From: a virus
Taxonomy: Duplodnaviria; Heunggongvirae; Uroviricota; Caudoviricetes
Direction: 5' to 3' (one strand)
IMG/VR virus record: IMGVR_UViG_2737471844_000002
Location: 1-64,000 of that record
DNA length: 64,000 bases
In this document: piece after piece, positions 1 to 64,000 of the stretch
How the letters are laid out: each line of letters starts with the position of its first letter
Position numbering within the stretch: the first letter of the stretch is position 1
Program-made: the position numbers and the translations under genes
Notes under the pieces: generated by a model
The model's database searches: none
What the model saw: only the letters and a program-made list of their open reading frames with translations
What the model was told of the DNA's origin: nothing

Positions 1-61
1 GGTATCCGTTCTGCTGAAGTGTCATGGCGTTGATTTTACGGTGACTCTTCGACAGTGAAAA

Positions 62-83
62 GAAAAAAGGCCGCAGAGCGGCC
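62..83 (-). terminator. Putative rho-independent terminator downstream of ORF 190..606
   Basis: Hairpin GGCCGCAGAGCGGCC preceded on the plus strand by an A-run (U-run on the minus strand). Confidence 0.4.
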
Positions 84-189
84 ATAAACACAAACAAAAA
101 TCAATAAGTTAGATAATTATCAAAGACTTACAGACACACAAAAACACAGCCAACCACAACAAATAACAGAGATGTGGTCACTTTGTGGA

Positions 190-606
190 TCATTCGCTCC
201 CCTCTTTTTCCTTATTTCGTTGAACGCCAATTGCGACACACGTACTAAGCAAATCTTTACATTTCTCTACGTCTTCAGACTTACGCAATTTGATGCTTTT
301 TACAGACTGCGGGCTACTGTCCGTAGCACGATACATCGTTATTTCAATATCATTTCGGTCTAAGAGTCCCATAATGGCTTTTGCAACCTCCACACCCTTC
401 TTCGCGAAATCAAAGAACAGAGCAAGTTTATATGGATTTTCGACGGAAAAAACTTCAATTTTGCTAAAACCAACATCGTGTAGAGAAAAATATTGCTCAA
501 CCTCATCTCGAAGTTCTGGATCGCATACAATGTCTATTCTCCAGTACTGACCTAAATGCAAATCGCTATTAACTGTTTTTTCCACAACATCCTCCTTACC
601 CAGCAA
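190..606 (-). CDS. Hypothetical protein (138 aa), AT-rich, overlaps integrase stop by 11 nt
   Basis: Six-frame ORF; position between integrase 3-prime end and presumed attL; no recognisable motif. Confidence 0.45.
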   Translation of the reverse strand: MLGKEDVVEKTVNSDLHLGQYWRIDIVCDPELRDEVEQYFSLHDVGFSKIEVFSVENPYKLALFFDFAKKGVEVAKAIMGLLDRNDIEITMYRATDSSPQSVKSIKLRKSEDVEKCKDLLSTCVAIGVQRNKEKEGSE

Positions 607-1570
607 TAGGATTAAATCTCACCGCATCCTGCAAGTAATCCGGCGCAAGATGGGCATAAATCATCGTTGTCTGAATCTTTGCGTGCCCCAGAATTTTCTG
701 GAGCGTCAGAATATTGCCGCCGTTCATCATGAAATGACTGGCGAAGGTGTGGCGCAGCGCATGAACAGCCTGGCCGTCAGGAACATCAGGTGCGACCGTT
801 TTGATGACATCGCGAACCAATGGATAATCCAGCGTCGGAAACACCAGTTTCCCGCCCCGTTTTTTGATCTTTTCAAACAGGCTTTCAGAAATAGGAACGG
901 TACGGTTTTTGCTGTTCTTCGTTTTTGAAAAAGTGATTCGACAATGAAGAACACGGCGCTGCTCCAGTGCCGCTACCTCGCCCCATCGCGCCCCGGTCGA
1001 CAGAAGGATTTCGACAGCCAGCCGTTCATCGGGATTTTCAGCCAGTGCATCCAGCAACTGAACACATTCAGACTTACTCAGATATCCCATTTCGCGCTCG
1101 TTAACCTTCATTCCTTTAAGGCCTTGAACGGGGTTATCGTTAAGAAAATGGCCGGATGAGATGAGTGCGGTAAACATCGCGCTTAACGCCCCAATCTCTC
1201 GATTTATGGTGCTGGGCTGTATCCCCTGCTCTATCCTGGACACACGTAGCTCGGTGAGCATCGTTGTATTAAGTTTATGCACGCACGGGTCATCCATTGC
1301 CTCACTCAAGCGCAGCAATTTAAGGCGCGTGTTATGCCCAGACTTCATTAGCTGGCCGTGGTATTTCCACCACAAGTCAATAAGCACTGACAGCGGACGG
1401 CGATCAATAGAGTTTCCTTTCCACTCATTGTTATGCTGTTGCGCCAGCACCCACCGCTCATATAAAACTGCATCCGATTTCGTTTTAAATTTTTTACGAA
1501 TGCGTTTGCCTTTACGCCCCTCCGGGCGCATGTCAAGAAGATACCCTCCCGGAATTGATTTTATGCTCAT
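596..1570 (-). CDS. int: Tyrosine recombinase / phage integrase
   Basis: C-terminal HALRHTFAS...LGHAKIQTTMIYAHL motif typical of the tyrosine recombinase catalytic domain; start trimmed to internal Met (MSIKSIPGGY) to avoid overlap with the repressor ORF. Confidence 0.9.
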   Translation of the reverse strand: MSIKSIPGGYLLDMRPEGRKGKRIRKKFKTKSDAVLYERWVLAQQHNNEWKGNSIDRRPLSVLIDLWWKYHGQLMKSGHNTRLKLLRLSEAMDDPCVHKLNTTMLTELRVSRIEQGIQPSTINREIGALSAMFTALISSGHFLNDNPVQGLKGMKVNEREMGYLSKSECVQLLDALAENPDERLAVEILLSTGARWGEVAALEQRRVLHCRITFSKTKNSKNRTVPISESLFEKIKKRGGKLVFPTLDYPLVRDVIKTVAPDVPDGQAVHALRHTFASHFMMNGGNILTLQKILGHAKIQTTMIYAHLAPDYLQDAVRFNPIAG

Positions 1571-1619
1571 TCGTGAAACCCCAGCGTTACAAGGCCACCA
1601 TGCCCCCAGCGCTCCATGA

Positions 1620-1928
1620 TTAGCCGGGCTGTGTGCCAGTCTTGCGGGGTTTTTGAGAAGGCGATGTGCTTTTTGGCCCATCAGGGGAGAGAGACGGACT
1701 GATCTGCCCAGCAGCCTCATTTGTTTTTCCCGTCATAAGCCAATTCATGTACTTAAAAAAGCGAGGGTGATTAACAATCTTGATAAGCACTTCGCCCCCT
1801 ATGTTTTCAATCCGCCCCGTTTCATAACGACGCAAAGTGCCGATAGGCACATCAATCAGGCCGCAAAATTCTTCGCGCGTTAAATCCTCTGATTCACGAA
1901 TCACTCTAATTTTTTCACCGATAAGCAT
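1620..1928 (-). CDS. XRE-family HTH repressor (P2 C / 186 cI position)
   Basis: N-terminal HTH (IRVIRESEDLTREEFCGLIDVPIGTLRRYETG); divergent from the cox-like gene across an operator palindrome; start placed at internal Met MLIGEK. Confidence 0.7.
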   Translation of the reverse strand: MLIGEKIRVIRESEDLTREEFCGLIDVPIGTLRRYETGRIENIGGEVLIKIVNHPRFFKYMNWLMTGKTNEAAGQISPSLSPDGPKSTSPSQKPRKTGTQPG

Positions 1929-1940
1929 TGACAGTGTTCC

Positions 1941-1986
1941 TATAAGTACACTAAGCTTGCGCACAAGGTGTACTTATAAGTACACC
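1941..1986. promoter_or_regulatory. Operator: perfect 20-bp palindrome GGTGTACTTATAAGTACACC (1967..1986) plus half-site TATAAGTACAC (1941..1951)
   Basis: Read directly in the divergent intergenic region between the repressor and the cox-like gene. Confidence 0.5.
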
Positions 1987-2024
1987 AAGTCACAAACAAC
2001 CACAGATAGCGCAGGTTATCACAC

Positions 2025-2303
2025 ATGGCAAAAGTCCTGAACACACACGAACAGGCAGACTTTGAGCGTTTAGCAGCGTTCTATCCCTACCGCGATGAGC
2101 ATGGGTTACCAGTACTTGAAGAAAGCCTGAAAGATTACGCAAAGCGTACCAACCAAGCTGTTAACACAGTGAAAAGACAGGCTGACAGAGGTTTAATTCC
2201 CATCAACCAGGATGAAAAGAACTCAAGACGCACAGTAAATCTCTTCGCTCTTTTCCTGAAAACAATCAGGAGCGCAGAAAAATACGTGCAGATGACAAAA
2301 TAA
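2025..2303 (+). CDS. Cox/excisionase-like regulatory protein
   Basis: Position divergent from the repressor; loose resemblance to P2 Cox as I recall it (not verified). Confidence 0.5.
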   Translation: MAKVLNTHEQADFERLAAFYPYRDEHGLPVLEESLKDYAKRTNQAVNTVKRQADRGLIPINQDEKNSRRTVNLFALFLKTIRSAEKYVQMTK

Positions 2304-2317
2304 CGAGGTGTCATTTT

Positions 2318-2656
2318 ATGCTGAAGCAACGCCGTAATTTTCGTACCGGAACAGAACGCCACGCTAACCGTTTCACTACCAGTGCATCACGCAGCAACAT
2401 CCGCTACAGCCTGAGTGATACACACGCAACGCCGGATGGCTACCCAGTAAAACAAATCGGCGAGCACGCCTGGCTGATTGAGAAAGCTGGAATCGTGATC
2501 CACAAATGCCCACGCAATCCGTTTACCGGAAACCGCATTTTTGCATTGAGCTGTGGCGACAATCAGTTCGGGCAGGATTTCACATTATACGAAGCACTTC
2601 GCACGGTTGATCGTCTGCTTCGCGGGCAAAGTTTTATTAAACAGGCTGATTTATAA
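2318..2656 (+). CDS. Hypothetical early protein (112 aa)
   Basis: ORF in the co-directional early operon. Confidence 0.5.
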   Translation: MLKQRRNFRTGTERHANRFTTSASRSNIRYSLSDTHATPDGYPVKQIGEHAWLIEKAGIVIHKCPRNPFTGNRIFALSCGDNQFGQDFTLYEALRTVDRLLRGQSFIKQADL

Positions 2657-2666
2657 CAGGTGCTTT

Positions 2667-2954
2667 ATGACCAAAGACCATGCTCAGGGTGTATTTATCC
2701 GTTTTATTGATTTTCGCGGTGAACTGTTATTACGTGCATCCGCTATTGACGGAGTGACTCCGGCGGGTAAAAACGGAGCCGACGAAGCCACTTACGTTTA
2801 TCTGAACGGCACGCGACTGCTTGTGGAACTTCCGTACCAGACCGTACGAGAAATCATTAGCGAAGCTGAAAAGGCACGCCAGGTTAATGGCGATGAACCC
2901 TATATCGAAATTATTTGTATGGATTCAGAAGCTGAAATACAGAAAGCAGATTAA
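2667..2954 (+). CDS. Hypothetical early protein (95 aa)
   Basis: ORF trimmed to ATG at 2667 to avoid overlap with the previous gene. Confidence 0.5.
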   Translation: MTKDHAQGVFIRFIDFRGELLLRASAIDGVTPAGKNGADEATYVYLNGTRLLVELPYQTVREIISEAEKARQVNGDEPYIEIICMDSEAEIQKAD

Positions 2955-2962
2955 AGGGCGTT

Positions 2963-3208
2963 GTGATGGGCAAAGAATATAAAACTCTCATTAACAAAGC
3001 ACTTGAGCGTTTTTATTTTCGCTTAAGTGCATCAGGCGCTCATGCTGAACGTGCGGCCCGTGACTCATTGACCAGAGCAATCCGAAGTCTGTATGACGTG
3101 GCTTTTTATGCTGATGATCTGGATGCACTTAACGAACTTTCCGAGCTGATCTGTGCCGCAGAATGCGGGGAACATATTGAACCGTATAAGCTGGGAAATA
3201 TCGCATGA
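2963..3208 (+). CDS. Hypothetical early protein (81 aa)
   Basis: ORF in the early operon. Confidence 0.5.
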   Translation: MMGKEYKTLINKALERFYFRLSASGAHAERAARDSLTRAIRSLYDVAFYADDLDALNELSELICAAECGEHIEPYKLGNIA

Positions 3209-3342
3209 GTATATTTATCTCATGGCTTGTTCTGATTATTTCGGTGGTCTGCGCCATTGGGATTATGCGAATTATTAATTCAGTGAAAAAGATCGAGCGT
3301 TTTTCTCTGATGAATAACGATACAAATAAAACATCAAATTAA
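3205..3342 (+). CDS. Small hydrophobic peptide (45 aa, single predicted TM helix)
   Basis: ATG overlaps upstream stop (ATGA); MSIFISWLVLIISVVCAIGIMRII then a charged tail; AT-rich; below the ORF-track length cutoff. Confidence 0.35.
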   Translation: MSIFISWLVLIISVVCAIGIMRIINSVKKIERFSLMNNDTNKTSN

Positions 3343-3409
3343 ATAAGAAAACGTGAAAACCATCCGTATTAATGGAGGTATTCGCACGCGTAAATAACGG
3401 AGATATAAA

Positions 3410-3826
3410 ATGAAAGCAAAAGAAGAAGGCATTATCGACACATTAAAAAAAATATCAGAAGCGGAAGATGAAATGGCTAAAGATGCCGTGAAGCGTAGCC
3501 AACATATGGCAGCACTTCACGCACTGACCATTGCAAAAATCACCGCTGACGCAGCCAAAATTATTGAGGAACAGGGCAAAGAAATCGACACTCTTAAAAC
3601 ACAGTCAACAGTTGCAGCCATGAATCCGTCCAGCATTGGACGCCGCATTTACATTCTTGGTTCGGCAATAATGACGCAATACACCATTATTGCCGAACTG
3701 CACGGCAAATACCTGATAACGCCTTACCACACAAAAGAGTCAGAGCTTCTGACAAATCTCCGCCTGATAGAACGCTCTCAAGCTGTATTCATTGATGACG
3801 CGCAACGTGCCGTATTTAACGCATAG
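3410..3826 (+). CDS. Hypothetical protein (138 aa), AT-rich
   Basis: Long ORF with an A-rich purine run upstream; composition differs from its neighbours. Confidence 0.5.
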   Translation: MKAKEEGIIDTLKKISEAEDEMAKDAVKRSQHMAALHALTIAKITADAAKIIEEQGKEIDTLKTQSTVAAMNPSSIGRRIYILGSAIMTQYTIIAELHGKYLITPYHTKESELLTNLRLIERSQAVFIDDAQRAVFNA

Positions 3827-3849
3827 GGTTACTGGACAAAGGGGGCGCA

Positions 3850-4053
3850 ATGGCAATTAAGCATTTTCCCGTCGTTCGCTTTACCTCCAGAGGGCGCGAA
3901 TACGAGGTCGACGAACGCCTGATTACCACTATCGACAAACATCGTTCGGAAAAGGATGCACACCACATCTACCTCACTGACGGCACTTACTTCTGCGCCA
4001 CCAACGTGGCGCGAGTAAATCTTATCCGACAGGTACAGGAGCCACGCAGATGA
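3850..4053 (+). CDS. Hypothetical protein (67 aa)
   Basis: ORF overlaps the next gene by 4 nt. Confidence 0.45.
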   Translation: MAIKHFPVVRFTSRGREYEVDERLITTIDKHRSEKDAHHIYLTDGTYFCATNVARVNLIRQVQEPRR

Positions 4054-4316
4054 CCATTCTGGACTACATCGCTACTCATCCGGGGTGTAGCGGCGGAGAG
4101 ATCGCCGCAGCACTGAATACCCCAACCACAGCCATTAATGCTGAGTTACGCCGACTTTGGCGCGGCGGCTTAGTCATCAGAACAAACCGCAGCACAGGTG
4201 GTCGCGCTCGCAAAACAGGAGGCCAGGCTTCTTACCACGTAAACCCGATGCCGTTCGGGTGCGGCAATCCACTTACTCACATGTTTAACCAGCTACTGAA
4301 GGAAGCCAGAGCATGA
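4050..4316 (+). CDS. Small putative winged-helix DNA-binding protein
   Basis: ILDYIATHPGCSGGEIAAALNTPTTAINAELRRLWRGGLV resembles a wHTH. Confidence 0.45.
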   Translation: MTILDYIATHPGCSGGEIAAALNTPTTAINAELRRLWRGGLVIRTNRSTGGRARKTGGQASYHVNPMPFGCGNPLTHMFNQLLKEARA

Positions 4317-4612
4317 GCACCATCAACCACCAGAAGCTACGCGAACTGGCATTTGCCCTGCAACGAATGGCAACGCCTCAAAAATTACTGGCATTTCGCG
4401 CAATGCTCTCGCCGTCTGCTGTGCTGGCACTGCTGAATGAGCTGGAGCACGCCAGAACCACGGCTCCTGCCATTCGCCTGACGCTCCATCATGAAATCGC
4501 TGATTTCTGCGCGACGTTGGAGGCGCCGGGCGAACCGGAAACGCCGGAAGCAATACAGCAAGAGCTGCTGCAACGCATTGACAAGGTTTTTGATTTTTTT
4601 CTGAACCAGTAA
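4313..4612 (+). CDS. Ea22/Ead-like early protein
   Basis: N-terminal pattern QKLRELA...LLAFRAML.P..VLALLNELE, recalled as typical of lambdoid Ea22-like proteins. Confidence 0.45.
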   Translation: MSTINHQKLRELAFALQRMATPQKLLAFRAMLSPSAVLALLNELEHARTTAPAIRLTLHHEIADFCATLEAPGEPETPEAIQQELLQRIDKVFDFFLNQ

Positions 4613-4733
4613 GAAACCAGAACATGCACACACAAAAAAACCGCTTGCCATGCCGCAATCAGTCAGGTTACATTTCCGCTGCACCTCATAAAACGGGTGC
4701 CGGGATTTCCACCCCGCTGACAACTACAGCGCA

Positions 4734-4756
4734 CAACCGCGCCAGCGGTTTTTTTG
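4734..4756 (+). terminator. Possible rho-independent terminator
   Basis: AACCGC-GCCA-GCGGTT hairpin followed by TTTTTTT. Confidence 0.35.
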
Positions 4757-4934
4757 TGCGTACTGTATCGCCACGTCTTTTTCGCACACGAATTATGGTG
4801 GGGCGTACGGGGCCGACTTCGGTCGGGCCGGGTTCTGTAGTTGCCGGTTGTGGAAACCCTGTACGTCTCACCACCCCGAGTTTTCCACCTCTGGATGGTG
4901 AGTTTTCAAAACTTGCAACTACAGAGGCCACACC

Positions 4935-5165
4935 ATGGCAAACCGCAAACAGCACCGCGCTATCGCGGAGCGTCGTCACATCCAGACTGAAATCAACCGC
5001 AGACTTTTCCGCGCATCACGCGTCGCGCAAATCATGCACATCAATATGCTGCATGAGCGCAGCCACGCACTATCAAACATCTATTCCGCCGCTGTTTTCA
5101 GCTATCTGGCGGATGATCTGCACGAGCTTCAACAGCTCATCCAGCAGCAAAACAAACTCCATTAA
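4935..5165 (+). CDS. Hypothetical protein (76 aa)
   Basis: Six-frame ORF. Confidence 0.4.
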   Translation: MANRKQHRAIAERRHIQTEINRRLFRASRVAQIMHINMLHERSHALSNIYSAAVFSYLADDLHELQQLIQQQNKLH

Positions 5166-5237
5166 TTCCTGTTCCGGGCCTTTCCTGCACCTTGCGGCGG
5201 GAGGCCTTCGCACATCTGTAACAAGAGGATTGCCGCA

Positions 5238-5603
5238 ATGATTCTCGCCAACGACTTTATTGAATACCTGCTCAACACAGAACGTGATCTTGCCGCTCGC
5301 GTGCGTGAACGTTATGACATGTACCTGAAATCCCTGCCTGTACCGCAGCTCGCTGACGGAAAGATTGTTATTGATGGTCGCTACATGATTGACAGCCACG
5401 AGGGAAATTACAGGCTTTACCGCATTGAAGGTGGCACCCCGTCCGTTATTGGCATTTACCAGCGCCCATCCTCTGCAATCGTCGATGTGATTGCCGACAG
5501 CATCCGCATCACACATCGCCATGCCGACACAGAAGACACCGTGCTGGAAATTCAGCGGCTGGCTACAGTCTGCCGCGACACCCTGAATGGCATGACGAAG
5601 TAA
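5238..5603 (+). CDS. Hypothetical protein (121 aa)
   Basis: Six-frame ORF directly upstream of gene A. Confidence 0.5.
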   Translation: MILANDFIEYLLNTERDLAARVRERYDMYLKSLPVPQLADGKIVIDGRYMIDSHEGNYRLYRIEGGTPSVIGIYQRPSSAIVDVIADSIRITHRHADTEDTVLEIQRLATVCRDTLNGMTK

Positions 5604-5609
5604 ATCACT

Positions 5610-5866
5610 ATGACGGCAGAGTACATCAGGGACTGGCAACAACCGCGCCACGCAGTGGGGCGTGAAGGAACGGGGATCCCCGCTCCTGAATCCGCGCTTT
5701 CCTCCTGGCTGGATGCCTACCGGGCAGAGAACGAGCGCCGCCAGGAAATGGCTGATGCGGCGTTCTCCGCCACGCCGCTGGGCAACCTGATTAATAAAAG
5801 CCTGGACGCACAGGAAAAACAGGACAAAACCATCACACTGGCAGGAGACGCCAGAAAACAGACACG
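5610..5866 (+). pseudogene. A: Replication initiator gene A, 5-prime fragment, truncated by the Mu-like insertion
   Basis: The ORF reads in frame into the gene A body at 42741 once 5867..42740 is removed; its apparent stop (5874..5876) lies inside the inserted element. Confidence 0.7.
5862..5866. repeat. Target-site duplication ACACG, left copy
   Basis: Identical 5-mer at 42736..42740. Confidence 0.6.
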
Positions 5867-6022
5867 TGTGGGGTAGTGATCAATTCTGGACTGAGTGAGA
5901 ACAGCCTGGACGAGCCTATAAGCCTTGAGTGGCGCAGGATGTGAGAGATTTTACCGATTCTGGATCGTTTTGAAGAAAATGATCAAAAGTACATTTTTTT
6001 GCGCTCAAATCTGGACTGTTTT
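5867..6022. repeat. Left end with three repeats of core TCTGGAYYG (5884..5893, 5958..5967, 6008..6017): candidate transposase binding sites
   Basis: Repeats read directly; spacing reminiscent of Mu L1-L3 as I recall it. Confidence 0.5.
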
Positions 6023-6171
6023 AATCATTAATGGCAGATAATTGATCGTGTTTTAAATGCTTTTAAAACGGGCTTTATCTGTACCCGTTTCCTTATTTTT
6101 CCTGTTTGGTTTTGTTTTGATGTGGTTGTTGCTGATTAGTTAGCAGCATGCGCCCCGCCAAAACGAGGCGT

Positions 6172-6819
6172 TCATGCTGATTTTTTACTTACAGATTTTG
6201 TTTCTTGCTCCGGTGTGACATCGGTCTGATCACCCGGCGATTGTGGTCGTATATGAGATTCAACAATTCGCAAAATCTCTCTGTCAGTATCTTCGTTTCC
6301 ATGTAATGCTACTCGGATTGCATCCTTAAGTGATTTCCTGATATTCAGACTTTGGATAGCATTCTCTTGCTCCTCCAGCGTGTTAGCGGCTTGTTTCGCT
6401 TGCCTAGTGGGTTGTTGCAGACGTTTTAGGATTCCTTTGATACCCATATCACATATTGCATTTATCAATAGTTCTTTATCTTCTGTGGACGCTCTTTTCA
6501 ATAACTCGTTAGCTAGCTCGTTTGTAATATCGGGAGAAGGCTGCGCTGTTTGGTTTGATAAAGAGTTTGCTGTGGCGGTGAGTTCCTCACCATAAGCGAG
6601 CCAATTTAAACTCACCTGCTCTTTATCTGAGATAAGGCAGGCTATTTTAAAAGAGGGTTCTGTTCCTTTATGGATGTAGTTGTTTAAGGTTGAAGGAGGG
6701 ATACCCCAGTCGCTCGCGGCAGTTCTGACACTGCGCCCACCTATTAGTTTTACTAAACGCTCTCTAAAACTTTCTTTTCCTCGGTCAACTAAAGAAAAAG
6801 CGTCATCATTTTTTGTCAT
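6172..6819 (-). CDS. Mu c-like repressor (DNA-binding)
   Basis: Leftmost gene, divergent from ner; RBS AGGAAAGGA before ATG at 6819; SVRTAASDWGIPPSTLNNYIHKG...VSLNWLAYGE resembles a phage repressor HTH. Confidence 0.6.
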   Translation of the reverse strand: MTKNDDAFSLVDRGKESFRERLVKLIGGRSVRTAASDWGIPPSTLNNYIHKGTEPSFKIACLISDKEQVSLNWLAYGEELTATANSLSNQTAQPSPDITNELANELLKRASTEDKELLINAICDMGIKGILKRLQQPTRQAKQAANTLEEQENAIQSLNIRKSLKDAIRVALHGNEDTDREILRIVESHIRPQSPGDQTDVTPEQETKSVSKKSA

Positions 6820-6952
6820 TTTTCCTTTCCTATTTAACCAATTGATTTTCAATCACAAAACCATATAAAGACCAAAAGCAAAAAGAAAATACAAAGAAAA
6901 GGCTATTTTTGCTTTACATGGGTTACATATGGATCAATACTTATATCCGAAG

Positions 6953-6985
6953 GGATAACACGGCGGTGTTATCCGCACGGATAAC
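6953..6985. promoter_or_regulatory. Operator-like inverted repeat GGATAACACGGCGGTGTTATCC plus extra GGATAAC half-site
   Basis: Read directly between the repressor and ner. Confidence 0.4.
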
Positions 6986-7001
6986 TTTTAAGGGTAACCT
7001 A

Positions 7002-7238
7002 ATGATGGTTAGAAATGAAGTAATGAACCTGGACTGGCACCGCGAGTACATTGTCGCAGCTGTGCACACCAAAGGTTTTACATTGCGTGAACTTTCTGAA
7101 CGCGCTGGTCTAAAAAAAGACTCTTTAAAAAATGCACTGTATCGCTCATGCCCTAAATATGAACGCATCATAGCCGATGCTATTGGTGTGGAACCTGCGG
7201 AGATCTGGCCAAGCCGGTATGCCAGTAAGGCGGCATAA
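7002..7238 (+). CDS. ner: Ner-like DNA-binding protein
   Basis: DWHREYIVAAV...LRELSERAGL...ADAIGVEPAEIWPSRY closely matches the Mu Ner / Nlp family as I recall it. Confidence 0.85.
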   Translation: MMVRNEVMNLDWHREYIVAAVHTKGFTLRELSERAGLKKDSLKNALYRSCPKYERIIADAIGVEPAEIWPSRYASKAA

Positions 7239-9280
7239 TGTTTTATTCAGCCAATGAACTGGCCGGTCTTACTGGTTTGCCCGGTACAGTTCAGGGGGTG
7301 CGCTGGACGCTCAATCGGATCACAGAGACGCACCCGGAATGGAAGCGCAAGCGTGAAGGCACCAAAGCATTCGAGTATCACATCGACTGCCTGCCCGCTG
7401 AAGCGCAGAAGGTTTTACGTAAGCGCCTGACTCATCAGGTTCTGGAAGATGCGCAACTGCCCGCCGTGGTTGAGCAGAAGGCAGTTAAGAACGTCACCAT
7501 TCGCGATGAACTGGAAGTGATGGTCAAATGCCCGGAGCTGGCATTACGCGAAGTTCAGGCACTGACCGACAAGCAAAAGGCCATCGCTGATGCGCGGATA
7601 TTGCTGGCTACCGAAGTGCATAAACTGCGTGAATACGCAGGAATGTCCAGGACGGCAGCGATAAAACACATTGTTGATGGTATCCGCCAGGAGGCTTTGC
7701 CCGAGCGCGTTATTGTGGCAGGTAATACCGCCAATGCCCGACAGGGTAAGCGAACTGGCGTCAGTACAGGGAGTTTACAGGAATGGTATTCCGCCTGGCT
7801 GATGGCGCGCGGTGATGCCAATCAGTTACTGGCGTTACTGTCCCCCGGTCATCATAAGGGGACACCGTGGGAGCAGGTCTGGTGGTTGAGCGATTTCTTT
7901 ATGTTCTATCGCTCATGGAAGCGCCCGACTGTTGAATATGCGTATCGTGAGTTTTCAGTCTGGTGGCATGAAAAACACGCGAATGATGCGGGAATGCTGG
8001 CGGCACTGCCTTCAGTTCACGCAGTAAGACGGGTGTTAAGCAACGTCCCGGTGATTGTTAAGGAGCGTTTCCGCTCCACCGGTTCAGCCTGGCGTTCGCT
8101 CAATCCCTTTGTGCGGCGCGACTGGAGCACATTACCGGTTAATGCGGTATGGGTCGGGGATGGTCACTGTATGAAAATGACCGCGTTTAACCCCCTGACC
8201 GGCAATATTTTCCGGCCAGAGGTGACGCTGGTTATGGATGCGGGGCAGCGCTTTGTTGTGGGCTGGTCACTGTCCCTGTCGGAAAACGTGATAGCCGTTG
8301 CTGATGCGCTGCGTCATGGCATGTCACAGCACGGGATACCGCTGATTTATTACTCCGATAACGGGGGCGGCGAAAAAAACCGGGTGCTTGATGCCGATAT
8401 TACCGGGATTTTGCCCCGGCTGGGTGTGGAGCATCACACGGGGATACCAGGTAACCCACAGGGGCGCGGGGTGATTGAAAGGCTTAACAAGGAAATTCCC
8501 CGGGATGTGGCCCTGAGTTTCCAGACGTACTGCGCAAGGGATGCAGACAAGGAAACCGTAATGATGCAGCAACGGATTATGCAGTCAGCCATTAAGGCCA
8601 CCCACAAAGGGAAAGAACTGACAAAACGGCAGGTTAAGGCGAGGGATGAAATCCCCACCTTTGAGCAACTGATGGCAGCCATAGAGCTGGAGGTCAGACG
8701 CTATAACAACCGGCCACACAGCAGCCTACCCCGCAAAGAGGATGGCGAATATTACAGCCCGGCAGCGTATCGCCGGAAACTGATAAAAGAGCAGAATGTT
8801 GAAATTGATTTCCTGTCGCCGGAAGAACTGCATGAAATGTTCAGGCCGGAAGTGACGCGCAAAACATTTCGCGGGGAAATTCAGTTATTCAACAATATTT
8901 ATTACTCATATGATCTGGCCGCAGAGCACGGGAATGAAGTCAGGGTCAGTTACGATATTCATGATGCAAACAGCGTCATTGTCCGGCGGGCTGATGGCTC
9001 TTATATCTGCGATGCCATCTGGAACGGTAACAAGGTTGATGCCTTCGCTAAACCAGTTATCGAACAAAAACTGGAGAAACGCGTCAGGGGCCGCATTGCA
9101 CGGGCCACGCAGAAAATCGAAGAGGCTAAACGCGAGCTTACCCCGGCTATTACGCAGAAGCCTGACTTTAATCTGGGATATAGACTGGAGCGCCCGGAGA
9201 AAAAGGAAAAAGAAGAACTTTATTTATTCGCATCTGAACGCGAGCGCAATTTAAAGAAAAACGGCACAAACAACCGTTAA
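7238..9280 (+). CDS. A: Mu-type DDE transposase (MuA-like)
   Basis: 680 aa, directly after ner and before the AAA+ B protein; Mu transposase domain organisation. Confidence 0.9.
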   Translation: MFYSANELAGLTGLPGTVQGVRWTLNRITETHPEWKRKREGTKAFEYHIDCLPAEAQKVLRKRLTHQVLEDAQLPAVVEQKAVKNVTIRDELEVMVKCPELALREVQALTDKQKAIADARILLATEVHKLREYAGMSRTAAIKHIVDGIRQEALPERVIVAGNTANARQGKRTGVSTGSLQEWYSAWLMARGDANQLLALLSPGHHKGTPWEQVWWLSDFFMFYRSWKRPTVEYAYREFSVWWHEKHANDAGMLAALPSVHAVRRVLSNVPVIVKERFRSTGSAWRSLNPFVRRDWSTLPVNAVWVGDGHCMKMTAFNPLTGNIFRPEVTLVMDAGQRFVVGWSLSLSENVIAVADALRHGMSQHGIPLIYYSDNGGGEKNRVLDADITGILPRLGVEHHTGIPGNPQGRGVIERLNKEIPRDVALSFQTYCARDADKETVMMQQRIMQSAIKATHKGKELTKRQVKARDEIPTFEQLMAAIELEVRRYNNRPHSSLPRKEDGEYYSPAAYRRKLIKEQNVEIDFLSPEELHEMFRPEVTRKTFRGEIQLFNNIYYSYDLAAEHGNEVRVSYDIHDANSVIVRRADGSYICDAIWNGNKVDAFAKPVIEQKLEKRVRGRIARATQKIEEAKRELTPAITQKPDFNLGYRLERPEKKEKEELYLFASERERNLKKNGTNNR

Positions 9281-9298
9281 TTTAAAAGGTATTTAATT

Positions 9299-10192
9299 AT
9301 GAGTTTAATTACGCAATTAAATGACGTAATGGCCCGTCGCGGCTTTACGCAGACCCACGTTGCCCGTGCTATTGGTCGTAGCAGCGCCGTTATCAACCAG
9401 TATTTGCAGGGCAAATATCAGGGCGATATGGCTGATATTGAAGAACGCATTTCTGCCTTTGTGACCCGTGAGCGGGAAAAGGAAAACAGCCGCCGTATTA
9501 AAGCGAAATTTGTTGCCACCGGTATGGCTGCCAAAGGACTGGAAGTGCTGGCCTATGCTCACCTGGAATGTGAAATCTGCGTACTGTATGGCGCGGCAGG
9601 TCTTGGCAAAACAATGATTCTGCGTGAATACGCCGCCAGAAACCGGGATGCGGTCCTGATTGAAGCTGACCCGGGCTATACAGCCAGAACACTGCTTGAG
9701 GAGCTGTGCCGCCAGCTGGGGGTAAAAGTTCGCGGCAATATCCACGAACTGATTGATGCATGTGTGCGAGAACTGCGTGATTCCGGTCGCCTGCTGATGG
9801 TGGACGAGGCTGAACTGCTCCCCTATCGCGCACTGGAGGTTCTGCGCCGTCTGCATGACAAAGCGGGTATCGGGATTGTCCTGGCGGGTATGCCACGCCT
9901 TCTGATTAACCTCAAGGGACGTCGCGGTGAGTTCGCCCAGTTATACAGCCGTGTGGCGCTGGCGCTTAACCTGGGTGATACGCTGGCGCAGGAAGATTTT
10001 AACCAGATAGCCACCGGGCTGATGCCGGAAGCAGCAGAGCCGGAAATCAGCGAGGCGCTTTATACACGTTCGCTGGGTAATGCCCGCCGCCTGTTCAAAC
10101 TGGCGCGTGGTGTGTACCGGATTTGTGATATCAGCGATGCGCCGGTCAGTGTGCAGGCCATTGATAAATTCGCAGAAATGTTAATTCACTGA
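9299..10192 (+). CDS. B: Transposition ATPase (MuB-like, AAA+)
   Basis: Walker A GAAGLGKT, Walker B LLMVDEAE, N-terminal HTH. Confidence 0.9.
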   Translation: MSLITQLNDVMARRGFTQTHVARAIGRSSAVINQYLQGKYQGDMADIEERISAFVTREREKENSRRIKAKFVATGMAAKGLEVLAYAHLECEICVLYGAAGLGKTMILREYAARNRDAVLIEADPGYTARTLLEELCRQLGVKVRGNIHELIDACVRELRDSGRLLMVDEAELLPYRALEVLRRLHDKAGIGIVLAGMPRLLINLKGRRGEFAQLYSRVALALNLGDTLAQEDFNQIATGLMPEAAEPEISEALYTRSLGNARRLFKLARGVYRICDISDAPVSVQAIDKFAEMLIH

Positions 10193-10431
10193 TGGAGAAT
10201 AAGACGATGGACAAGCAGACCATTAACGCCGTCCGTTCCCGTGCCCGTGTGGCCATTCACACCACCGGCGGTCGTGTAACGGGACAGCATCACCGTTTAC
10301 CTGTGGTTTATGCCTGCCCGCCCGTGGGTGGTCCTGTATGGCCGGTAACGGAAATCGTCCAGACATTCAGCGGCCTGCGCCGCGTGGTGAAAACGTCCTG
10401 TATCGACGGCTGTACCGTCGTATGGCAATGA
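10192..10431 (+). CDS. Hypothetical protein
   Basis: Six-frame ORF; start uncertain (ATG at 10207 possible). Confidence 0.4.
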   Translation: MENKTMDKQTINAVRSRARVAIHTTGGRVTGQHHRLPVVYACPPVGGPVWPVTEIVQTFSGLRRVVKTSCIDGCTVVWQ

Positions 10432-10443
10432 GAGGAAATCAGA

Positions 10444-10659
10444 ATGGCGGTTAAATTAGAAGTAATTATCTATACCAATGAAAAAGGCGCGACTTTAACC
10501 CAGATTACAGGGAGTTATTCGAAGGACGGCACTTCCGAAAGGGAGTTTCAGGTGGCAACAGGATTACATGATGTTATCAAGGAAGCACTGAGAAATGACT
10601 ACAACGGCGTGAATATTTTTTCTGAAAACGTTGCGCCTCGCGCACATAACACAAATTAA
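10444..10659 (+). CDS. Hypothetical protein (71 aa)
   Basis: Six-frame ORF. Confidence 0.45.
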   Translation: MAVKLEVIIYTNEKGATLTQITGSYSKDGTSEREFQVATGLHDVIKEALRNDYNGVNIFSENVAPRAHNTN

Positions 10660-10688
10660 TCTGTAAATATCACTGAGGTAATTTAATT

Positions 10689-11333
10689 ATGACGACTGAA
10701 AATAAAGTTAAGCAATACACGAAAACTCAAGCGCCTGAAGGTTACTGGGTGGATGCCCGTGGCGTAATGACACCTGAAAGCCTTATCAAAGATATTGACC
10801 GCGACCGCGAGCAGCTGGTCGGTGAGCTTGTGGAGATGGTGATTGCTGCCTCCGCCTCACTGCGTGAACTGAAACTGCGTGCGTTTGGTGATATTCAGGC
10901 GTTTATTGACCTGTCGGCGGAGAAATACGGCGCTGTGAAAGGCGGCAAAAAAGGCAATATCACGCTTTACAGCTTTGACGGGCGTTACAAGATTCAGCGC
11001 GCCATGCAGGACCGTATCGCGCTTGATGAACGCATTCAGACCGCGAAGGCACTGATTGATGACTGCCTGGCTGACTGGACGGAAGGAGCGCGCCCTGAAA
11101 TTAAAGCCATCATCAGTGAGGCATTCAGCACGGACAAGGAAGGCAACATTAACACCGGGCGCGTTCTGGCTCTGCGTCGTCTCGATATTACGGAGGAACG
11201 CTGGGATAACGCCATGAAACTGATTGGTGAAGCCGTCCAGGTGGTTGGCAGCAGAAGCTATATCCGCGTGTATGAGCGCGTCGGTGATTCCGACGAATAC
11301 CGCGCAATCCCGCTTGATATTGCAGGGGTTTAA
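10689..11333 (+). CDS. Conserved Mu-like early protein (DUF3164-like by recollection)
   Basis: 214 aa; position in the Mu semi-essential early region. Confidence 0.5.
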   Translation: MTTENKVKQYTKTQAPEGYWVDARGVMTPESLIKDIDRDREQLVGELVEMVIAASASLRELKLRAFGDIQAFIDLSAEKYGAVKGGKKGNITLYSFDGRYKIQRAMQDRIALDERIQTAKALIDDCLADWTEGARPEIKAIISEAFSTDKEGNINTGRVLALRRLDITEERWDNAMKLIGEAVQVVGSRSYIRVYERVGDSDEYRAIPLDIAGV

Positions 11334-11334
11334 C

Positions 11335-11568
11335 ATGCATCAGGATATCAAAGAGTACAGAGCCGGAAATAGTTGCGCGGCGTATTCGCTGGGCGCGTCC
11401 AGAGCAGAACAACGCGGCGATTATGACGAGGCAGAAAAACTGTGGCGCAAGGCAGCGCAAAGCCCGTGTAGCACCCTGCGCCGCATCTGGGCTGAACATC
11501 GTGCGGAGTTCTGCGCTAACGCTCACCTGAAAGGATGGAAGCCGCCTCATGAACGCGAAGAACTTTAA
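11335..11568 (+). CDS. Hypothetical protein (77 aa)
   Basis: ORF trimmed to ATG at 11335. Confidence 0.4.
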   Translation: MHQDIKEYRAGNSCAAYSLGASRAEQRGDYDEAEKLWRKAAQSPCSTLRRIWAEHRAEFCANAHLKGWKPPHEREEL

Positions 11569-11740
11569 TAAGCAGTATCCGGTAGGGGCTCGCTTCATGC
11601 ACACTGCACATCCTGCGTTGCGTGGTGGTCGTGTAGTGAAAACCGTTTCACCTGCCAGAGATTTTAAATGTGGTTGTGTGGTTGAAATTAATGTCGAGCC
11701 TTATTTCGTAAAAGTCGAAACACTGAAAGCACCGCATTAA
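11549..11740 (+). CDS. Hypothetical protein (63 aa)
   Basis: Six-frame ORF. Confidence 0.4.
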   Translation: MNAKNFNKQYPVGARFMHTAHPALRGGRVVKTVSPARDFKCGCVVEINVEPYFVKVETLKAPH

Positions 11741-12018
11741 TTTAATTTGTTTTTAATTGTTATTTAAAACAGGCGTAAACCCGCCAGGGCTGGCTTACGC
11801 CTGAATCTGAGGAAGTTTATTTATGAATATTGCTAAGCAAAAAAAATTCGCCCACGAAATTAATCTGACAATCGTTTGTTTTAATCGTCTTGCGACCAGT
11901 TCTCAATCGACAGCAGATGTTCATCCAGCGCCGCAGCCAGAACGAACTCCCCACGTTCCTGAAGGCCGTGCCGGAAGTTGCGTAATTCAGAATTCAGGAT
12001 GCTGAGGTTCAGACGACC

Positions 12019-12729
12019 ATGAAAGATAAATACATTGCCAAAATCAAAAAACTGTTACGCCTTGCCAGAGGAACATCAAGCCCGGAAGAAGCCGCTAACG
12101 CTATTGCAAAAGCCCAGGCTTATATGCGCCAGCATGGCATCAGCGAAAACGACGCGGAATTGTTCGATATTCAGGAGGCTGCCAGCGCGGGTGCCCCCAG
12201 TAATGCTGTGATTTCGCCGCGCTATATGCATGTTCTGTGTAGTCTGGTCAGCAATGCCTTCGGGGTTGAATGTTATATCTCCTTTAAATATCTGGAATCT
12301 GGTTCACTCAAACGTTACGTGCGTTTTTATGGTCCTGACAGCCGCCCGGAAATTGCGGCCTACGCGTTTGATGTGCTTTCCCGTCAGATGATGGCAGAGC
12401 GCAAGAAATATCAGGATAAACACTGCAAACGTTGTGGTCCGTCCACGCGGGTGGCCCGTGGCGACCAGTTCTGCGAAGGCTGGGTCTTTGGTGCCCGTGA
12501 TGTCATTGCGGTGTATGACGTCTCCCCGGAAGAAAAAATCCGCCTTGAGCTTTACAGAAAGAACCTGTACAGCACTAAGGGGCTGCGTGACGGGGATATG
12601 CGCACAGCTAAAGCGTGCCGGGGTGCAGAGTTTGCCGCTACTGCCGGTTTTATCGCCGGGAAAAACGCCAGACTGCATCAGGGGGTTAATGGTCAGAGCA
12701 ACAGACCGCTGGCACTGGGGAGGGGATAA
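12019..12729 (+). CDS. Conserved Mu-like early protein (DUF2786-like by recollection)
   Basis: N-terminal IAKIKKLLRLARGTSSPEEAANAIAKAQ motif. Confidence 0.5.
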   Translation: MKDKYIAKIKKLLRLARGTSSPEEAANAIAKAQAYMRQHGISENDAELFDIQEAASAGAPSNAVISPRYMHVLCSLVSNAFGVECYISFKYLESGSLKRYVRFYGPDSRPEIAAYAFDVLSRQMMAERKKYQDKHCKRCGPSTRVARGDQFCEGWVFGARDVIAVYDVSPEEKIRLELYRKNLYSTKGLRDGDMRTAKACRGAEFAATAGFIAGKNARLHQGVNGQSNRPLALGRG

Positions 12730-12731
12730 CG

Positions 12732-12959
12732 ATGGCTTTTAAACTTCTCAGTGTTACCGAAGCAATATACCAGCCGCCCGGAGAACGCCACGAATACAGG
12801 ATGAATGACGGCAGCGCGGCGGTTGAGTTTCCCAAATATCCGGGGGCTTCCCGGTGGCGGTTCTATGACAGTGTGGGACGCCGGATTATTAAAAGAACTG
12901 TGCACAACGCCATGAAAGCCGCCGTAGAGCGTCATAAAAGGAGGTTTAACTGTAAATGA
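12732..12959 (+). CDS. Hypothetical protein
   Basis: Six-frame ORF. Confidence 0.45.
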   Translation: MAFKLLSVTEAIYQPPGERHEYRMNDGSAAVEFPKYPGASRWRFYDSVGRRIIKRTVHNAMKAAVERHKRRFNCK

Positions 12960-13186
12960 ATATTGAGTTTTATGAACGCAATGGTACCGCAGTTATCACT
13001 ATCTCCTGCTGGTTCTGGGAATTTCGCCGTTACTGGCGGGTTGTGGATGCGGCTTTGTTTGTGGCTCCTGACGCGATACACGAAAGCAGTGGCGGCATTT
13101 TAATGATAACCGTCATCACCGGTAAAACGGTCCCGATGTTACGGGCGTTTAAAGTGGCAAAACAGGAGGCTGGCAATGGTCATTGA
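12956..13186 (+). CDS. Hypothetical protein
   Basis: Six-frame ORF overlapping neighbours by 4 nt. Confidence 0.45.
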   Translation: MNIEFYERNGTAVITISCWFWEFRRYWRVVDAALFVAPDAIHESSGGILMITVITGKTVPMLRAFKVAKQEAGNGH

Positions 13187-13466
13187 TAAAACGATAACGA
13201 TAGATATAGCCATGAATGCAGGCATCGCTCTTCTCGGTTGGTGTTACATCATGCTCCGCGCCGGGATGTGGCTGTCCCTTGTATTCCTGAAAACATGGAA
13301 TAAGCACCGTAAACAGACGCAGCAGCAGAAGGCAATGAATGCGTTTTTTGAGGCCTTCGATATCGACAGCATAGAGCCAGGAGAACCAACCCGCGTTATC
13401 CCCGTAGGTGATGTCGTGATTTTGGTATACCGAAGTGAAAAAAATAAACAGGAGGCGGCGCAGTGA
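13176..13466 (+). CDS. Hypothetical membrane protein
   Basis: Hydrophobic stretch IAMNAGIALLGWCYIMLRAGMWLSLVFL. Confidence 0.45.
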   Translation: MVIDKTITIDIAMNAGIALLGWCYIMLRAGMWLSLVFLKTWNKHRKQTQQQKAMNAFFEAFDIDSIEPGEPTRVIPVGDVVILVYRSEKNKQEAAQ

Positions 13467-13627
13467 ACCAGCAAACCAGAATAAGCGATAAGAGCCTGAC
13501 CAGACTGATTGCCGATGCGGACAAGGTGCTGGAGCGAAACACCCCCGTTGCCGATGAGGAATGGTGGCAGGATTTCCGGGCCGCAATGCTGGAACTTCAG
13601 GAACGTCGTCGGGAGGAGTTGAAGTGA
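13463..13627 (+). CDS. Small hypothetical protein (54 aa, GTG start)
   Basis: GTG overlaps upstream stop; below the ORF-track cutoff. Confidence 0.3.
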   Translation: MNQQTRISDKSLTRLIADADKVLERNTPVADEEWWQDFRAAMLELQERRREELK

Positions 13628-13887
13628 GTGAATTAAAGTGTCGAATTAATGGCAATCAGATAGAACCGTGTGCGGTACTGGCAAAAGCACTCGAATATGG
13701 AAATCCAGCCTTTAAGAGTAAAGGCATATTTATCCCGGAACGCGTGAATATAAACACCGGCGAGCCAGGCTTAGACATTGCTCAAATTCACTCCGGCCAA
13801 TATGTCGGTCGTGGTGTTGCCATGTGTTTTTGCCCGTTCTGTGGTGAAAGTCTGAAAACATGGAAAAAGGAGGCAACCAGTGAGTGA
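13624..13887 (+). CDS. Hypothetical protein with CxxC pair
   Basis: GTG start overlapping upstream stop; CFCPFCGES motif. Confidence 0.4.
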   Translation: MSELKCRINGNQIEPCAVLAKALEYGNPAFKSKGIFIPERVNINTGEPGLDIAQIHSGQYVGRGVAMCFCPFCGESLKTWKKEATSE

Positions 13888-14506
13888 AGTTAACTATCAG
13901 GCACTGCGTGAGGTGGCAGAGGCCGCGAAGGGGGATACGACGTGGCAGAACCTACAGGCTTTTCATGCTGCGGCTACGCCGGAGGTTGTGCAGGCGTTGC
14001 TGGATGAAAACGAAAGACTGTGTCGAGATCTGATAGCTCGTAATGGTGAGATTGAAGGGCTTCGGGAGTGGGCAGAAGAACTGGAGGCACGGGAGGTGGC
14101 TTTGCCAGTAGCGTCATGCATTGTTGAAGATGGATGCATGTGTGTTGATGGGTTCAGTGAGTATGTAGGTCACTCGCTGCCTGATGGAATGCATGAGCTT
14201 TATGCTGCCCCGCCAGCGCCCGTAGTGCCTGCATCACTGGAATCAGAGCCGGTGGCGTGGACTGATGAAGAGGAACTGCGCGATGTCAAGCAGTATGGTC
14301 TCGGTGAGATATTTCAGTACCCGCCAGATAAATACGCAGACTCGCGTCGTGTAATCCCGCTGTATCGCGAGCTGCCAGTGCCGGTAGTGCCGGATGAAAT
14401 GTATTGGCAGGATGCGCCAGTTGAAGGCAGCAGCAAAGCTGCTGCATACGCTACAGGTTGGAACGCTTGCCGCGCTGCCATGTTTAAAGGAAAAGGAGGT
14501 GCGTAA
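13880..14506 (+). CDS. Ea22/Ead-like protein
   Basis: NYQALREVAEAA...WQNLQAFHAAATPEVVQALLDENERL. Confidence 0.5.
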   Translation: MSEVNYQALREVAEAAKGDTTWQNLQAFHAAATPEVVQALLDENERLCRDLIARNGEIEGLREWAEELEAREVALPVASCIVEDGCMCVDGFSEYVGHSLPDGMHELYAAPPAPVVPASLESEPVAWTDEEELRDVKQYGLGEIFQYPPDKYADSRRVIPLYRELPVPVVPDEMYWQDAPVEGSSKAAAYATGWNACRAAMFKGKGGA

Positions 14507-14678
14507 TGCGTGTCGCGTTTATCGGTTTATTACCATACCCGACTCGTTTTTGGGCTTCTGCGTTAATGACAAAGCCGCATGTCCTGATGGCTGACAGCAT
14601 CATCCCTGCACCGAAACGCCGTACAGGCATTGCGGCGGCGAGACGAGCAGCAAAGAAACGCAGGAGAACAAAACGATG
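14506..14678 (+). CDS. Small hypothetical basic protein (57 aa)
   Basis: ATG overlaps upstream stop (TAATG); below the ORF-track cutoff. Confidence 0.3.
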
Positions 14679-15175
14679 AAAAACCGTAAGGCAAAAATTC
14701 TGTTAGCTCGCAGAAACGGTGTTGGGGTCTGGCGATGGTTGAGGATTAGTAACAGACGAGTGAGGTTGACGGGGTGTTGCGGGGTGATGTTGTACAGCTG
14801 TTGCAAAAAGCCCAGCGCGGCGCAAAACCGCTGGAAGAATCACACTAACGCAAAGTAATTAAATAATAACCAATAACAGACCAAAACATATGTTTTGGTC
14901 TGCCAAAAGTGATGTTTTGGTCATTATGAAGATTGAACAAATCGGAATGGCAGCTTTCAGGCAACAGGCTGAAAGCGGTGGCGTGGATGAGTTCGTCGTG
15001 CAGCGGTTCAGTGGTGTGTATCACCTCTTCGCTGTGAATCGCCGCGCCGGGGTGTCCTATTTTCTACAGGAACGCCGTGGCGATTACAAGACGTGGCTGT
15101 CTCTTGACCGTGCCGCCGCGTTCCTGTCAGGGATTGGCGTTTCACGTTTTACCGTGCGTTTTGAGGATAATAAAC

Positions 15176-15574
15176 ATGCTGAAAAAGATGATCGGGGCCA
15201 TTAAAGCCGGTCAGGCGTATCTGGGGTGGGATGATGCCCTTTATCGCCAGACGCTGGCCCGCCTGACAGGTAAAACAAGCACCACACGCTGCAACCTCGA
15301 TGAACTGCGCATCATCCGGGAATACATGCACGAACAGGGATTTCCGCGCAAAGCGCCCGCCGGTAAAGGTCGCCGCCCCCGTGTTGCAATGAGCAGAAAA
15401 TCAGTATTATCCAAAATTGAAGCGTTGCTGGCTGATGCCGGTCGTTCCTGGGTGTATGCGGAAGGACTGGCATCTCACATGTATAAGCAACATGTGATCG
15501 AATGGCTGACAGATGATCAGCTGTTTGGGGTGATGGTGGCGCTGGTAAAAGATTCAAGAAGGAGAAATCAATGA
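15176..15574 (+). CDS. GemA-like protein (Mu gp16 family)
   Basis: Position before the Mor-like gene; family assignment from memory. Confidence 0.45.
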   Translation: MLKKMIGAIKAGQAYLGWDDALYRQTLARLTGKTSTTRCNLDELRIIREYMHEQGFPRKAPAGKGRRPRVAMSRKSVLSKIEALLADAGRSWVYAEGLASHMYKQHVIEWLTDDQLFGVMVALVKDSRRRNQ

Positions 15575-16074
15575 TGAAAAAATGGTTGTTTTGTTTAGTA
15601 GGGGTTATTTTATCTTTTCCTGCAGCGGCTGAATGGTACGCAGGTGTACAGGAAGATGCATTCAACGAACAAAAAACAGCTATGCTGGTTGAGTTAGATA
15701 ATGGTCGCTTTGGTGTTGTTTTTGATTGCAACAGTGATGGTTTATTCGTATCAGTTGTAGAAAAATCAAAGAAAACTGAAAGTGTAACCAAAGAGCTTCC
15801 CGTTGATCTAATTTTCAGGATAGATAACCACCCAGCAGTGAAAATGACTGGGGTATTTACACGACGAAATGAAAATTTGTACGGGTATAGATCGGATGAT
15901 GCCAGTAGCATCAAGGAATTGTTATCTTACTTACGTAAAGCAAATGATCGTATTTTAGCCGGTGCTAAATTTTCTGATGAAAAAAGAGGGATATCGTTTG
16001 ATATCACGCCAATCGGCTCCACATCAGGTGTTAATAAATTCATCAAAGCCTGTAACATCACGATTCCAGAGTAA
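15571..16074 (+). CDS. Secreted/periplasmic protein of unknown function (signal peptide), AT-rich cargo gene
   Basis: N-terminal MMKKWLFCLVGVILSFPAAAEW looks like a signal peptide; composition visibly AT-rich; followed by a strong terminator. Confidence 0.6.
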   Translation: MMKKWLFCLVGVILSFPAAAEWYAGVQEDAFNEQKTAMLVELDNGRFGVVFDCNSDGLFVSVVEKSKKTESVTKELPVDLIFRIDNHPAVKMTGVFTRRNENLYGYRSDDASSIKELLSYLRKANDRILAGAKFSDEKRGISFDITPIGSTSGVNKFIKACNITIPE

Positions 16075-16084
16075 CCTAATAGCC

Positions 16085-16110
16085 GCCCCTGCCATGCAGG
16101 GGCTTTTTTT
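16085..16110 (+). terminator. Rho-independent terminator
   Basis: GCCCCTGC-CAT-GCAGGGGC hairpin followed by TTTTTTT. Confidence 0.7.
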
Positions 16111-16173
16111 GTGGTCTGTACAGGCGATCATGTATGGCTATAATAACAGTAAGTTACTACCGGAGACGCCATC

Positions 16174-16641
16174 ATGCAGACCTTCAGTGAAACAGATCTT
16201 CGCGATGCACAGGCACTGCTACCCGATTCCGTGCAGCAACTGATTAGCGTGATTGGCTTCCCCGCCCTGACCCGGTTAATCCGTTCTTTTGGTGGCGTGA
16301 CGTTAAGCGGTAAAACCGGCGCACACGCCGAACGCACCGGCGGTGTCCATGCCCTGTTACATGACGTGCTGACCGAAGACGAAATCAACAAACTGATCCG
16401 CTTTCTTGGCGGTGCGCCGTTTTATATTCCCCGTTGCGATCATGCGTTACGTGCCCTGCGTAACTCCCGTTTTATGGCTGATTTACAGCAACATATAAAA
16501 GGCGGATGCTCACACCGGCAGGCGCTGGCACTGCTTTGTCCACGTTACGGAATTTCAGACCGGTACGCATGGCAACTGATACACCGACGACAAAAACAGA
16601 CTTCGCTGAAAAGCCCCACCCAGGTGGGGCTTTTTGATTAA
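16174..16641 (+). CDS. Mor-like middle-operon transcriptional activator
   Basis: Mor/C family pattern FYIPRCDHALRALRN..., C-terminal HTH-like region, position before the lysis/late genes. Confidence 0.6.
   Translation: MQTFSETDLRDAQALLPDSVQQLISVIGFPALTRLIRSFGGVTLSGKTGAHAERTGGVHALLHDVLTEDEINKLIRFLGGAPFYIPRCDHALRALRNSRFMADLQQHIKGGCSHRQALALLCPRYGISDRYAWQLIHRRQKQTSLKSPTQVGLFD
16613..16635 (+). terminator. Rho-independent terminator overlapping the 3-prime end of the Mor-like gene
   Basis: GCCCCACC-CA-GGTGGGGC hairpin followed by TTTTT. Confidence 0.55.
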
Positions 16642-16666
16642 TGGGCCTCAGAAAAAGGAGACACTT

Positions 16667-16945
16667 ATGACCAACTATACGGCCCTTGCCGAGTATACGG
16701 CCTACTCAGAGCAGGCCCGGGATGCTGCCGGACGCCGCTTCGCTTATATGAAAAATCTGTCCAGCCAGCTAAACCGAATGGCCGAACAACCGGATATGAT
16801 TGTTCATGAAGAAGCGTTGCAGTGTGCCATTGCTGATATTATCGCCAGTGAAAACGAGATGCGAGCCGCTCTGGAAAAAGCAAACGCCTCTGCTCCGCTT
16901 TGCAATAAACCTCTTATTACGCCGGATTCCCTTTCCCGCTTCTGA
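16667..16945 (+). CDS. Hypothetical protein (92 aa)
   Basis: AAGGAG RBS 7 nt upstream of ATG at 16667. Confidence 0.5.
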   Translation: MTNYTALAEYTAYSEQARDAAGRRFAYMKNLSSQLNRMAEQPDMIVHEEALQCAIADIIASENEMRAALEKANASAPLCNKPLITPDSLSRF

Positions 16946-17064
16946 TTTATCACCCCGCCACGGTGGGGTGCTGAACTCCCCCAGCAGTACCTGCCACTCC
17001 ATACCGCCTATCCTGTCCACTCAGTCTGTAAAACACGCAGGGATAACACTCACAGGAGAATTTC

Positions 17065-17457
17065 ATGTCTGAACCCATTTCAGGCAGCGGCGCGGTGGCA
17101 CTGACCATTGGCGGTGCCGGTGTGTACGGCCTTATCACCAATACCGATTTCGGTGTGGTCGTGGGCGCATTTGCCGGGGCGCTGTTTGTGGTCACCCAGC
17201 AAAAAGAAATCCCGGTCTGGCGCATGATTATCCACCTGATTATCGCGTTTGTGGTCGGCGTTCTGGGGGCCGGTGTGGCGGCGTCACTGATGCAGTGGCT
17301 GACCCACTACAACGACAAACCCCTCGACGCGTTATGTGCGGTCGGTGTCTCGGCGCTCTCAATCAAGATTCTGACGTTTATTTATAAACAGGATATTTCA
17401 TCGCTGTTTGGCCTGTTTTCACGGCTGCGCGGCGGAGGGGGTGAAAATGGTAAGTAG
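17065..17457 (+). CDS. Membrane protein, holin candidate
   Basis: Multiple hydrophobic helices, immediately upstream of the endolysin. Confidence 0.5.
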   Translation: MSEPISGSGAVALTIGGAGVYGLITNTDFGVVVGAFAGALFVVTQQKEIPVWRMIIHLIIAFVVGVLGAGVAASLMQWLTHYNDKPLDALCAVGVSALSIKILTFIYKQDISSLFGLFSRLRGGGGENGK

Positions 17458-17743
17458 CGTTGCCGGCATTGTTAACGTCTGGCTGTGTGTCGCCATTGTG
17501 TTCGGGTTGTTCGTGTACCGCCGTAAAGGGGCTGTTCATAAACCTGCGGTCACCTGGGCGGCGTACTGGCTGATGCTCTGGTACGCCATCATCCCGTTCC
17601 GCTGGTTGTTTGGTACGTACACCCACTCCAGCTGGCTGGTTGTGGCGCTTAATCTGGTGTTCTGTGCGCTCATCGTGTGGGCGCACGGGAATTTGTCGAA
17701 AATCCTTTCGTTACTGAGGCATCCACATGAAATCAAAAGATGA
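17447..17743 (+). CDS. Membrane protein (lysis accessory candidate)
   Basis: Hydrophobic segments; overlaps neighbours. Confidence 0.45.
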   Translation: MVSSVAGIVNVWLCVAIVFGLFVYRRKGAVHKPAVTWAAYWLMLWYAIIPFRWLFGTYTHSSWLVVALNLVFCALIVWAHGNLSKILSLLRHPHEIKR

Positions 17744-18272
17744 CATTTTTGATGAAGTCCTGGGCAAAGAAGGCGGTTACGTCAATCACCCGGATGATAA
17801 GGGCGGCCCGACCAAATGGGGCATTACGGAAAAAGTCGCCCGCGCCCACGGATACCGTGGCGATATGCGTGAGTTAACCCGCGAACAGGCGCTGGATATC
17901 CTTGAAGCCGATTACTGGTATGGCCCGCGATTTGACCAGGTCGCCGCATTATCCCCTGATATTGCCGCAGAGCTGTGTGATACCGGTGTGAATATGGGGC
18001 CAACCGTGGCGTCCAGAATGCTTCAGCGCTGGCTGAACGTTTTCAACCTGCGCGGCAGGCTGTACCCGGATATGGATACAGACGGACGCATCGGACCTCG
18101 CACCATCAGTGCATTGCGCGCCTTCCTGAATAATCGCGGTCAGGACGGTGAGCGGGTGATGCTGACGGCCCTGAACTGCACGCAGGGTGACCGCTATCTG
18201 GAACTGGCAGAGAAACGCGAGGCTAACGAATCGTTTGTTTATGGCTGGCTGAAGGAGCGCGTGGCGGTATGA
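17727..18272 (+). CDS. Endolysin, GH108-type lysozyme with peptidoglycan-binding domain
   Basis: GGYVNHPDDKGGPTKWGIT motif recalled as typical of GH108 muramidases. Confidence 0.65.
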   Translation: MKSKDDIFDEVLGKEGGYVNHPDDKGGPTKWGITEKVARAHGYRGDMRELTREQALDILEADYWYGPRFDQVAALSPDIAAELCDTGVNMGPTVASRMLQRWLNVFNLRGRLYPDMDTDGRIGPRTISALRAFLNNRGQDGERVMLTALNCTQGDRYLELAEKREANESFVYGWLKERVAV

Positions 18273-18451
18273 CGCGTCAGCACTGGACACACAGAACGCC
18301 ACGTAAAGCCGCGCGCTGTGTTCTGGCCCTGTTTCTGGTGATGTTGCTTCCGGTGGGATGCACAGACATTAACAGGGCGGGCCAGCTGTTTGACGCGGCG
18401 GCGCAGGTCTGCCGGATTGTTGATGGCATCCGGCAGTGTTCGCAGAACTGA
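18269..18451 (+). CDS. Lipoprotein, o-spanin candidate
   Basis: Lipobox-like LLPVGC near the N-terminus; directly after the endolysin. Confidence 0.45.
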   Translation: MTRQHWTHRTPRKAARCVLALFLVMLLPVGCTDINRAGQLFDAAAQVCRIVDGIRQCSQN

Positions 18452-18472
18452 TTTTTTTGAAGGTCTGACACA

Positions 18473-18679
18473 GTGAGCATTATCAGATTTACAGAATGCG
18501 CAGGTTCAGGGAGCACCAGCGCTGTCATGGTAGTCGCTGAACGCATCACCCATTTTTACCGTCAGTGTGGTGCATATGGTGGCACGATCATTGAGCTGGA
18601 TACCGGGAAAAACGTGTATGTTCTTGAAAATCCCGACAAAGTTAAATGCCTGATTGAACAGGCTCAGAAGGTCACTTAA
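18473..18679 (+). CDS. Hypothetical protein (68 aa)
   Basis: Six-frame ORF. Confidence 0.4.
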   Translation: MSIIRFTECAGSGSTSAVMVVAERITHFYRQCGAYGGTIIELDTGKNVYVLENPDKVKCLIEQAQKVT

Positions 18680-19179
18680 TGGCGTGGTCACAGGATATCA
18701 GGGACAAAGTCCGTAACGGGTACATCTTTGACCAGCTTCCGCTGGATATCGTCGCCATGAAGTACGCCGTGCCGCACGACACCGCGCGGCGCTGGAAAAC
18801 GCAGGCGATGAAGAACGGCGATGACTGGGACAAGCTGCGGGCCGCGCACGCGCTCGCCGGTGACGGGCTGGAAAGTGTCGCCCGCACCGTGCTTATCAGT
18901 CTGGTGGTGAAGTGTCAGACGACGCTTGAACGGCTGAACCAGAACCCGGACATCCCGCCGCAGGAGTCCGTCGAACTGCTGGCGAGTCTGTCTGACAGCC
19001 TCAGTAAGGCGGTGGCCAGCAGTAAAAAAATCCTGCCGGAAACCGACCGGCTCGCCACGGCACTGGAAGTGGTGCAGCGGCTCGGCGCGTTCATCAGGGA
19101 CCGTCACCCGGCGCAGTATGCCCCGTTTCTTGAGGTGCTCGAAAGCTTCGCTAAAGAGCTTGAGGATAATTTCAGTTAA
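18679..19179 (+). CDS. Putative small terminase subunit (Mu gp27-like)
   Basis: Position upstream of the large terminase. Confidence 0.5.
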   Translation: MAWSQDIRDKVRNGYIFDQLPLDIVAMKYAVPHDTARRWKTQAMKNGDDWDKLRAAHALAGDGLESVARTVLISLVVKCQTTLERLNQNPDIPPQESVELLASLSDSLSKAVASSKKILPETDRLATALEVVQRLGAFIRDRHPAQYAPFLEVLESFAKELEDNFS

Positions 19180-19225
19180 CCACAGCGGCCCGGTTTTCCG
19201 GGCCGTCTGATATTCGGGATTTGTA

Positions 19226-19966
19226 ATGCAAAAACAGATTATTGGTAACGCAACGTTGTATTGCGGTGATGTTCTTGATGTGCTGCCGGCGTTATCTGAA
19301 CGTTTTGATGCCGTCATTACCGACCCGCCTTACAGCAGTGGTGGCACACACAAATCAGACCGCAGTATGGCCCCTTCGGACAAGTATGTCGGTCACACCC
19401 ACTATGCCGAGTTCAGCGGGGATAACCGCGACCAGCGCAGCTGGGCATACTGGAGCACCCTGTGGATGTCCGGGGCTGCCCGCCTTGTGCGCCCCGGTGG
19501 TTATTTCATGGTGTTCAGTGACTGGCGACAGCTTCCCACCATGACCGACGTTTTTCAGGCCGGTGGTGTGCTGTGGCGTGGTCTGGTTGTCTGGGATAAA
19601 ACGCAGGCTTCCCGTGCGCCACACACTGGCTATTTCCGGCATCAGGCCGAGTATGTGGTCTGGGGCAGCAACGGAAAACTCGACAAATGCCCGCACGGTG
19701 GCCCGTTCCCGGGTGTGATTACGCAGCGTGTTGTCCCGTCCGCAAAACTGCACATGACCGCAAAGCCGGTTCAGCTGATGGCCGAGCTGGTTAAACCGCT
19801 GGCACCGGATGCGCACGTTCTCGATCCGTTTATGGGAAGTGGCACCACCGCCATCCCTGTACTTGCCCGTGGCGGACGGTTTACCGGCATTGAAATGACT
19901 AACCAGTATTTTGATATCGCCTGCGCACGTATCGAAAAAGCGCAGGCAGAAGCAGCGCAGGTGTGA
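19226..19966 (+). CDS. DNA methyltransferase (N6-adenine / N4-cytosine class)
   Basis: DPPY catalytic motif (AVITDPPYSSGG) and later FMGSGTT AdoMet-binding motif. Confidence 0.8.
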   Translation: MQKQIIGNATLYCGDVLDVLPALSERFDAVITDPPYSSGGTHKSDRSMAPSDKYVGHTHYAEFSGDNRDQRSWAYWSTLWMSGAARLVRPGGYFMVFSDWRQLPTMTDVFQAGGVLWRGLVVWDKTQASRAPHTGYFRHQAEYVVWGSNGKLDKCPHGGPFPGVITQRVVPSAKLHMTAKPVQLMAELVKPLAPDAHVLDPFMGSGTTAIPVLARGGRFTGIEMTNQYFDIACARIEKAQAEAAQV

Positions 19967-19967
19967 C

Positions 19968-21608
19968 GTGGCAAAACGTAAACTTTCCATTAAAGAGTTT
20001 CAGAGAAGCCTGCAGGAGTACATCGCCAACCTCCGCCAGACCATCGAGGCTGAATGTCTGGGGTTCGATGTTAACCCGCAGGCCACACAGGCCCGCCGGG
20101 CGGCAGTCTGCGACCCGGTGACGGGCTACGATTATTTTGTCGAAAACTATTTTCCGCACTATGTCCGCAACCCGGCAAAAAGTGAGCTGCATAAATACCT
20201 GTTCAGCCGTCTGCCACAGGTTGTGGCAAGCCCGGACCCGGAGAACGACGCCATCGCCGCGCCCCGTGGTGAAGCAAAATCCACGCTGGTGACGCAGCTG
20301 TTTACCCTGTGGAACATTATCCGGGCCATTAAGCATTACCCGGTCATCATTATGGACAGTATCGACCAGGCTTATCCGATGCTGGAAGCCATTAAGGCTG
20401 AACTGGAATTTAACCCCCGTTTAAAAAACGATTTCCCGGAAGTGTGCGGACAGGGCCGTGTCTGGCGTATGGGGACCATCGTCACGGCCAACAATATCAA
20501 GGTAACCGTTGCCGGTAGTGGTAAAAAACTGCGTGGTCTGCGCCACGGCCCGTACCGTCCTGACCTGGTCATCCTCGACGACATCGAGAACGACGAGATG
20601 GTGCGTAACCCGGAGCAGCGCGACAAGCTGCATGACTGGCTCACCAGAACCGTGATGCCGCTGGGCGAGGCTGGCGGTAAAACCGATATTATTTATATCG
20701 GAACCATCCTGCATTACGACTCCGTGCTGTCGCGCACACTCAATAACCCGATGTGGAAAACGGCCCGCTTTAAGGCGGTCATTCAGTGGCCTGCCAACAT
20801 GAAGCTGTGGGACGAGTGGGAAGAACTCATCCGCAACAAACAGCCAGAAGCGGCGGAGGCACTTTATCAGCAGAACGAAGCCGACATGCTCGCCGGGTCG
20901 GTGGTGTCATGGGCGGCGCGCCCACTGCTGGCGCTGATGAAAATCCGTGTCCGTGACGGTCACGACACCTTTGATTCTGAATACCAGAACGACCCGGTCA
21001 GCGGTGAAGATGCGCTGTTTGCGGGCTGCATTAAGTTCTGGGTTAACCGTCTTGATGAATGGGTGTTTTATGGTGCTGTTGACCCCAGTCTCGGGAAGAA
21101 GAATAAAAACCGCGACCCGTCGGCCATTCTCGTGGGGGGCTTTAACCGTTTTACCGGCATTCTGGATGTGGTTGAAGCCGATATCCGCCGACGTCTGCCA
21201 AACAAACTTATCGAAGACGTGATTAAGTATCAGCGGGAATACCACTGTCTGTGCTGGTCGTTTGAGTCCGTCCAGTTTCAGGAGTTTCTGCGTACCGTGC
21301 TGGTTGAGCGTTCGGCGGCGCTGGGCGTGCCGGTTCCGGCGCTGCCGGTCATCCCGCTGGAGGATAAGGCGCTGCGCATTGAGTCCCTTCAGCCGCATAT
21401 GGCCAACGGCCTGATTCGTATCAGCCACACACATCAGACGCTGATTGACCAGCTGCGCCACTACCCCAAAGCCGACCACGATGATGGCCCGGACTGTCTG
21501 CACATGCTGTGGACGCTGGCGGTATCGCGCAGCGCAAAATTTCAGATTCACACCCCACGCAGCACCGGGCGTGACCGTGGCGGGCGTTTTGGTTCAGGAG
21601 GATGGTAA
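19968..21608 (+). CDS. Terminase large subunit (Mu gp28-like)
   Basis: Walker-A-like GEAKSTL, acidic nuclease-like C-terminus; GTG start chosen directly after the methyltransferase stop. Confidence 0.75.
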   Translation: MAKRKLSIKEFQRSLQEYIANLRQTIEAECLGFDVNPQATQARRAAVCDPVTGYDYFVENYFPHYVRNPAKSELHKYLFSRLPQVVASPDPENDAIAAPRGEAKSTLVTQLFTLWNIIRAIKHYPVIIMDSIDQAYPMLEAIKAELEFNPRLKNDFPEVCGQGRVWRMGTIVTANNIKVTVAGSGKKLRGLRHGPYRPDLVILDDIENDEMVRNPEQRDKLHDWLTRTVMPLGEAGGKTDIIYIGTILHYDSVLSRTLNNPMWKTARFKAVIQWPANMKLWDEWEELIRNKQPEAAEALYQQNEADMLAGSVVSWAARPLLALMKIRVRDGHDTFDSEYQNDPVSGEDALFAGCIKFWVNRLDEWVFYGAVDPSLGKKNKNRDPSAILVGGFNRFTGILDVVEADIRRRLPNKLIEDVIKYQREYHCLCWSFESVQFQEFLRTVLVERSAALGVPVPALPVIPLEDKALRIESLQPHMANGLIRISHTHQTLIDQLRHYPKADHDDGPDCLHMLWTLAVSRSAKFQIHTPRSTGRDRGGRFGSGGW

Positions 21609-21611
21609 TTA

Positions 21612-23207
21612 ATGGCACAGCTTGTTGATATTTACGGACGCCCGCTGAAACGTGAGGCACTCAAAACCACGCAGACGGTCAGAGTGGCGGAACGGCTGCG
21701 CATTTATCCAGACCACCCGTCGCGTGGTCTGAACATCAGAAAACTGCCGCGCATTCTGGAAGCCGCCGAGCGTGGTTATCTTCCTGCGCAGGCGATGCTG
21801 TTTGCGGATATGGAAGAGCGTGACGGGCACCTGTTCGCCGAGATGGAAAAGCGCAAAAAAGCGTTGCTGACGCTGGACTGGTCGGTGGAGCCGCCCCGCA
21901 ATACCTCGAAGGCAGAAAAGGAGCTGGCCGCCGCCGTGGATGAATGGCTGCACGGCATCCCGGACATGGAGGACATCATCCTCAACGGGATGACCAGTGT
22001 CGGTTACGGCTTCAGCTGTCAGGAAATCAGCTGGGCGTTCGTGGATAAAACGTGGTTACCGGATGCGGTGACGCTGCGCCCGCATAACTGGTTCATTACC
22101 CTGCCGGAACACAATGACGAACTCCGGCTGGATGACGGCGGTCGCGGGGAAGACGGTAAGGACGGTTCCGCGCTGTGGCCGTTCGGCTGGCTGGTTCACC
22201 GTTACAACGCCCGGTCGGGATTTCTGGGTTCATCCGGTCTGTTCCGCGTACTGGTCTGGCCGTATCTGTTCAAAAACTTTGCGCTGCGTGATATGGCGGA
22301 ATTCCTGGAGATTTACGGCCTTCCGGCGCGTATTGCGTACTATGCACAGGGCACCAGTGACGAAGACCGGGACAACATTCTCGAAGCCCTGGTCAATCTG
22401 GGCCATGAAGCGGTGGCAGCCCTGCCGCAGGGTAACGAGATTGAGTTCAAGGAGGCCGCGTCCGGCGGACCGGAGGCGTTCATGTCGATGGTGGAATGGG
22501 CAGAGCGCACCACCTCAAAAGCAATTCTGGGCAGTACGCTGACCAGCCAGGCTGACGGTAAAACCTCCACCAACGCGCTGGGTAATGTGCATAACGAGGT
22601 CCGGCACGACATTCTGGCCGCCGATGCGCGCCAGCTGTCCGGCATGTTCAGCAGCCTGATACAGATGATGGCCAGCCTGAACGGCTGGCAGGATATCCCG
22701 CCACGCCGTCTGCCGCGTCTGGTGTTTGATGTGCAGCAGGAAGCCGACATTAAGGGCGTGGCGGAAGCCGTCAGTGTGCTGGTCAACAGTGTGGGGATGA
22801 AGGATATCCCGGCGTCGTGGGTGCGCAAAAAAACCGGTATCCCCACCCCGAAAGACGGCGAAGAGGTGCTGGTGCCGGTGGCACAGCGTCTCCCTGTGCA
22901 GGCGGGCCTCAGCCAGCTGCGTGAGCGGATGAATGTTGCCGCACTCAGTCAGCAGGACAACGGGGAGGACGACCTGGCACAGAACGCCATCGACCGGGCA
23001 GAGCTTCCGGCAGAGGCCATCGCGCAGGGGATGAACGAACTGGTGGCCCCACTGGTGCAGGCCATACAGGAAGGCCGGGATGCAGACGAGGCCATGAACA
23101 TACTGGCGGAAGCCTGGCCGGAACTGCCGGATGACACGCTGCGGCAGTTGCTGACGCAGGCATTCTTTGTGGCGGATATCTGGGGGCGACTGAATGCCGA
23201 CAGCTGA
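21612..23207 (+). CDS. Portal protein (Mu gp29-like)
   Basis: 531 aa, directly after the large terminase. Confidence 0.75.
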   Translation: MAQLVDIYGRPLKREALKTTQTVRVAERLRIYPDHPSRGLNIRKLPRILEAAERGYLPAQAMLFADMEERDGHLFAEMEKRKKALLTLDWSVEPPRNTSKAEKELAAAVDEWLHGIPDMEDIILNGMTSVGYGFSCQEISWAFVDKTWLPDAVTLRPHNWFITLPEHNDELRLDDGGRGEDGKDGSALWPFGWLVHRYNARSGFLGSSGLFRVLVWPYLFKNFALRDMAEFLEIYGLPARIAYYAQGTSDEDRDNILEALVNLGHEAVAALPQGNEIEFKEAASGGPEAFMSMVEWAERTTSKAILGSTLTSQADGKTSTNALGNVHNEVRHDILAADARQLSGMFSSLIQMMASLNGWQDIPPRRLPRLVFDVQQEADIKGVAEAVSVLVNSVGMKDIPASWVRKKTGIPTPKDGEEVLVPVAQRLPVQAGLSQLRERMNVAALSQQDNGEDDLAQNAIDRAELPAEAIAQGMNELVAPLVQAIQEGRDADEAMNILAEAWPELPDDTLRQLLTQAFFVADIWGRLNADS

Positions 23208-24360
23208 CGATGTTGACCTGGGTTATGCGTATACCCTGAAACCGGAAGAAGCGATTACGTATTTCGAAAGCAAGGGATACGTTATCGGCTTCCGCTGGCA
23301 CGATGTGAGGGACATCGCCAGTGCCCGGGCGTTCACGGTGGCAGGCGTGCTGAAACTGGATGTTCTGAAGGATATCCGTGATGGCCTGACGACGACACTG
23401 GCTGATGGCGGGACGTTCCGGGAGTTTGCAGCACAACTGGAACCACTGCTGGAATCAAAAGGCTGGCTGGGTAAAAAGCTGATTGTGGACGAGGACACCG
23501 GCGAACTGCACGGCAGACAGCTGACGCCGCGCCGGTTGCGCACGATATTTGATACCAACATTCAGTCCGCCTATAACGCCGGGCGTTATCAGCAACAGAT
23601 GGCGAACGTGGCTGACCGGCCTTATTTTGAGCGCGTGGCGGTGATGGACCTTCACACCCGCCCGAAACACGCCGCCCTGAACGGTTTTACCGCCCGGGCG
23701 GATGACCCGGTCTGGGAGTATTTCTACGCGCCGGACGGATACGGATGCCGCTGCCGTATCCGGGCGCGTTCAGCGTCTGATGTGGAGAAATACGGCCTGA
23801 CGGTGCAGAGCAGCGAGGGGCGGCTGGTTGAGGTTGAACAGGAATATGGTCAGCCGGGCCAGACCATCAGAACGATGGGGCTGAAGATGCCGGACGGCTC
23901 CGTGTATACCGCCGACCCGGGCTTCGGATTTAATCCCGGTCGGGTGGCATGGCAGCCGGAACCGGAAAAATACGATTACCGCAGCGCCCGCCAGTATGTC
24001 ACCGGCACTCTGACCGGGCCGGATTTTGCCCGGGGACTGGCGAACGTCAGCGAACTGGATGCGCGCCAGCGATATCCGCTGGCCATCCGTTCACCGGAAC
24101 AGGTCGCCGCCACGGGCGCTGCACGGCAGACGGTAAACCTTACGGCTGATGTCATGAAGCGCCTCAGTGCAGCAGACACGCCCCCGACCGCCGCCGACTA
24201 TGTGCTGATGCAGCAGACCATCGAACGGGCGGAGCATGTCACACAGGACGGCAACGCGTGGCGGTATGCGTTACAGTCGGGCGACCGCTGGTCGGTGGTG
24301 ACGGTGGAGGATGACGCGCTGACAGACTGGGTTATGCAGGATACCCCGGAGGCATCATGA
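23194..24360 (+). CDS. Head morphogenesis protein (Mu F-like)
   Basis: Size and position after the portal. Confidence 0.7.
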   Translation: MPTADDVDLGYAYTLKPEEAITYFESKGYVIGFRWHDVRDIASARAFTVAGVLKLDVLKDIRDGLTTTLADGGTFREFAAQLEPLLESKGWLGKKLIVDEDTGELHGRQLTPRRLRTIFDTNIQSAYNAGRYQQQMANVADRPYFERVAVMDLHTRPKHAALNGFTARADDPVWEYFYAPDGYGCRCRIRARSASDVEKYGLTVQSSEGRLVEVEQEYGQPGQTIRTMGLKMPDGSVYTADPGFGFNPGRVAWQPEPEKYDYRSARQYVTGTLTGPDFARGLANVSELDARQRYPLAIRSPEQVAATGAARQTVNLTADVMKRLSAADTPPTAADYVLMQQTIERAEHVTQDGNAWRYALQSGDRWSVVTVEDDALTDWVMQDTPEAS

Positions 24361-24908
24361 GCAACGGTAAACTGGATATTAAGATTGATTTAAGCGCGTA
24401 TAACACCACGCTGGGGAAACTGATTCGTTCCGTGAAGGACCGGCGCGACCTGATGACTGCGCTTGCGGGTTCCATGCTGGATGCGGTTGAGACTAACCTG
24501 GAACAACAGGGTCGCCCGAAATGGATGGGCTGGAGTCCGGCTTATGCGAAGCGGCGCGGCCCCGGGCAAATCCTTCAGAAGTCCGGGCGACTGGCCGCCA
24601 GTATCCGCTCTGCGGTTAACAATAACGAGGCCACGGTCGGGACAAACGTCCGTTATGCCCGTATCCACAACGAAGGCGGCGAAATCCGCCATCAGGCACG
24701 GACGCAGAACCTGTATTTTAAGCAGTATAAAAACGGCAGCGTCAGCACCCGCTTTGTGAAAAAGCGCAACAGTAATTTTGTACAGAGCGCAACGGTCGGA
24801 GCGTATACGGTCAACATGCCCGCGCGCCCCTTTCTTCAGCTTGTACAGGACGACATCGACGAGCTGGAGAACACCGCAAACCGCTATTTTGCGCGTGTGA
24901 TTGACTGA
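24357..24908 (+). CDS. Virion morphogenesis protein (Mu G-like)
   Basis: Position; overlaps the upstream gene by 4 nt. Confidence 0.55.
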   Translation: MSNGKLDIKIDLSAYNTTLGKLIRSVKDRRDLMTALAGSMLDAVETNLEQQGRPKWMGWSPAYAKRRGPGQILQKSGRLAASIRSAVNNNEATVGTNVRYARIHNEGGEIRHQARTQNLYFKQYKNGSVSTRFVKKRNSNFVQSATVGAYTVNMPARPFLQLVQDDIDELENTANRYFARVID

Positions 24909-25108
24909 ATGGCCAGAAACGCGCTGTAATCGCCTTTGACGACATAAACGCCTCACGGATGAGGCATTACAGCACCGCACCCCATAAATGCCGTCAGAAT
25001 CGTTTTTAAAAGGGTTTTAAAAACGGTTTTATTTCCCCTTTTATCCTTTCGCGTTATGGCAGGGTGCTGAACACCCTCCACAGTACCCCGTGTTCCCCTT
25101 CCGTCATC

Positions 25109-26233
25109 ATGTCGCGTATGAAGATGAACATTGCGGCGTTAAGCCTCGAAATTACTAAAGCAACCCACAGCGAAATCCAGCTGTTTCCGGCGGGCGAGTT
25201 CAGCGCGGTGGATGGTCGCCCGTATACCGATGAAATCGAAAGCGGTAAATGGGTGCTGACTGCTGAACTGGCCGCGCAGCTTGTCGCGCAGGTGGCCGCC
25301 CGTACCACGCCTTTTGTCATTGATTACGAACATCAGACGCTGCGCGCCGTAAACAACGGCAAGCCCGCCCCGGCGGCGGGCTGGTTCAGCCAGGTGGAAT
25401 GGCGAGAAGGTGCGGGCCTGTATGCCATCGGTGTGGAGTGGACGGATAACGCGGCGGCCATGATTGCCGCCGGTGAGTACAAGTTTATTTCCCCTGTTTT
25501 TGCCTACAACAAGCGCGGCGAAGTGCTGGAGCTGTTACACGCTGCGCTGACCAATACCCCTGCGCTCGACGGTATGGACGCGGTCATGCTGGCTGCGGCC
25601 AGCCGTCTGGCGAGTCTGTCAACTGAAACGGAGACCACAACGGTGGATGAAGAACTGTTAAACGATTTGCTGTCCAGTCTGCGCTGGATGCTTAACCTCC
25701 CGGTTACCTCAACGGCGGAAGATATTAAAAGCGAGCTGCAAAAGGTCGTTGACATGATTTCGAACGGTCAGGGAACGGCGGCGGCATCCGTCAGCCTGCT
25801 GACCCTGCTGAATCAGAAAGACGAGCAAATCGCCAGTCTGTCAGCAAATGCCTATGACCCGACGAAGCATATCCCTCTGACGGCATATGAAGAACTTCAG
25901 GGACGTTATGCCGTACTGGCGCAACAGTCCGGTGAGGCCGAAGCCGGGGCACTGATTCAGGCGGCGCTGTCTGACGGGCGACTGCTTCCGGCCCAGGAAG
26001 ACTGGGCAAAAGATTACGCCAGCCGCGATATCAACGGCTTTAAGTCCTGGCTGGATAACGCACCGAAACTTGTTGCGCTCAGTCAGACCCAGACCGGCGG
26101 CAAACCACCCAAAACGCCGTCACCGGCCCCGGCGCAGATTAAAACCGGCGATGACGTCGATGTCGATATCGCCATTTGTTCCATGATGGGCGTTGATCCA
26201 GAGGATGTCGCCCGTTACGCAGGAGATGAGTAA
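25109..26233 (+). CDS. Head protease/scaffold (Mu I-like)
   Basis: Position before the major head protein; start at one of several clustered ATGs (25109..25124). Confidence 0.65.
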   Translation: MSRMKMNIAALSLEITKATHSEIQLFPAGEFSAVDGRPYTDEIESGKWVLTAELAAQLVAQVAARTTPFVIDYEHQTLRAVNNGKPAPAAGWFSQVEWREGAGLYAIGVEWTDNAAAMIAAGEYKFISPVFAYNKRGEVLELLHAALTNTPALDGMDAVMLAAASRLASLSTETETTTVDEELLNDLLSSLRWMLNLPVTSTAEDIKSELQKVVDMISNGQGTAAASVSLLTLLNQKDEQIASLSANAYDPTKHIPLTAYEELQGRYAVLAQQSGEAEAGALIQAALSDGRLLPAQEDWAKDYASRDINGFKSWLDNAPKLVALSQTQTGGKPPKTPSPAPAQIKTGDDVDVDIAICSMMGVDPEDVARYAGDE

Positions 26234-26629
26234 ATGGATCGCAATACCCCCTACCGTGACGGCGAACTGAACCCGGTGCCGGTTGCCGCTGCGACCGAAA
26301 TTTTTGGCGGTCATATGGTGGCCGTTAACGCCTCCGGTTATGCCGTTCCGGCCAGTGCCACGGCCTCACAGATTACGCTGGGCGTGTCTGATGGCTGGGT
26401 GGATAACAGCAAGGGCAGCGATGGCGACGCCACCGTTCTGGTGCGTTGCGGCAAAGCCTTTCTGATGGCGAACAGCACCTCAGATCCGGTCACGCAATCG
26501 CAGGTCGGCAAGCTGTGCTACGTGGAAGACAGCGTGACCGTGGCAAAAACCGACAACAGCAGCGCCCGTCCTGTCGCCGGGAAAGTGATCGGCATCGGTG
26601 ACGATGGCGTCTGGGTTCATTTCAGTTAA
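26234..26629 (+). CDS. Small head-associated protein (possible decoration protein)
   Basis: Between the scaffold and major head genes. Confidence 0.45.
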   Translation: MDRNTPYRDGELNPVPVAAATEIFGGHMVAVNASGYAVPASATASQITLGVSDGWVDNSKGSDGDATVLVRCGKAFLMANSTSDPVTQSQVGKLCYVEDSVTVAKTDNSSARPVAGKVIGIGDDGVWVHFS

Positions 26630-26639
26630 GGAGCGAAAC

Positions 26640-27548
26640 GTGATAGTCAACGTTAAAAACGTCAAACAGATTTTTATCAATCTGAAGGCCACCTTCCAGA
26701 AAGCCTTCGACCAGTCGCCAACTGACTGGCAGAAGGTGGCAATGGAAGTGCCATCAAACGGCAAGGAAAACGACTACAGCTGGTTAAGTCGTTTCCCGAA
26801 AATGCGCGAGTGGATTGGTGACAAGGTCGTCAAATCACTGGCGGCATTTAACTACACCATCCGTAACAAGGACTGGGAAGCCACGGTTGAAGTCGATCGT
26901 AACGACATCGAGGACGACCAGATTATGGGCTATGCCCTTCAGGCGAAAGGGGCCGGACAGTCGGCAGCAGAGCTACCGGCAGATATTGTGGCGTCCCTTA
27001 TCAGTAACGGTTTTACCAATCCCTGTTACGACGGTCAGATGTTCTTTGATACCGACCACCTGGTCGCCGGTAAATCGGTGTCCAACAAAGGCACCAGAAA
27101 ACTCAAAGTTGGCTCGCTTGCCGAGGCGAAAGCCTCCTACGGTACCGCCCGTACGGCCATGCGTAGTCTGAAAGATGACGAAGGCGCATCCCTCAAAATT
27201 CGCCCGAATCTGCTGGTTGTGCCACCGGCGCTGGAGGATGACGCGAACTACCTGATGACCGCCGAGAAGTTCCCGGACGGCACGCCGAACCCGTACCGCA
27301 ATACCGCCGAAGTGCTGGTGATGCCGGAGCTGGCGTCGGATTCTGCGTGGTTCCTGTTTGACACCACCAAACCGGTGAAACCGCTGATTTATCAGCTGCG
27401 TAAAAAGCCTGTTTTTGTGGAGCAGACGGACTACAACAGCGACAACGTGTTCAAGCGTAAGAAGTTCCTGTTTGGTGCCGAAGCGCGCTGTAACGGCGGT
27501 TACGGCTTCTGGCAGATGGCATTTGGTTCTGATGGTACGACGGAGTAA
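26640..27548 (+). CDS. Major head subunit (Mu T-like)
   Basis: AAGGAG RBS then GTG at 26640; about 300 aa. Confidence 0.7.
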   Translation: MIVNVKNVKQIFINLKATFQKAFDQSPTDWQKVAMEVPSNGKENDYSWLSRFPKMREWIGDKVVKSLAAFNYTIRNKDWEATVEVDRNDIEDDQIMGYALQAKGAGQSAAELPADIVASLISNGFTNPCYDGQMFFDTDHLVAGKSVSNKGTRKLKVGSLAEAKASYGTARTAMRSLKDDEGASLKIRPNLLVVPPALEDDANYLMTAEKFPDGTPNPYRNTAEVLVMPELASDSAWFLFDTTKPVKPLIYQLRKKPVFVEQTDYNSDNVFKRKKFLFGAEARCNGGYGFWQMAFGSDGTTE

Positions 27549-27551
27549 TGC

Positions 27552-27893
27552 ATGGAAAAGGTGATTGAAATTACCGCCCGCCGTGAGGGTTTTCGCCGCT
27601 GCGGTGTGGCACACAGTGCAACCACGAAGGCATGGCCTGTGGATGCGTTCACCCCGGAACAGCTGGCGGTGCTGAAGGCTGACCCCATGCTGATTGTGGT
27701 GGAGCGCGATAAAGCGTCCGGCCAGAACGACGCGGCCCAAAGTGATGAACTGGCCGCACAGCTGGATGCCGAGCGTCAGAAAGTCAGCGAACTGACGGCG
27801 CAACTGGAAGAAGAACGCCAGAAAGTCAGTGAACTGACCGCACAGCTGAACGCCGCACAGAAAACACAAAAAGCGGACAAAAAGGAGAAGTAA
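27552..27893 (+). CDS. Hypothetical head-region protein with duplicated coiled-coil segment
   Basis: RQKVSELTAQL repeated twice. Confidence 0.45.
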   Translation: MEKVIEITARREGFRRCGVAHSATTKAWPVDAFTPEQLAVLKADPMLIVVERDKASGQNDAAQSDELAAQLDAERQKVSELTAQLEEERQKVSELTAQLNAAQKTQKADKKEK

Positions 27894-27896
27894 CCC

Positions 27897-28328
27897 ATGT
27901 CTTACGCCACACCGGAACAGTTCATCAGGGCGTTCAGTGAACGCGAGGCGCGCACACTGACAGATGAAGACATGACGGGATTCATCGACGAAGAAAAGCT
28001 GGCCTCCGCGCTTGCGCGTGCCAGTGCCCAGATTGATGGCTATCTGGTGGGGCGTTACCGGACCCCGTGGCCTGACAGCCCGGGGATTCTGGTGGGTTAC
28101 TGCTGCGATATCGCCCGCTATCACCTGGCGACCGATTACCGTATCAGCTCAGAAGAAATTCAGATGCGCTACCGGGACGCCATCCGCTTTCTGGAGAAAG
28201 TCGCGGCAGGACAAATCAACCTCGGGCGGGATACGTCCGGCAGTGTGATCCAGTCATCGTCACAGGTGCGTATCCGCTCCGGCTCCCGTCAGTTCGGGCG
28301 TGAGTCCACGCGGGGAGGTGCATTCTGA
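27897..28328 (+). CDS. Head-tail joining protein (Mu gp36-like)
   Basis: Position; family assignment from memory. Confidence 0.45.
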   Translation: MSYATPEQFIRAFSEREARTLTDEDMTGFIDEEKLASALARASAQIDGYLVGRYRTPWPDSPGILVGYCCDIARYHLATDYRISSEEIQMRYRDAIRFLEKVAAGQINLGRDTSGSVIQSSSQVRIRSGSRQFGRESTRGGAF

Positions 28329-28381
28329 TTACTGAAATTGAACGGGCGCTGGTTGAGCGTCTGCGTTGTGGTCTGGGGCAT

Positions 28382-28963
28382 ATGGTGCGGGAAGTCCGCA
28401 CCTATGCCGGTGAACTGGATGAAGACCCGGGCCGGATTGTTCGCAGCCTTCCGGCAGCCTGGGTGACGTTCGGTGGTATCGTGAAAACCGAACGCTATTC
28501 CACGTCACGCCGGAAATACATTGCCACCGGACGCTTTGTGGTTGTGGTGGGTGATTACAACACCCGCAGCGAACAGAGCGCCAGACAGGGAGGCACCGTC
28601 CGGGATGAGGTCGGGACAAACCAGCTGGTTGAATCCGTCCGTCGCCTGCTGACCGGTCAGGATTTGGGACTGGAGATTGATTATTTCGAACCCGGGCGGG
28701 TCAGGACGCTGTTTAACACCGGCGTGGCAGAGCGGGCAATGTCCGTGTTTGCCTGTGAGTTCGATACCCGCTGGGTGGAGCACGCGCTGGAGAACGGCAA
28801 ATGGCCGGAGCGTGGCGCAGAAGCGGACCGCCTCTTCAACCGCTACTACGGCAGGCTGTCAGACCCTGCCCCGGATTTACTGCGAATTGGTACGCAATAC
28901 GGTGCAGATATCTGTGGTCTGGATGAATTAAGAGAGCAACAGCATGAACAAAATGAAGGTTAA
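28382..28963 (+). CDS. Head-tail region protein (Mu gp37-like)
   Basis: Position; start uncertain. Confidence 0.45.
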   Translation: MVREVRTYAGELDEDPGRIVRSLPAAWVTFGGIVKTERYSTSRRKYIATGRFVVVVGDYNTRSEQSARQGGTVRDEVGTNQLVESVRRLLTGQDLGLEIDYFEPGRVRTLFNTGVAERAMSVFACEFDTRWVEHALENGKWPERGAEADRLFNRYYGRLSDPAPDLLRIGTQYGADICGLDELREQQHEQNEG

Positions 28964-29186
28964 GGCGGCTCCCGGGGTGAAGTTCCCGATGGAGGATAAC
29001 GCCCGGAAATACATCACCACGGAAGCGGTGACCGTTGAGAACACCGCTTATTACCGGCGCGCCGTTCAGGACGGTGACCTGATTCTGGTGAAAGATGAGC
29101 CTGAAATCACCGTGACGGCTGAACAGGACGCCGTGCAGGTAAAAGCGAAGGCGAAGAGAGAGAAACAGGTGGATTCCGATGAGTGA
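28944..29186 (+). CDS. Small conserved protein before the tail sheath
   Basis: Position. Confidence 0.45.
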   Translation: MNKMKVKAAPGVKFPMEDNARKYITTEAVTVENTAYYRRAVQDGDLILVKDEPEITVTAEQDAVQVKAKAKREKQVDSDE

Positions 29187-30600
29187 AATTCAGTTTGACA
29201 CCATTTCGGGCGGTATCCGTAAGCCCGGTGTGCATTTTGAGTTTAATACCCGGCTGGCCGTTAACACGCTGCCGGGTAATGAACAGCGTGTTCTGGTGAT
29301 TGGCCCGATGCTGTCAGGCGGCACCGCCACGCCCCTGAATGCCGTTTCCGTGTATTCCGAAGACGAAGCGGATTTGTATTTCGGGGCCGGTTCGCTGGCC
29401 GCTGCAATGGCGCGCGCGGCCATTAATGCCAACAGCTATCTGCAACTGGATGTTATCGGTATTGCAGACAGTGGCGCAGGAAAGGCAGCAACCGGCGCGG
29501 TTACCGTCAACGGTACGGCAATCAGCAGCGGAACACTGTCGGTATGGGTTGCCGGTGAGCAGGTTTCGGTGGATGTGGAAACCGGTGATGGACCGTCGAA
29601 AATCATTCCGGCACTGGTGGAAGCAATGACGCATACGCCCTCGCTTCTGGTGACGGGGGAATACAAATCGGAAGCCTCTCAGCTGACGGTGACCACCCGG
29701 ACCAAAGGAGCCTGGGGGAATGACATCACCCTGTCAGCATCCACCACGGCAGGTGGTCTGACCGTGAGCGCCACGCCGATGGCGAACGGTGAAATGGACC
29801 CGGATATTCAGCCCGCACTGGATGCGGTCTTTGCCGCCGGTCACAACATTCTGATTTGTCCGTTCAGTACCACGCCAGCCCTTGCCGCCCTGAAGCAGCA
29901 TCTGGAGAAAACCGGGAACGCGATGGAACAGCGCGGCGCGATTGGCTGTGTGGGCTGGACGGGCAGTCTCGGAAACGGGATCACCCTGGCAGCAGGTGTG
30001 AACAGCGGGCGCGTGTCCGTCCCCTGGTATCGCGGCTCCGTGAAGCTGCCAGCGGTGCTGGCCGCCATCTACGGCGCTGTGATGGCGGGCGAGGAAGACC
30101 CGGCGCGTCCGCTGAACTCGCTGGCACTGTCCGGACTGGATGTGGTCGCCATGTCACAGCGTGAAAGCCGTAACGAGCAGGAAAACGCCCTGCATAACGG
30201 CCTGACGCCGGTTGAGGTTGGCCCGGGTAACACGGTGCAGATTGTGCGTGCGGTCAGTACATACACGGTTAACGCACAGGGCGTGACTGACGTCTCGTTA
30301 CTGGATATCACGTCCATCAGAACGCTGGACTACACCCGCAAGGCGTGTCGCGAGCGCATCAGCCTTCGCTTCCCGCGCGAAAAACTCAGCACCCGCACTA
30401 TCGCCAAAGTGGAAAGCGAACTGTATGACGTGCTGATCAAGCTGGAGGAAGCGGAGATTCTGGAGAACGTGGAAGCGAACAAGGCAAAGCTGCGCGTTCA
30501 GCGAAACGGGAAAGATGCAAACCGTCTCGACTGCGTGGTTCCGGCGGATGTGGTTAACGGCCTGCATGTGTTTGCCGGCCGCATCGACATGATTTTGTAA
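29179..30600 (+). CDS. Tail sheath protein
   Basis: 473 aa, followed by the tube gene; contractile-tail gene order. Confidence 0.8.
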   Translation: MSEIQFDTISGGIRKPGVHFEFNTRLAVNTLPGNEQRVLVIGPMLSGGTATPLNAVSVYSEDEADLYFGAGSLAAAMARAAINANSYLQLDVIGIADSGAGKAATGAVTVNGTAISSGTLSVWVAGEQVSVDVETGDGPSKIIPALVEAMTHTPSLLVTGEYKSEASQLTVTTRTKGAWGNDITLSASTTAGGLTVSATPMANGEMDPDIQPALDAVFAAGHNILICPFSTTPALAALKQHLEKTGNAMEQRGAIGCVGWTGSLGNGITLAAGVNSGRVSVPWYRGSVKLPAVLAAIYGAVMAGEEDPARPLNSLALSGLDVVAMSQRESRNEQENALHNGLTPVEVGPGNTVQIVRAVSTYTVNAQGVTDVSLLDITSIRTLDYTRKACRERISLRFPREKLSTRTIAKVESELYDVLIKLEEAEILENVEANKAKLRVQRNGKDANRLDCVVPADVVNGLHVFAGRIDMIL

Positions 30601-30612
30601 GGAGCGCGGTAA

Positions 30613-30987
30613 ATGTCCATTAAAGAATATGTCGGCTCGATTGTGCTGGAGGTGGACAGCCAGGAAATCGAGATCACCGACTTTGATGTTCAGATCAACA
30701 CCGGGCGAAAGCTGGTCAAGACCATGAACAAAACCGGCAGGGCCAAAGGCTTTGCCCGTGGCATTGCCACTTACGATATTTCTGTTTCGGCGGTTATCCC
30801 TGATACCAACGAGCCGGACTGGGAAAATCTGGAAGGTGTGAAAATCTCAATTTATCCGCTCAGTAACAGCGGTAAGCGCACCTCCTATCTGGACTGCTTT
30901 ACTGTTGAAGTGGGTGAGAAATACACCGTCGACAGTGAAGCGAAAATTGATATCAAAATGGCTGCACTCAGGAAGGTGACGGGATGA
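30613..30987 (+). CDS. Tail tube protein
   Basis: 124 aa directly after the sheath. Confidence 0.7.
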   Translation: MSIKEYVGSIVLEVDSQEIEITDFDVQINTGRKLVKTMNKTGRAKGFARGIATYDISVSAVIPDTNEPDWENLEGVKISIYPLSNSGKRTSYLDCFTVEVGEKYTVDSEAKIDIKMAALRKVTG

Positions 30988-31367
30988 CTTTGATTAATAC
31001 ACAGACCGGCGAGCTGTCTGATGGCGTGGTGTTTAACGGCACCGTTCATAAAAACTTTGAGCTGCGTCTGCCGGTCATGCGTGATAACGGGCAGGCACTG
31101 GAAGAAACTGAAGAACGCTTTCAGACGGTGGATGGCTTCGCGGCGGATTATTACTACCGCTGTGCGGTGATGGCGGCAACGCTGGTCCGTCTGGGGGATA
31201 TTCCGCAGGAAGAACTGACGGCGGAGCTGTTACACGACAACATGACGCCGGACGATTTTAATATTCTGCTGGCATCACGCAACGTCCTGAAGGTAAAGCG
31301 GAACGGCGGGAATCCCGGCTCGCCGGACTCCGGCTCGCAGTCCTCATCCTCGGGCGCTACGGAATAA
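30984..31367 (+). CDS. Tail assembly chaperone (possible frameshift extension to about 31530)
   Basis: Position between the tube and tape-measure genes. Confidence 0.5.
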   Translation: MTLINTQTGELSDGVVFNGTVHKNFELRLPVMRDNGQALEETEERFQTVDGFAADYYYRCAVMAATLVRLGDIPQEELTAELLHDNMTPDDFNILLASRNVLKVKRNGGNPGSPDSGSQSSSSGATE

Positions 31368-31529
31368 CCGAAGAGCAAATCATGACCATGAGCCGTCCCG
31401 AGTTGGACGGCTGGCTTGCCGCCGTTGACAGGCTGAACGGCGGCGGCTCAGGAAGGAAGGACACCTCACAGACCACCCGCCAGTCATTTAAATCCCTCAG
31501 AAAGAAACGCAGAAAAGGTAAGCAGAAAA

Positions 31530-33812
31530 ATGGCCGGTAATTTCAAAGTTGGCATGACCCTGACTGCGAAGGACGAAGCCTCGCAGGTTCTGGAAAAGGG
31601 ACAAAAACAGGTTATCAAAGCCACCGAAGGTGTAACAAAGGCAACCCGGAAGGCAGGCGCAGAGCAGAAGCGTACCGAGCAGGAAAGCATTAACAGCACG
31701 AAAAAGGCCGCAAAAGAGATACAGCGTGCCGCCCGTGCCCGGGAAACGCTCGGTATTCGTGCAGAGCGTGAGATCCGGCGTGAAATTTATCTGACGGTTG
31801 CCAGTTATAACCGTCTGGCCCGCGCCGGTTTTGAATCTGCGCAGGAGCAGGAGCGCGCCATGCAGGCCACCCGGGAAAAAGCCCGGGCACTCAAGCGCGA
31901 ACTGGATGGCGTTACTCAGGCTCAGATGAAGATGGCGAAAACGCCTGTTATCCCTGAACAGGGACGTTTTGCCCGTGCGGCTGCATTTGGCGGGAATGCC
32001 GTGACAATAGGCGGAGGTATCGCGGCAGGTGCTGCCATTATGGCGCAGCCAGTCAAAAAGCAGATGAGCTACGAACGCCAGCTGGCAATGATGGCCAATA
32101 CCGCCTTCAGTGATGGCGGTCTGGAGGGGCGCAGGGCTGGTCTTGAGCAGATGAAAAGCAGCATCCGTAACGCAGTGACCTATGGTGGCGGCACGAAAGA
32201 GGATGCGGCCGAAACGCTGGATGCCCTGCTGAAAGATGGCGGTATTTCATTTGAAACAGCCAGTAAGTGGCTGCCTGAACTGATGAAATACGCCACGGCT
32301 TCTGGTGCATCAGCGACAGACCTGGCTAATGTGATGCTTAAGGGCAAAAAGACGTTTGGATTCAGGGATGAAGATATTTCCACCGTTCTGAATATGGCAA
32401 TTGCAGCGGGCAAAGAAGGCAGCTTTGAGCTGAGCGACATGGCCCGATGGTTATCTTCGCAGCTGGGGTCAGCGTCAGCTGCGGGGATGAGAGGCAAGGA
32501 TGATTTTGTCAAGATTCTGGCACTGAATGAAGCTGCCGCCATCACGGCGGGAAGCAGTGATGAGGCCGGAAATAACGTGTTTAACCTGCTGGCTAAACTG
32601 ACCAGCCACGATATTGAAACAGCGGCAAAGAGCATTGATTACAACGGTAAAGGAATTGATTTTTCCGGCACGCTGGTTCAGGCGCGTGAACATGGACTTG
32701 ATCCGATAGATGCGCTGTCCAGCCTGATAGACAAAATCGTTGCCAGCGATAAACGCTTTCAGGAGTTGCAAAAGAAACTGGCCTCCGCCCGGGATAAGGG
32801 CGAGCAGACAGCTGTTTATGATTCGATGGCAAAACTCCTTGAAGGCTTTGGTGTCGGGAAACTGGTTGCAGACCAACAGGCGTTAAAAGCGTTGCTGGCT
32901 TACCGTAACAACCCGGAATACCGGAAAAAGGTTGAAGACGCGATTAATCAGCAGCGCACCCTGCCGGAAGGCCAGCGCGCGGGTGATGTGGATTTTAACT
33001 TCATATCCGGCCTCAATGACTTTAAAACCGAACAAGCTAAAAACACGTTTGAATTTTCACAAATGGACAGCGTGAAAAAGCTGGCTGATGCGTCCGGTAC
33101 TGTGGCCGATGCCATAAGCTGGGCGGGTGAAAAATTTCCGGGGCTGACCACAGCAGTGGTGGGTGCCACGACCGCCATTGAAGCGATGACCGCAGCGGCT
33201 CTGACATGGGCCGGGATCAAAATCCTGACCGGGGGTAAACCTGGTGGCAAGGCTGGCGAGGTTGTCGGTGATGTCATTGAAAACACGGTCAAAAAAGGCA
33301 AAGGATTTAAAATCCCCGGCATTGCCGGTAGCCTGCTTTCTTTCGGTGGCACCGTTACGGCACTGGCCACCGCAACCAGCCCGGAAGAAGACGCCGCCGT
33401 CGAAGGAAGCGAGGAGCGCTGGAAAAATATACGGGCTAAATATCCTCAGTGGCTGATTGATGCTGCCCGTGAAAAATATCAGCCGTGGTGGCAGTTTGGC
33501 GAAGGTTACTCAACAGAAAACGAGAAATGGATCCAGCAGTATCTTGACGAACTGAAAAAAACCGGGGTTATCGCCGGTGATTCTCTGCCGACACCAGAAC
33601 AAGTCCGACAGCAAGCCGGAATGGCAGCGTCTGAAACGGCATCAAAGCAACCCAGACGCATCACCCAGCCGGAATACCTCACGCACTGGGGACCACCTGC
33701 CAGCCCCATTAATTTCACCACACAACTGGTGCTCGATGGTCAGGTCATAGCGGAGGCAGTGAACAAATACAACCTTCAGGACGGCAACAGAGGCACGGGA
33801 GGAACTTACTGA
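31530..33812 (+). CDS. Tail tape measure protein
   Basis: 760 aa, Ala/Gly-rich and coiled-coil. Confidence 0.8.
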   Translation: MAGNFKVGMTLTAKDEASQVLEKGQKQVIKATEGVTKATRKAGAEQKRTEQESINSTKKAAKEIQRAARARETLGIRAEREIRREIYLTVASYNRLARAGFESAQEQERAMQATREKARALKRELDGVTQAQMKMAKTPVIPEQGRFARAAAFGGNAVTIGGGIAAGAAIMAQPVKKQMSYERQLAMMANTAFSDGGLEGRRAGLEQMKSSIRNAVTYGGGTKEDAAETLDALLKDGGISFETASKWLPELMKYATASGASATDLANVMLKGKKTFGFRDEDISTVLNMAIAAGKEGSFELSDMARWLSSQLGSASAAGMRGKDDFVKILALNEAAAITAGSSDEAGNNVFNLLAKLTSHDIETAAKSIDYNGKGIDFSGTLVQAREHGLDPIDALSSLIDKIVASDKRFQELQKKLASARDKGEQTAVYDSMAKLLEGFGVGKLVADQQALKALLAYRNNPEYRKKVEDAINQQRTLPEGQRAGDVDFNFISGLNDFKTEQAKNTFEFSQMDSVKKLADASGTVADAISWAGEKFPGLTTAVVGATTAIEAMTAAALTWAGIKILTGGKPGGKAGEVVGDVIENTVKKGKGFKIPGIAGSLLSFGGTVTALATATSPEEDAAVEGSEERWKNIRAKYPQWLIDAAREKYQPWWQFGEGYSTENEKWIQQYLDELKKTGVIAGDSLPTPEQVRQQAGMAASETASKQPRRITQPEYLTHWGPPASPINFTTQLVLDGQVIAEAVNKYNLQDGNRGTGGTY

Positions 33813-35161
33813 TGGGCTGGGCTGAAAACCTGCAAAACGCCTCCTTTCGTGGCGTGCAGTTTGATGTGCTGAACACGGATGAACAAATCAGCCGCGACCA
33901 TGCGGTCTATGAATACCCGTTTGTTGACGGGGCGGATTTGCACGACCTCGGACGCAAGGCGCGACCGTTCCGCATGACGGCGTTCCTGTGGGGAGAGTAT
34001 TACGAATATAAACTTGAAAAGCTGATCGCCGCCCTGGACGAAGGCGGTGCTGGTGAGCTGATTCACCCGGTTTATGGCTCCGTACCATCGGTGATTGTGA
34101 CCGGCTACAGTATTCGCCATGACGCAGAAAGCCCGGACAGCTGCACCATCGACATGAGTTTTCTGGAGAACCGCACCGGCAGCGCGTTGTTCAGCACCCC
34201 GTTACCGGAGCTGTTTGCACAGCAGTTATTTGAAGAACTGGATAAGTTACTGGCACAGTTAAGCGAATTATTTGACGCTGTTACGGCCCCATTAAAGACC
34301 ATTAACAGCGTGATTAAAAAAATCCAGACGGTACGCGCCACGCTGGTGAATACCCTGCTGACGTTCAAAAGCGATTTTCTCTCATCCATCGACAATATGA
34401 TGTCGCTGGCCAGCGAACCAGGAAAGTTCATCGGCGGGCTGGCAGAGGTGCTGGAAATCCACACGTCAGATGTCGGGCACGCGGTGCCGGTGCTGGAGCG
34501 TACTGATTCCGCCACCACGACCGGACTGACCGGGGAAGACAGCGTCGCCAGTTCTGCGACAGTGATGACCTGCTGGAATGAGGTGATGGCAGATATGGAT
34601 GAGCTGGTCGCGCTGCCGGTCGCACTGGTCAGCGGTGATAAAACGCCGTCTGTGGCACTTCCGCCGGATGCGTCCGTGGAAGACGTGCAGGACGTGAAAG
34701 CGGCTTATGCGGTTTTGGCAGCCTCAGAGCTGGCCAGCGTGGCGACGGCGATACTGTCAGATGAGGCCCAGTCAGAGCCGCTTATACCGGCGGATATCGG
34801 GCGACTGGTCGGGGATGTGCGCACCCGCTTACAAGCAGCCATCACGCTGTTCCGTGAACGCTATGAAGGCGAACGCGAACGGATAACCGAAACCGCATCA
34901 CCGCTGGGGCTGATGTACCCGGAAATCATTCAGAGCATGAAGAACGTGGCGGCATCCGTGCAGGATGTCGGCCTGCTGGTTCTGTCTCGCCGCCCACCAC
35001 TGACGCAGAAACAGGTGCAGGCGGACAGTTGCCTGCTGTTGCTGGCGTGGCAGTGGTACGGTGATTACAGCCGTGCGGCAGAGCTGCAACGTCTGAACCC
35101 GCAGCTGCGTGACCCGAACAACATAACTGCCGGGATGGTGATTAATGCCTATGCAAAATAA
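33812..35161 (+). CDS. DNA circularisation protein (Mu N-like)
   Basis: Position after the tape measure. Confidence 0.65.
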   Translation: MGWAENLQNASFRGVQFDVLNTDEQISRDHAVYEYPFVDGADLHDLGRKARPFRMTAFLWGEYYEYKLEKLIAALDEGGAGELIHPVYGSVPSVIVTGYSIRHDAESPDSCTIDMSFLENRTGSALFSTPLPELFAQQLFEELDKLLAQLSELFDAVTAPLKTINSVIKKIQTVRATLVNTLLTFKSDFLSSIDNMMSLASEPGKFIGGLAEVLEIHTSDVGHAVPVLERTDSATTTGLTGEDSVASSATVMTCWNEVMADMDELVALPVALVSGDKTPSVALPPDASVEDVQDVKAAYAVLAASELASVATAILSDEAQSEPLIPADIGRLVGDVRTRLQAAITLFRERYEGERERITETASPLGLMYPEIIQSMKNVAASVQDVGLLVLSRRPPLTQKQVQADSCLLLLAWQWYGDYSRAAELQRLNPQLRDPNNITAGMVINAYAK

Positions 35162-36356
35162 CGATGACAAAATCAGCCTGGTCATTGCCGGAAGGTCGCA
35201 TTCTGACTGGAGCAGTTATCGTATTGACAGCGATTTCCTGAAAGCCGCCGACGGCTGGCAGCTTCAGCTGGGACTGCCTGAAAAGGTGTTCCCGGCGGAT
35301 ATCGTCCGGGGTGCGCCGGTCCGTTTGCAGGTGGGAGACGAGACGGTCCTCAGTGGTCGCGTGGACAGCGTGCGCCGCAGTGTATCCCGTCAGAGCTGCA
35401 CGCTGACCCTGTCCGGGCGTGATGATGCCGCCATCCTGGTGGACTGTGCCGCACCGGTGTTCAGCGCCAATCAGCTGACGCTGGACGAGGTCATCGACAG
35501 GATTGTCAGACCGCTGGGGATACAGCGCATCCGTATTCAGGCGTCCGGTGTGTCACGTAATGACAAGGTCGTTATAGAGCCGGGGATGCGTGCGTGGGAT
35601 GCACTGGCTAAAGCTGCCGCCGGTCGCGGCTTATGGCCGTGGTTTGAGCCTGACGGTACGCTGGTTGTGGGTGGCCCTGACTACACCACCACGCCGGTGG
35701 ATACACTGATTATGAAGCTGGACGGCACCGGGAACAACTTGATGGAGCTGGACGATACCCGGTCCATTAACGGCTGTTTCTCCGAGCTGACGGTGCTGGC
35801 CCAGAGCCACGCCCGCCGCGCAGACAGCAAGAAACAGGTGGCCGTGGTGCCGCTGGATATCTGGAACGAGGACGGCAGCGTGCGCACATTATCCGGGCAG
35901 GACAGCGGTAATACAGGCAGTGGTCAGACAGGCATTCATAACATGAAAGCCGTGGCCACCGACCCCACCGTGGATTATTACCGCCCGCAGATAATCACCC
36001 AGGGCGACACCAGTAACATGGAGCAGGTGAACTGGCGCGCAAAAAAAATGATGAGTGATGCCCGCCTGTCGGGGCTGGATATCGTCGCACTGGTTGCAGG
36101 CCATCGCACGGCGGATGGTGTCCTGTGGCAGCCCGGCCAGCGTGTGCGGATTGTCAGCGAACCCCACGGCATCGATGCCATTTTTTTTCTGATGGGCCGC
36201 GAGTTCAGCGGAGGCCGGAGCGGGCAGACAACCCGGCTCCGCTTTAAGGAGGATGGCGTGTGGATACCTGATGCCTTCCCGCGCGAGAAGAAACGCCATC
36301 ACCGCAGGGGCAAAAAGAAAAAAGAGGTCGCCATTGTTAAGGTCTGGGAGAAATGA
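35145..36356 (+). CDS. Baseplate hub protein (Mu P / P2 D-like)
   Basis: Position and size. Confidence 0.65.
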   Translation: MPMQNNDDKISLVIAGRSHSDWSSYRIDSDFLKAADGWQLQLGLPEKVFPADIVRGAPVRLQVGDETVLSGRVDSVRRSVSRQSCTLTLSGRDDAAILVDCAAPVFSANQLTLDEVIDRIVRPLGIQRIRIQASGVSRNDKVVIEPGMRAWDALAKAAAGRGLWPWFEPDGTLVVGGPDYTTTPVDTLIMKLDGTGNNLMELDDTRSINGCFSELTVLAQSHARRADSKKQVAVVPLDIWNEDGSVRTLSGQDSGNTGSGQTGIHNMKAVATDPTVDYYRPQIITQGDTSNMEQVNWRAKKMMSDARLSGLDIVALVAGHRTADGVLWQPGQRVRIVSEPHGIDAIFFLMGREFSGGRSGQTTRLRFKEDGVWIPDAFPREKKRHHRRGKKKKEVAIVKVWEK

Positions 36357-37006
36357 TGTGGGACAAGGTTAATCAGCGCATACAGCAGGCACTGGCCGCC
36401 GTTCGCCAGGCATTCAGGGTGGTGACCGGTACGGTGGACAGTTCGACCAAAGTACAGCTACTTCAGCTGAACGGGCTGGCAGGCGAACAGCTGGACGGTG
36501 CGGAGTATTTTCAGCATTACGGCCTCACCACATCCCCGCCGCCCGGCTCGATGGGTATTGCCGTTCCGCTGAATGGTAATACCTCCCATACCGTCGTCGT
36601 GGCCACAGAGCACGGCGCATATCGCCTGACGGAACTGAAACCCGGCGAGGTGGCGCTGTATACCGACGAAGGCGCGAAAATCGTACTGAAGCGCGGGCGG
36701 GTTATTGAGCATGAATGTGATGTTTATCGCGTGAAATGCAAACGCTATGAGGTTGAGGCAGAGGAGAACGCCGCATTCACGACACCGTTACTGACAGTCA
36801 GCGATAAGCTGACTGTGGAAGGTAAAATCACCGGCAACGGTGGCATGGCCATCCGTGGAGGCAAGAAATACGCTGCCACCTTTGAAGGCAATATCAACCA
36901 TGTGGGCGGTGTGATTACCTCCGTTGACGTCACCATTAATGGCGTTAAAATCGGAACACACAAACACGATACCCCTCACGGCATATCCGGCCTGCCGCAT
37001 AATTAA
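36353..37006 (+). CDS. Baseplate spike protein (V-like)
   Basis: Position; resembles the P2-like V protein at 59666..60247 in its C-terminal part. Confidence 0.6.
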   Translation: MMWDKVNQRIQQALAAVRQAFRVVTGTVDSSTKVQLLQLNGLAGEQLDGAEYFQHYGLTTSPPPGSMGIAVPLNGNTSHTVVVATEHGAYRLTELKPGEVALYTDEGAKIVLKRGRVIEHECDVYRVKCKRYEVEAEENAAFTTPLLTVSDKLTVEGKITGNGGMAIRGGKKYAATFEGNINHVGGVITSVDVTINGVKIGTHKHDTPHGISGLPHN

Positions 37007-37059
37007 GTGCTGAACACCCTCACCTGATTCTGACCTGTCCATGCTGCCAGACTGGCGGC

Positions 37060-37410
37060 ATGGACCAGACGATTTCACCTGCAACCGGCGACTACGAACG
37101 CCGCCGGATTTACACACTCCATAACGCGGTTTATCTGCGACTGGCGACACCGCTTGGCAGTTACTGGGCGGATGCGTCGCTGGGGTCACGCCTGCACGAG
37201 CTGAAGCGGGAAAAAGACGTTCCCCGTGTTCACAGACTGGCGGCGCAGTATGCCAGCCAGGCACTTCAGCCACTGCTCGATGACGGGCGGGCAAAATCCA
37301 TTACCGTTGACACGAAAGCGGGCCAGCGCGGCTGGCTGTTGCTGTTAATCACCGTCACGGATAACGCGGGCACACCGCAGACGTTTGAACACCCTGTGAG
37401 GATTATGTAA
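37060..37410 (+). CDS. Baseplate wedge protein (W / gp25-like)
   Basis: Position and size. Confidence 0.55.
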   Translation: MDQTISPATGDYERRRIYTLHNAVYLRLATPLGSYWADASLGSRLHELKREKDVPRVHRLAAQYASQALQPLLDDGRAKSITVDTKAGQRGWLLLLITVTDNAGTPQTFEHPVRIM

Positions 37411-38489
37411 TGCCGTTTCCTGTTCCGGGCGTTGCTGAAAACACAGAACGCCAGCTACGTGATATCGCTAACGCCCTGCCGGGAGAAACCATAGACACCG
37501 GCGCTGACAGCGATTACCGCATTCGTGCAAATGCTGTATCCGGCGTGGCGGAGGGGCTTTTTATGCATCAGGGATGGATCCTCCGTCAGGTGTTTCCTGA
37601 CACGGCAGACCCTGAATATCTGGAGCTGCACTGTCGCACGCGCAATGTTTTTCGTAAAAAAGCAACGGCCTCATCCGGTCCGGTGGTGATTACCGGCACA
37701 CCCGGTAAGACGCTGCCAGCCGGTGCGGAAATTCGTGGTGAAGGTGTCAGCGTGGCCACCACAGCAGACTGCACCATCGGTGATGAAGGCAGCGCAGAGG
37801 TGACGGTAAAAAGCACCGCTACGGGGGCACAGACGAACGCATCCGCGACGCAGACGGCAACGCTGGTCAGTCCGCCGGAAGGCATCAACAGCACGGTGAC
37901 GATTAAATCCCTGACCGGCGGAACGGACAGGGAAAGCGACGCTGACCTGCTGGCGCGTTATCTGGATATTCTGCGCAGGCCGCCCGCTGGCGGTAATAAA
38001 TATGATTACAAACGCTGGGCGCTGGAGGTGGATGGCGTTACGTCTGCATATGTGGAGCCATTGCGCAGAGGGAAAGGTACTGTTGATGTGGCCATTACGT
38101 CAGCCAATGACATCCCCTCGCAGGAACTGATTAATGCCGTGCTGGCACATATTGAGGAAGTCCGCCCGGTGACAGCGAAGGACACGATGGTACTGGCTCC
38201 GACGAAAAAAGCCGTTGATTTCGTTGTCCGGGTAAAAACCAGCGGCCTGACCGTTGAGCAGATAAAACCGCAGATAACTGGCGTTATCACGGATTTCATG
38301 AACCGACTGGCGCCGGGGCAGGAATTAATTATTTCACAACTGGAAACCCAGATTTCACTCATTTCCGGTGTGAGTGACAGAAAAATAATCACGCCTGACG
38401 GGAATGTAAAAGCCGTGATTAATGCGTCAACGTGGGAATGGTTGCGTCCGGGGGATATTGATATTCAGCCATTTCCCCGGGAGGGTTAA
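37410..38489 (+). CDS. Baseplate J-like protein
   Basis: Position and size. Confidence 0.7.
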   Translation: MPFPVPGVAENTERQLRDIANALPGETIDTGADSDYRIRANAVSGVAEGLFMHQGWILRQVFPDTADPEYLELHCRTRNVFRKKATASSGPVVITGTPGKTLPAGAEIRGEGVSVATTADCTIGDEGSAEVTVKSTATGAQTNASATQTATLVSPPEGINSTVTIKSLTGGTDRESDADLLARYLDILRRPPAGGNKYDYKRWALEVDGVTSAYVEPLRRGKGTVDVAITSANDIPSQELINAVLAHIEEVRPVTAKDTMVLAPTKKAVDFVVRVKTSGLTVEQIKPQITGVITDFMNRLAPGQELIISQLETQISLISGVSDRKIITPDGNVKAVINASTWEWLRPGDIDIQPFPREG

Positions 38490-38492
38490 TTC

Positions 38493-39065
38493 GTGAATAC
38501 AGTCGATTTATTCCGCGCCATGCTGCCGCCGGTCAGTTATGACCTGAACGGGAAATATATTTCCGCGGAGCTGACAGCCGAGGCTAACGTCATGGAGGCC
38601 GTGAAGGCCTCAGCGGCGCGCGTTCTGGCACAAATCACCCCGTTGCAGGCATCGATGACGCTGTCCGACTGGGAGCGCGTGTACGGTGTTGTCCCCCGTG
38701 AAGGGGCAACCCAACAGGAGCGGCGGCAGAACATCCTGGTAAAAATGGCGGCAACGGGCGGGCTGTCCATTCCCTATTTTAAAAATCTGGCCGCAAGCCT
38801 GGGATACACCATAACGATAACCGAACCACGAGCCTTTCGCACCGGGGTAAATCGTTGCGGTGACCGTCTGTTTATCCCTGAAATGCGCTGGGTATGGCAG
38901 GTCAATGTTATTGGTGCAAAAACGCCGGTATACCGTTTCAGAACGGGCGCATCTGCAACAGGTGAGCCGCTGACGGCCTTTGGTGAATCCATTTTAGAAA
39001 ATACCTTTAAAGACCTTAAACCGGCTTTTACAGACTGTTATTTCACGTATGAGGATAAGCAGTAA
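38493..39065 (+). CDS. Tail protein I-like
   Basis: Position and size. Confidence 0.6.
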
Positions 39066-39994
39066 TGCAGAATTTAATTCCTCCGGTGAATACGCCGGAT
39101 CAATTGTTTCACGATGGTGACCCCACTCAGGGCATTGAGGGCACTATTGTTTATGCTGAACACATGAATAATCAGCAGGGAGCCATTCGTGACCTGCAAC
39201 AGGAAATTATTAATGTGCTCCGTGCGGCTGATATATCACCGGACCCGAAGAAACAAAATCAACTGCTTGATGCTATATCGCAATATGTCGGGAAAAAAGT
39301 TCCTGACGCATCATTAACGAAGAAGGGCATCGTTCAGCTCAGTAGCGCAACAGACAGTGATTCAGAAACGGAAGCAGCCACACCAAAGGCAGTAAAATCA
39401 CTGGCGGAAAAAATAACAGAATTGCAGGGAGTGGCTTTACCGGTAGGTACCCCAATACCGTGGCCGTCTGATTCAGTGCCACCCGGCTATGCCTTAATGC
39501 AGGGGCAGAGCTTTGATAAAGGCTCTTACCCTAAACTTGCAGCTGCCTACCCATCCGGGATTATCCCGGATATGCGGGGCTGGACAATTAAGGGTAAGCC
39601 TGCCAGTGGTCGTGCTGTATTGTCTCAGGAGCAGGACGGCATTAAATCACACGCCCACAGTGCCAGTGCATCCAGTACGGATTTGGGGACGAAAACCACA
39701 TCGTCGTTTGACTACGGAACTAAATCAACAAATAACACAGGTGGTCATAATCACGGTGTTGGTGAAAATGTTTCTGTCAGTGCCGGCAGTGGCAAAACAG
39801 TAAATATGAGTACCGGCACCGTAAATCTTTACACCAAATCTGCTGGCGCTCATGCGCACACTGTCGGCATTGGTGCTCATGTGCACACTGTTGCTATTGG
39901 TTCACACGGACACACCGTCACTGTTAACGCTACTGGTAACGCAGAAAACACCGTCAAAAACATCGCATTTAACTATATTGTGAGGCTTGCATAA
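39065..39994 (+). CDS. Tail fibre protein
   Basis: [21 protein letters not shown] collar motif; Gly/Thr/His-rich C-terminus; segment shared with the P2-like H gene. Confidence 0.8.
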
Positions 39995-40569
39995 TGACTT
40001 TTAAAATGAGCGATAAAGCACGGACCATGCGTGTATTTAATTTTCTTGAAGATACAAAAGAATTTATCGGCAGTGGTGACGCTTATATACCGCCTCATAC
40101 CGGATTACCCGCAAACTGTACGGATATTGTACCGCCGGAAATTCCCGAAGGTTTTACGGCAATGTTTGATACTGCTGACAATTCATGGCGTCTGGTAGAA
40201 GACCATCGGGGGGAAACAGTTTATTCAACGGAAACCGGAAATGCAGTCCCGATATCTGAACTGGGGGAACTTCCTGAAAATGTCACATTTATTGCACCAG
40301 ACGGAGAATACCAGCGCTGGGATGGCAGTCAGTGGGTGACGGATGAAGAGGCGAAGCGTGATGCGCTGATTAATCAGGCGGCAGAAAAGAAAACCAGCCT
40401 GCTGAAACAGACTGGAGAACAAATCGCAATCTTACAGGATGCTGTTGATTTTGGTGAAGCAACACCAGAGGAACAGGAGCAACTGACAGCCCTCAGAAAA
40501 TTACGAATAAAGTTAAATCGTATTCAACCGGAAAATGCACCAGATATCGACTGGTCAGACTTTGAATAA
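39994..40569 (+). CDS. Tail fibre assembly chaperone
   Basis: Directly follows the fibre gene (ATGA overlap). Confidence 0.7.
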   Translation: MTFKMSDKARTMRVFNFLEDTKEFIGSGDAYIPPHTGLPANCTDIVPPEIPEGFTAMFDTADNSWRLVEDHRGETVYSTETGNAVPISELGELPENVTFIAPDGEYQRWDGSQWVTDEEAKRDALINQAAEKKTSLLKQTGEQIAILQDAVDFGEATPEEQEQLTALRKLRIKLNRIQPENAPDIDWSDFE

Positions 40570-40614
40570 ATTCCACAGCCGCCAGCAGGCGGCTTTTTAT
40601 CATTCAGAGGCTCT

Positions 40615-42039
40615 ATGTCTGTATTAATTTCAGGGGCGCTGATTAATGGCGCTGGCGTTCCGATGGCGGAATGCAAAATTTATTTAGATGCACTGGTTAA
40701 TACCAGTGAAGTGGTCACTGAGTCATTTGCGGTTATTGAAACCGATGCGGCGGGACAGTATGCCTTTGAAGCACAAAAAGGCAAATACACCGTACACATC
40801 AAGCAAAAGAACGGCCCCAAGTGCTGCGTGGGTGACATTTCGGTTTACGACGACTCAAAGCCCGGCACGCTGAACGACTTTCTGACTGCCCTTGATGAAA
40901 GCGATTTAAAGCCGGATGTAGTGAAACGCTTTGAGGAACTGGCGCAACAGGCACAGCAGAGCGCGGAAGCCGCCGCTGGCAGCGAACAACAGGCAGGACA
41001 ACACGCCACTGATGCACAGCAGATTAAGGCCGACTGTCAGGCGCTGGCGAAAGACGTACAGCAGAACGCCGACGCGGTTGCGGAGGGTAAACAACAGGTC
41101 GAAAATCTGGTCTCACAGGTTGAGAATGCCGCCGAGGAGGTAAAAAAGGACGCTGAAGCTGCTAAACAGGCCGCATCTGATGCAGAGCATGTCAGGGAGG
41201 ATATTGACACCGCGTTATCTGCGACACTGAAAACGGCGAATCGTTTATCAGAGCTGGCTGATGAAGGTGAAGAGGCTCAGCAGGAATCCCGTGATAATCT
41301 TGGACTGAAAAGCGCTGCCACAATGACGCCACAGAGCGACATTCGTGACCGGACTGAAGGTCGTCTGGCGACACCTGGCGCATTTGGTTTTGGGCATATT
41401 TTTTTGCCCGCAGAGCGGATCCGTTTTAACACAGAGGATGATTTTCTGTCCTGGGTAAGGAATGCGACGCCGGGTGAATATTTTGTTGAGGGTGGCAGTA
41501 AAATCATATCCGGAGGTGTGTTGTTTAACGGGGTGGTCAGCATCCGGTGGGTTGAGGCACGCAATAATCCACCGGAACCGCGATATACATCAAAGGCCAT
41601 TATTTTCTACGGTATCAATGGCGATGTTTATTACAGCCGCTACTGGACAACAGGTAATGGTTATCTGACTGGCTGGGAAAATCTGAAAATTACCTCACAG
41701 GACATTATCTCTCTTCTGTCCGGTATTGCTCCCGGTACCACGGACGGCTGGTACGGTGCAGGCAGTCTTGTACTGGCGGCTTATAACGGTAAGGGAGACG
41801 CAGACACCGACCGCCGGATAAAACGCGGTTACAGCTATCCGGGGTCACGCCTGAGCGCGGTTGAATTTATGTGTCACGGCACGACCGGTAGCGGGGTTGG
41901 ATATAACGGCAGCGTTTCCGTATATGTGCGGAGTTCTGGTGGTGGTATGCCGGGGTCATATCGGGCACTGTCAGGTGATGGGCTCGGGTCTGCCGGGTCA
42001 GCCAGTGTCATGATTGGTTTGTTCATACGTATTGCGTAG
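40615..42039 (+). CDS. Second tail fibre-like protein
   Basis: Long Ala/Gln-rich coiled coil then Gly-rich C-terminal domain; followed by a second chaperone. Confidence 0.55.
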   Translation: MSVLISGALINGAGVPMAECKIYLDALVNTSEVVTESFAVIETDAAGQYAFEAQKGKYTVHIKQKNGPKCCVGDISVYDDSKPGTLNDFLTALDESDLKPDVVKRFEELAQQAQQSAEAAAGSEQQAGQHATDAQQIKADCQALAKDVQQNADAVAEGKQQVENLVSQVENAAEEVKKDAEAAKQAASDAEHVREDIDTALSATLKTANRLSELADEGEEAQQESRDNLGLKSAATMTPQSDIRDRTEGRLATPGAFGFGHIFLPAERIRFNTEDDFLSWVRNATPGEYFVEGGSKIISGGVLFNGVVSIRWVEARNNPPEPRYTSKAIIFYGINGDVYYSRYWTTGNGYLTGWENLKITSQDIISLLSGIAPGTTDGWYGAGSLVLAAYNGKGDADTDRRIKRGYSYPGSRLSAVEFMCHGTTGSGVGYNGSVSVYVRSSGGGMPGSYRALSGDGLGSAGSASVMIGLFIRIA

Positions 42040-42046
42040 GTGTTTT

Positions 42047-42613
42047 ATGGAAATAAAACGCATCGAAAATGCGCGTTATCTTGAAAATGGCGCGATTGAC
42101 TGCGGGGTGTTGTTTGATGGCATGGATGAACCGGTTCCGTATACGGCAACTGCCACGGATACAGCAGAGACAGGGCAGCGAGTCTGGCAGGAGCTGCAAA
42201 GTGGGAGATGGGGAGAAATAACGCCGTTCACCGTCACGCCAGAGATGCTGGAAGCAGCAAAAGCAGCCAAACGCCGGGAAATTGAAGCATGGCGCACAGA
42301 ACAGGAGGCGCAGCCATTCATTTTTGAATGGAACGGCCATAGCTGGAACGGGGGACCGGATTCTATGGCCCGTCTTTACCCGGTGGTGATGTCAGCAAAA
42401 TCAGTCACGGCACGGAAATCTATGGTATGGGGTGATGCGGAAAATCAGCAGGTAAAGTTGTCAATGCAACAACTGGATGAACTGCTTACTGCAATGGTTC
42501 AGGCGCAGGTCGATCGCAATGACGAGATTTATCGCCGTCAGCGGGAGATGAAGGAAACACTGGCGGGGCTGGATGACCTGAACACCATCAGAAGTCTGCC
42601 CATCAGTGAATAA
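42047..42613 (+). CDS. Second tail fibre assembly chaperone
   Basis: Position after the second fibre gene. Confidence 0.65.
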   Translation: MEIKRIENARYLENGAIDCGVLFDGMDEPVPYTATATDTAETGQRVWQELQSGRWGEITPFTVTPEMLEAAKAAKRREIEAWRTEQEAQPFIFEWNGHSWNGGPDSMARLYPVVMSAKSVTARKSMVWGDAENQQVKLSMQQLDELLTAMVQAQVDRNDEIYRRQREMKETLAGLDDLNTIRSLPISE

Positions 42614-42649
42614 AAACGTAAGTGGTCAAATAAAGTGCTGTATCACCTT

Positions 42650-42735
42650 ATTTTGCGCTTTATTCTGGATTTTTTTTATTATGTCAACCGTTCAAAATAA
42701 AGCGCTAAATAGTCCAGAAAAAATCGCGAAGTTAC
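42650..42735. repeat. Right end of the Mu-like element with inverted copy of the terminal motif (AGTCCAGAA at 42711..42719)
   Basis: Reverse complement of the right terminus matches the left terminus in register at 17 of 26 positions when the right terminus is taken as 42736. Confidence 0.5.
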
Positions 42736-42740
42736 ACACG
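42736..42740. repeat. Target-site duplication ACACG, right copy
   Basis: Identical to 5862..5866. Confidence 0.6.
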
Positions 42741-45291
42741 CGGCGCGGTGGATGAAGCCATGGCCTCGCTGCGCCTGCTGCCGTCCTATCTGCGCGATCC
42801 GCTTATTCGCCACCTCTCCTTCCTTCGCAAAAAACAGGAAGCCGATCGCCGGAAAGGCAAAAAGAGCTGGCAGGCGGAACGCTATGCACGCGGAACCCTG
42901 CGCAAAATATTCGAACGTCTGGATCGCACTGACGGACGCTGGCTGACACCGGGTTATCGCTCCCTTGCCGGACGCGAACGCCTGGACGATTTGCTTTACC
43001 TGCCGCAGCTCAACAAACACCAGATACAGACGTTGGCCACCATGACGGCGGCGATGTTCAGCAGCACCTTCGAAAAGCTCTGCGATGGCTTTGGCGCCAG
43101 AGATGGCGAGCTGACCATGGATGTAATGTTGAAGGCTTACCGGATGCTGGCTCGTATCGCATTACGCCTGCACATCATGCCGCCACATTACGAAGCCCTG
43201 AACAAGAGCGAACCGGATACGGAACTGCTGCCGGGCGCAATCCTTCGCCTGACCTGTGCGGACTGGTGGAAACGCAAACTGTGGCTGTTACGTTGCGAGT
43301 GGAGAGAAGAACAACTCCGCGCCGCCTGTCTGGTTTCCAGAAAAACATCGCCTTATCTGAGCCAGGACGCGTTAAGCGAGTTTCGCGCACAGCGCGAGAA
43401 AACACGCGATTTCCTGAAAAGTTTCATGCTGGAAAACGAAGACGGGTTCACGATTGATCTCGAGACAGTGTATTACGCGGGAGTAAGTAACCCGGTTCAC
43501 CGTAAGGCAGAAATGATGGCCACCATGAAGGGGCTGGAACTTCTGGCCGAAGCCCGTGGTGACAAAGCGGTGTTTCTGACTGTCACCTGCCCGTCAAAAT
43601 ACCACGCAACAACGGAGAACGGTCATCCGAATCCCAAATGGAACGGGGCCACCATGCGCGACTCCAGCGATTACCTGGTTAACACGTTTTTTGCGGCGGT
43701 CCGCAAGAAACTGAACCGCGACGGCCTGCGCTGGTATGGCATCCGCACGGTGGAGCCTCACCATGACGGCACCGTGCACTGGCATATGATGGTCTTTGCC
43801 CATCCGGAAGAAATCGACACCATTGTGTCCCACACCCGCGATATTGCCATTCAGGAAGATCGTCACGAGCTGGGCGATGATATTACTCCGCGCTTTAAGG
43901 CGGAGTATGTCGACGGCTCAAAAGGCACGCCAACCAGCTACATCGCCACCTACATCGGAAAAAACCTGGACAGCCGCGCCGTGGATGGCATCGCCCCGAA
44001 AACAGGCAAACCACGCGTTGACCACGAAACCGGAAAATCAATGGCCGAGAGCGTGGAGCGCGCCATCGGCTGGGCGCGCCTTCACCGGGTCCGCCAGTTC
44101 CAGTTCTTTGGCATCCCCTCCCGTCAGGTGTGGCGTGAACTGCGCCGCCTTGCCAGCCAGATGGCACGCAACCCGGAAGGCCCGCAACGGCTGAAGGACG
44201 ACGCAATGGATGCGGTACTCGCTGCCGCTGATGCCGGGTGTTTTGCCTCCTACATTGAAAAACAGGGTGGCGTACTTGTTCCACGCAAGGACTACCTGAT
44301 TCGCACCGCCTACGACCTCGCAGATGAGCTGAACGATTACGGCGAACAGAGCGTACAGATTTACGGGATCTGGTCACCACTCATCGGGGAATCCTCCCGT
44401 GTGTGCACGCACCCGGATAACTGGAAGCTGGTAAGACGTAAACCGGAAGCGGAAGACAGCGCCCGCGAAAATTGTTTTGACCTTCAGGGCGGCCCTGCCG
44501 CCCCTTGGACTCGTGGCAATAACTGTCCCCGTGTACAGGAAACGGACAACAACGGGACAGAACAGCCGGAAGAACGGCCAGCACCGTGGCCGCAGCTTCC
44601 TGACGGCGTTGATGTGGATGAATGGATGCGCTCACTGAAACGGCACGAACGCCGGGCGCTGATGCGTTCGCTGCGTGACAAACAGGCCAAAAACAGCAGT
44701 GATGAAATGCAGAACTGGACACAGAGCCGCAAACAGCCACAGCCTTTGCCTGATAAACACGAATTACTCGCTAAAGAATGGCGGGAGTCTGCCGAATCTC
44801 TCGGCCTGCATATCGGTGAACAGCAGATGCAGCACCTGTTACGGGGCGGCAGCCTGTACGTTGACGGCAGCATCATTGCACCGCAGGGATTTGAAATTGT
44901 ACGCAAACCGGATACCCGCCCGGACAGCCGAATCACGCAGCTCTGGCAGCGCCTGAGCCGTAATCACGGCGTAAGCAGCACGGAGATCCGCCATAACCCG
45001 GTCGCCAGCTATCTGGCACAGCTCGGGGCATCAGACCCCGAAGCCGCCGCACGCCTGGCATCCACACTTCAGCAGGACCAGAACACCATGAAAACACCCG
45101 TTACCGTGCTTTCTGACATGCTGCGCGCCATTCGTGACGCAGAGCACGCACAGAGAATCAGTGAAACCACTGAACACGCCCGCCGCAAAGCAGACCTGCT
45201 GCGGGGTAGCCTGACCAGTGGCAACAAAAAACAGACAGAAACGGGATTCACAAATCCCGCAAATGAGCAAAAAACGCGCCGCGATATATGA
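42741..45291 (+). pseudogene. A: Replication initiator gene A (P2 gpA-like rolling-circle endonuclease), 3-prime part separated from its 5-prime end by the Mu-like insert
   Basis: TVTCPSKYH and VEPHHDGTVHWHMMVF motifs match my recollection of P2 gpA; frame continuous with 5610..5866. Confidence 0.8.
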
Positions 45292-45367
45292 AGCGCGCAC
45301 AAAACAGGCGAAAGCGGGATTTAAAAATCCCGTAAACGGTTAATTAACCAACATAAGGAAAATCGAC

Positions 45368-46327
45368 ATGAAAATTTGTATCGACGACGGCTCCACCAAC
45401 ATCAAGCTGGCATGGACTGAAAACGGCGAACGCCGCAACGCCATCAGCCCGAACAGCTTCAAGTCGGAATGGTCTGCGCCGTTCGGTGGCTCGCAGCCTG
45501 CGAACTACATGCTTGATGGCGTGCGCTATGGTTTTGATCCGGTCAGCGATCGCTTTGTCCAGACGACCGACACGCAATACCAGTACAGCGATGTGAATGT
45601 CATTGCCATTCATCACGCGCTGGTCAAATCAGGCATCACGCCACAGGAAGTGGATGTTGTTGTCACCCTGCCACTGAGCGAATATTTCGACACTAACGCC
45701 CAGCCGGACATGGCCAACATCAACCGCAAAAAAGCGAACGTTATGCGCCCGGTGGAGTACCAGAACGGTGAGGCATTCACTATCCGTAACGTGCGGGTTA
45801 TGCCTGAATCCATTCCGGCTGGCTTTAAGGCACTGGCTGACATGAGTCCGTTTGAATCCCTGCTGATTGTGGATTTGGGCGGAACCACGCTGGATGTGGC
45901 AAAGGTTCAGGGGCAACTGGCAGGTATCAGCCAGGTGTTTTGCGATCCACACGTAGGCGTTTCTCTGATGGCCGATGCCGTACTGTCGGTGATGGCCACT
46001 AACGGTATGCGCACCAGTCACCACATAGCCAATACCATTATCGAACATCGCCATGATGAAGCCTGGCTGCGCCAGCACATCCACAATGACGCGCATTACG
46101 CCAGCCTGATGGCGGTTATTCGTGAAAAGGAAGAAACACTGAAACAACGTGTTATCCGCGCGCTGGCGGTTTTTTCGGGTTACGGGCGGGTGATGGTTGT
46201 CGGTGGAGGGGCGGAGATTGTGGCACCCGCTATCCGCGAAGCCTGCGGAGTTAATGCGACTTTCATCGCGGACGGGGTGCCACAGTTTGCTCTGGTTAAT
46301 GGGCTGTACGCAATGGACAAGGAGTAA
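45368..46327 (+). CDS. parM: ParM/StbA-like actin-type partition ATPase
   Basis: IDDGSTNIKL...ISPNSFK.EW...QYSDVNVIAIHHAL..SG....EVD...TLPL matches ParM/StbA as I recall it. Confidence 0.75.
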   Translation: MKICIDDGSTNIKLAWTENGERRNAISPNSFKSEWSAPFGGSQPANYMLDGVRYGFDPVSDRFVQTTDTQYQYSDVNVIAIHHALVKSGITPQEVDVVVTLPLSEYFDTNAQPDMANINRKKANVMRPVEYQNGEAFTIRNVRVMPESIPAGFKALADMSPFESLLIVDLGGTTLDVAKVQGQLAGISQVFCDPHVGVSLMADAVLSVMATNGMRTSHHIANTIIEHRHDEAWLRQHIHNDAHYASLMAVIREKEETLKQRVIRALAVFSGYGRVMVVGGGAEIVAPAIREACGVNATFIADGVPQFALVNGLYAMDKE

Positions 46328-46331
46328 ACCA

Positions 46332-46643
46332 ATGACGACTCCAACCAGACGGATAAGTTTCTATCTGAAGCCCACCGCCGTCAAGAACGAAGGAGAAGCA
46401 TGCGCCTGGCTGGACAGCCTTACACCAGAAGCCCGCAAAAGCGGCCAACGCGTGGCTTTTCTGGCCGGGCTGGCACTTCTGAAAATGAATCCGGCAGAGG
46501 CTTACCGACTGGCTGCATGGGCTGATGATGAGGTGTTATCAGTGACACAAACCAAGACAGAACGCCCCGCGTCACAGCCAGTATCAACCGCACAGATAAC
46601 CAGTCAGATGGCCGGAAATATCCGGGCGTTATTTCCTGAATAA
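46332..46643 (+). CDS. ParR/StbB-like partition adaptor candidate
   Basis: Small protein 4 nt after the parM-like gene. Confidence 0.4.
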   Translation: MTTPTRRISFYLKPTAVKNEGEACAWLDSLTPEARKSGQRVAFLAGLALLKMNPAEAYRLAAWADDEVLSVTQTKTERPASQPVSTAQITSQMAGNIRALFPE

Positions 46644-47021
46644 CATCAGGGCGTATTCGCCCTGCCACCAATCCCATAACATAAAGAACGGGGTGCAAAT
46701 CACTATGCACCCCGTTCCAATACAAACCATCAGAAGATCTACACATCTTTCTCAAATGGCCAAGTAATCGAGCTGGTTCAGGAATAAGCAGGCTGCCAAC
46801 ACAAGTGAAGGAGATAAAACTGTAGAACTGATCAATCGTTGGAAACAAGTATTGACAGTATGTTCGAGTAACCCAACTGGATAGATTTTATGCTGATTAT
46901 CCATACAGTAAAAAAGTGAGGATACTCTTTGAATTACGCCAGCAAGAGTGGTAACATTAGTCAATGATTTTCATTAATGTAGTTACCAGCTTACACAAGC
47001 TGATGTTTTATTGGGGGTTTT

Positions 47022-48104
47022 ATGGTAAACGTGAGGGAGGATGAACTTTTCAAACTCATCGAGCAAGGCATCAAAGGCAACGCAAATGCATTTACACTCC
47101 TATGCAGAAAGATGATTAACAACATCCGTAAAAATGATGAGGCTTTAGCTTCTAAGCTGGCTTCGTTAGTTGCTGAGGGAACAGTATTACGTGGGGCATC
47201 TAGTAAGGCTCCTATGCCTGTGGATGGAGACTCCAGACGAAACCTTTTGCAGGAAACATCTGTCAACGCAATTGTTGAAGAACCTGTATGGAATACGGAT
47301 ATCTCAAAGAAGCTGGAGTCAATTGTTAACGAAAGAGAGAATGCGGTTTCTTTGTTCAAAGCTGGTCTTGAACCTGTGAAGACGGTTTTACTTTCTGGCC
47401 CGCCAGGCGTAGGCAAAACAATGTCCGCACATTGGCTTGCTGCAAAGTTAAATTTACCTCTTTTAACATTGGATCTCTCATCTGTAATGAGTTCTCTTTT
47501 GGGAAAAACAGGTAATAATATTAAATCCGTTATGGATTATGCCAAAGAGAAACCATGTGTCCTTTTGCTTGATGAATTTGATGCTGTTGCAAAAAGACGT
47601 GATGATGACAGGGACGTTGGAGAATTAAAACGTTTAGTTACTGTACTCCTACAGACCATAGATGAGTGGCCAGCGACCTCGCTTCTTGTTGCTGCGACTA
47701 ATCACCCTGATATCTTAGATCCGGCTGTTTGGCGTCGATTTGAGCACATCCTTAAATTTAATATGCCATCAGTAGAACTGATAGATAGATATTTAGTCAA
47801 TCATAATATTGAACCTGAACTATCTAAAAAACTTGCACCATTATTAGATGGCATGTCCTTTGCCATCATTAACCGTATTTTGAATTTCTCCAAAAAGAAT
47901 GAGGTACTTAGAAATATTCCATTTGAAAGCTCATTAATAGAAGCCGTAATTACGGAGAGGGTTTCATTGGATGAGTTTAGCGATAATGATCTCAATATAA
48001 TTAAATATCATTTTGACGGTTTTTCAAATAGGAAGATAGCTGAATTAGTTGGTGTTTCACATCCAACAATCGCGAATAAATTACAAAAGTGGGGGATTAA
48101 ATGA
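47022..48104 (+). CDS. AAA+ ATPase with C-terminal HTH (IetA-like)
   Basis: Walker A GPPGVGKT, Walker B LLLDEFD, sensor/Arg-finger ATNHPDILDPAVWRRF, C-terminal NRKIAELVGVSHPTIANKL; AT-rich. Confidence 0.85.
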   Translation: MVNVREDELFKLIEQGIKGNANAFTLLCRKMINNIRKNDEALASKLASLVAEGTVLRGASSKAPMPVDGDSRRNLLQETSVNAIVEEPVWNTDISKKLESIVNERENAVSLFKAGLEPVKTVLLSGPPGVGKTMSAHWLAAKLNLPLLTLDLSSVMSSLLGKTGNNIKSVMDYAKEKPCVLLLDEFDAVAKRRDDDRDVGELKRLVTVLLQTIDEWPATSLLVAATNHPDILDPAVWRRFEHILKFNMPSVELIDRYLVNHNIEPELSKKLAPLLDGMSFAIINRILNFSKKNEVLRNIPFESSLIEAVITERVSLDEFSDNDLNIIKYHFDGFSNRKIAELVGVSHPTIANKLQKWGIK

Positions 48105-50305
48105 TGGAAAGGAACTTACTTTTAGGTAACGGTCATGTTCTGACAAAAAAGGAACCTTTGCCTAAAGGAAGGGATGGTAAGCGCTATCCCTATACTCTTG
48201 AAGAAGTAAGGGAGCATTTAAACCCAGAGATTGATACTTTACTCTCACGCTTTCGCAGTTTGGATGATGCGGCTAAGCCAAGGGGGGAGAGTGTATTCAA
48301 TTTAACTTTACACCCAGCGTTTTTGGGTAAAAGCTACTTTCCGGAAGGATTGCTTAGAGCGACAGGTTTACGGGATGTCGGTAGCCGTCAGGTAATCATT
48401 CGCCCACGGAAAGCGGCACGTCAGTGCGATCAGAATAAGGACTTAGTAACGGCGCAACTGTTTGTTAGCGGTGATGATGATGCCGTTATAAGATTTAAGG
48501 AAATTTTAAATTCCCCTACAGCTCCGAAGGGCGTACAAAAGGATTTGATCGAAATTGAAAGTGTTAGCTTTTTTGAAGGAAAAGAGAGAGCACGCAATTT
48601 TGAGCATGCGAAAAGTGATTTGATAAAATTTGAAGTGGTTCTTCATGCTGGGGTTGAAGACGATGATATCGTTAAAGCCTATATTAGCTATGCGGCACAA
48701 TATGATGTCTCTGTTGATTACAAAAGTAGAATCCAAGTTGGTGGGCTGACTTTCATCGTTGCACACGCGCGACCTGAAGATATGAAAAAAACACTCGATT
48801 TTTCATTAATCCGCGTTGTGCGGCCGATGCCGTCTCTCAGGTGTACTCAGCCGAACATTGTCAGAAAGTTATCTAATATAGTTACACCGGAGCTCCCTAA
48901 TTCTAAAGCTGTTCTTGAATCCGAACGTATTGCCATTTTTGATGGTGGCTTGGGGACAGCTGACTTGAGTAATTGGGTTACGGAATACGTGTATCCAGAC
49001 ACCAAAGAAACAAGCGGATTATTATTGCAGCACGGTAATGAAGTGACATCCACTTTCTTATTCGGACGTGTCGAGGAAAATGCACCTTCTTTTAAAAGAC
49101 CGTTTATGAATGTAGATCATTATAGAGTTCTTTCACCGACATCAGGTGACAATGGCAATTGGGATTTATTTGATGTCCTTAAGAAAATACAGTCCGTTCT
49201 TGATAGTGGTGACTATAAGTTCGCTAATCTAAGTATTGGTCCTCATCTTCCAATTGGTGATGATGAGGTTCATGTATGGACTGCTGTTTTAGACCAAATC
49301 TGTGCTAAGCATGGGATATTACTTACTGTTGCTGTTGGGAATGATGGCAATGAGGACGGTGATGCAGCGAGAATACAACCTCCTTCCGATATGGTAAACG
49401 CGCTAGCGATTGGTGCTGCTGATCGTAGCGGTGAAAAATGGGGGCGGGCACCATATAGCTGTATTGGGCCAGGCAGAAGCCCCGGATTCGTTAAACCTGA
49501 TGGTGTTATTTTTGGTGGAAGCGACGACGAGCCTTTTTACACTTACAACCCTCTGCTTGGTTCTATAGTTGGAGTTCAAGGAACCAGTTATGCCTCTCCA
49601 TTAGCATTGAGAACGGCCGCTGGAGTTGCGGCTCTATCAGGAACTCCATTGAACACCATTGCATTGAAAGCGTTGCTTGTTCATCATGCTGAAACATCAA
49701 GAAAATATTCGCGTGAACATATCGGTTGGGGACGGTTTAGTGAGGATCCTAACGTTTTAATCGATTGTCCAAATGATACTGCTACAGTAATTTACTATGG
49801 TTCATTAGCAAAAAATAAATATTTAAGGGCACCGATCCCATTCCCTGATGTTCCCTTTGACGAAGCATTTGAGCTTACCGCTACTTTATGCATTCAAACC
49901 CCAGTAGATCCTGAACATTCAGTAAACTATACAAGGGCCGGTATGCAGGTAACTTTCCGCCCAAGATTCGGCCTTGACGATACCGATACAGATGATTTCT
50001 TTGGTCAAAAAAGCCAGTATAAGACTGAAAGGGAGTGTAGGAGTGAAGGTCATAAATGGGAAACTTGTTTGCACAGAAGCAAAAAGTTCAGTGCTGATAC
50101 ATTATTAAGCGATCCAGTTTTTGATATACGGTATCATGCCCGAGATTCTTCGCGCCATGTTAAGGGAGTTTCAGCCCCTGATATGCAATATGCGATGGTA
50201 ATAAGCGTAAGGGTAAAAGACTTTGATTTATATAATGTTATTCGCCAGCGATATACAATTCTGAATCCTATTCAACTGCGCACACAAATTTCTCTCGACA
50301 CGTAA
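48101..50305 (+). CDS. S8 subtilisin-like serine peptidase (IetS-like)
   Basis: Asp IAIFDGG, His QHGNEVTS, Asn VAVGNDGNE, Ser GTSYASP; start overlaps the ATPase stop (ATGA); AT-rich. Confidence 0.85.
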   Translation: MMERNLLLGNGHVLTKKEPLPKGRDGKRYPYTLEEVREHLNPEIDTLLSRFRSLDDAAKPRGESVFNLTLHPAFLGKSYFPEGLLRATGLRDVGSRQVIIRPRKAARQCDQNKDLVTAQLFVSGDDDAVIRFKEILNSPTAPKGVQKDLIEIESVSFFEGKERARNFEHAKSDLIKFEVVLHAGVEDDDIVKAYISYAAQYDVSVDYKSRIQVGGLTFIVAHARPEDMKKTLDFSLIRVVRPMPSLRCTQPNIVRKLSNIVTPELPNSKAVLESERIAIFDGGLGTADLSNWVTEYVYPDTKETSGLLLQHGNEVTSTFLFGRVEENAPSFKRPFMNVDHYRVLSPTSGDNGNWDLFDVLKKIQSVLDSGDYKFANLSIGPHLPIGDDEVHVWTAVLDQICAKHGILLTVAVGNDGNEDGDAARIQPPSDMVNALAIGAADRSGEKWGRAPYSCIGPGRSPGFVKPDGVIFGGSDDEPFYTYNPLLGSIVGVQGTSYASPLALRTAAGVAALSGTPLNTIALKALLVHHAETSRKYSREHIGWGRFSEDPNVLIDCPNDTATVIYYGSLAKNKYLRAPIPFPDVPFDEAFELTATLCIQTPVDPEHSVNYTRAGMQVTFRPRFGLDDTDTDDFFGQKSQYKTERECRSEGHKWETCLHRSKKFSADTLLSDPVFDIRYHARDSSRHVKGVSAPDMQYAMVISVRVKDFDLYNVIRQRYTILNPIQLRTQISLDT

Positions 50306-50312
50306 TTTTTAT

Positions 50313-50334
50313 GGCCGCGAAAGCGGCCTTTTTT
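50313..50334 (+). terminator. Rho-independent terminator after the peptidase gene
   Basis: GGCCGCGAAAGCGGCC hairpin followed by TTTTTT. Confidence 0.7.
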
Positions 50335-50758
50335 CTGTAATTTTTTTATGAATTTACATGCACGATAGTGCACAAATTTGCACAATTTTTTTGAACGAAT
50401 TTTTGCCCTTCTGGCCCGCGTGGCGGCTGGATCCGTCAGGGATCCGTGCGTGCACAAAAAAACGCGCTTTTTCTGCGCGCAGGTGACGGGGGAACAGCCC
50501 GCGTTTCAGGGGGTAAATAGCATTCCCTGAACGATGTCGCAGCGACACAACAGAATGGCTGTATTTCTCACGCTGAACGTGAAAAAGGCGTGAGGGATTC
50601 TGATTTGATGGGGTGAAAGGTAAGGCCGTCAAAATCGCACTGAGGCGGCGAAGAACATGCAGTCAACGCGGTGGGATTGCGTAAAAGTCTGACCGCCGAT
50701 GATGGCAATAAGCAGAAAAGCGTCGTGAAATTATCTGATTGATACAGGAGCTGGAGAG

Positions 50759-50787
50759 CCGGGGCATAAATTTTTTATGCCCCGGCG
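50759..50787. terminator. Strong 13-bp-stem hairpin between the cargo region and gene Q
   Basis: GCCGGGGCATAAA-TTT-TTTATGCCCCGGC. Confidence 0.35.
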
Positions 50788-50810
50788 AAGCAGCAGACAA
50801 GCGAAGCGCG

Positions 50811-51857
50811 TCAGGATGTGGGCTGGGTATCTAACAGTGCGTAAGGGTTAAAGCGGATCACCTCTTCGCCAAGCCAGTCATTGATGTGCTTCATGGCCTC
50901 CATGACGGGCATCAGCTCGTTAATTGCGTAAACCCGCGCGGCCTTCTCCACATCACCAAACGCACTTTTTTCACCCGGCATCGCCCCCATCAGTTGCGGC
51001 GGAACGCGGTGCGCAGCCAGCACATCATCACGGGATGCCGCCTTAACATTCATGAACTCATCCTTTGCGGTGATCTGCTGGAACGGCAAAATTTGCACAC
51101 CTTCTTTGCCACCGTTGGGCGCATGAATGAGCACGTTTTTAAATGCACCACCACCACGCGCACCCTGTAACGTTTCTTTCAGGGAGTCCATGCTTTCGCG
51201 GTTTACCTGCGCTGCACCGATGTAGATGATGCACCCGGCGTGGGATCCGTTGTCGTAATACAGTTTTCTGAACATGTCCGCCGAATGAGACAGGCTGGCC
51301 GAGAGTAATGCGCCGAGATATTCCGGCATGCCGTAGATTTCCTGGTTAATGTCAGGATTCATCAGGTGGCACACTTTGCCAGGGCGAAACTGAAACGCAT
51401 CCTTGCCATCCTGCACATACCACCATGATTCAAGATCGCTTCCGCGTCGCATGTATTTCGCCAGGGCGTGCCGTAATTTAAGCGGTTCGCCGAGCATATT
51501 GCTTCGAAGCTCAAGGAATGCGTTACCGAACACAAACCAGTCCAGCGCCAGCGCCGAGAAATCCTGCCGGGAAAGCAGCGGGTGCGGAATATAGCAGCCG
51601 AGCAATACATTGCGCTTAAAGTAAAGCGCAGACTGATGCCAGGACGTTTGCCGGGCAGCTCTTGCCAGACCGTACCAGTCCACCGGGGTTTCATACCACC
51701 GCCCGTTATCAGCACAGTACATATTGTCCAGCAGGTCATGCCCGGTCAGGCGATAAGGACCATCAAATGTGAATGCACTGAGCGATGATTCTTTCCTGAG
51801 CGCATCAGCGAGATCAATGCGTGAACTCATGCGCACTTTTTTATTTTTTCTGCTCAT
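50811..51857 (-). CDS. Q: Portal protein (P2 Q-like)
   Basis: 348 aa, minus strand, adjacent to the large terminase, P2 order. Confidence 0.8.
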   Translation of the reverse strand: MSRKNKKVRMSSRIDLADALRKESSLSAFTFDGPYRLTGHDLLDNMYCADNGRWYETPVDWYGLARAARQTSWHQSALYFKRNVLLGCYIPHPLLSRQDFSALALDWFVFGNAFLELRSNMLGEPLKLRHALAKYMRRGSDLESWWYVQDGKDAFQFRPGKVCHLMNPDINQEIYGMPEYLGALLSASLSHSADMFRKLYYDNGSHAGCIIYIGAAQVNRESMDSLKETLQGARGGGAFKNVLIHAPNGGKEGVQILPFQQITAKDEFMNVKAASRDDVLAAHRVPPQLMGAMPGEKSAFGDVEKAARVYAINELMPVMEAMKHINDWLGEEVIRFNPYALLDTQPTS

Positions 51858-53608
51858 CAGAACTCCATAACCGTGAAACGCTCGTTTTCTCCTTCGCCGC
51901 CAATCGGTTCGTTAATGACAGCAAGCATGGTTGCCCACGCAAGGTCGCCGTGGCTGATCCCCCTCGCGCGGTCCGTTTCGTAAGTGATAAAGCCGCCCGG
52001 TGTTTTCACCTTACGCACGGCGTTAAAGGCCGCGACCAGCTCGCGTTCGGCGCGATCGTATTCCCAGCGCCCGGCACGCATTATTTGCAGCATTTTCAGT
52101 ACCAGCGACCGTTTTGATGACAGCGTGAAGGTGTACGGAATAGCAGCAGGGAAAAACCGTTTCACTATCTGATAAACAGCCTCCCCGTTCCCGCCCGTCA
52201 CATCAATGCCGATGTGTTCCACGTTGTAGCGACACGTGAACTCTTCAATGACTCTGGCCTGTTCTTCAAACTCCAGCCCCTGAACGCGTCGCGTCTCCAC
52301 CGTTCGAAAACGGCCACCAGGAACAGCCGGAGGAACCACCACGGACAAAGCGCCGCTGTCGCCGTTGCCACTGCTGCCGTTTGCGTCATACCCAATCCAT
52401 ACCGGACGATTCCCCATCGGGCGGGGAGCAAAAGGTTTCCAGTCTTTCCAGTCGTCGTATCCGTCAACACCGCAGCCAATCAGGATATTCAGGTTAAATG
52501 CCGATTCCCCTTCGCGGACAAACTCACACATATAGAGATTGAGGAACTCGTCTTCGGTGTTTTCATCACGAATTTCGTCGATATCGGTGTGTTTCCAGCC
52601 GTGATTAACCACATCTTCCAGCGTGACAATTTGCCGCCATGTCCGGTCAGGGCAGATAAGCCCGTTATGCAGCGTTTTCCAGTCCACAAAAAAACGCTGG
52701 CGTTTATGCGAGGCCTTTTTCTCGTTCCAGCGGTCGCCATTCCAGTAGGCGTATGCCTCGTGCGTTTCGGTGGATGGCGTGGAGAAGTAGGTGCGCCGCA
52801 GTCCGCTGAGGGTTGCCATAGCGCCAGCCACCTTGCGCAGTTCAGCAAAGCGACTGACCCAGAAAAATTCATCAAAATAAAAATTGCCCGTATAGGACTG
52901 TGCCGACGCAGCAGAAGTGCCGAGAAAATGCAGCTCTGCGCCGTTGGAGAGGATGATTTTATCGCCCCCTTTCAGCTCCACATCAACTTCAGCCGCGGCC
53001 TTCTGAATAATGCTTTTAAACTGGAACGCCTGACGACGCGACGCAGACAAAAAAATCTGGTTACGCTGGTAAGGTTGCGCCACATCGTCACGCAGCGCCA
53101 TCAGCAGCGCTTCCTGTGCAAAATACCAGGTCGCCCCAATCTGTCGGGATTTCAGGATCATCCTGTTACGTATCCCGGCTTCCCTGCAAAGGGTCAGGGA
53201 GTCAAACCAGCCCCGCTGATGCCACTCCAGCCTGCTGATGATTTTTTCCCGCAGTGCGGCAATCTGTTCCGGCGTGAAATGATTTTTGAGTTTTTTCGCC
53301 CGGCCTTTCTTTCCTGCGGCCATCACATCCGGCTGGCCATCATGCAGCTTTTTAAGCTGCCGGGTCAGCAGGTCTATTTCCTTAAAGTCACCGCCTGTTT
53401 TATTCTGTTTTTCAGTAAGCTGGATGAGGCGCGCATCGATGGACTGCGTGACACGCTGCACGGGTGGCGTTTCATCCCACTGGTCGCGTTTTTTCCACGC
53501 ATAAATCGTGTTCGGGTTTATTCCCATCAGACGTGATATTTCTGCGGGCGGATAACCCTGCCAGTAAAGTTGCCGCGCACGCTGGCGCACAAAAGCGTCC
53601 TGAATCAT
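51857..53608 (-). CDS. P: Terminase large (ATPase) subunit (P2 P-like)
   Basis: 583 aa, minus strand, divergent from the capsid operon. Confidence 0.85.
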   Translation of the reverse strand: MIQDAFVRQRARQLYWQGYPPAEISRLMGINPNTIYAWKKRDQWDETPPVQRVTQSIDARLIQLTEKQNKTGGDFKEIDLLTRQLKKLHDGQPDVMAAGKKGRAKKLKNHFTPEQIAALREKIISRLEWHQRGWFDSLTLCREAGIRNRMILKSRQIGATWYFAQEALLMALRDDVAQPYQRNQIFLSASRRQAFQFKSIIQKAAAEVDVELKGGDKIILSNGAELHFLGTSAASAQSYTGNFYFDEFFWVSRFAELRKVAGAMATLSGLRRTYFSTPSTETHEAYAYWNGDRWNEKKASHKRQRFFVDWKTLHNGLICPDRTWRQIVTLEDVVNHGWKHTDIDEIRDENTEDEFLNLYMCEFVREGESAFNLNILIGCGVDGYDDWKDWKPFAPRPMGNRPVWIGYDANGSSGNGDSGALSVVVPPAVPGGRFRTVETRRVQGLEFEEQARVIEEFTCRYNVEHIGIDVTGGNGEAVYQIVKRFFPAAIPYTFTLSSKRSLVLKMLQIMRAGRWEYDRAERELVAAFNAVRKVKTPGGFITYETDRARGISHGDLAWATMLAVINEPIGGEGENERFTVMEF

Positions 53609-53762
53609 TGCTCCCCCTGAGTCATTACAGGAAGATTACCCGCGCGCGAAACCGTTCTCCTTAACCCCCTGTTCTGGCCGTTTTCTTACAACAAAAGCCC
53701 TTTGTATCAGCCTGTTACGCTTTGCCATCATGACTGAAGAACCAGTCAGAGGGGCAAAAACT

Positions 53763-54599
53763 ATGGCTAATGAAAAAAAGACATCCCGCAAAAAGTTTCG
53801 CGTGGCTGTCTCCGGATCAACTGTTGATGGCCGCGAAATCAGCCCGGTACATCTGCGTGAAGCCGCCGAGAACTTCAACCCGGATGTTTACGCTGCCCGC
53901 GTGAACGTTGAGCACTATCTCTCGCCATGCCCGTCAAGCGAATTTTCCGCAATGGGCGATGTCACCGCGCTGAGTACGGAAGATATTACGGAAGGCCCGC
54001 TGGCCGGACGTACTGCGCTGTATGCAGAAATCGAACCGACCGAGCGCATGAAGCAGCTTGTCGCTGACGGCAAGAAAATCTATTCCAGTATCGAACTGCA
54101 CCCGCAGTTCTCCGTTAACGGGCGCGCCTATCTGGTCGGGCTGGCGATGACCGACACCCCGGCAAGCCTGGGCACTGAGCGCCTGAAATTTACGGCACAG
54201 CAACGTCAGGCGGTGATGACGTTCAACAGTGTCCAGGGTGAAGCACCGCTTATCTCCGAAGCCATCGAGTCTGAAATCATCGAAATGGCAGAACAACGCC
54301 AGGAAGAAGGCACCCAGTGGTTTAACCGCGTAATGGGGATTATTGGTCGTGGCCGCAAAGCGGATGGCGCCAGTTTCTCCCGTATTCAGGAAGCGGTGGA
54401 AGGTGTCGCAACGTCACAGGCCGACATTATCGACCGTTTTAATGTGCTGGAAACCCGCCATCAGCAGGACAGCCAGAAAATCACTTTACTGACCACAGAG
54501 CTGGCAGCACTGAAGGAAAAACTGCGCACGCAGGACGGCGATCCGCAGAACCGGTTCACCGCAACAGGTGCAGCCTCCGACCAGCTGGCTGACTTCTGA
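53763..54599 (+). CDS. O: Capsid scaffolding protein (P2 O-like)
   Basis: Position before the major capsid gene; start trimmed to MANEKK. Confidence 0.7.
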   Translation: MANEKKTSRKKFRVAVSGSTVDGREISPVHLREAAENFNPDVYAARVNVEHYLSPCPSSEFSAMGDVTALSTEDITEGPLAGRTALYAEIEPTERMKQLVADGKKIYSSIELHPQFSVNGRAYLVGLAMTDTPASLGTERLKFTAQQRQAVMTFNSVQGEAPLISEAIESEIIEMAEQRQEEGTQWFNRVMGIIGRGRKADGASFSRIQEAVEGVATSQADIIDRFNVLETRHQQDSQKITLLTTELAALKEKLRTQDGDPQNRFTATGAASDQLADF

Positions 54600-54622
54600 T
54601 AAGACAAAGGAGCAAATTTTTT

Positions 54623-55675
54623 ATGAATCTGGTGATGTCAGATATTACCCGCAACAAGCTGGGTTGCTATATGGCGCAGCAGGCGTCGCTTAATAATATC
54701 CCGGTTTCCGCACTGGTATCGCGATTTACCGTAGAACCCTCGGTGCAGCAGCGTTTTGAAAACGCCTCAAAGGAAAGTACCGAATTTACGAAAAGAATTA
54801 ACGTGATCGGCGTGACCGACCAGAAAGGCGAAAAAATCCTCCCGGATACCACAGGACCGATTGCGCGCACGAATACCAGTTATGACGGCACAAAACGCCG
54901 TAACCCGAATAACGTGGTTGATCTGAAAAACCGCAAATACCAGTGCGAACAGGTGAACTACGACACGTTTATTTCGTATCCGCAGCTTGATGCCTGGTCG
55001 GCACACCCTGATTTTCAGTCCCGCATCAGCGCACAGATTGCCCGACAGGTGGCACTTGACCGCATCATGATCGGTTTCAACGGCACGTCTCACGCGGATG
55101 AGTCCAACTTCAGCACCAACAAGTTGCTTCAGGACGTTAACGTGGGGTGGCTGGAGCACATCAGAACCGACGCCAGCGAACGCGTTATGAATGACGTGAC
55201 GCTGACCTCCCGTAACATGGACAACACCGTGGCGCACGCGGGTAAGTATGCGAACGCTGATGCACTGGTACAGGACGCGCGCTCATCCCTGCTGGATGAA
55301 TGGCACAAGGAAGCTGACGACCTCGTGGTGATTATGGGGCGCAACCTGTTTAACTCGCTGCGTCTGCCCGTGCTGAACAGCATCAGCGGCCAGAATCCCA
55401 ATGCGGAATTACTTGCCGGGCAGCTCATTCTGTCATCGCGCACCATTGGCGGTCTGGGCGTGTTCCTTGCGCCGTTCTTCCCGGATTCAACGATGCTGAT
55501 CACCTCGTTCAACAACCTGTCGATTTACTGGCAGAAAGGTTCAATGCGTCGTCTGATGAAAGATGAACCGGAATACAACCGCATCGCCACCTACCAGTCC
55601 ATCAATGACGCTTATGTCGTTGAAGACTATGGCAAGTGCGCGATGGTCACTGGCCTGAAGTTCGCCGACAGCTAA
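54623..55675 (+). CDS. N: Major capsid protein (P2 N-like)
   Basis: 350 aa after the scaffold gene. Confidence 0.8.
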   Translation: MNLVMSDITRNKLGCYMAQQASLNNIPVSALVSRFTVEPSVQQRFENASKESTEFTKRINVIGVTDQKGEKILPDTTGPIARTNTSYDGTKRRNPNNVVDLKNRKYQCEQVNYDTFISYPQLDAWSAHPDFQSRISAQIARQVALDRIMIGFNGTSHADESNFSTNKLLQDVNVGWLEHIRTDASERVMNDVTLTSRNMDNTVAHAGKYANADALVQDARSSLLDEWHKEADDLVVIMGRNLFNSLRLPVLNSISGQNPNAELLAGQLILSSRTIGGLGVFLAPFFPDSTMLITSFNNLSIYWQKGSMRRLMKDEPEYNRIATYQSINDAYVVEDYGKCAMVTGLKFADS

Positions 55676-55720
55676 TCAACTCACGGCGGGCATCATGCCC
55701 GCCTGTAACGGAGAGAAAAA

Positions 55721-56521
55721 ATGATTACTCCTGCACAGCAACACTGGCAGAACGTGATGGCACAGCGCGCAGGCCGGGCGAATGAAGGCGTGGACCACGC
55801 CGCGCGTACCGCGCATGAAGAGGTGCTGTATCGTCTGCGTCTGGCACAGGCCCGGCTTAAGGGCGTACAGGCCAGAAGCGCCAAAGCCGCCATCAAAAAA
55901 GAGTTGTTGCCGGACTTTTCCGGCTGGATTGAGGGAACACTGGAGGCTGACGGCGGGCAGCAGGATGAAGTGATTGCCACGCTGATGGTGTGGGCGATTG
56001 ACTGCGGCGATCTTCCGCTGGCGCTGCGTATTGGTGCATATGTGGTCCGTCACAACCTCATCATGCCGGATAACTTTGGACGTACTGCTGCTACGGTACT
56101 GACCGAAGAAATCTGCAACCCGGTACTGACGCAGGCCGGGACGGATGCCGACGCGGATTTGTCCGCCTTTATCGAACCACTGGATACCCTCCGGGAGATT
56201 GTCGCCGACCAGGACATGCCGGACGAAGTGCGCGCCAAATTATGCAAGGCGTGCGCCTTTGCCCGCCGTGGCCTGACCGATGCGGACAGCATGGCCTCAT
56301 CACTGAAGCTGCTGCGCGAAGCGATGCACCTGAACCCGAACGCAGGTGTGAAACGCGAGATTGCAACCCTTTCCCGCGCTCTGAAAAAAGCCGATTCCGC
56401 AGCCGCACCAGAAGATGCCAGCACACCGCAGGCGCAGGACGAAAGCAGCAAAAGTAAAAAGACAACGCGGAAGCCTGCAACACGAAAAACCACCGCGACG
56501 CAGAAGGCGAAGCGCGGTTAA
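55721..56521 (+). CDS. M: Terminase small/endonuclease subunit (P2 M-like)
   Basis: Position after the capsid gene. Confidence 0.7.
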   Translation: MITPAQQHWQNVMAQRAGRANEGVDHAARTAHEEVLYRLRLAQARLKGVQARSAKAAIKKELLPDFSGWIEGTLEADGGQQDEVIATLMVWAIDCGDLPLALRIGAYVVRHNLIMPDNFGRTAATVLTEEICNPVLTQAGTDADADLSAFIEPLDTLREIVADQDMPDEVRAKLCKACAFARRGLTDADSMASSLKLLREAMHLNPNAGVKREIATLSRALKKADSAAAPEDASTPQAQDESSKSKKTTRKPATRKTTATQKAKRG

Positions 56522-56613
56522 CGACTGACCCCGTCAGCGGGCGGCGTGCGCGGTGTTCCGGTTTGACTCCGTGACCGTTTACACCGCGCACCCACCGCCC
56601 GATTTTTTCAGGA

Positions 56614-57117
56614 GTGAACCCCATGAGTATGGTTGCCAGAACCAACCCCGGACCCGCAGAGGACGACATCACCGATACCGATGATGGTGATACCAGTATT
56701 TCAGCGGGTGCATTCTGGCCGGATATTGTGCTGCGTGAGCTGCGTCTGGCGGTACGACTGCCGGGGCGCGTGACCACCTCCCGCCTGCTGCATACCGCCA
56801 CCGGAGCTGTGGCACACGTTACCCGCGAGCTGGAAGCATGGCAGCAGGAACAGCAGGCGGCTGGCCATCAGACGCTGGCCGATGTTCCGGCACCCGTAAT
56901 TAACGGAGAAAGCGTCAATCTCTGGCACTGGCGCAATGCTGTTTATACCGCCACGCGCGCCCTGATTCTGGAGCGTTATCGTGATGCAGACACAACGGAC
57001 AAGGGCGACCGCCGGGCGGACGCACTGGATATACAGACATCGGATTTGTGGCGTGATGTGAGCTGGGCCATCTCTGACATTCTGTGCCGCCCGCGAATCT
57101 TTGCGGAGTTGTGCTGA
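56614..57117 (+). CDS. L: Head completion protein (P2 L-like)
   Basis: Position. Confidence 0.6.
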   Translation: MNPMSMVARTNPGPAEDDITDTDDGDTSISAGAFWPDIVLRELRLAVRLPGRVTTSRLLHTATGAVAHVTRELEAWQQEQQAAGHQTLADVPAPVINGESVNLWHWRNAVYTATRALILERYRDADTTDKGDRRADALDIQTSDLWRDVSWAISDILCRPRIFAELC

Positions 57118-57317
57118 TGAAAGTGAAGGCACTGGAAGGCGACACCGTGGATTCGCTCTGTTTCCGGTACTACGGCACGACGCAGGGCGTCACCGAAAAG
57201 GTGCTGGATGCTAACCCCGGACTCTGTCAGCAGGTATTTCTGGACGCCGGGCAGGACGTGGAGATGCCGGAGCCGGAGAAGAAGAAACGAGAAATGATTC
57301 AGTTGTGGGGGGAGTAG
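57117..57317 (+). CDS. X: Tail protein X-like (LysM-like)
   Basis: 67 aa, ATG overlapping the L stop. Confidence 0.55.
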   Translation: MKVKALEGDTVDSLCFRYYGTTQGVTEKVLDANPGLCQQVFLDAGQDVEMPEPEKKKREMIQLWGE

Positions 57318-57319
57318 CA

Positions 57320-57643
57320 GTGAGCACCATTCAAACAGGGATCACAGAGCAGGTTATTGCGTGGCTCTTTGACCACCTGCCAACGGTGTATGCAGTAGGC
57401 GCGGCAGTCAGCATTTCCGCGCTGATGAGTCTTTATGACGGACGAACACTGGTTCAGACCGTAACGGGATCGCTGGCGTGCGGCGTTCTTGCCATGGCCG
57501 TGGCCGGGTCGTTGCGCTTCTTCGGGTTTCCTGAAGATGCTGTGACGTTTATCGGCGCATCAATCGGTTTTATGGGGGCAGAGAAAGCACGCGACAAGGT
57601 TATTGCGGCCTTTAATCGCAGGGTGAAGGAGAAGGACGAATGA
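57320..57643 (+). CDS. Holin candidate
   Basis: Hydrophobic helices; upstream of the endolysin; GTG start. Confidence 0.5.
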   Translation: MSTIQTGITEQVIAWLFDHLPTVYAVGAAVSISALMSLYDGRTLVQTVTGSLACGVLAMAVAGSLRFFGFPEDAVTFIGASIGFMGAEKARDKVIAAFNRRVKEKDE

Positions 57644-58032
57644 GCAACACATTTAAATTCAGCAGCCGGAGCGAAAATAATTTGCAGGGCGTAAATCCTG
57701 ATCTGGTGAAAGTGACCCGGCGGGCACTGGAAATCTCGGAAGTGGATTTTGGTATCACCGAAGGGTTGCGCAGCCGTTACCGCCAGAAGCAACTGGTGGC
57801 CACGGGTAAGAGCCAGACCATGAACAGCCGCCACCTTACGGGTCATGCCGTGGATGTTGTGGCTTATATCGGCAGCCAGGTGTCATGGGAATGGCCGCTG
57901 TACGAAAAAATCGCAACCGCATTCAGACAGGCCAGCCGGGAACTGAATATTCCGGTGGAATGGGGCGGCGACTGGAAGACCCTGAAAGACGGACCGCATT
58001 TTCAGTTACCACACGGAGCCTATCCGGCATGA
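57640..58032 (+). CDS. Endolysin, M15-family peptidase type
   Basis: SRHLTGHAVDVV and DGPHFQL motifs consistent with a zinc D-Ala-D-Ala carboxypeptidase-like fold. Confidence 0.65.
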   Translation: MSNTFKFSSRSENNLQGVNPDLVKVTRRALEISEVDFGITEGLRSRYRQKQLVATGKSQTMNSRHLTGHAVDVVAYIGSQVSWEWPLYEKIATAFRQASRELNIPVEWGGDWKTLKDGPHFQLPHGAYPA

Positions 58033-58436
58033 AGCTCTGGCCCACGCTTGGCGTCGCTTTCCTTCTGATTGCCGCATGGGGAACATCCATGCGTCTGTCG
58101 TGGTCGCTGGGCCGGGAGAACGCCAGAAACGAAGCGCAGGCCAGCACCCTGAAAAGTACCGTCGACACCCTGAATATCATCAGCACCGGGGTACAGGATA
58201 TGCAGCAGGTGCTGGCGCAACTCCGCGTGGAAAATCAGCAACGCAATCAGGACGGAGAAGCCAGACGTGAACAGCTACGCAACGATATTGCAAAAGATGA
58301 ATGCGCCCACGCTTTGCCTGACGCTCGTTTTACTGACAGGTTGCGCAGGCACGCAGAACGCGCCACGGCCAGCGCCGTCAGTCCGGCTTATACCGCAGAC
58401 GCTGACCATACCGGTAACGCCTCCCCCCTTCCCTGA
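58029..58436 (+). CDS. i-spanin (LysB/Rz-like) candidate
   Basis: N-terminal TM helix then coiled coil; position after the endolysin. Confidence 0.45.
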   Translation: MKLWPTLGVAFLLIAAWGTSMRLSWSLGRENARNEAQASTLKSTVDTLNIISTGVQDMQQVLAQLRVENQQRNQDGEARREQLRNDIAKDECAHALPDARFTDRLRRHAERATASAVSPAYTADADHTGNASPLP

Positions 58437-58587
58437 TACTCCCACATGGGGAAATCTCGGTATATGGGGCGACCGCCTTCTGGATGCACTGGAAACCTGT
58501 AACGCGGATAAACGGGCCATTGAATTACTGGAACAGCGCAGGCTGCAACGACTGAACAACGAGGATAACAACCATGCTGAAAACTGA
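58297..58587 (+). CDS. o-spanin lipoprotein (LysC/Rz1-like) candidate
   Basis: Lipobox LLTGC; overlaps the 3-prime end of the i-spanin gene in another frame. Confidence 0.45.
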   Translation: MNAPTLCLTLVLLTGCAGTQNAPRPAPSVRLIPQTLTIPVTPPPFPDTPTWGNLGIWGDRLLDALETCNADKRAIELLEQRRLQRLNNEDNNHAEN

Positions 58588-59041
58588 TTCCCTGCGTGAA
58601 GCCATGACCCGTTCATGCCGATGGTGTCAGGCCAACCCGGAAAAATTCACCATTTTCGTGGAGAGCGGCAATATTGAAACGACCGGAGAAACTCCCTCGT
58701 TTGTTTACCACTATCAGATGGTGATGTTTGTCATGGATTACGCCGGAGAGCTGGACGACCTCACGCTGCCGCTGCTGGCGTGGTTATCCGAAAATCAGCC
58801 ACAGTTGTTGCTCAATCCGGAGCGTAATCAGGACATCAAATTTTCTGCCGTTATCAATGACGATGACAGCGCCGATCTCCTGTTTACGCTCCCCCTGCGG
58901 GAACGCGTTCGCATCACGCGCAGCAGTCAGGGTACACCGCAGGCAGAACACCTGCCGGAGCCAGAACCCCGCCTGCCCTCTTCCGCAGGCGACTGGTCGT
59001 ATGTATTCCAGGATGTGACGTGGGGTGAAAGCGATGGATAA
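58574..59041 (+). CDS. R: Tail completion protein (P2 R-like)
   Basis: Position. Confidence 0.6.
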   Translation: MLKTDSLREAMTRSCRWCQANPEKFTIFVESGNIETTGETPSFVYHYQMVMFVMDYAGELDDLTLPLLAWLSENQPQLLLNPERNQDIKFSAVINDDDSADLLFTLPLRERVRITRSSQGTPQAEHLPEPEPRLPSSAGDWSYVFQDVTWGESDG

Positions 59042-59669
59042 GGCATTCATCCGCGTGGATGAAACCTTTGAGGCCATCCGCGACAGCCTGAATCAGCAGG
59101 CCATCAATAACATCGCCAGAAAGCTGGCACAGGATTTACGCCGCGCCCAGCAGGCGCGCATCCGGTCACAGAAAGCGCCGGACGGGACCGCATGGACACC
59201 ACGCAGACGCCGCGTAACCCGGATACAGGAGCGCATTCGCTTTATCTGGAATAACGAAGCACGCACGCTGAAAAACTGGCATTACGACACGGGGAAATAC
59301 GGGCGAACCATCACCGGGTGGGATGAGGATAAAAACAGCATCCGCACGTTTTACCGGGATGACATCGACCGCTTTCTGAAAATACGCACCCGGCGCATCA
59401 ACCAGGACAGCACAAAGCGCGTTCCCATGTTCGTAAAACTGCGCACCGCCCGCTACCTGAAAGCCCGTGCAGATGCTTCCGGTGTGACGGTGGGTTACAG
59501 CGGCGTGGCCGCACGTATTGCACGCGTTCATCAGTTCGGTGAGCGCGATCAGGTTGCGCCGGGCATTTTCACCGATTACCCGGTACGTGAGCTGCTGGGT
59601 ATCAGCCAGGCAGATGAGCGCCTGATTTATAACACGGTGCTGGGCCGGATTGCGGAGGCTGTACGGTGA
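59025..59669 (+). CDS. S: Tail completion protein (P2 S-like)
   Basis: Position. Confidence 0.6.
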   Translation: MKAMDKAFIRVDETFEAIRDSLNQQAINNIARKLAQDLRRAQQARIRSQKAPDGTAWTPRRRRVTRIQERIRFIWNNEARTLKNWHYDTGKYGRTITGWDEDKNSIRTFYRDDIDRFLKIRTRRINQDSTKRVPMFVKLRTARYLKARADASGVTVGYSGVAARIARVHQFGERDQVAPGIFTDYPVRELLGISQADERLIYNTVLGRIAEAVR

Positions 59670-60247
59670 GCGCAGAACTCATGCGACTGCTGAGCAACAT
59701 CATCCGCACCGGGATCATCTCTGAAGTTGATGAGAAGTCCTGGCGCGTGCGCGTTCGCAGCGGCGAACTGGAAACAGGCTGGTTGCGCTGGAATACCACG
59801 CGCGCGGGAGCCTTCAATGTGTGGCTGCCGCCATCACCCGGCGAACAGGTGGTAATTGCCTGCATTGGCGGCAACCCGGAAACCGCCATGATAATTGGCA
59901 GCCTATGGAGTGATGCCAGTCCGGCACCCGGCAAAAGCCTGAAAGAAATCGTGGTCAGCGCGCCGGATGGCGCGGTGTTCCGCTACGACGCGGACGCAGG
60001 CGCACTGAGTGCCAGCGGCATGAAAACGGCCACTTTGCAGGCATCCGTCAGCGTGAAACTGGATACGCCCGTCGTGGAATGCACAAACCTTCTGAGAACA
60101 GCGACGCTTGACGTCACAAAAGGAGGAAAGATGAGCGGCAATATCACGCACAGCGGCGGCAACTTCACCTCAAACGGCATTACCGTGCATACGCATAAAC
60201 ACGGTGGCGTGAAAGGCGGCAGCGATTCGACAGGAGGCCCGCAGTGA
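59666..60247 (+). CDS. V: Baseplate assembly/spike protein (P2 V-like)
   Basis: Position and size. Confidence 0.7.
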   Translation: MSAELMRLLSNIIRTGIISEVDEKSWRVRVRSGELETGWLRWNTTRAGAFNVWLPPSPGEQVVIACIGGNPETAMIIGSLWSDASPAPGKSLKEIVVSAPDGAVFRYDADAGALSASGMKTATLQASVSVKLDTPVVECTNLLRTATLDVTKGGKMSGNITHSGGNFTSNGITVHTHKHGGVKGGSDSTGGPQ

Positions 60248-60594
60248 CAACCCGCTACACAGGAATGAATCCGGACGGGACGGGAAACCTGAACGATACG
60301 GAGCACCTGAAACAGTCAGTCAGGGACATCCTGACCACCCCGCTGGCAAGCCGGGTTATGCGACGGGAATATGGCAGCCTTGTGCCTGATTTGATTGACG
60401 AACCCATGAATAACACCACGCGTCTGCAATGCATGAGTGCTGCCGTGATTGCGCTGACACGATGGGAACCCCGCATTGCCCTGGACGCCATCGACGTTGT
60501 CTGGAAAGCGGGAGGCCGCGCCGGGGTGACGCTGTCGGGCACTGTCATGCAGACCATGCAGAATGTTGAATTAACCATCACGCTGAGGGAGTAA
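60244..60594 (+). CDS. W: Baseplate wedge protein (P2 W-like)
   Basis: Position and size. Confidence 0.7.
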   Translation: MTTRYTGMNPDGTGNLNDTEHLKQSVRDILTTPLASRVMRREYGSLVPDLIDEPMNNTTRLQCMSAAVIALTRWEPRIALDAIDVVWKAGGRAGVTLSGTVMQTMQNVELTITLRE

Positions 60595-60597
60595 ATC

Positions 60598-61494
60598 ATG
60601 CCCGCCGTTGACCTTTCCCAGTTACCGGAACCCGCCATCATCGCGGAGCCTGACTTTGAAGCAATTCTGGCTGACACAAAGGCCATGATGATTGCGGCTT
60701 ATCCCGCCGAACAGCGTGAAGCCGTTTCCGCCGCGCTGGAGCTGGAATCGGAACCCCTTAACGTTATCGCTCAAACCATGTCGTTTCGTGAAATGCTGTT
60801 ACGCCAGCGGGTTAACGAGGGTGCACGCGCCTGCATGTTAAGCCACAGCGCCGGGACAGACCTGGACAACCTCGCGGGCAATATGAACACAAAGCGCCTG
60901 GTTATCACTCCGGCAACGGATACCACCGACGCGGTGATGGAGAGCGACACCTCGCTGAGACTGCGGGCGCAGCGGGCGTACGACGGCCTGAGTGTTGCTG
61001 GCCCGTCAGGTGCATACGAGTATTTTGCCCGCAGCGCCAGCGGTCTGGTGCGTGATGCGCGGGCTATCAGTCCGTCTCCGGCAAATGTGACGGTTTCCAT
61101 CCTGTCCACTGAAGGCGACGGCACGGCAACGGAGGCGTTGCTTAATACCGTTCGCGCCGTTCTGAATGCAGAGGATACCCGCCCGGTGGCCGACCGCCTG
61201 ACCGTACAGAGCGCCAGCATCGTGACATGGCGGCTGAATGCAAAACTGTACTTTTACCCCGGTCCGGAATCCGAACCTATTCTGGCCGCGGCGGAATCGT
61301 CGTTCAGGAAGTGGCTGTCTGAGCAGGGGCTTATCGGTCAGGACGTGGCGTTGTCAGCCATTGCTGCCGCACTGCATGTGCACGGTGTGCAACGCGTGGA
61401 GATAATCGAACCCACACAAAATATGGCCATCAGCGACATACAGGCGGCGCGCTGTGAGTCATTCACCATCAGCGAAGGTGGGCGTAATGAGTAA
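60598..61494 (+). CDS. J: Baseplate protein (P2 J-like)
   Basis: Position and size. Confidence 0.75.
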   Translation: MPAVDLSQLPEPAIIAEPDFEAILADTKAMMIAAYPAEQREAVSAALELESEPLNVIAQTMSFREMLLRQRVNEGARACMLSHSAGTDLDNLAGNMNTKRLVITPATDTTDAVMESDTSLRLRAQRAYDGLSVAGPSGAYEYFARSASGLVRDARAISPSPANVTVSILSTEGDGTATEALLNTVRAVLNAEDTRPVADRLTVQSASIVTWRLNAKLYFYPGPESEPILAAAESSFRKWLSEQGLIGQDVALSAIAAALHVHGVQRVEIIEPTQNMAISDIQAARCESFTISEGGRNE

Positions 61495-62017
61495 TTCACT
61501 GTTACCGCCATCAGCCAGCAATTTCATGCATTGTGCCGAAGCTGTCGGAACGCGCATTACAGACATTCCGGTAGACCTCAACACGCTGTGGTCGCCGGAC
61601 ACCTGCCCGGTGCATCTGCTGCCTTATCTCGCCTGGGCATTTTCCGTTGACCGCTGGGATCGCAACTGGCCGGAAGAGACAAAGCGACAGGTGATTCGTG
61701 ATGCATGGCTGATACACCGACACAAAGGGACCATCAGCGCACTGCGCCGGGCCATTGAGCCGCTGGGATACCTCATTCGCGTGTCTGAGTGGTGGGAGTT
61801 CGGCGGAGAACCGGGAACATTTACTGTTGAAGTCGGCACGCTGGACAGTGGCGTGACGGAGGAAATGTATCTGGAAATGGAGCGGTTGATTGCTGATGCC
61901 CGCCCGGTCAGCCGCCACATGACAGGGCTGAATATCATTCAGGAGATTCAGGGAGATATTTTCGCGGCGGCAGCAACTTACGACGGCGAAGTCATTACCA
62001 TTTATCCGGACGATTAA
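61487..62017 (+). CDS. I: Tail protein (P2 I-like)
   Basis: ATG at 61487 overlapping the J stop. Confidence 0.65.
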
Positions 62018-62019
62018 GC

Positions 62020-64000
62020 ATGAGTACCACAACACGTAAATTTAAAACCGTTATCACCGATACGGGTGCCAAAAAATTAGCTCAGGCAGCCGCGCCAGAT
62101 GGTAAGCCTGTCCGCCTGACTCATATGGCCGTGGGCGACGGTGGCGGTACATTGCCCACACCAGACAGTAAGCAGACCCGTCTGGTGCATGAGGTGTGGC
62201 GACATACTGTTAATCGCGTCATCCTGGACGCAACACATCAGAACCGCATTATTGCAGAGCTGGTTATTCCTCCAGAAACGGGCGGATTCTGGATCCGGGA
62301 AATTGGTGTGTTTGATGAGCACGGCGATTTAATCGCGGTGGGCAATACTGCCGAAAGTTACAAGCCAGCCGTTGCCGAAGGGTCCGGTCGTGCACAAACA
62401 TTTCGCACCATTCTGACCGTATCCAGCACTGCCACTGTGGCGCTTACCGTGGATAACACCATGGTGATGGCCACAGTGGATTACGTGGATAACAAACTGA
62501 AAGAGCATGAACAGTCACGACGTCACCCGGATGCCTCGCTGACCGCAAAAGGCTTTGTTCAACTCAGTAGCGCCACTAACAGCGATTCTGAAACGCTGGC
62601 TGCAACGCCGAAAGCGGTTAAGGTCGCGTATGATCTTGCTAACGGAAAATATACAGCGCAGGATGCCACAACAGCGCGAAAAGGCCTTGTCCAGCTTAGT
62701 AGTGCAACCAACAGTACATCTGAAACGCTGGCGGCAACATCAAATGCAGTAAAAGCTGCCTATGACAATGCTGAAAAACGTCTGCAGAAAGCTAAGAATG
62801 GTGAGGATATCTCTGACAAAGACACCTTTACGAAAAATATCGGTGCCTGCCGTGCATATAGTGCAGAGCTGAATATTGGTGGAGATAGTGAAGCATGGAC
62901 AACTGCGCAGTTGATTTTTTGGCTAGAGAGTCAGGGGGCATTTAACCATCCTTACTGGATGTGCAAAGGCTCATGGGCTTATGCAAGTAATAAGGTCATT
63001 ACAGATACAGGTTGCGGAAATATTTGTCTTGCAGGTGCTGTTGTGGAAGTTATTGGCACCCGCGGCGCAATGACCATACGCATTACCACACCGAGTACAT
63101 CCAGCGGTGAAGGCATCCCTAATGCTCAATTTACTTATATTAATCATGGTGATGCTTATGCTCCTGGCTGGCGAAGGGACTATAACTCCAGGAATAAGCC
63201 AACAGCATCAGAGATCGGGGCGTTACCGTCAGATGGGACAGCAGTATCGTCAGTTAATCTGGCTTCAAAAGGTCGGCTGACCGCCCTGACAGATAATATG
63301 CAGGGGGCCACAGGTCTGGAGTTATACGAGGCGTATAACAACGGATATCCAACAGCGTATGGAAATATCATTCACCTGAAAGGGATGACAGCCGTTGGCG
63401 AAGGCGAATTACTCATCGGCTGGAGTGGTATAAGCGGTGCTCATGCTCCGGCATTTATTCGTTCACGACGGGATACGACCGACGCAAACTGGTCGCCGTG
63501 GGCGCAGCTTTACACCTCGGCTCATCCTCCTGAAGAGTTTTATCCAGTCGGTGCACCGATTCCGTGGCCATCAGATACCGTTCCGTCTGGTTATGCCCTG
63601 ATGCAGGGGCAGACTTTTGACAAATCTGCATACCCGAAACTTGCAGTCGCTTATCCGTCAGGCGTGATCCCTGATATGCGTGGCTGGACTATCAAGGGCA
63701 AACCTGCCAGTGGTCGTGCCGTATTGTCTCAGGAACAGGACGGCATTAAATCGCACACCCACAGCGCCAGCGCATCCAGTACTGATTTGGGGACGAAAAC
63801 CACATCGTCGTTTGATTACGGTACTAAAACGACCAGTTCATTTGATTACGGCACAAAAACCACAAATAGCGCAGGAGCTCATTCACACAATATACCTGTT
63901 GGTCACACTGGCGCGGGGAATGGTGTATCAGCCGGTTATAACGCTGCGTTAGGTACTGGTACCACGTCGAGCGCAGGAGGGCATGCTCACAATGTATATA
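62020..64000 (+). CDS. H: Tail fibre protein (P2 H-like), 3-prime end beyond the window
   Basis: Open frame from ATG at 62020 to the window end; two [15 protein letters not shown] collar repeats; C-terminal region shares sequence with the Mu-like fibre gene. Confidence 0.8.

Follow-up and report, generated by a model that had tools for sequence, protein, structure and literature searches.

Among the described counterparts of the gene reported here are old, tin and Z/fun of phage P2, which are located at gpA-Q and G-FI, have their own promoters and encode proteins that are unrelated to, and mostly larger than, the one studied here. They are non-essential, prophage-expressed genes that occupy variable slots of the same phage family and have anti-phage activity (bioRxiv 10.1101/2024.10.15.618418; PMC9122126), and it is in these respects that our gene may be likened to them. 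In contrast, no promoter was detected for our gene, which appears to ride the C-int transcript. A third P2 hotspot has been described between a tail protein and CI (bioRxiv 10.1101/2024.10.15.618418), and the int-att interval of P2-like phages was reported as a minor defence hotspot (PMC13586616). The int-att slot is thus already on record from 2024-2026, and our finding is an uncharacterised cargo gene in such a slot. As in those reports, unrelated cassettes are swapped between conserved flanks. However, the tally in those papers is of recognised defence systems, with 3% of the P2 systems found at this site, whereas our ORF is not recognised by PADLOC, and the slot edges are placed here at the nucleotide level, at the int stop codon and Shine-Dalgarno sequence on one side and at the Int repeats of the P' arm on the other. 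Another point of comparison is provided by conversion genes next to attP in other temperate phages, such as ctx of the P2-like Pseudomonas phage phiCTX, an accessory gene directly beside the attachment site. This comparison is positional only: ctx encodes a secreted toxin, whereas our protein has neither a signal peptide nor a transmembrane segment.

A P2-like prophage between ihfA and btuC

The window, by which we mean the whole 64,000-nt stretch of DNA that was analysed, starts directly upstream of the E. coli btuC start codon. The genes at this end are the following.

190 to 585, minus strand: cargo gene, encoding a soluble, acidic protein of 131 aa (15 kDa, pI 5.15; PHROG 14142)
596 to 1570, minus strand: P2-family tyrosine integrase, 324 aa (Pfam Int_N and Phage_integrase; phrog_1)
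1620 to 1928, minus strand: P2 C-type immunity repressor (HTH_3), first gene of the presumed C-int-ORF operon
2025 to 2303, divergent from int and the repressor: gene for a Cox-like protein

The integrase is 48% identical to the Int proteins of P2 and Wphi, and the order of int, HTH repressor and divergent Cox-like gene is that of a P2-type early switch. Positions 42737-64000 are collinear, at 95-98% identity, with the prophage of E. coli E2348/69, whose annotation includes a P2-family portal, a terminase, a GPO scaffold and a P2-family capsid. We identify the element as a P2-like (Peduoviridae) prophage at the ihfA terminator, between ihfA and btuC.

The attachment site and the prophage boundary

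The original prediction placed the ORF between the integrase and a presumed attL, with a host gene outside the prophage as the contrary case. Comparison with an unoccupied host site defined attL and put the ORF on its phage side. The parts of the site are listed below.

59 to 83, no strand: att core, attL copy, 25 bp, AAAGAAAAAAGGCCGCAGAGCGGCC, common to attB, attL and attR
83 to 59, minus strand: intrinsic terminator, with the hairpin GGCCGCTCTGCGGCC at 83-69 and a U-run at 68-59
84 to 189, no strand: phage-side P' arm of attP, 106 nt, GC 0.32
172 to 190, no strand: two direct arm-type Int-binding repeats, ATGTGGTCA and TTTGTGGAT, abutting the ORF stop codon

Positions 1-83 are matched by 5,426 of 5,426 complete E. 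coli genomes, in all of which host identity stops at position 83; only 159 extend beyond it. At the unoccupied site of strain RP437, the 3' end of ihfA follows position 83. E2348/69 harbours the same prophage without the extra insertion, has AAAGAAAAAAGGCCGCAGAGCGGCC at both ends, with the second copy (attR) beside ihfA, and was our source for attR. In the 64,000-nt window itself, a second core copy and ihfA are both absent; attR lies outside because the P2-like prophage, into which a Mu-like prophage is inserted, extends past position 64000.

The P' arm is conserved in 299 E. coli genomes, whichever cassette follows it. A putative IHF-consensus-like site lies at 99-111 (AATCAATAAGTTA, read against WATCAANNNNTTR), and the repeats at 172-190 agree with the annotated Int sites of the P and P' arms of P2, GATGTGGTCAATGTGTGGAC and ACTGTGGACACTGTGTGGAC. 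In the orthologous loci of Salmonella, conservation of the arm is confined to these repeats, and the remainder diverges. The attR arm of E2348/69 contains AAATGTGGACGCATCGTGGAAC. A P2-type attP anatomy is present, with a core and direct TGTGGNC Int repeats, the IHF-like sites being read from sequence only. The second copy of the 59-83 core at attR, the loss of host identity past position 83 and the Int repeats at 172-190 together place the ORF inside the att-bounded prophage, with int on one side and the P' arm on the other. That the ORF might be a host gene beyond the prophage boundary is ruled out by the duplicated att core and by the empty site of K-12-type genomes, which lacks the gene. 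For 159 complete E. coli genomes, the identity of the gene at the prophage edge is settled.

The hairpin and U-run terminator that had been predicted downstream of the ORF proved real, though host-derived: it is the att core itself, which is the terminator of ihfA. Its stem (83-69) has 6 G-C pairs and a loop of 3, and its tail reads TTTTTTCTTT on the minus strand. The terminator lies 106 nt past the ORF stop codon, is unique in the window and is the sole minus-strand terminator-like site within positions 1-2100. At the empty site, the core terminates ihfA and forms the 3' end of STnc540, a ProQ-dependent sRNA (PMC6315103). The Rfam score for STnc540 is 67 bits at the empty site (locus L002, 1501-1659) versus 22 bits for the attL remnant (window 1-124, minus strand), and duplication of the core should restore the ihfA/STnc540 3' end at attR. 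Another lineage with the same gene family integrates at the terminator of raiA, the parent of RaiZ, which is another ProQ-dependent 3'-UTR sRNA (PMC6315103). When a structured RNA was considered in place of the ORF, Rfam returned the host STnc540 remnant only, and the 3' UTR folded no better than shuffled sequence (z = -1.46).

Gene model and selection

The ORF list of the window gives the maximal ORF as 190..606 on the minus strand, with 138 aa and a TTG start, as predicted. The integrase ORF ends at 596, so the 11-nt overlap originally proposed is true of this maximal form. It does not hold for the gene that is most likely translated, which starts at GTG-585 and encodes 131 aa. We doubt the TTG start because the RefSeq annotation of E2348/69 covers 190-585 (131 aa, WP_000416304.1), the codon homologous to GTG-585 is ATG in the Salmonella orthologues, the PHROG profile alignment begins at residue 8 of the 138-aa form, and a ribosome-binding sequence precedes GTG-585 at the proper place.

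591 to 598, minus strand: Shine-Dalgarno sequence TAAGGAGG of the cargo gene, perfect, with a spacer of 5 nt to GTG-585

The int stop codon TAA (598-596) is embedded in this sequence and, with the start at GTG-585, int and the ORF are 10 nt apart and do not overlap. The 10-nt gap is kept in all orthologous loci seen. The AT-richness ascribed to the ORF is borne out by its GC content of 0.396, compared with 0.493 for int and 0.52 for the remaining P2-like DNA, and by its GC3 of 0.36 versus 0.54 for int, which make its base composition atypical.

Pairwise dN/dS among five orthologues (54-87% amino-acid identity, dS 0.24-1.6) was 0.15-0.27, and ORF length, start position and Shine-Dalgarno sequence are conserved among orthologues. 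These values indicate that the ORF is under purifying selection and is a genuine protein-coding gene. We also considered whether it might be no functional gene at all, arising either by chance in the AT-rich DNA that flanks attP or from the host. It has no annotated function anywhere, its surroundings are AT-rich and it is absent from all deposited phage genomes. Nevertheless, low dN/dS over dS of up to 1.6, the conserved start and Shine-Dalgarno sequence, the position inside the att duplication and the empty K-12-type site without the gene refute such an origin, the probability of which we regard as negligible. Since selection acts on the minus-strand frame, the overlapping plus-strand ORFs are unsupported.

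Cassette exchange in the int-att slot

That the integrase of P2-type prophages normally abuts the attachment site, as the original prediction assumed, agrees with the reference phages. In the P2 record, 79 bp separate the int stop codon from the attP core and int overlaps the P' arm with its 3' end, and in Wphi no gene intervenes between int and ogr. The attL arm was found in 299 E. coli genomes, 159 of which carry the ORF, with one chromosomal copy per carrier genome and no match on plasmids. Five or more different cassettes, every one in the int orientation, occupy the slot in the remaining genomes with the same arm; among sister prophages (same attL arm, closely related integrases), about 47% carry such unrelated cassettes instead. 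Sixty of the 299 arm-bearing genomes, sampled at even intervals, gave the following census.

This ORF: 32 of 60 sampled genomes
A pair of genes for 145-aa and 120-aa proteins: 17 of 60
A DUF1640 coiled-coil protein with a 132-166-aa partner: about 6 of 60
A pair of genes for 99-aa and 127-aa proteins: 4 of 60
The 145-aa gene alone: 1 of 60

Most alternative cassettes begin -14 to +10 nt from the int stop codon, and all end at the arm repeats. The slot is thereby bounded by the int stop, which lies inside the cassette ribosome-binding site, and by the arm-type Int repeats of the attP P' arm. No homology was detectable between the ORF and the alternative cassette proteins (loci L003 and L005-L008), or between the ORF and a 129-aa int-adjacent protein of Klebsiella. 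The occurrence of unrelated cassettes between the same flanks points to exchange in a defined slot and supports the cargo reading. The idea of cargo at the prophage edge was therefore sustained, as the gene is absent from P2 and Wphi and near-identical flanks hold unrelated one- or two-gene cassettes. We are highly confident that this is a real gene and prophage cargo, most likely a non-essential accessory gene of the P2-like prophage. The interval from the int stop and Shine-Dalgarno sequence to the Int arm repeats also provides a simple rule for harvesting slot cassettes as candidates for exclusion, defence or conversion.

The gene does not fit the pattern of a classical moron, which is inserted together with a promoter and a terminator of its own: a crude consensus scan, which leaves room for a weak promoter, found no sigma-70-like site upstream on the minus strand, and the ORF has no terminator of its own, the att core being shared with the host. 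Nor was a toxin-antitoxin or two-gene abortive-infection partner found: the cassette has a single gene, and no other conserved ORF is present at the slot.

Genes between int and att occur in other Peduoviridae too, namely a 129-aa and 103-aa pair in a Klebsiella element, cpdA in phiT5282H and a 127-aa gene in SEN5. In the alternative cassettes (L003, L005-L008), the att-proximal gene usually encodes a coiled-coil protein (DUF1640/CCDC90-like) of about 100-145 aa, and CxxC motifs resembling zinc ribbons are found in several int-proximal partners and in the product of the 129-aa gene that follows int in Klebsiella CP052639.1. The alternative cassettes may represent a single type of two-component system. 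E2348/69 carries a Hok/Gef type I toxin gene between ogr and attR (locus L004, 29694-29834), across attP from the ORF. This placement recurs in a Yersinia locus (L065), and both attP flanks carry add-on genes.

Sequence and predicted structure of the protein

No transmembrane or hydrophobic segment and no signal peptide was found in the cargo protein. It matches PHROG 14142 at 8.6e-70 over profile positions 1-128 of 128 and is thus a full-length member of this family, which is annotated as of unknown function and is silent on mechanism. Homology and structure searches, named in the original prediction as the way to identify the protein, failed to assign it a function. There was no match in Pfam or NCBIfam, 0 families in PADLOC-DB 2.0 at E up to 10, only matches of E 0.27 or worse in the PDB profile search, and nothing significant in Foldseek against PDB and BFVD.

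Two AlphaFold2 models had pLDDT values of 74.9 and 78.2, the latter with a pTM of 0.72. The predicted topology is beta1-alpha1-beta2-beta3-alpha2-beta4 followed by beta5-alpha3-beta6. The most conserved stretch is A68-x-x-I-M-G-L-L-x-R-N-D-I-E-I; invariant residues belong mostly to the hydrophobic core. The protein has no catalytic signature, and a DNA-binding fold was not recognised. One database source labels a cluster member (P0033) as a PDDEXK family nuclease. We rejected this label, which has neither a motif nor Pfam support: P0033 and its relatives have no Pfam match at E up to 10 save an unrelated one at 0.016, the conserved D79-x-E81 is not followed by K, and no nuclease is among the fold matches.

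The predicted fold resembles the ferredoxin-like domains of ACT, PII-like and CutA proteins, but without sequence similarity (3-17% identity) and with no Foldseek match below E=0.01. It differs from them in an extra C-terminal beta-alpha-beta unit and in the lack of a conserved ligand motif, so that this is a resemblance only. The protein might accordingly be a lysogenic-conversion factor that tunes host physiology as an ACT/PII/CutA-like ligand- or protein-binding regulator and helps the lysogen by means other than phage resistance. Probable expression in lysogens, as judged from the operon, would suit such a role, as would the many pathogenic lineages that carry the gene, including EPEC E2348/69, O104:H4 outbreak strains, O26:H11 and O111. 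However, the fold matches are weak and unspecific, ferredoxin-like folds abound among proteins, the protein shows no conserved ligand-binding motif, its invariant residues lie chiefly in the core, and the presence in pathogens may be a sampling effect. We consider a regulator of this kind unlikely.

Age and distribution of the family

Other E. coli and Salmonella have orthologues, 54-78% identical, at exactly this position, in the arrangement C-int-ORF-190 nt-btuC. When the two species are compared, dS is 1.2-1.6 for both the ORF and int, whereas dN is 0.30 for the ORF and 0.10 for int, an approximately threefold faster non-synonymous change. The equal dS values point to long co-travel with the int/att module rather than to a recent pick-up.

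A search of 5.8 billion clusters yielded 11 relatives, and a profile search of 1.84 billion representatives yielded about a dozen true ones. A broader profile reached at least 71 clusters (counted at 90% identity), all from Enterobacterales, all annotated as hypothetical and none with a Pfam domain. The family occurs in thousands of assemblies. Its distant subfamilies, at 29-39% identity, are common in Salmonella and Citrobacter, and one distant variant is indexed in more than 2,000 collection blocks. Four family queries found 0 members among 50,697 deposited phage genomes, and thus no direct instance of packaging into virions. No isolated phage has an integrase more than 56% identical to this one, so the absence from phage genomes reflects an unsampled lineage. 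A search of a literature library found no paper mentioning WP_000416304.

Wherever its context was inspected, the distant relative was the last gene of a P2-like prophage on the ogr/D side. These prophages are integrated at four other sites, downstream of raiA, yccJ, mlaA and fabF, where the distant gene (ORF') has the same orientation as the upstream host gene and converges with ogr. The stretch from the host gene to ORF' comprises, in this order, the host terminator, an IHF-like site, arm repeats (GTCCACA..GACCACA) and one more hairpin, which together make up a P2-type P arm. The annotated P2 record has the canonical order D-ogr-attP-int. On circular maps, the distant prophages would then read int-attP-ORF'-ogr and the present one int-ORF-attP-ogr; gene order and orientation would be equal in both, with attP on the other side. 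The family lies next to attP in five or more integration-site lineages. The distant subfamilies have a hairpin with U-runs between the Int arm repeats and the ORF' start, about 15 nt upstream of it in Salmonella (L054 9960-10000, L063 5950-6000, L065 5835-5880, L067 1320-1345). Late transcripts through ogr would cross ORF' in antisense at these loci.

This persistence beside attP raises the possibility that the protein is a helper of the phage att/int module, acting on Int synthesis or activity or on the choice between integration and excision, and hence a life-cycle gene rather than cargo of benefit to the host. The gene is always next to attP, either as int-ORF-attP-ogr in the window or as host gene, attP arm, ORF' and ogr in the raiA, yccJ, mlaA and fabF lineages, its dS equals that of int, and its Shine-Dalgarno sequence overlaps the int stop. 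In addition, the prophage integrates at the terminator of ihfA, and IHF is a cofactor of P2 recombination (an IHF site is annotated in the P2 record). Against this stand the roughly 47% of sister prophages that substitute unrelated cassettes, the recombination of P2 and Wphi without such a gene, the Cox-like protein already encoded at 2025-2303 and the failure to recognise a DNA-binding fold; moreover, int synteny in the distant lineages is deduced from the P2 gene order. We judge a helper role quite unlikely.

Expression and possible function

A consensus scan of the minus strand within int found no sigma-70-like site. As no promoter of its own was detected, transcription of the ORF most likely starts at the lysogenic promoter Pc and covers C and int as well, as in P2, whose record annotates the Pc-C-int organisation. 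The overlap between its Shine-Dalgarno sequence and the int stop codon suggests probable translational coupling to int. The att-core hairpin appears to be positioned at attL to terminate the int-ORF transcript, which would end there in the free and the integrated state alike. Transcription from Pc would result in synthesis of the protein in lysogens, and co-expression with int in lysogens is reasonably probable. A point against expression is that H-NS commonly silences AT-rich DNA in E. coli.

The product is a small, soluble, acidic alpha/beta protein that we propose to act by binding a target rather than as an enzyme. Its likeliest role would be to protect the lysogen through superinfection exclusion or anti-phage defence, as other P2 hotspot cargo does. 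A function of the exclusion or defence type, deduced from position only, is a tentative proposal. It draws on the slot being a reported minor defence hotspot, on a distant relative that neighbours the PADLOC candidate HEC-04 (3e-204) and on the IetAS system in the same prophage. Taken as a whole, lysogen-expressed cargo with a role in exclusion or defence is our best explanation, to which we give somewhat less than an even chance.

A related proposal is that the protein is a counter-defence inhibitor, a small acidic protein that acts against the immunity of the host or of competing elements. At 15 kDa and pI 5.15, it is soluble and an orphan in both sequence and fold, like many anti-defence proteins, and its non-synonymous rate is about three times that of int. 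Yet the gene comes last in the lysogenic C-int operon and does not belong to an early lytic one, its dN/dS of about 0.2 gives no indication of diversifying selection, and anti-defence genes were reported in only 28 P2-like elements (PMC13586616). We therefore hold counter-defence to be very unlikely.

Returning to exclusion or defence, persistent adjacency to attP is the sole feature that this reading fails to explain. Co-divergence with int and the steady position beside attP fit a lasting companion of the att/int module better than shuffled defence cargo. One further proposal is a hitherto unrecognised single-gene function tied to lysogeny, which P2-like phages keep beside attP on either side; we regard it as doubtful. 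If it were true, integration in most lineages would part the gene from int and set it behind a host gene (raiA, yccJ, mlaA or fabF), whereas in the lineage of the window it would stay coupled to int. The protein could then serve in exclusion or defence as a new type, or be a regulator whose expression varies with the integration state of the phage genome. A role outside the four proposed ones is likewise a lesser possibility. For a protein that is an orphan in sequence and predicted fold, a phenotype would add a new small effector; the present data do not indicate an unusual mechanism.

Other features of the nested prophages

The IetAS system consists of an AAA ATPase (IetA) and an S8 peptidase (IetS) encoded at 47022-50305 on the plus strand (PADLOC 3.6e-89 and 6.6e-41). 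The pair is located in the classical P2 gpA-Q hotspot and is shared with E2348/69; a ParM-like gene is found at 45368-46327. The early region between int and gpA constitutes a further variable slot. Within it, positions 3388-3838 and 4322-5122 are missing from the E2348/69 prophage, which is otherwise 98% identical, and the 138-aa ORF at 3410-3826 had no match in Pfam or PADLOC.

The insertion that sets the window apart from E2348/69 is a Mu-like transposable prophage of approximately 36.9 kb (5867-42736) in gpA, the replication-endonuclease gene of the P2-like prophage. It encodes a repressor (6172-6852, minus strand), a MuA-type transposase (7238-9280), a MuB-like AAA ATPase (9299-10192) and a Mu portal (21612-23207). 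A 4-5-bp duplication (ACACG) flanks the element, whose ends have the form TG... and ...CA/AC. Given this insertion in gpA, the P2-like prophage of the strain is probably replication-defective, and its attR is displaced beyond the window. The tail-fibre genes of the Mu-like and P2-like prophages share 82% identity over 290 nt (39440-39729 and 63544-63833), and shorter tail-fibre repeats are found at 62547-62772 and 39322-39415. These shared segments are possible substrates for the exchange of host-range modules between the nested prophages.

Follow-up and report, generated by a model that had tools for sequence, protein, structure and literature searches.

A Mu-type transposable prophage very probably integrated into replication gene A of a P88-like prophage of Escherichia coli

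A 36,870-bp Mu-type transposable phage has very probably integrated into codon 86 of replication gene A of a P88-like prophage. The structure was analysed in a single stretch of 64,000 nucleotides (hereafter the window), in which the preliminary description had recognized a Mu-type transposable prophage splitting gene A of a P2-like prophage; the alignment of the joined reading frame and the comparison with relatives both support this core claim. Mu-like phages residing within other prophages have already been published, and the event is tidy rather than surprising. It provides a clean, fully resolved case of one temperate phage apparently inactivating another through transposition, and it explains how a seemingly complete P2-type prophage may be silently grounded yet keep supplying defence cargo.

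Removal of the insert joins 5610..5866 to 42741..45291 on the plus strand and produces, as had been predicted, one open frame of 935 codons that reads ...KQTRGAVDEAMASLRLL... at the join. The 5′ fragment of gene A (5610..5866) comprises codons 1-85 plus 2 nt, and its ORF reads on to a TAG at 5874..5876, three codons into the insert, giving a product of 88 aa. The 3′ fragment (42741..45291) carries codons 86-935 and with them the catalytic domain (Phage_GPA), an HUH-type motif (HWHMM) and a tyrosine motif (SYIATYIGKN); the ORF open on this side (42748..45291) has 847 codons. Both the stop within the inserted element and the length of the right ORF agree with the preliminary description. The reconstructed A product is 96% identical to the replication endonuclease gp16 of P88 (residues 1-935 versus 1-940 of 940 aa) and 30% identical to P2 gpA (residues 77-795 versus 42-740), and the latter alignment spans the junction. 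It matches Pfam Phage_GPA with E = 7.6e-131, the domain lying within the 3′ fragment, and its HWHMM and YIATYIGKN motifs align to P2 gpA, as found for gpA-type HUH/tyrosine rolling-circle initiators. At the nucleotide level, the flanks without the insert form a single 5212-nt alignment to P88 over the junction (96.6% identity), and the 258-nt joined sequence has matches in 1004 E. coli records, within ‘replication endonuclease’ genes that are uninterrupted. A matching prophage at the identical chromosomal site in E. coli TUM9757 also has an uninterrupted gene A. The junction is thus non-random because P88 and over 1000 E. coli genomes have the two flanks precisely adjoining, and not because of the repeat that surrounds the insert.

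It had been suspected that the true start of gene A is internal, and the length of P2 gpA (761 aa against 935 aa for the joined product) would also fit a reading in which the left ORF (5610..5876) is an independent small gene, gene A starts near 42748, and nothing essential is split. We give this reading practically no credence. P88 and RefSeq E. coli genomes carry gene A as a single uninterrupted 2823-bp gene, annotated as one 940-aa protein starting at the equivalent of 5610, with no stop at the place where the left ORF ends in the window. Moreover, P2 gpA aligns over the junction from its residue 42 (residue 77 of the joined product) onwards, while the WxxPRxAVGRE motif shared near the N-termini (9-19 in the reconstructed protein, 29-39 in P2 gpA) is a weak match (E = 0.15). 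Position 5610 equals the start of P88 gp16 (5957 in NC_026014), 6 nt past an upstream 366-bp gene. By this comparison, the true start of gene A is 5610 and 935 aa is a normal length for the P88 lineage; the A protein of that lineage has 940 aa, which removes the ground for suspecting an internal start. Base 5862 is an A in the window and a G in every relative examined, a difference that leaves the join unaffected.

The ends of the element were set by comparison with insertions in E. coli C5, Z1323CEC0011, E423, 48956, JNE21-009 and the AF60 plasmid. The prophage occupies 5867..42736 on the plus strand with the termini TGTGGGG...GAAGTTACA, and over its first 304 bp the C5 copy matches it at 100% identity. 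The left, attL-type region (5867..6030, plus strand) contains repeated TTCTGGAY motifs at 5884 and 5958, and the right, attR-type region (42640..42736, plus strand), which ends ...GAAGTTACA, contains them at 42663 (plus strand) and 42712 (minus strand). TTCTGGAY occurs 11 times in the window against 3.2 expected, with four of the matches within 100 bp of the element ends.

The 5-mer ACACG that had been described as flanking the insert does occur at 5862..5866 and 42736..42740, but the actual target-site duplication is CACG, 4 bp long, with its left copy at 5863..5866 and its right copy at 42737..42740 as placed by comparison with empty sites and independent insertions. Base 42736 (A) belongs to the element, as its last base, and falls outside the duplication; the 5-mer itself is not significant (57 occurrences on the plus strand, about 62 expected). 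Relatives inserted independently at five other sites have AATC, GGTG, CCCT, CGAA and TGTC as flanking repeats, so that a perfect 4-bp repeat is seen at six independent sites, and 5 bp is excluded at four of these. For the insertion in alx, the join made on the assumption of a 4-bp duplication is 100% identical to intact alx, and the empty-site checks at alx and at gene A agree with a short flanking duplication. A canonical Mu 5-bp duplication, ACACG, with the element ending ...GTTAC, would suit the window and Z1323CEC0011, where the fifth base is A on both sides, but it is very unlikely: the fifth base is mismatched in E423, 48956, JNE21-009 and the AF60 plasmid (T, G, C and G, respectively, against A), and intact alx has GGTG once with a T before it. 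Symmetrical TGT/ACA termini and an equally spaced TTCTGGACT motif likewise favour an end at ...ACA, and the Sp18-like phage LC727881 is also annotated with 4 bp, confirmed against empty sites. A 4-bp CACG duplication, with the element ending at 42736, is therefore well supported by these sequence comparisons.

The same junctions bear on the possibility that the nested structure is an assembly chimera in which a Mu-like prophage from elsewhere was mis-joined into the P88-like prophage. Prophage repeats can mislead assemblers and a single window was examined, yet nothing specific points to such an error, and we regard it as exceedingly improbable. Both junctions fall at exact element termini known from other genomes, the insert is flanked by the 4-bp duplication of a target site that is single-copy in relatives, and the 88-aa product of the left junction was found identical on two independently assembled public (Logan) contigs, one of them from SRR2239581.

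The integrated element contains, as claimed before, a complete Mu-type gene set, which Pfam matches trace from the repressor, Ner and transposase genes to the head, tail and fibre genes. A CI-type repressor (6172..6819, minus strand; Phage_CI_repr, coordinates mapped from the C5 annotation) is divergent from the early operon; all genes that follow are on the plus strand. They begin with a Ner-like early regulator (7002..7238; HTH_35, E = 2e-25), a 680-aa MuA-type DDE transposase (7238..9280; HTH_Tnp_Mu_1 (PF02316), rve (PF00665) and Mu-transpos_C (PF09299)) and the adjacent 297-aa MuB-type AAA+ target-capture ATPase (9299..10192; AAA_22 and TniB). GemA (15077..15574; Pfam GemA) and the Mor activator (16174..16641; Pfam Mor) are separated by an extra 167-aa ORF (15571..16074), which relatives lack and for which neither Pfam nor PADLOC gave a hit. 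Two holins, a GH108 endolysin, a DUF1804 protein and a DNA methyltransferase are encoded at 17065..19966 (Pfam and C5 annotation), and a late morphogenesis operon at 19911..42613. The latter comprises the head genes TerL, Mu portal, F, G, protease I and major head gpT, and the tail genes for sheath, tube, tape measure, DNA-circularisation gpN, baseplate gpP, gp45-48 and two tail-fibre/chaperone sets (Portal_Mu, Phage_Mu_F, Mu-like_Pro, Mu-like_gpT, DNA_circ_N, GpP and Gp45-48 in Pfam). Its ORF lengths are the same as those annotated in relatives, and no IS insertion or truncated ORF was found in the element, in contrast to the C5 copy with its IS insertion. The Mu-like element thus appears structurally intact, which upholds the earlier impression at the gene level. 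The transposase domains with the neighbouring ATPase, the TG...CA termini, the short duplication and differing sites across genomes, the regulatory and morphogenetic gene set, and a size within 36-39 kb characterize it as a Mu-type transposable phage in the broad sense.

Its resemblance to Mu concerns gene order and domains only, and the sequence comparisons indicate that it is not close kin of Mu. In both, a divergent repressor is followed by Ner, A and B, then by Gem and Mor and the Mu-type head genes for portal, F, G, I and T; the tail is contractile and includes gpN, gpP and gp45-48, the ends are TG...CA, and the size is about 37 kb. However, the duplication is 4 bp instead of the 5 bp of Mu, the repressor is of the CI type, and neither an invertible G segment with Gin nor mom was seen in the element. 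The transposase is 22% identical to MuA, compared with 49% to that of phage VW-6B and 44.5% to those of Sp18-like phages; the MuB-type ATPase is 32% identical to MuB over 214 aa. A ‘distant’ blastn search with the first 6.1 kb of the element against 50,697 phage records did not list Mu among its matches. The 4-bp duplication and this lack of sequence relatedness place the element outside Muvirus in the strict sense (Mu and D108). Judged by sequence, the element is most closely related to rare E. coli prophages; its relationship to the VW-6B, Sp18 and SuMu group is more remote. The copies in C5, Z1323CEC0011/0014, E423, 48956, JNE21-009 and the AF60 plasmid align to 81-92% of the element with segment identities of about 73-97%, most long segments exceeding 90%. 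All copies agree exactly over the first ~30 nt, those that retain the right end terminate in ...GAAGTTACA, and the 4-bp duplication is found throughout, while the insertion sites differ. Segments 13533..14661, 15560..16085 and 39396..40603 are unique to the window copy, which offers an exactly bounded reference for this poorly described E. coli group.

The host prophage is, from its sequence, P88-like (family Peduoviridae, genus Xuanwuvirus), ‘P2-like’ in the broad sense, and lies in an E. coli chromosome. It is collinear with P88 from 2354 to 62772 (85-97% identity), with stretches of 5.2 kb (96.6%) and 12.4 kb (97.4%) aligned in the P88 order, and shares with it an A protein of the 940-aa class as well as parM/parR and late genes of the P2 type; the relationship to P2, with an A protein 30% identical to gpA, is more distant. 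It differs from P88 in the interruption of gene A and in the integrase and immunity region (1..2354). The latter contains an integrase (596..1720, minus strand; Int_N and Phage_integrase, annotated 596..1570 in relatives) that is 100% identical to that of the TUM9757 prophage at the same chromosomal site, and an immunity repressor of the HTH type located where P2 has gene C (1620..1964, minus strand; HTH_3, an HTH protein in the TUM9757 annotation). Downstream of gene A, ParM and a small partition protein (45368..46643, plus strand; StbA_N and ParM) correspond to P88 gp17 and gp18. A further difference is the cargo of the variable hotspot between A/parMR and the portal gene, a stretch without P88 counterpart, where P88 has gp19-22 and the window has an IetA and IetS anti-phage defence pair (47022..50305, plus strand; PADLOC, IetA 3.6e-89 and IetS 6.6e-41), with the adjacent AAA ATPase and S8 protease (Pfam AAA and Peptidase_S8) that define IetAS. 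The P2-type late genes (50811..62772), contained in the single 12.4-kb alignment, encode portal, large terminase, scaffold, capsid, small terminase, head completion, lysis and baseplate/tail functions according to the P88 and TUM9757 annotations. The window stops at 64000 inside the tail genes, and the right-hand third of the host prophage lies beyond it.

We propose that the MuA-type DDE transposase, with the MuB-type ATPase as its helper, attached the TG...CA ends at target positions staggered by 4 bp, and that gap repair then generated the CACG duplication. At present the element would be a lysogen held by its CI-type repressor; induction would presumably lead to replication by transposition and headful packaging. 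The split of gene A would leave an 88-aa N-terminal stub and an 850-codon remainder without its own start or promoter. An intact A protein cannot be made in the window because the gene is split and, lacking its cis-acting rolling-circle initiator, the P88-like prophage should therefore not replicate and is probably replication-dead. A truncated A protein could in principle be translated from an internal ATG at 42760 if transcription of the Mu-like late operon ran on into the fragment; a terminator-like site was looked for and not found in 42613..42760, but no Shine-Dalgarno sequence is evident for this ATG. The composite of roughly 73 kb would also be too large for a P2-type head, while the integrase, immunity gene, late genes and IetAS cargo of the host prophage would stay in place.

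Apart from the 4-bp duplication, the event is as expected from random Mu-type integration. A compatible proposal as to its cause is that the location is non-random, the clade preferring prophages and mobile DNA or insertions being favoured when they cripple a competitor phage. Relatives indeed lie inside another prophage (JNE21-009), a plasmid and an Rhs element, and Sp18-like Mu-like phages were found inserted in Stx and other prophages of STEC (GenBank LC727881, LC727895), with six of ten located inside mobile elements (Nakamura et al. 2023, PMC10132054). However, these numbers are small and may include clonal copies, insertions in dispensable DNA are those that survive selection, other copies occupy the ordinary chromosomal genes yigG and alx, and no sequence preference is visible among the six 4-mer target sites. 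Hence real target choice or inter-phage competition seems an unlikely reason for the repeated presence of the clade in prophages and plasmids; if true, the insertion disables the resident P2-like initiator while the bacterium retains the prophage immunity and IetAS genes. The Sp18-like phages share with the element the gene architecture, the nesting of a Mu-type prophage in another E. coli prophage and the 4-bp duplication, but their left terminus is TATAGCG... instead of TGTGGGG..., and their host prophage is lambdoid and hit in a packaging/portal gene, whereas that in the window is P2-type and hit in its replication initiator. Together they may form a distinct enterobacterial Mu-like lineage whose transpososome works with a 4-bp stagger, the 4-bp part being well supported. 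A transposable-phage paper used for comparison gives 5 bp for Mu and 6 bp for B3, and 4 bp is not among its values; since the duplication departs from the 5- or 6-bp scar used as diagnostic for transposable prophages, boundary-finding pipelines expecting 5 or 6 bp will, like the preliminary description, misplace the ends of this clade by one base.

When the Mu-like element was removed from the window, replication gene A of the host prophage, a P88-like (in the broad sense P2-like) E. coli prophage, was restored. Joining 5866 to 42741 produced a single frame of 935 codons that runs through ...KQTRGAVDEAMASLRLL..., as the preliminary description had proposed. The left fragment of the gene ends at a TAG located inside the insert (5874..5876), and the right fragment is the 847-codon ORF at 42748..45291. 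The left junction reads ...AAAACAGACACG / TGTGGGGTAGTGATC... and the right junction ...CGCGAAGTTACA / CACGCGGCGCGGTGGATG..., the slash marking the point of insertion. Related genomes with an uninterrupted gene A, which it had been suggested to look for, were found: the 258-nt joined sequence is unbroken in 1004 E. coli records and in P88-type phages, and in every listed record carrying it the covering gene is annotated as replication endonuclease or replication protein. The flanks without the insert gave one 5212-nt alignment with P88 spanning the junction. In this phage (NC_026014; Peduoviridae, Xuanwuvirus), the counterpart gene (5957..8779, 940 aa) starts 6 nt past a 366-bp upstream gene, and position 5610 of the window lies likewise past the gene at 5238..5603. 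Residues 1-935 of the joined product aligned with residues 1-940 of P88 gp16 at 96% identity, and the same identity was obtained with the homologue of E. coli DSM 103246. The alignment to P2 gpA (761 aa) also spans the junction (30% identity, residues 77-795 versus 42-740), and a short, weak additional N-terminal match (E = 0.15) pairs WQQPRHAVGRE with WNAPREAVGRE. The 3′ fragment holds the Phage_GPA domain (residues 179-498) together with the HWHMM motif and the tyrosine motif YIATYIGKN. The earlier concern that 935 aa is too long, and that the true start might be internal, was not borne out: A proteins of the P88 lineage are longer, and the annotated start lies at 5610. Furthermore, two Logan contigs, of which one comes from SRR2239581, encode the exact 88-aa junction product and have the same genes to either side of it, which argues against an assembly chimera. 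The gene A join is biologically real, and these data support the reading of a Mu-like insert splitting a P2-like gene A, once boundary, duplication length and the point on protein length are corrected.

The ends of the element were defined from six independent insertions, in the window and in five copies carried by relatives. For the right end, the nearest copy, that of E. coli C5, was of no use because ISEc12 truncates it. The flanking 4-mers are CACG in the P88-like gene A of the window, AATC in yigG (Z1323CEC0011), GGTG in alx (E423), CCCT in rhsC (48956), CGAA in another prophage (JNE21-009) and TGTC in a methyltransferase gene of the AF60 plasmid. The element start TGTGGGG, its end GAAGTTACA and a perfect 4-bp flanking repeat are constant across the compared insertions, while the fifth flanking base is mismatched in four of the six. 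Joining the E423 flanks with a single GGTG gave 100% identity to intact alx over 200 nt. It follows from this comparison that the element occupies 5867..42736 and that the duplication is CACG. The two copies of ACACG described previously are indeed present at 5862..5866 and 42736..42740, but the duplication comprises 4 bp rather than 5, the right-hand A being the terminal base of the element. The 5-mer itself is unremarkable, with 57 occurrences on the + strand of the window versus about 62 expected. TTCTGGAY motifs are clustered at both ends of the element: the window has 11 matches where 3.2 would be expected by chance, and four of these 11 lie at the ends, consistent with putative transposase-binding sites.

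The diagnostic scar of transposable prophages is described as 5 bp (Mu) or 6 bp (B3) (PMC8705779). The literature search turned up no paper that states a 4-bp duplication, and those on SuMu and the Sakai prophages are silent about its length. In a GenBank record of an Sp18-like phage (LC727881), a 4-bp 'duplication due to insertion of Mu' is annotated. The alternative of 5 bp combined with a TG start was rejected for that insert since, of the joins tried, only the 4-bp one matches uninterrupted phages at 100%. The Sp18-like element starts with TA, whereas the group of the window element starts with TG, and the 4-bp target duplication is common to both. This 4-bp rule for the Mu-like clade is the most useful by-product of the analysis.

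One nucleotide outside the duplication, position 5862 of the window is an A, while the equivalent position is a G in the five relatives examined (P88, DSM 103246, FORC_031, 503025 and TUM9757). An exact 23-mer scan of metagenome_contigs and genome_contigs gave no match to an uninterrupted gene A carrying this A. It is either a private SNP or a change associated with the insertion. A systematic repair or insertion scar was rejected on the basis of the perfectly preserved alx flanks in E423, and the substitution may be a private SNP.

Pfam searches confirmed that a complete Mu-type gene set lies between the junctions of the 36,870-bp element. The early and regulatory genes encode a divergent CI-type repressor, a Ner-like protein, DUF3164, GemA and Mor, together with a 680-aa transposase (Mu DNA-binding, rve and Mu C-terminal domains) and a MuB-type AAA+ ATPase. 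Holins, a GH108 endolysin, DUF1804 and a DNA methylase represent lysis and modification. The head genes comprise the large terminase, Mu portal, F, G, protease I and major head protein T, and the tail genes the sheath, tape measure, DNA-circularisation protein, baseplate gpP, gp45-48 and two fibre/chaperone sets. The ORFs are as long as their annotated counterparts in relatives, and the insert is free of IS elements, in contrast to the C5 copy, which carries an IS3 insertion besides its ISEc12 truncation. The coding capacity of the insert is intact. Between gemA and mor, an additional 167-aa ORF (15571..16074), missing from the relatives compared and having no Pfam or PADLOC match, may be a moron, an accessory gene carried by the phage. 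The two tail-fibre/chaperone sets (39065..42613) are arranged in tandem on one strand without an invertase or invertible segment, whereas Mu and Sp18 carry invertible segments.

The element resembles Mu in plan and not in sequence, its MuA and MuB homologues being 22% and 32% identical to those of Mu. With the first 6.1 kb as query, no sequenced phage exceeded about 68% identity over 18% of the stretch, and relatives among sequenced phages were found only at the protein level. Among phage transposases, the nearest is that of Pseudomonas VW-6B (49%), followed by those of Klebsiella ST405-OXA48phi1.1 and the Yersinia vB_YpM phages (45% each), the Sp18-like inserts in Stx phages (44.5%) and SuMu (40%). 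Close relatives are rare: the left end occurs in only nine records among complete E. coli genomes.

The structure and the precise junctions being established, a mechanism can be proposed from the known biology of Mu. Integration would have occurred by DDE strand transfer with MuB-type target capture, and gap repair would have generated the duplication. The element would then be lysogenic under its own repressor and, on induction, would replicate by transposition and be packaged by a headful process. P2 gpA is a cis-acting rolling-circle initiator, and because gene A is split here, replication of the P88-like prophage should be abolished. A truncated A protein might conceivably still be made from an internal start via read-through; no terminator-like site was found between the last Mu-like gene and the remainder of A, and scanning the two junctions for promoters and terminators gave no informative result. 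Loss of replication is the consequence expected from the split gene. The composite of about 73 kb would also exceed the capacity of a P2-type head. Since P2 genes A and B are both dispensable for P4-type satellites, the host prophage might retain its capacity to act as their helper.

Nesting of a Mu-like phage in a prophage is a known kind of event. In closed STEC genomes, six of ten Sp18-like Mu-like phages were located inside mobile elements, Stx phages included (Nakamura et al. 2023; PMC10132054). In JNE21-009 (NZ_AP041814 1143514..1178770), a different myovirus-type prophage harbours a relative of the element between its DNA-circularisation and baseplate genes, a second phage-in-phage case for this Mu-like group. 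None of 5426 complete E. coli genomes showed the particular pairing of the window, in which a P88-type gene A is the target.

The host is E. coli, because part of 1..2300 is matched by all 5426 of these genomes; at least 80% of this region, integrase included, is matched in 119 of them. TUM9757 is 100% identical over 1..2300, and in its copy of this prophage gene A is uninterrupted. This nearest uninterrupted copy (NZ_CP128931 2568578..2571399) is annotated as frameshifted, and an internal stop is present in that of strain 503025. Resident P88-like prophages may commonly carry an inactivated A gene. Collinearity with P88 extends over 2354..62772, except for the integrase/immunity region and a hotspot at 46693..50352. 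The window ends within the tail genes, the right-hand end of the prophage lying outside, and contains no tRNA gene. The hotspot, located between parMR and the portal gene, holds the anti-phage defence pair IetA (AAA ATPase) and IetS (S8 protease) at 47022..50305, where P88 carries gp19-22. Beside gene A, as in P88, lies a ParM/ParR-type plasmid partition module (45368..46643), which is unusual for an integrating P2-type phage.

Follow-up and report, generated by a model that had tools for sequence, protein, structure and literature searches.

Positions 5867-42736 of the window, the 64-kb stretch of DNA analyzed here (64,000 nucleotides), are a Mu-like prophage of 36,870 bp, which belongs to the Mu family of transposable prophages and interrupts a P2-like replication endonuclease gene. 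Over its 36.9 kb the element runs collinear with a prophage in E. coli strain C5 (93-97% identity), for which the RefSeq annotation lists Mor, GemA, a Mu-like gpT head protein and Mu-type contractile-tail genes. Repressor, Ner-like, MuA-like and MuB-like genes sit just within its left end. The genes at this end of the element and the two parts of the interrupted gene are as follows.

5610..5866, plus strand, 5' part of the P2-like replication endonuclease gene that the insertion interrupts (target; from uninterrupted homologues)
6172..6852, minus strand, repressor-like gene with a CI-type HTH (Pfam Phage_CI_repr, E = 3.7e-6)
6909..7238, plus strand, Ner-like winged-helix regulator (Pfam HTH_35, E = 2.3e-25)
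7238..9280, plus strand, MuA-family DDE transposase, 680 aa (Pfam Mu-transpos_C, 1.3e-16; HTH_Tnp_Mu_1, 5.4e-9)
9299..10192, plus strand, MuB-like AAA+ ATPase of the MuB/TniB type (Pfam AAA_22, 1e-22; TniB, 3.5e-7)
42737..45291, plus strand, 3' part of the same endonuclease gene (in empty sites it follows directly on the 5' part)

Several features place the element in the Mu family. A MuA-type DDE transposase is encoded beside a MuB-type AAA+ ATPase near the left end, the termini are 5'-TG...CA-3' (TGT at 5867-5869, ACA at 42734-42736), several imperfect repeats with inverted terminal copies can be recognized at each end at the sequence level, and insertion is near-random, at nine loci, each with a fixed 4-bp target duplication. 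In the transposase, Mu-transpos_C and HTH_Tnp_Mu_1 scored above the Pfam cut-offs and rve below (9.6e-5, 23 bits versus a cut-off of 32.6 bits), and the family of the Mu end-binding subdomain gave no Pfam match at E <= 0.001. Its identity to MuA is 22% (BLASTP, E = 1e-7). A megablast search with the left 3 kb of the element against the phage collection returned no match to any phage record; a protein-level search of phages for the transposase found relatives at 49% identity or less.

The interrupted target is a common gene: uninterrupted and annotated as "replication endonuclease", it is found in about 1,000 complete E. coli genomes, and the reading frame of its 3' part extends to 45291. Since both flanks of the element belong to this P2-like gene, a Mu-type prophage has transposed into a P2-type prophage. 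The split of the gene and a 4-bp duplication, CACG, at the insertion point are both read directly from the DNA, and the insertion should have disabled replication of the P2-like prophage. A related Mu-like prophage in strain UMNF18 lies within a P2-like tail gene.

The ends of the element carry a repeated motif. Alignment of the sites from the element and its relatives gives a repeat of about 20 bp, TTnGCGCnnnATTCTGGAC, present in three copies per end, in place of the 9-bp core that the original prediction had taken for the repeat unit. We number the sites L1 to L3 and R1 to R3 from the respective tips; together with the target-site duplication they are laid out as follows.

5863..5866, no strand, left copy of the 4-bp target-site duplication CACG (from the flanks of nine insertions and the empty allele)
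5867..5892, plus strand, left terminus, with TGT (5867-5869) and putative site L1, core ATTCTGGACT (matrix match at 5872-5892)
5920..5938, plus strand, conserved block AAGCCTTGAGTGGCGCAGG in the L1-L2 spacer (kept in the E. coli copies and partly in distant relatives)
5946..5966, plus strand, putative site L2, a weak copy, core GATTCTGGATC (ATT.TGG columns invariant in ten left ends)
5997..6017, plus strand, putative site L3, TTTTGCGCTCAAATCTGGACT (second-best match of the right-end matrix in the window; conserved in relatives)
42651..42671, plus strand, putative site R3, inverted relative to R1 and R2, TTTTGCGCTTTATTCTGGATT (best match of the right-end matrix)
42689..42709, minus strand, putative site R2, adjoining R1, with the degenerate core TTTTGAAC instead of TTCTGGAC
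42711..42736, minus strand, right terminus, with putative site R1 (42711-42731) and ...GTTACA (last element base A at 42736)
42737..42740, no strand, right copy of CACG (same basis as the left copy)

Both L1 and R1 begin 5-6 bp inward of the terminal 5'-TGT...ACA-3' and share one register, and L2 and L3 follow about 74 and 125 bp further inward from L1. With the right end at 42736, the left 26-mer TGTGGGGTAGTGATCAATTCTGGACT (5867-5892) and TGTAACTTCGCGATTTTTTCTGGACT, the reverse complement of 42711-42736, are identical at 17 of 26 positions; these are the sequences and the count first proposed. The binomial probability of such a match is 1.6e-5 to 2e-4 for a single fixed register, and the match is meaningful only because the register was fixed beforehand, as three unrelated 26-mers from other parts of the window do just as well against the left terminus (17/26). 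The 9-mer core occurs at the left end at 5884 (TTCTGGACT), at 5958, 74 bp further in (TTCTGGATC, 7/9 bases only), and another 51 bp on at 6009 (ATCTGGACT). Of the two additional left-end copies expected from the first reading, the one at 6009 is thus sound and the one at 5958 is weak. Copies in both orientations had been claimed for the right end, and these are found at 42663 on the plus strand (TTCTGGATT) and at 42711-42719 on the minus strand (TTCTGGACT); the degenerate core of R2 had been left out of that list.

Two weight matrices, one built from right-end sites only and the other from left-end sites only, were used to scan both strands of the 64-kb window. The right-end matrix ranked L3 second (24.0) and L1 fifth (16.8), while for the left-end matrix the best matches outside the left end were R3 (24.4), R1 and R2 (15.6); with the matrices partly built from sites homologous to those scored, only this cross-end comparison is independent. 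The highest scores in shuffled sequence were 20.6 and 19.3 against the cross-end scores of 24.0 and 24.4. The top 5-6 matches all fell within the termini, and nothing else in the window came close. L2 scored 16.8 with the left-end matrix and was absent from the top list of the right-end matrix, where it is near noise level. Our assignment of three sites per end is based on the cross-end matrix test, on conservation and on comparison with the site map of Mu.

We detected the left 3 kb of the element in 59 of 5,426 complete E. coli genomes (about 1%), including EPEC E2348/69, and in many of these the match begins with the very first base of the query. Prophages with both ends were retrieved in eight cases, plus the prophage of strain C5 as a ninth left end. 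The eight insertion loci are eutC (EPEC E2348/69), trg-ydcA, scpC, a lambdoid prophage, melR-melA, yfcC-pta, a P2-like tail gene and yigF-rarD. Homology with these independent insertions begins exactly at 5867. The E. coli copies start with TGTGGGG and end with CGCGAAGTTACA, the sole exception being the copy in E. coli Z1323CEC0014 (NZ_CP148426.1, here L010); the tips are TGT...ACA in seven of the eight other delimited copies and AGT...ACA in L010. All retrieved E. coli copies carry L1, L2, L3, R1, R2 and the inverted R3 at aligned positions. A metagenome scan with the right-end pattern yielded eight true ends and one chance match (L024), and the same pattern found no match in reference genomes. 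The eight metagenome right ends show the R3-R2-R1-GTTACA arrangement followed by unrelated sequence, and an inverted R3 copy was found in all eight related right ends and in six metagenome ends. The comparison with other insertion sites that had been suggested as a check thus bore out the proposed termini: the boundaries of other copies fall on the same bases and the core is found in them, the tip substitutions of L010 aside.

Two lineages can be distinguished among these ends. When all six end sites were compared between the window and L003-L008, one core position differed in every site: the window, C5 and UMNF18 have GGAC, and E2348/69 and the others have GGGC. The pattern points to whole ends having recombined or to their sites having changed in concert. 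Co-evolution of the GGAC and GGGC cores with transposase specificity was considered and set aside because L010 mixes both types. L010, which has AGTGGGG...GTAACA in place of TGTGGGG...GTTACA, combines GGAC-type left sites with GGGC-type right sites and is probably a recombinant with a damaged left tip. In strain C5 (L002, NZ_CP010122.1), which carries the closest relative, the IS21-family element ISEc12 (istA/istB) lies between R3 and R2 at about 38230 and parts the right terminus from the rest of the prophage.

In a protein-guided scan that took a single genome for each species, relatives of the transposase turned up at 23-61% identity; most belong to Enterobacterales, and Vibrionaceae contributed a few weak matches. 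In Serratia, Pantoea and Sodalis relatives, with transposases 32-61% identical to that of the window, the left ends also start with TGTGGGG and contain three (A/T)TTCTGGAC cores at spacings of 73 and 51-52 bp, as in the window. In an alignment of ten left ends, positions 1-7 and the cores of L1, L2 and L3 are invariant, as are a short AAATG block and a run of T followed by GC before L3, while the spacers between the cores diverge. Invariant cores in divergent spacers are the footprint that would be expected of protein-binding sites. Two blocks outside the cores, AAGCCTTGAGTGGCGCAGG (5920-5938) and AAATG (5977-5981), are also conserved as far as the Serratia, Pantoea and Sodalis relatives; these could be a packaging or host-factor site. 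A promoter and terminator scan of the left end gave nothing above shuffle expectation.

Taken together, these observations make it very probable that the element is a Mu-family prophage of 36,870 bp whose left attachment end is 5867-6017 and whose right one is 42651-42736, with putative transposase sites and a 4-bp target duplication. From their position, their conservation and the analogy with Mu we infer that the end repeats are binding sites of the element's own transposase, and the 680-aa MuA-like protein (7238-9280) is presumably their reader. The multi-site, Mu-type transposase-binding ends envisaged in the original prediction are supported, as putative sites, by the MuA- and MuB-like genes, by termini shared among different loci, by the conserved cores and by the Mu-like map. 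By analogy with Mu, monomers of the transposase would bind the end sites, and the bound protein would synapse both ends and nick after the terminal CA-3'. The transposase and the MuB-like ATPase would then join both 3' ends to target DNA, and the staggered joining would leave a 4-bp duplication (CACG in the window) as compared with 5 bp in Mu.

The repeats may instead serve some other function of prophage ends, such as pac, repressor or host-factor binding, or transcription insulation. The Mu pac signal sits inside the Mu left end, and the further conserved blocks between the cores at 5920-5938 and 5977-5981 would be in line with such a role. We nevertheless consider this unlikely, given that the same motif is present at both ends with its terminal copies mirrored and in identical register from the cleavage site, which a transposase would need and a one-sided pac or operator would not require. 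No good copy of the motif was found in the rest of the element, the neighborhood of the repressor/Ner intergenic region included, and the layout of three plus three sites with an inverted R3 is that of the Mu transposase sites. Transposase binding is thus the reading that we retain for the repeats.

Among the sites of the window copy, R2 is the unusual one. Relatives have ATTCTGG[G/A]CGG at the aligned position, from which the core of the window copy departs by two changes. In Mu there are three MuA sites per end, and L1, R1 and R2 suffice for a stable synaptic complex (PMC3145075). Since R2 is a core site in Mu, its degenerate core may impair the window copy, which may transpose poorly. The last ~130 bp of the right end are a divergent version with the degenerate R2, shared only with strain C5.

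The exact position of the right end had been left ambiguous by one base, with a clean 5-bp duplication pointing to 42735 and a TG...CA terminus pointing to 42736. The element ends TG...CA at 42736, and its target-site duplication is 4 bp, CACG; the apparent 5-bp duplication was misleading. An A follows GTTAC (GTAAC in L010) in 17 of 17 independent right ends, and the flank pairs have exactly 4 bp in common in nine of nine insertions. The K-12 empty sites at eutC, trg-ydcA, yfcC-pta and yigF-rarD each contain one copy of the respective 4-mer. At trg-ydcA, the K-12 host reads AACCTC-TTTG-CGTCAC and the occupied site ...CTC TTTG [TGT...ACA] TTTG CGTC...; since the empty site lacks both the T of TGT and the A of ACA, neither base is host DNA and four bases were duplicated. 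Joining the window flanks with a single CACG produced a 400-base query that aligned without gaps over empty alleles, and no genome in the collection matched it at 100%. The best empty allele, in strain DSM 103246, has one CACG and matches at 399 of 400 bases with no gap, the sole mismatch being position 5862, which is A in the window and G in that strain.

An element that ends at 42735 (...GTTAC) and has made the Mu-standard 5-bp duplication, here ACACG, is very unlikely in view of these data. This sequence is present at 5862-5866 and 42736-42740 and therefore looks perfect on both window flanks, and Mu does make 5-bp duplications (PMC8705779), yet the appearance arises because 5862 happens to be A, a coincidence next to a 4-bp duplication, and this A is the very base that is G in the best empty allele. 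Likewise, the fifth left-flank base is A in five of the nine insertions, C in two and G in two, while the right ends carry A throughout. The K-12 empty sites have C (trg-ydcA) and G (yfcC-pta) at this position, so that the A is not derived from the host. Setting the terminus at 42735 would also cost the terminal CA and the common register of L1 and R1, with the terminal match falling to 3/26.

Two variants were tried and rejected. Taking the T at 5867 as host DNA, for a 5-bp duplication around a GTG...ACA element, fits yfcC-pta only and fails at the other eight sites. Conversion of the flank base to A upon insertion, considered on account of the A at 5862 against G in empty alleles, does not agree, as a general mechanism, with an A that is native in K-12 at eutC, melR-melA and yigF-rarD, nor with the flanks at trg-ydcA and yfcC-pta, which did not change upon insertion.

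That the core matches are merely chance similarity in AT-rich non-coding ends is hardly credible: although the 9-mer is not enriched over the whole window (11 matches with at most one mismatch versus 9.2 expected) and unrelated 26-mers can equal the terminal match, four of the 11 matches fall within the two 155-bp terminal segments (310 bp; 0.05 expected, P about 3e-7), the cross-end matrix scores exceed the shuffle maxima, and the cores are invariant across genera where the spacers diverge.

The 4-bp duplication of these transposable ends departs from what is usually described. A 2021 paper on transposable prophages gives 5 bp for Mu and 6 bp for B3 and treats a "5/6 bp duplication" as the recognizable scar (PMC8705779). 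We found no published report of a 4-bp duplication in a Mu-like phage in the literature searched; the SuMu and PluMu papers do not give the duplication length, and "direct repeats of 3-7 bp" are mentioned in a published study for the Mu-like prophage CRP99 of C. rodentium. In GenBank record LC727881, an Sp18-type Mu-like phage that lies within an Stx phage is annotated with a 4-bp duplication, and we confirmed 4 bp in Sp18-type prophages (CATC in LC727881, TAAA in Sakai Sp18). As far as we have seen, the 4-bp length has thus been noticed by at least one group in annotation and does not appear in published descriptions of transposable phages. It looks like a property of a wider enterobacterial clade. 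Whether a MuA-family clade comprising both the TGTGGGG-ended and the Sp18-type elements joins its ends with a 4-bp stagger is a proposal that we regard as evenly balanced. If true, it would add a third duplication class beside Mu (5 bp) and B3 (6 bp), and boundary searches following the 5/6-bp rule (PMC8705779) would mis-set such ends by one base, an error that the original prediction came close to making. If general, the 4-bp duplication would be a small, concrete correction to the "5 or 6 bp" rule for delimiting transposable prophages and would offer a naturally occurring variant in which to study how Mu-type transpososomes set their target stagger.

Exact boundaries, 5867-42736, together with the duplication CACG, allow correct annotation of the split P2-like replication gene. 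Six putative transposase sites are now defined for a prophage family present in about 1% of complete E. coli genomes, which may be of use for example in mini-element tools. While the feature itself is of a well-understood kind, the ordinary attachment ends of a Mu-type prophage, the ends of this E. coli prophage family do not seem to have been described before. What the analysis adds is the exact boundary, the full six-site map, the conservation of geometry across very divergent transposases and the 4-bp duplication.

The EPEC E2348/69 prophage in eutC and its E. coli counterparts are members of one family with the element, at 88-96% nucleotide identity across its left 3 kb. These share identical terminal bases (L010 excepted), the same six sites and the 4-bp duplication, and most of them differ in having GGGC for GGAC in every core and an intact R2. 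In this family the annotation goes no further than "Mu transposase C-terminal domain-containing protein" and similar. Sp18-type prophages (Sp18 of E. coli O157 Sakai; Mu_JNE082796 in LC727881) have a transposase 44.5% identical to that of the window; they are likewise enterobacterial Mu-like prophages that start with TGT and are flanked by 4-bp duplications. However, their end sequences and repeat are different (TTTGATACC type), and their right tip is ...GCTATA (TA) instead of ...ACA (CA). Transposases of D3112-like and B3-like phages are ~30% identical to that of the window. D3112-like phages of Pseudomonas resemble the element in a terminal TGT and in having three putative sites of 22 bp at each end (PMC4378225) and differ in the pattern of spacing and orientation; there it is R1 that is reported to be inverted (PMC4378225). 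B3 duplicates 6 bp of its target, and its transposase is of the Tn552 type (PMC8705779), whereas the present element has a 4-bp duplication and a transposase with Mu-transpos_C and HTH_Tnp_Mu_1.

The element does not belong to Muvirus (Mu sensu stricto): the duplication is 4 bp in nine of nine insertions, four of which do not allow a reading of 5 bp, megablast found no match in the phage collection, the transposase is only 22% identical to MuA, and the end motif is unrelated (TTTCAC...GCGAAA in Mu, GCGC...ATTCTGGAC in the window). Yet Mu and the element both have the terminal 5'-TGT...ACA-3' and three sites of ~20-22 bp per end (PMC3145075), and their site maps are nearly superimposable. Counted from the tip, the positions compare as follows.

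L1: Mu 5-26, window element 6-25
L3: Mu 150-171, window element 131-150
R1: Mu 5-26, window element 6-25
R2: Mu 27-48, window element 28-47
R3 (inverted): Mu 57-78, window element 67-86

Both also have a long L1-L2 spacer, abutting R1 and R2 and an inverted R3, and the same adjacent gene order of repressor, ner, A and B. Within its L1-L2 spacer Mu carries CAAGCCTGTAGTGC, at a place comparable to that of the block AAGCCTTGAGTGGCGCAGG in the window. The end architecture of Mu, with three plus three sites, an inverted R3 and L1 and R1 in register, thus persists despite near-complete divergence of the transposase and of the motif, which favors a functional requirement for the geometry itself.

Follow-up and report, generated by a model that had tools for sequence, protein, structure and literature searches.

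Exported phage proteins that act in superinfection exclusion include Sp (spackle) and Imm of phage T4, Llp of T5 and Cor of phi80 and N15. Proteins with an IalB domain have been placed in the envelope or periplasm, and one of them has an essential role at the growing pole in Sinorhizobium. Among the accessory genes of temperate phages, which are a main source of variation between strains in resistance to phages and in envelope properties and are mostly unannotated, morons are set apart by a composition unlike that of the adjacent genes, by presence or absence between the same conserved genes in close relatives, and by a promoter and terminator of their own. The gene analysed here agrees, in its presence/absence and its composition, with the moron definition and with the plasticity regions described for Mu-like phages of Pseudomonas (PMC4378225). 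Accessory genes in variable regions of phage genomes are a well-known kind of element; the protein family itself is unstudied. The reading that we favour, with a probability of roughly 0.6, is that of an exchangeable accessory cassette at a hot spot between gemA and mor, coupled to gemA, whose exported product would act on the envelope.

The 64-kb stretch of DNA that was analysed (hereafter the window) is a Mu-like transposable prophage by gene content. It encodes a CI-type repressor (6172-6852, - strand), a Mu-type transposase (7238-9280) and a MuB-like ATPase (9299-10192), and genes for DUF3164, a holin and a GH108 endolysin were also present. The ORF of interest (15571..16074, + strand, ATG start, 167 aa, as read from the sequence and the ORF list) occupies a position, here called the slot, between gemA and mor. 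On the left, gemA (15176..15574, + strand) encodes a 132-aa protein of the gp16 family (Pfam GemA, E = 1.5e-17), its start being taken from homologous annotated CDSs. The right flank is a late activator gene of the mor family (16174..16641, + strand; Pfam Mor, E = 1.1e-6; PHROG 836, E = 1e-42), in agreement with the placement given in the initial annotation. The gemA start is overlapped by orf92 (14926..15204, + strand), the first cistron, which encodes a hypothetical protein without a match in a Pfam search and is annotated as a CDS in E2348/69, C5, STEC313 and M8. On the opposite strand, an ORF of 200 aa is found at 15312-15914.

The composition of the slot ORF differed from that of both flanking genes, as had been claimed when it was first described as AT-rich. 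Its GC content was 0.379, compared to 0.52-0.53 in the two neighbours (0.524 in gemA and 0.534 in mor), and its GC3 was 0.32, compared to 0.55 and 0.53, respectively. Among 504-nt windows across the 64 kb (mean GC 0.532, sd 0.056), the ORF ranked within the lowest 0.8%. By GC, GC3 and window rank, the gene thus has the deviating composition of a moron.

The slot protein matched PHROG 19473 over its full length (E = 2.2e-53, residues 4-165 on profile positions 7-167 of 167). This group carries no annotation, and membership therefore gives no functional clue; a literature search found no paper on PHROG 19473 or on the accession numbers of the slot proteins. Word-indexed protein searches, even with profiles, returned only 7-8 close relatives, a handful from Escherichia. 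An exhaustive HMM search of 1.84 billion representatives recovered 218 at E ≤ 1e-3 and 96 at E ≤ 1e-10, nearly all of them ~165 aa long and matched end to end. The named members, each a "hypothetical protein", belong to Salmonella, Enterobacter, Ewingella, Yersinia, Musicola, Pantoea, Morganella, Sodalis and Zymobacter. In an alignment of 80 members, Trp22 and Cys53 were invariant, Asp85, Asn100, Gly131 and Cys161 were near-invariant, and the predicted cleavage site was followed by the motif W-x-T-x-V-E-D-D-x-F-S. Structure prediction, which had been suggested along with the initial annotation, gave a confident and compact, mainly beta-strand model (AlphaFold2 with the 80-member alignment, pLDDT 91.7, pTM 0.85; with 8 sequences, pLDDT 76.7). 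Based on the PHROG 19473 match, the 218 family representatives and this model, we counted the ORF as real.

The mature part of the protein (147 aa plus stop, 15631..16074, + strand) is predicted in silico to be a compact, mainly beta-strand IalB-like domain of nine strands and two helices, which contains Cys53 and Cys161; the two cysteines presumably form a disulfide in the periplasm. The predicted structure has the IalB fold, and sequence comparison gave no corresponding assignment: Pfam IalB matched neither the window protein nor the 80 members (E ≤ 1) nor 10 distant members (E ≤ 10). More generally, searches of Pfam, NCBIfam, PADLOC and PDB sequences with the slot protein and the 80-member alignment gave no match above noise, and PADLOC at E ≤ 1 gave none for the window protein, three other slot proteins and two homologues. 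In BFVD, a fold search matched nothing but uncharacterised phage proteins, and these weakly. One fused family member (P0068) came closest to Pfam IalB, at a sub-threshold 18.7 bits (cut-off 22.1; E = 0.002). Three fusions were considered as functional clues and set aside. In P0068 the fusion, to a YfjT-like domain, is genuine, but that domain is also uncharacterised and was unrelated to the family by hhalign; P0088 (capsid fusion) was an apparent gene-call artefact and P0127 (CHAP fusion) an apparent low-complexity match.

A signal peptide had also been proposed for this protein, and its layout was present by n/h/c rules. Heuristic analysis of residues 1-20 (15571..15630, + strand) gave a Sec (signal peptidase I) signal peptide with a positively charged n-region (MMKK), the hydrophobic core WLFCLVGVILSF within an h-region length of 10-15 and a c-region (P-A-A-A) whose -3 and -1 positions are small; a lipobox was lacking, and cleavage was predicted after residue 20 (AAA|EW). 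Family conservation points the same way, as AxA followed by the invariant Trp within 0-2 residues was seen in 78 of the 80 aligned members. The segment was the lowest-confidence part of the structure model. A lipoprotein was ruled out by the lack of a lipobox, Cys8 being preceded by W-L-F. The slot product is thus predicted, in silico, to be exported via Sec and cleaved after AAA by signal peptidase I.

We examined occupancy of the slot with a flank-only query against 5,426 complete E. coli genomes, of which 58 had a gemA-mor junction, and assigned slot states from the span between the flanks and four annotated examples. The slot was empty in 19 genomes (strain C5 type), whereas 39 of the 58 carried one of three other genes: in 23 (E2348/69 type) a gene for a 158-aa protein unrelated to the window protein, in 11 (STEC313 type) one for a 112-aa protein with a weak Sel1-like repeat, and in 5 (M8 type) one for a 174-aa homologue 34% identical to the window protein. 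The gene is therefore accessory and not core, and the comparison with related Mu-like phages, which would have told against this view had all of them carried the gene, instead revealed the moron-like pattern of presence or absence between the same conserved genes. The window allele was found in 0 of the 5,426 genomes; the first 52 nt of the ORF matched 23 of them, and the rest of the gene, including the DNA of the mature domain, had no match. The exact window protein occurred in 106 blocks of draft assemblies, at the GemA-Mor position in four places listed, and the alleles P0002 (80% identity) and P0003 (57%, E. marmotae) also sit in the slot. Among deposited phage genomes in INPHARED, tblastn with the slot protein gave no match, and the sole match of a DNA search was a 43-nt element outside the slot gene.

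The flanks and the slot have had different histories. Between prophages, gemA and mor were 93-98% identical in nucleotide sequence, compared to 80, 69 and ~54% for the slot genes, and dS was 0.09-0.20 in the flanks and ≥1.09 (saturated) in the slot, where dN/dS was 0.10-0.31. Judged by these ratios, the slot protein is under purifying selection. Saturated dS in the slot next to low dS in the flanks, together with low dN/dS, demonstrates at the level of sequence comparison that the slot alleles are ancient and were swapped by recombination, and did not arise by fast divergence in place. Conservation with the empty-slot phage breaks off within gemA, ~8 codons short of its stop, and on the right side sets in again at the hairpin described below. 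The window gene and the unrelated E2348/69 gene were identical over the first ~43 nt and 94% identical over the first 52 nt, after which similarity was lost, and this places a recombination boundary inside the signal-peptide codons. All four kinds of slot occupant begin with a signal-peptide-like N-terminus.

The expression signals upstream of the slot differed from those of a self-contained gene. The slot ATG (15571-15573) overlaps the gemA TGA (15572-15574), and a Shine-Dalgarno sequence lies within the last gemA codons, so that AGGAG (15560-15564), a 6-nt spacer and ATGA form a coupling signal (15560..15574, + strand) by direct sequence reading. Such an ATGA overlap is the usual signature of translational coupling, and the AGGAG/ATGA arrangement recurs at the starts of P0002, P0003 and the slot gene of the E2348/69 type. 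A consensus scan of the sequence gave no promoter-like site between gemA and the slot ORF; the gene thus lacks the own promoter of a moron, and, given the overlap and the Shine-Dalgarno sequence inside gemA, would be expressed whenever gemA is. As judged from these signals, the slot ORF closes the orf92-gemA unit as its last cistron.

Further upstream, the consensus scan found a candidate sigma-70-type promoter, ATCACA-17-AATAAT (9/12; 14839..14867, + strand), at the start of this unit. In relatives with different upstream DNA, conservation begins at the -10-like ATAATAACCA. A perfect 26-bp palindrome, CAGACCAAAACATATGTTTTGGTCTG, follows at 14877..14902 (no strand), with a further half-site, ATGTTTTGGTC, at 14912-14922. 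The palindrome was kept in E2348/69 (3 substitutions), M8 and STEC313, and the aligned C5 and E. marmotae segments end inside it; it is a possible operator of the orf92-gemA-slot unit. The promoter-like site, the palindrome and the start of conservation at the -10-like box led us to read orf92, gemA, the slot gene and the terminator as one unit. A search for TTTTGGTCTG as a repeated operator showed no enrichment in the window (8 observed, 4.7 expected), and Rfam gave no RNA families on 14400-16400.

The strong terminator reported behind the gene was present as an intrinsic terminator at 16085..16110 (+ strand), which ends the orf92-gemA-slot unit. It consists of an 8-bp stem with a 3-nt loop, GCCCCTGC-CAT-GCAGGGGC (16085-16103; 8 pairs, 7 of them G-C), and T7 at 16104-16110. 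The hairpin headed the list of 16 terminator-like sites in a 10-kb scan, and a 46-nt stretch containing it folded at -18.4 kcal/mol (z = -2.3 relative to shuffles). The further claim that this was the gene's own terminator did not hold up. The same hairpin and T-run stood at the identical position after the unrelated E2348/69 gene, after the M8 homologue and, in the empty C5 slot, directly after gemA. In C5 the hairpin had one C-to-T change with pairing kept as G.U, and the loop base varied among relatives (A/G/T); only STEC313, of the five slot states compared, had a different hairpin and T-run at this position. Since the terminator also occurs in the empty slot and behind an unrelated gene, it is a feature of the operon or backbone, and the slot ORF lacks the own terminator of a moron. 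A deletion that spared the terminator of a former cassette might also have produced the empty slot; "backbone terminator" hence names the present function and not a proven origin.

Beyond the terminator, the consensus scan gave a sigma-70-like promoter before mor, TGTACA-16-TATAAT (10/12; 16117..16144, + strand), as part of the invariant right boundary of the slot: all five slot states were identical from GGTCTGTACAGGCG (GACTGTACAGGCG in M8) via TATAAT to the mor ATG. A LexA box in this promoter region was ruled out by sequence reading.

Overall, an exchangeable cassette would bring these observations together as follows. In an Escherichia Mu-like prophage, the cassette occupies a recombination hot spot bounded by gemA and by the terminator and promoter that precede mor. 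It would be translated via the Shine-Dalgarno sequence in the end of gemA and the ATGA overlap, and its transcript would end at the backbone terminator. After Sec export and removal of the signal peptide, the product would be a soluble periplasmic IalB-like domain, which we infer to bind an envelope component and not to be an enzyme. The benefit may be that the envelope of the carrier cell is shielded from outside attack, the leading idea being superinfection exclusion, as by T4 Sp or T5 Llp. Host-surface modification, raised with exclusion in the initial annotation, would likewise be a reasonable guess. Searches of Pfam, NCBIfam, PADLOC and PDB sequences revealed no homology that links the family to a function. 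Protection is preferred by analogy with exported exclusion proteins, by the moron-like distribution of the gene and by the apparent export of all slot occupants. This role, led by exclusion of other phages, is put forward tentatively, as possible rather than probable; protection from periplasm-acting toxins was considered less likely than protection from incoming phages.

The contexts of relatives of the slot protein (~13 were looked at) bear on how far such a role can be generalised. Members were found in the same gemA-mor slot of Salmonella Mu-like prophages, just upstream of gemA in two IMG/VR Mu-like contigs, after the tape-measure gene in myovirus tail modules, near AntA/RecT in a lambdoid early region, just after the lysis cassette of a Pantoea lambdoid prophage, on the opposite strand in a P2-like tail operon, and next to Tae4/Tai4 in a P2-like prophage of Zymobacter, where the member follows the repressor gene and points in the same direction. 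Three of the ~13 contexts were chromosomal and not phage-like (a metagenome contig by aroA/cmk, Musicola paradisiaca by hut, and Yersinia kristensenii after dusB-fis), so that the role of the family is not necessarily directed at phages. A hairpin and T-run stood close behind some family copies and was absent behind others. No gene co-occurred consistently across contexts, which suggests that the slot protein works either by itself or together with a partner from the host.

Several of these contexts are of interest for a classical lysogenic-conversion moron, as proposed in the initial annotation: a self-standing unit that is active in the repressed prophage and alters the host, whether by immunity to periplasmic toxins (type VI amidases, colicins or lysozymes) or by IalB-like interaction with host cells, both of which are possible roles. 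The Zymobacter member lies beside a repressor and Tae4/Tai4 in the same orientation as the former, and the member reversed inside the tail operon must have its own promoter there. The existence of chromosomal members, the AT-rich slot ORF and the resemblance of the predicted fold to IalB would also suit such a gene. According to the title of a 1992 report by Paolozzi and Ghelardini (cited in PMC3820752), the Mu gem operon is reportedly expressed constitutively, and with the candidate promoter and palindrome upstream of orf92 lysogens could express the entire unit. However, an independent unit is at odds with a start that overlaps the gemA stop, with no promoter between the two genes, and with a terminator that exists without the slot gene. 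The Tae4/Tai4 neighbourhood is a single case, in which Tai4 already supplies immunity; no type VI effector adjoins the slot gene in the window, and Tae4/Tai4 stood beside one homologue only. The IalB resemblance is similarly limited, as there is no sequence-level membership and IalB itself has no known molecular function. On this balance, we consider lysogenic conversion of the classical type somewhat unlikely.

The cassette reading may be carried a step further, to a gemA-mor slot that is a dedicated exchange site for periplasmic effectors. The ribosome-binding site and first ~15 signal-peptide codons on the left and the fixed terminator on the right would then serve as homology arms, between which unrelated mature domains would be swapped. 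This is suggested by the window and E2348/69 genes, which share their first 43-52 nt and the terminator and nothing between, and by the signal-peptide-like start of all four known occupants. We regard so specialised a site as unlikely. If it is real, phages of one lineage would carry alternative envelope-targeted proteins, for example different exclusion or immunity specificities, in the manner of a cassette system.

A role in the lytic cycle, in which a periplasmic modulator of lysis timing, endolysin or holin is made before the lysis genes, would account for a slot gene two genes upstream of the holin/endolysin cassette, both here and in the Salmonella relative, and for the Pantoea member just after the lysis cassette. 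Such a modulator is hard to reconcile with a slot that is empty in one third of near-identical prophages and holds unrelated proteins in others, and with the members that lie far from lysis genes, in tail modules, in early regions or at chromosomal sites. Nor did the protein resemble any known antiholin, spanin or endolysin regulator, and we consider this role improbable. A passenger without current function, either an AT-rich recombination fragment or a mis-called ORF, might be suspected of a rare gene that has no known function and is absent from 5,426 complete E. coli genomes, but is very hard to credit given dN/dS of 0.10-0.31 at saturated dS, 218 full-length representatives with conserved motifs and two conserved cysteines, a confident fold model, and a ribosome-binding site and translational coupling that are intact in several alleles.

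Read as an exchangeable cassette, the locus is a natural experiment, in that near-identical E. coli Mu-like prophages differ at a single position, which is vacant in some and in others encodes one of at least four distinct exported proteins. An isogenic comparison could give a phenotype to a mostly prophage-borne family with an IalB-like fold and might illuminate the IalB fold itself. The expression picture is also corrected, as the slot gene rides on the gemA unit and is not self-contained, which sets when the protein can act.

Of the known systems, one likeness is to PDB 8z5n_A, a chain of the Vibrio sodium-driven flagellar motor (LPHT-ring) that is presumably the N-terminal domain of MotY. 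Identity is 12%, the chain has 270 residues whereas the slot protein is a single domain, and no flagellar genes lie near the slot gene. Another is to IalB (PF06776, COG5342; PDB 3DTD): like the slot protein, IalB-domain proteins are small envelope proteins with a signal peptide, and the modelled fold is similar. Identity is nevertheless 9%, neither the window protein nor 89 other members gave a significant sequence or profile match, and the genes for IalB-domain proteins lie on the chromosomes of Hyphomicrobiales and not in phages. As the molecular function of IalB-domain proteins is itself not known, the likeness predicts location and not mechanism. The exclusion proteins share with the slot protein that they are small, phage-encoded, signal-peptide-bearing and envelope-acting, but have no sequence or detected fold similarity to it, and Llp and Cor are lipoproteins whereas the slot protein has no lipobox. 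Morons such as lambda bor and lom are likewise single genes of deviating composition that are present or absent between conserved genes; the slot gene differs from them in having no promoter of its own, in its coupling to an upstream core gene, and in a terminator that is common to all slot states but one. Compared with these systems, the locus is modestly unusual in two respects: signal-peptide codons and a terminator are shared as exchange boundaries, and an IalB-like fold occurs in phages.

The gene under study (window 15571-16074, plus strand) occupies a variable position between gemA and mor, and comparison of its 5' end (window 15571-15622) with the corresponding gene of the prophage in E. 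coli E2348/69 (L001 2258-2734) revealed that these two unrelated slot genes have the same export signal. The E2348/69-type gene encodes a 158-aa protein that is unrelated to the window protein but has the same signal peptide at its start, MMKKWLFCLVGVI. At the DNA level, the first ~43 nt of the two genes were identical, and the sequences beyond that point were unrelated.

Homologues of the window gene occur in other settings. In a P2-like prophage of Zymobacter sp. (L011 6001-7494), a prophage repressor was found upstream of the family member, and the genes for the amidase effector Tae4 and its immunity protein Tai4 were located immediately 3' of that member; these two form a toxin-immunity pair that the prophage carries as cargo. 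In the metagenomic protein P0068 (L023 244-1137), the family domain was fused to a C-terminal domain resembling YfjT of E. coli K-12 (BLASTP E value of 1e-7), an uncharacterised protein from the cryptic prophage CP4-57. An hhalign comparison of YfjT with the family itself detected no relation.

In the interval between a promoter-like site and orf92, the first gene of the proposed orf92-gemA-slot unit, a perfect 26-bp palindrome, CAGACCAAAACATATGTTTTGGTCTG, was accompanied by a third half-site (window 14877-14922). Both the palindrome and the third half-site were kept in relatives with differing upstream DNA, and the motif was not enriched elsewhere in the 64-kb window. These elements may represent an operator of the orf92-gemA unit. 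Further upstream, a 43-nt element (window 14801-14843) showed 95–100% identity to sequences in P1, RCS47, Stx2c-converting phages, a Yersinia phage and others, and had no family match in an Rfam search. A wider query matched 444 E. coli records, many of them on plasmids, and this element was probably behind most of those matches.

The Mu-like prophage as a whole appears to be inserted into a P2-like prophage. To its left were a tyrosine integrase gene (window 596-1720) and an Ash-family gene (within window 596-5900), and to its right a P2 GPA replication gene (window 42748-45291) and, on the minus strand, P2-type portal and terminase genes (window 50811-53608). A TTCTGGA(C/T) motif was repeated near window 5880-6010 and 42660-42720, and these repeats look like candidate transposase-binding ends. 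The P2-like part also contained a ParM-like gene (window 45368-46327), 3' of which were two low-GC genes, one for an AAA ATPase that has an HTH at its C terminus (window 47022-48104) and the other for a 734-aa S8 subtilase (window 48101-50305); the position and composition of this pair suggest another accessory cassette, possibly one involved in defence. Within the window, a first holin gene was followed by a second holin gene and a GH108 endolysin gene. One draft-genome copy of the same Mu-like prophage (L020 4495-5640) lacked the latter two, and may be a lysis-defective derivative.

At the 3' end of the slot, a strong terminator immediately preceded a sigma-70-like promoter (TGTACA-16-TATAAT, 10/12) upstream of the late-activator gene mor (window 16085-16173), and from this promoter region to the mor start there was no sequence difference among the related prophages compared (5/5). 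In Mu, mor is the final gene of the early transcript.

Follow-up and report, generated by a model that had tools for sequence, protein, structure and literature searches.

The DNA analysed here (hereafter the window) is a stretch of 64,000 nucleotides, positions 1 to 64,000 of the IMG/VR record IMGVR_UViG_2737471844_000002, which is assigned to the Caudoviricetes. It carries a Mu-like transposable prophage, and within the packaging region of this prophage a solitary DNA methyltransferase (MTase) gene lies between a gene for a DUF1804 protein and the gene for the large terminase, terL. The features on which the following account draws are listed below, with their coordinates in the window.

5867..42736, + strand: Mu-like transposable prophage with Mu transposase, Mor, Portal_Mu and Mu F genes; its junctions lie in a P2-like gpA
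16174..16641, + strand: Mor/C-family transcription activator (Pfam Mor, 1.1e-6), upstream of the lysis-head gene array
18679..19179, + strand: DUF1804 protein, presumed small terminase or packaging DNA-binding partner (Pfam DUF1804, 1.4e-52; PHROG 756 'DNA binding protein')
19185..19206, + strand: G+C-rich 9-bp hairpin, GCGGCCCGG-UUUU-CCGGGCCGU (RNA fold -26.8 kcal/mol, z -3.4)
19215..19957, + strand: cassette-specific segment of 743 nt, in place of which MTase-less prophages have the 7 nt TGTATAC (UMNF18 alignment)
19226..19966, + strand: orphan beta-class DNA amino-methyltransferase gene, ATG to TGA, an open reading frame (ORF) of 246 aa
19322..19333, + strand: catalytic motif IV, DPPY, residues 33-36, inside TDPPYSSG
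19823..19843, + strand: AdoMet-binding motif I, DPFMGSG, residues 200-206
19958..19970, + strand: backbone sequence CAGGTGTGACGTG, common to MTase-less phages (junction alignment and PGAP terL starts)
19968..21608, + strand: large terminase TerL with a GTG start (PHROG 38, 9.2e-143; TIGR01630; PGAP terL)

The initial annotation had described a DPPY-motif methyltransferase at 19226-19966. The ORF has exactly these limits, and its product matches PF01555 (N6_N4_Mtase) in Pfam with 83 bits against a gathering cut-off of 26.7 (3.8e-23), PHROG 67 'DNA methyltransferase' (3.5e-55), and the PADLOC model for Type II MTases (MTase_II, 1.8e-64). The AdoMet-binding motif, whose absence from an alignment had been named as the observation that would speak against this identification, is present as DPFMGSG. 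Both motifs sit in invariant or near-invariant columns of an alignment of about 25 homologues (alignment A1, identity down to 56%), in which the segments T32-G39 and D200-S205 are invariant. The FMGSG of the window protein (residues 202-206) aligns to the FMGSG of M1.HpyAVI and M.BceJIV and is located C-terminal to DPPY, which is the motif order of the beta class. An AlphaFold2 model built on the homologue alignment (pLDDT 82, pTM 0.82) leads to the same class: in a Foldseek comparison with the PDB, the top 40 matches are all beta-class MTases (prob 1.00), and the best of them are M1.HpyAVI, CcrM, M.BceJIV, the rotifer N4CMT, M.MboIIA, M.RsrI, and M.PvuII. The window protein is a conserved and apparently functional solitary beta-class amino-MTase.

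Members of this class methylate either adenine or cytosine. Characterised N4-cytosine enzymes usually carry SPPY or SPPF; DPPY favours adenine, although it is not proof of an adenine target. Because motif IV of the window protein is DPPY rather than SPPY or SPPF, and because its nearest relatives by sequence and structure (M1.HpyAVI, CcrM, M.BceJIV, and the M.EcoGIX type) are all N6-adenine enzymes, the MTase is probably N6-adenine specific. It is unlikely to be an N4-cytosine methyltransferase, even though the bdelloid N4CMT (8s9m) and M.PvuII appear among its sequence and fold matches, and PF01555 covers both activities, as has also been noted for the homologues KS5 gp20 and KL3 gp28 (PMC3091744).

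As a gene, the MTase is ordinary and already annotated: in 36 complete E. coli genomes, RefSeq/PGAP gives it the label 'DNA-methyltransferase' in this same position. Its G+C content does not stand out. The dN/dS values against other alleles are 0.10-0.32, a range that indicates purifying selection.

The initial annotation had further placed the gene between the small and large terminase genes. For the large terminase this is borne out (PHROG 38), whereas the designation of the DUF1804 protein as small terminase comes from its position. No terminase match to this protein was found among Pfam, NCBIfam, and PDB sequences, and a mediocre single-sequence AlphaFold2 model (pLDDT 70) gave generic helical bundles in Foldseek, none of them significant. 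In a survey of 80 viral contigs picked by TerL alone, 76 have DUF1804 as the immediate upstream neighbour of TerL, often with an overlap of 3-5 nt; this conserved adjacency is the sole positive evidence for the presumed small terminase. The other statements about the surroundings agree with what we find. The neighbours of the MTase are the DUF1804 gene and terL, with no restriction endonuclease adjacent, and no nuclease gene is annotated in the corresponding 40-kb prophage of E. coli E2348/69. The large terminase does begin at the GTG right after the MTase stop, and PGAP places the start at this GTG both in E2348/69 and in MTase-less prophages.

The MTase is separated from the DUF1804 gene by 46 nt and from terL by 1 nt: the TGA occupies 19964-19966, and the GTG of terL starts at 19968. 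Three elements come from the backbone sequence CAGGTGTGACGTG: the end of the MTase gene (its last two codons and stop), the Shine-Dalgarno sequence AGGTG (19959-19963), and the terL GTG. Translation of terL would thus start one base after the MTase stop, from a Shine-Dalgarno sequence inside the last MTase codons. On the other side, the hairpin at 19185-19206 follows directly 3' of the DUF1804 stop; it has no U-tract and was not called as a terminator. It is also found in the MTase-less junction of E. coli UMNF18, which shows that it belongs to the phage backbone and not to the cassette. The hairpin could be a transcript-stability element or an attenuator, and it could reduce read-through from the DUF1804 gene.

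In the wider array, TerL is followed by a Mu-type portal gene and then the Mu F protein gene, and the endolysin and the Mor-family activator are encoded upstream, all on the + strand. Terminator-like and promoter-like sites are located at 16085-16144, just upstream of the Mor/C-family gene, whose product is presumed to activate the operon to which the MTase belongs. A scan for sigma-70-like promoters and intrinsic terminators found none flanking the MTase gene itself. A 60-aa ORF after the endolysin (18269-18451, + strand) has a lipobox-like LLPVGC and matches PHROG 7528, of unknown function; it may encode an o-spanin or another lysis lipoprotein.

The corresponding prophage of E2348/69 is inserted in eutC. 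Its genes include those for a Mu transposase, Mor, and holins, one for an AAA ATPase at the place of MuB, and a complete set for myovirus morphogenesis. A megablast search against the phage collection returned no sequenced phage with the DNA of the MTase region. Among 5426 complete E. coli genomes, on the other hand, this region is found at 95-98% identity in 55. The MTase is present in 36 of these 55 genomes, and its ORF is intact in all 36; the remaining 19 lack exactly the MTase, with flanks 97-98% identical to the window. In UMNF18, for example, the junction reads TAA-hairpin-CTGATATT-TGTATAC-CAGGTGTGAC-GTG(terL), and in the window it reads CTGATATT-[743 nt, 19215-19957]-CAGGTGTGAC-GTG. 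The MTase is therefore cargo that this prophage lineage may carry or lack, an optional cassette in the DUF1804/terL junction. Of the features that mark a 'moron' or cargo gene, it has presence or absence with clean boundaries, and it does not have a promoter and terminator of its own. A simple repeat-mediated deletion was considered as the origin of the MTase-less allele and rejected, because TGTA is all that the two junctions have in common.

A gene that a lineage can do without might be a decaying or functionless passenger. This explanation is highly improbable here, since the ORF is intact in every one of the 36 genomes, the catalytic residues are invariant, and dN/dS stays at 0.1-0.3.

The survey anchored on TerL extends the picture beyond E. 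coli prophages. The MTase fills the gap in 14 of the 23 contigs with TerL at 88% or above, and 8 of 22 close viral contigs are without the gene. Among about 54 informative contigs with TerL at 81% or below, the MTase was found in none, and several of these contigs have unrelated ORFs of 65-99 aa in a DUF1804/terL gap of 0.2-0.6 kb. This pattern suggests that the tight DUF1804/terL junction is ancestral and that the junction serves as a general slot for cargo genes. The small-ORF junctions are those of loci L183, L187, L195, L199, L180, L181, and L235, and one of the ORFs has a lipoprotein-like signal sequence. When distant Mu-like phages were sought through the MTase instead, the gene was found before TerL in three Serratia loci (L011, L012, and L108) and one metagenomic locus (L113), between the portal and Mu F genes in L119, L121, and L147, and right after Mor in L103.

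Two further observations concern variation at this place. Two MTase alleles, with about 92% and about 99% amino acid identity to the window protein, are found beside TerL genes that are 99% identical in both (L165, L167, L172, L173, L192, and L193 versus L174 and L176); the cassette has diverged further than its flanks, a pattern that points to recombination having exchanged alleles. In E. coli RM9088 (L163, 1-2549), an IS66 element stands upstream of the MTase at the expected place of DUF1804, and the MTase and terL are intact.

The family to which the MTase belongs is very large and almost always phage-borne. With a limit of E <= 1e-5, at least 7500 proteins in the database are matches; scans of genomes and viral sequences add hundreds of loci with 46-99% identity, in Enterobacterales, Betaproteobacteria, Negativicutes, Planctomycetota, Chloroflexota, and others. 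Sequenced phages with homologues at 43-55% identity include Escherichia phage Chuche, Bordetella phage BPP-1 (bpm), Stenotrophomonas phage Smp131, P2-like phages of Burkholderia and Ralstonia, and phages of mycobacteria, Gordonia, and Propionibacterium. The gene neighbours of the family fall into at least 80 clusters on each side, including tail sheath, resolvase, integrase, primase, lysozyme, portal, terminase, and other methylase genes. Restriction-type domains occur in one of about 110 representative neighbours in the sampled family loci.

These contexts bear on the idea that the MTase serves the DNA transactions or regulation of the phage itself, for example by marking pac for the terminase or by controlling late promoters. 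There is a precedent in phage P1, in which Dam methylation governs pac cleavage. The position of the gene between two packaging genes, with its stop coupled to the terL start, would suit such a role, and the same junction or the portal/Mu F junction holds family members in other Mu-like phages. However, 19 of the 55 near-identical E. coli prophages and 8 of the 22 close viral contigs lack the gene with the terL start region identical, and family members stand in dozens of unrelated contexts, beside tail sheath, integrase, primase, lysozyme, and Com genes. Because near-identical phages lack the gene and the contexts are so many and unrelated, a packaging-specific role is quite unlikely.

The Com genes, which encode translational regulators of the type known from Mu, deserve separate mention. 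In 37 of 160 family loci, an ORF with the signature of Mu Com (IRCxxCxxKLA...IKCPRC) ends at the MTase start; many of these 37 loci are redundant, yet they come from several lineages. Two representatives of the Com-type ORFs match Pfam Zn_ribbon_Com, and in phage Chuche a 'gpCom control of modification' gene is annotated beside an MTase homologue of 55% identity. The same com-MTase pairing is known from Burkholderia phage KS5, in gp21 (Com) and gp20 (MTase) (PMC3091744). With Com ORFs directly upstream of these homologues, the Com-linked members can be placed, on the basis of their gene order, in the regulatory slot that Mom holds in Mu. The window copy has no Com upstream: the upstream gene is DUF1804, and no CxxC..CxxC ORF is present there.

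How does the enzyme compare with methylases already described? The CHARACTERISED enzymes compared with the window MTase were Hia5/Hin1523/Nma1821, M.EcoGII, CcrM, YhdJ, and the plasmid leading-region methylases. Within its own family, the methylases of KS5 (gp20), Chuche, BPP-1 (Bpm), and Smp131 share 43-55% identity with it over more than 90% of the length, and they agree with it in size, in motifs, and in being solitary and phage-borne. They differ in location: their genes are close to those for tail proteins or integrase, in several cases with Com directly ahead, whereas the window copy is without Com and inside the packaging pair. The initial annotation had proposed that the target be predicted from homology, but the literature searched yielded no published target sequence for the KS5, Chuche, BPP-1, or Smp131 methylases, no specificity for any close homologue, and no expression, methylation, or restriction data for family members above 40% identity.

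Outside the family, the best characterised relative is the 'DNA methylase' encoded in the leading regions of conjugative plasmids; a tblastn search matched more than 5000 plasmids, with about 27% identity along the whole protein. An IncI1 example adjoins the gene for an antirestriction protein (ArdA) and ssb. In hhalign, the window MTase and the IncI1 methylase align with a probability of 99.8% (E 4e-28, 29% identity, 213 columns), and the alignment spans the central K..S.A..GY.RH..EY segment, where DNA recognition is expected in the beta class. M.EcoGIX and M.BceJIII, plasmid enzymes of this kind, produce m6A at SAY on single strands and help plasmids to escape restriction on entry (PMC7736820). 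Like the window protein, these enzymes (IncI1/IncF and Burkholderia plasmids; about 227 aa) are of the beta class, have DPPY, are orphans, and are borne by a mobile element. They are silent in the resident host and protect incoming DNA from restriction, acting on the entering single strand at SAY. Against the NCBIfam model of the M.EcoGIX type (NF010253 / PRK13699), the window MTase scores 74.4 bits with a cut-off of 244. It likely resembles the M.EcoGIX type in its mode of action, yet it is not a member.

The closest solved structure is M1.HpyAVI (PDB 5hfj/5hek), with a profile E of 1.5e-28 over nearly the whole chain and a Foldseek E of 2.7e-14. At 232 aa, this N6-adenine enzyme is, like the window MTase, a minimal beta-class protein without a large recognition domain. 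It differs in that it is a chromosomal enzyme of Helicobacter pylori with a GAGG-type target, and the two share about 23% identity.

Several other assignments were tried and rejected. Hia5, Hin1523, and Nma1821, which replace Mom in FluMu-type prophages, are Dam-like alpha-class enzymes with motif I before motif IV (PMC3299994); the window MTase has the opposite order and does not belong to the Hia5/Hin1523 family, in which FxGxG precedes DPPY; any kinship goes no further than the superfamily. Its likeness to Mom and Hia5 is a functional analogy only, namely late adenine modification by a Mu-like phage with protection from many restriction enzymes. Mom has an acyltransferase fold, and Mom and Hia5 are located at the right end, whereas the window MTase is at the packaging junction. 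M.EcoGII, a prophage-borne beta-class enzyme of 349 aa, is non-specific and silent in the lysogen (PMC5778455, PMC7544214). Membership in its family was rejected because the alignment is confined to the core motifs near the two termini (BLASTP 3e-5 over 64 residues; 60 C-terminal columns in hhalign), and the central region of M.EcoGII is about 100 residues longer than that of the window MTase. The matches to CcrM (NF050803; 54 versus 830 bits) and YhdJ (NF008572; 40 versus 292 bits) are limited to the region of motif I at the C-terminal end, and the window protein is an equivalog of neither.

It is speculative, but several features together suggest that the target is a short or degenerate site: the small size of the enzyme, the targets of its nearest relatives (SAY and GAGG), a central segment preserved across phyla, and the frequent control of the family by Com. 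A stronger version of this thought is that the MTase is a promiscuous adenine methylase of a short motif, maybe like the SAY-specific, single-strand-preferring M.EcoGIX and M.BceJIII, which would give broad protection rather than mimic one restriction-modification system. We regard this as possible but rather doubtful. Its closest characterised relative is the M.EcoGIX-type plasmid methylase, with SAY specificity and a full-length alignment (PMC7736820), and the window MTase is among the smallest beta-class enzymes, like M1.HpyAVI. The central segment KT.SSRAPHTGYFRHQ.EY, which presumably contacts DNA, is nearly invariant across homologues of the Enterobacterales and Betaproteobacteria. Loci and phages of Negativicutes, Planctomycetota, Chloroflexota, and actinobacterial hosts keep 46-55% identity, which would be unexpected if the target tracked host-specific restriction-modification systems, and frequent Com control suggests that the enzyme is toxic when expressed. 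On the other hand, the plasmid enzymes share only 29% identity with the window MTase, the score is below the NCBIfam cut-off (74 versus 244 bits), and a recognition loop would be conserved just as well if the target were a single fixed, specific site. With the same reserve, one may ask whether, besides the alpha-class Hia5 and the beta-class M.EcoGII, quasi non-specific adenine methylases of phages have arisen independently a third time, with the window MTase as a minimal beta-class form related to the entry methylases of plasmids. A lineage of this kind would explain both the near-unchanged recognition segment across phyla and the control of many copies by Com, but we hold it to be a tentative idea with the odds against it.

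The reading that we prefer, and consider likely, is that the gene encodes an active solitary beta-class amino-MTase, carried as an optional cassette, which methylates progeny DNA late in infection as an anti-restriction measure, in keeping with what the initial annotation had proposed. Late gene control in Mu is the basis for the timing proposed here. Because no promoter or terminator belonging to the gene itself could be recognised, the gene would most likely stay silent in the lysogen; after induction, the Mor/C-type activator would switch on the late lysis-head operon and the MTase along with it. Enzyme produced while genomes are being packaged would methylate adenines of the replicated phage DNA, and of host DNA too, and the progeny genomes would enter the next cell already protected against restriction systems that are sensitive to adenine methylation. 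The timing of expression, the choice of adenine over cytosine, and the anti-restriction role are what we infer; late timing and anti-restriction are backed indirectly by the Com-linked homologues and by the homology to anti-restriction methylases of plasmids. A point that counts against this explanation is that the phage clearly survives without the MTase, as the MTase-less sister prophages demonstrate.

By analogy, the role of the MTase would most likely correspond to that of Mom in phage Mu, which is absent from this prophage: at its right end in the window, the ORFs are tail-fibre genes only, and no com or mom was found in E2348/69 either. The MTase-less prophage of UMNF18 likewise has no com or mom. 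Mutual exclusivity of MTase and Mom was therefore rejected, since neither the MTase-carrying prophages (window and E2348/69) nor the MTase-less one (UMNF18) have com/mom. In other words, the MTase is an optional addition and not a strict replacement of Mom, because the MTase-less sister is also without com/mom.

Orphan phage methyltransferases are a well-described anti-restriction device, and to that extent the gene carries little weight beyond its annotation. What is added to the annotation is the optional nature of the cassette, the cargo slot between DUF1804 and terL, the Com-linked homologues, and the homology to plasmid entry methylases. The natural versions of the same Mu-like prophage with and without the MTase in sequenced E. 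coli are a ready-made isogenic pair for measuring the benefit of the gene. Since the family is very large, spans many phyla, and is without a published specificity, one methylome would annotate thousands of genes. The family could also yield another low-specificity m6A enzyme for footprinting methods.

Some observations concern the mobility of the prophage and the DNA around it. By transposition, the Mu-like prophage has come to lie inside gene A (gpA), the replication gene of a P2-like prophage, which it splits (window positions 5610-5876 and 42737-45291). The junctions are at 5866|5867 and 42735/42736, with the target (A)CACG duplicated at both (4 or 5 bp, ambiguous), and the ends of the element read TGTGGGGTAGTGATCAATTCTGGACT... 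on the left and ...AGTCCAGAAAAAATCGCGAAGTTACA on the right. The P2-like prophage is uninterrupted in E. coli VG35A2. In the window, it carries an IetAS anti-phage defence pair at 47022-50305 on the + strand (PADLOC IetA 3.6e-89, IetS 6.6e-41), with a ParM-type segregation gene upstream of the pair at 45368-46327. In UMNF18 (L246, 8245-13001), the right end of the MTase-less prophage runs into the tail fibre, sheath, and tube genes of another myovirus-type element, an arrangement that suggests another phage-in-phage insertion. Finally, the 200-kb plasmid NZ_CP043265.1 of Escherichia albertii carries a copy of the MTase with 98% identity (165761-166498), and among the E. coli matches two are also plasmid-borne; from these copies, the Mu-like phage evidently inserts into plasmids as well.
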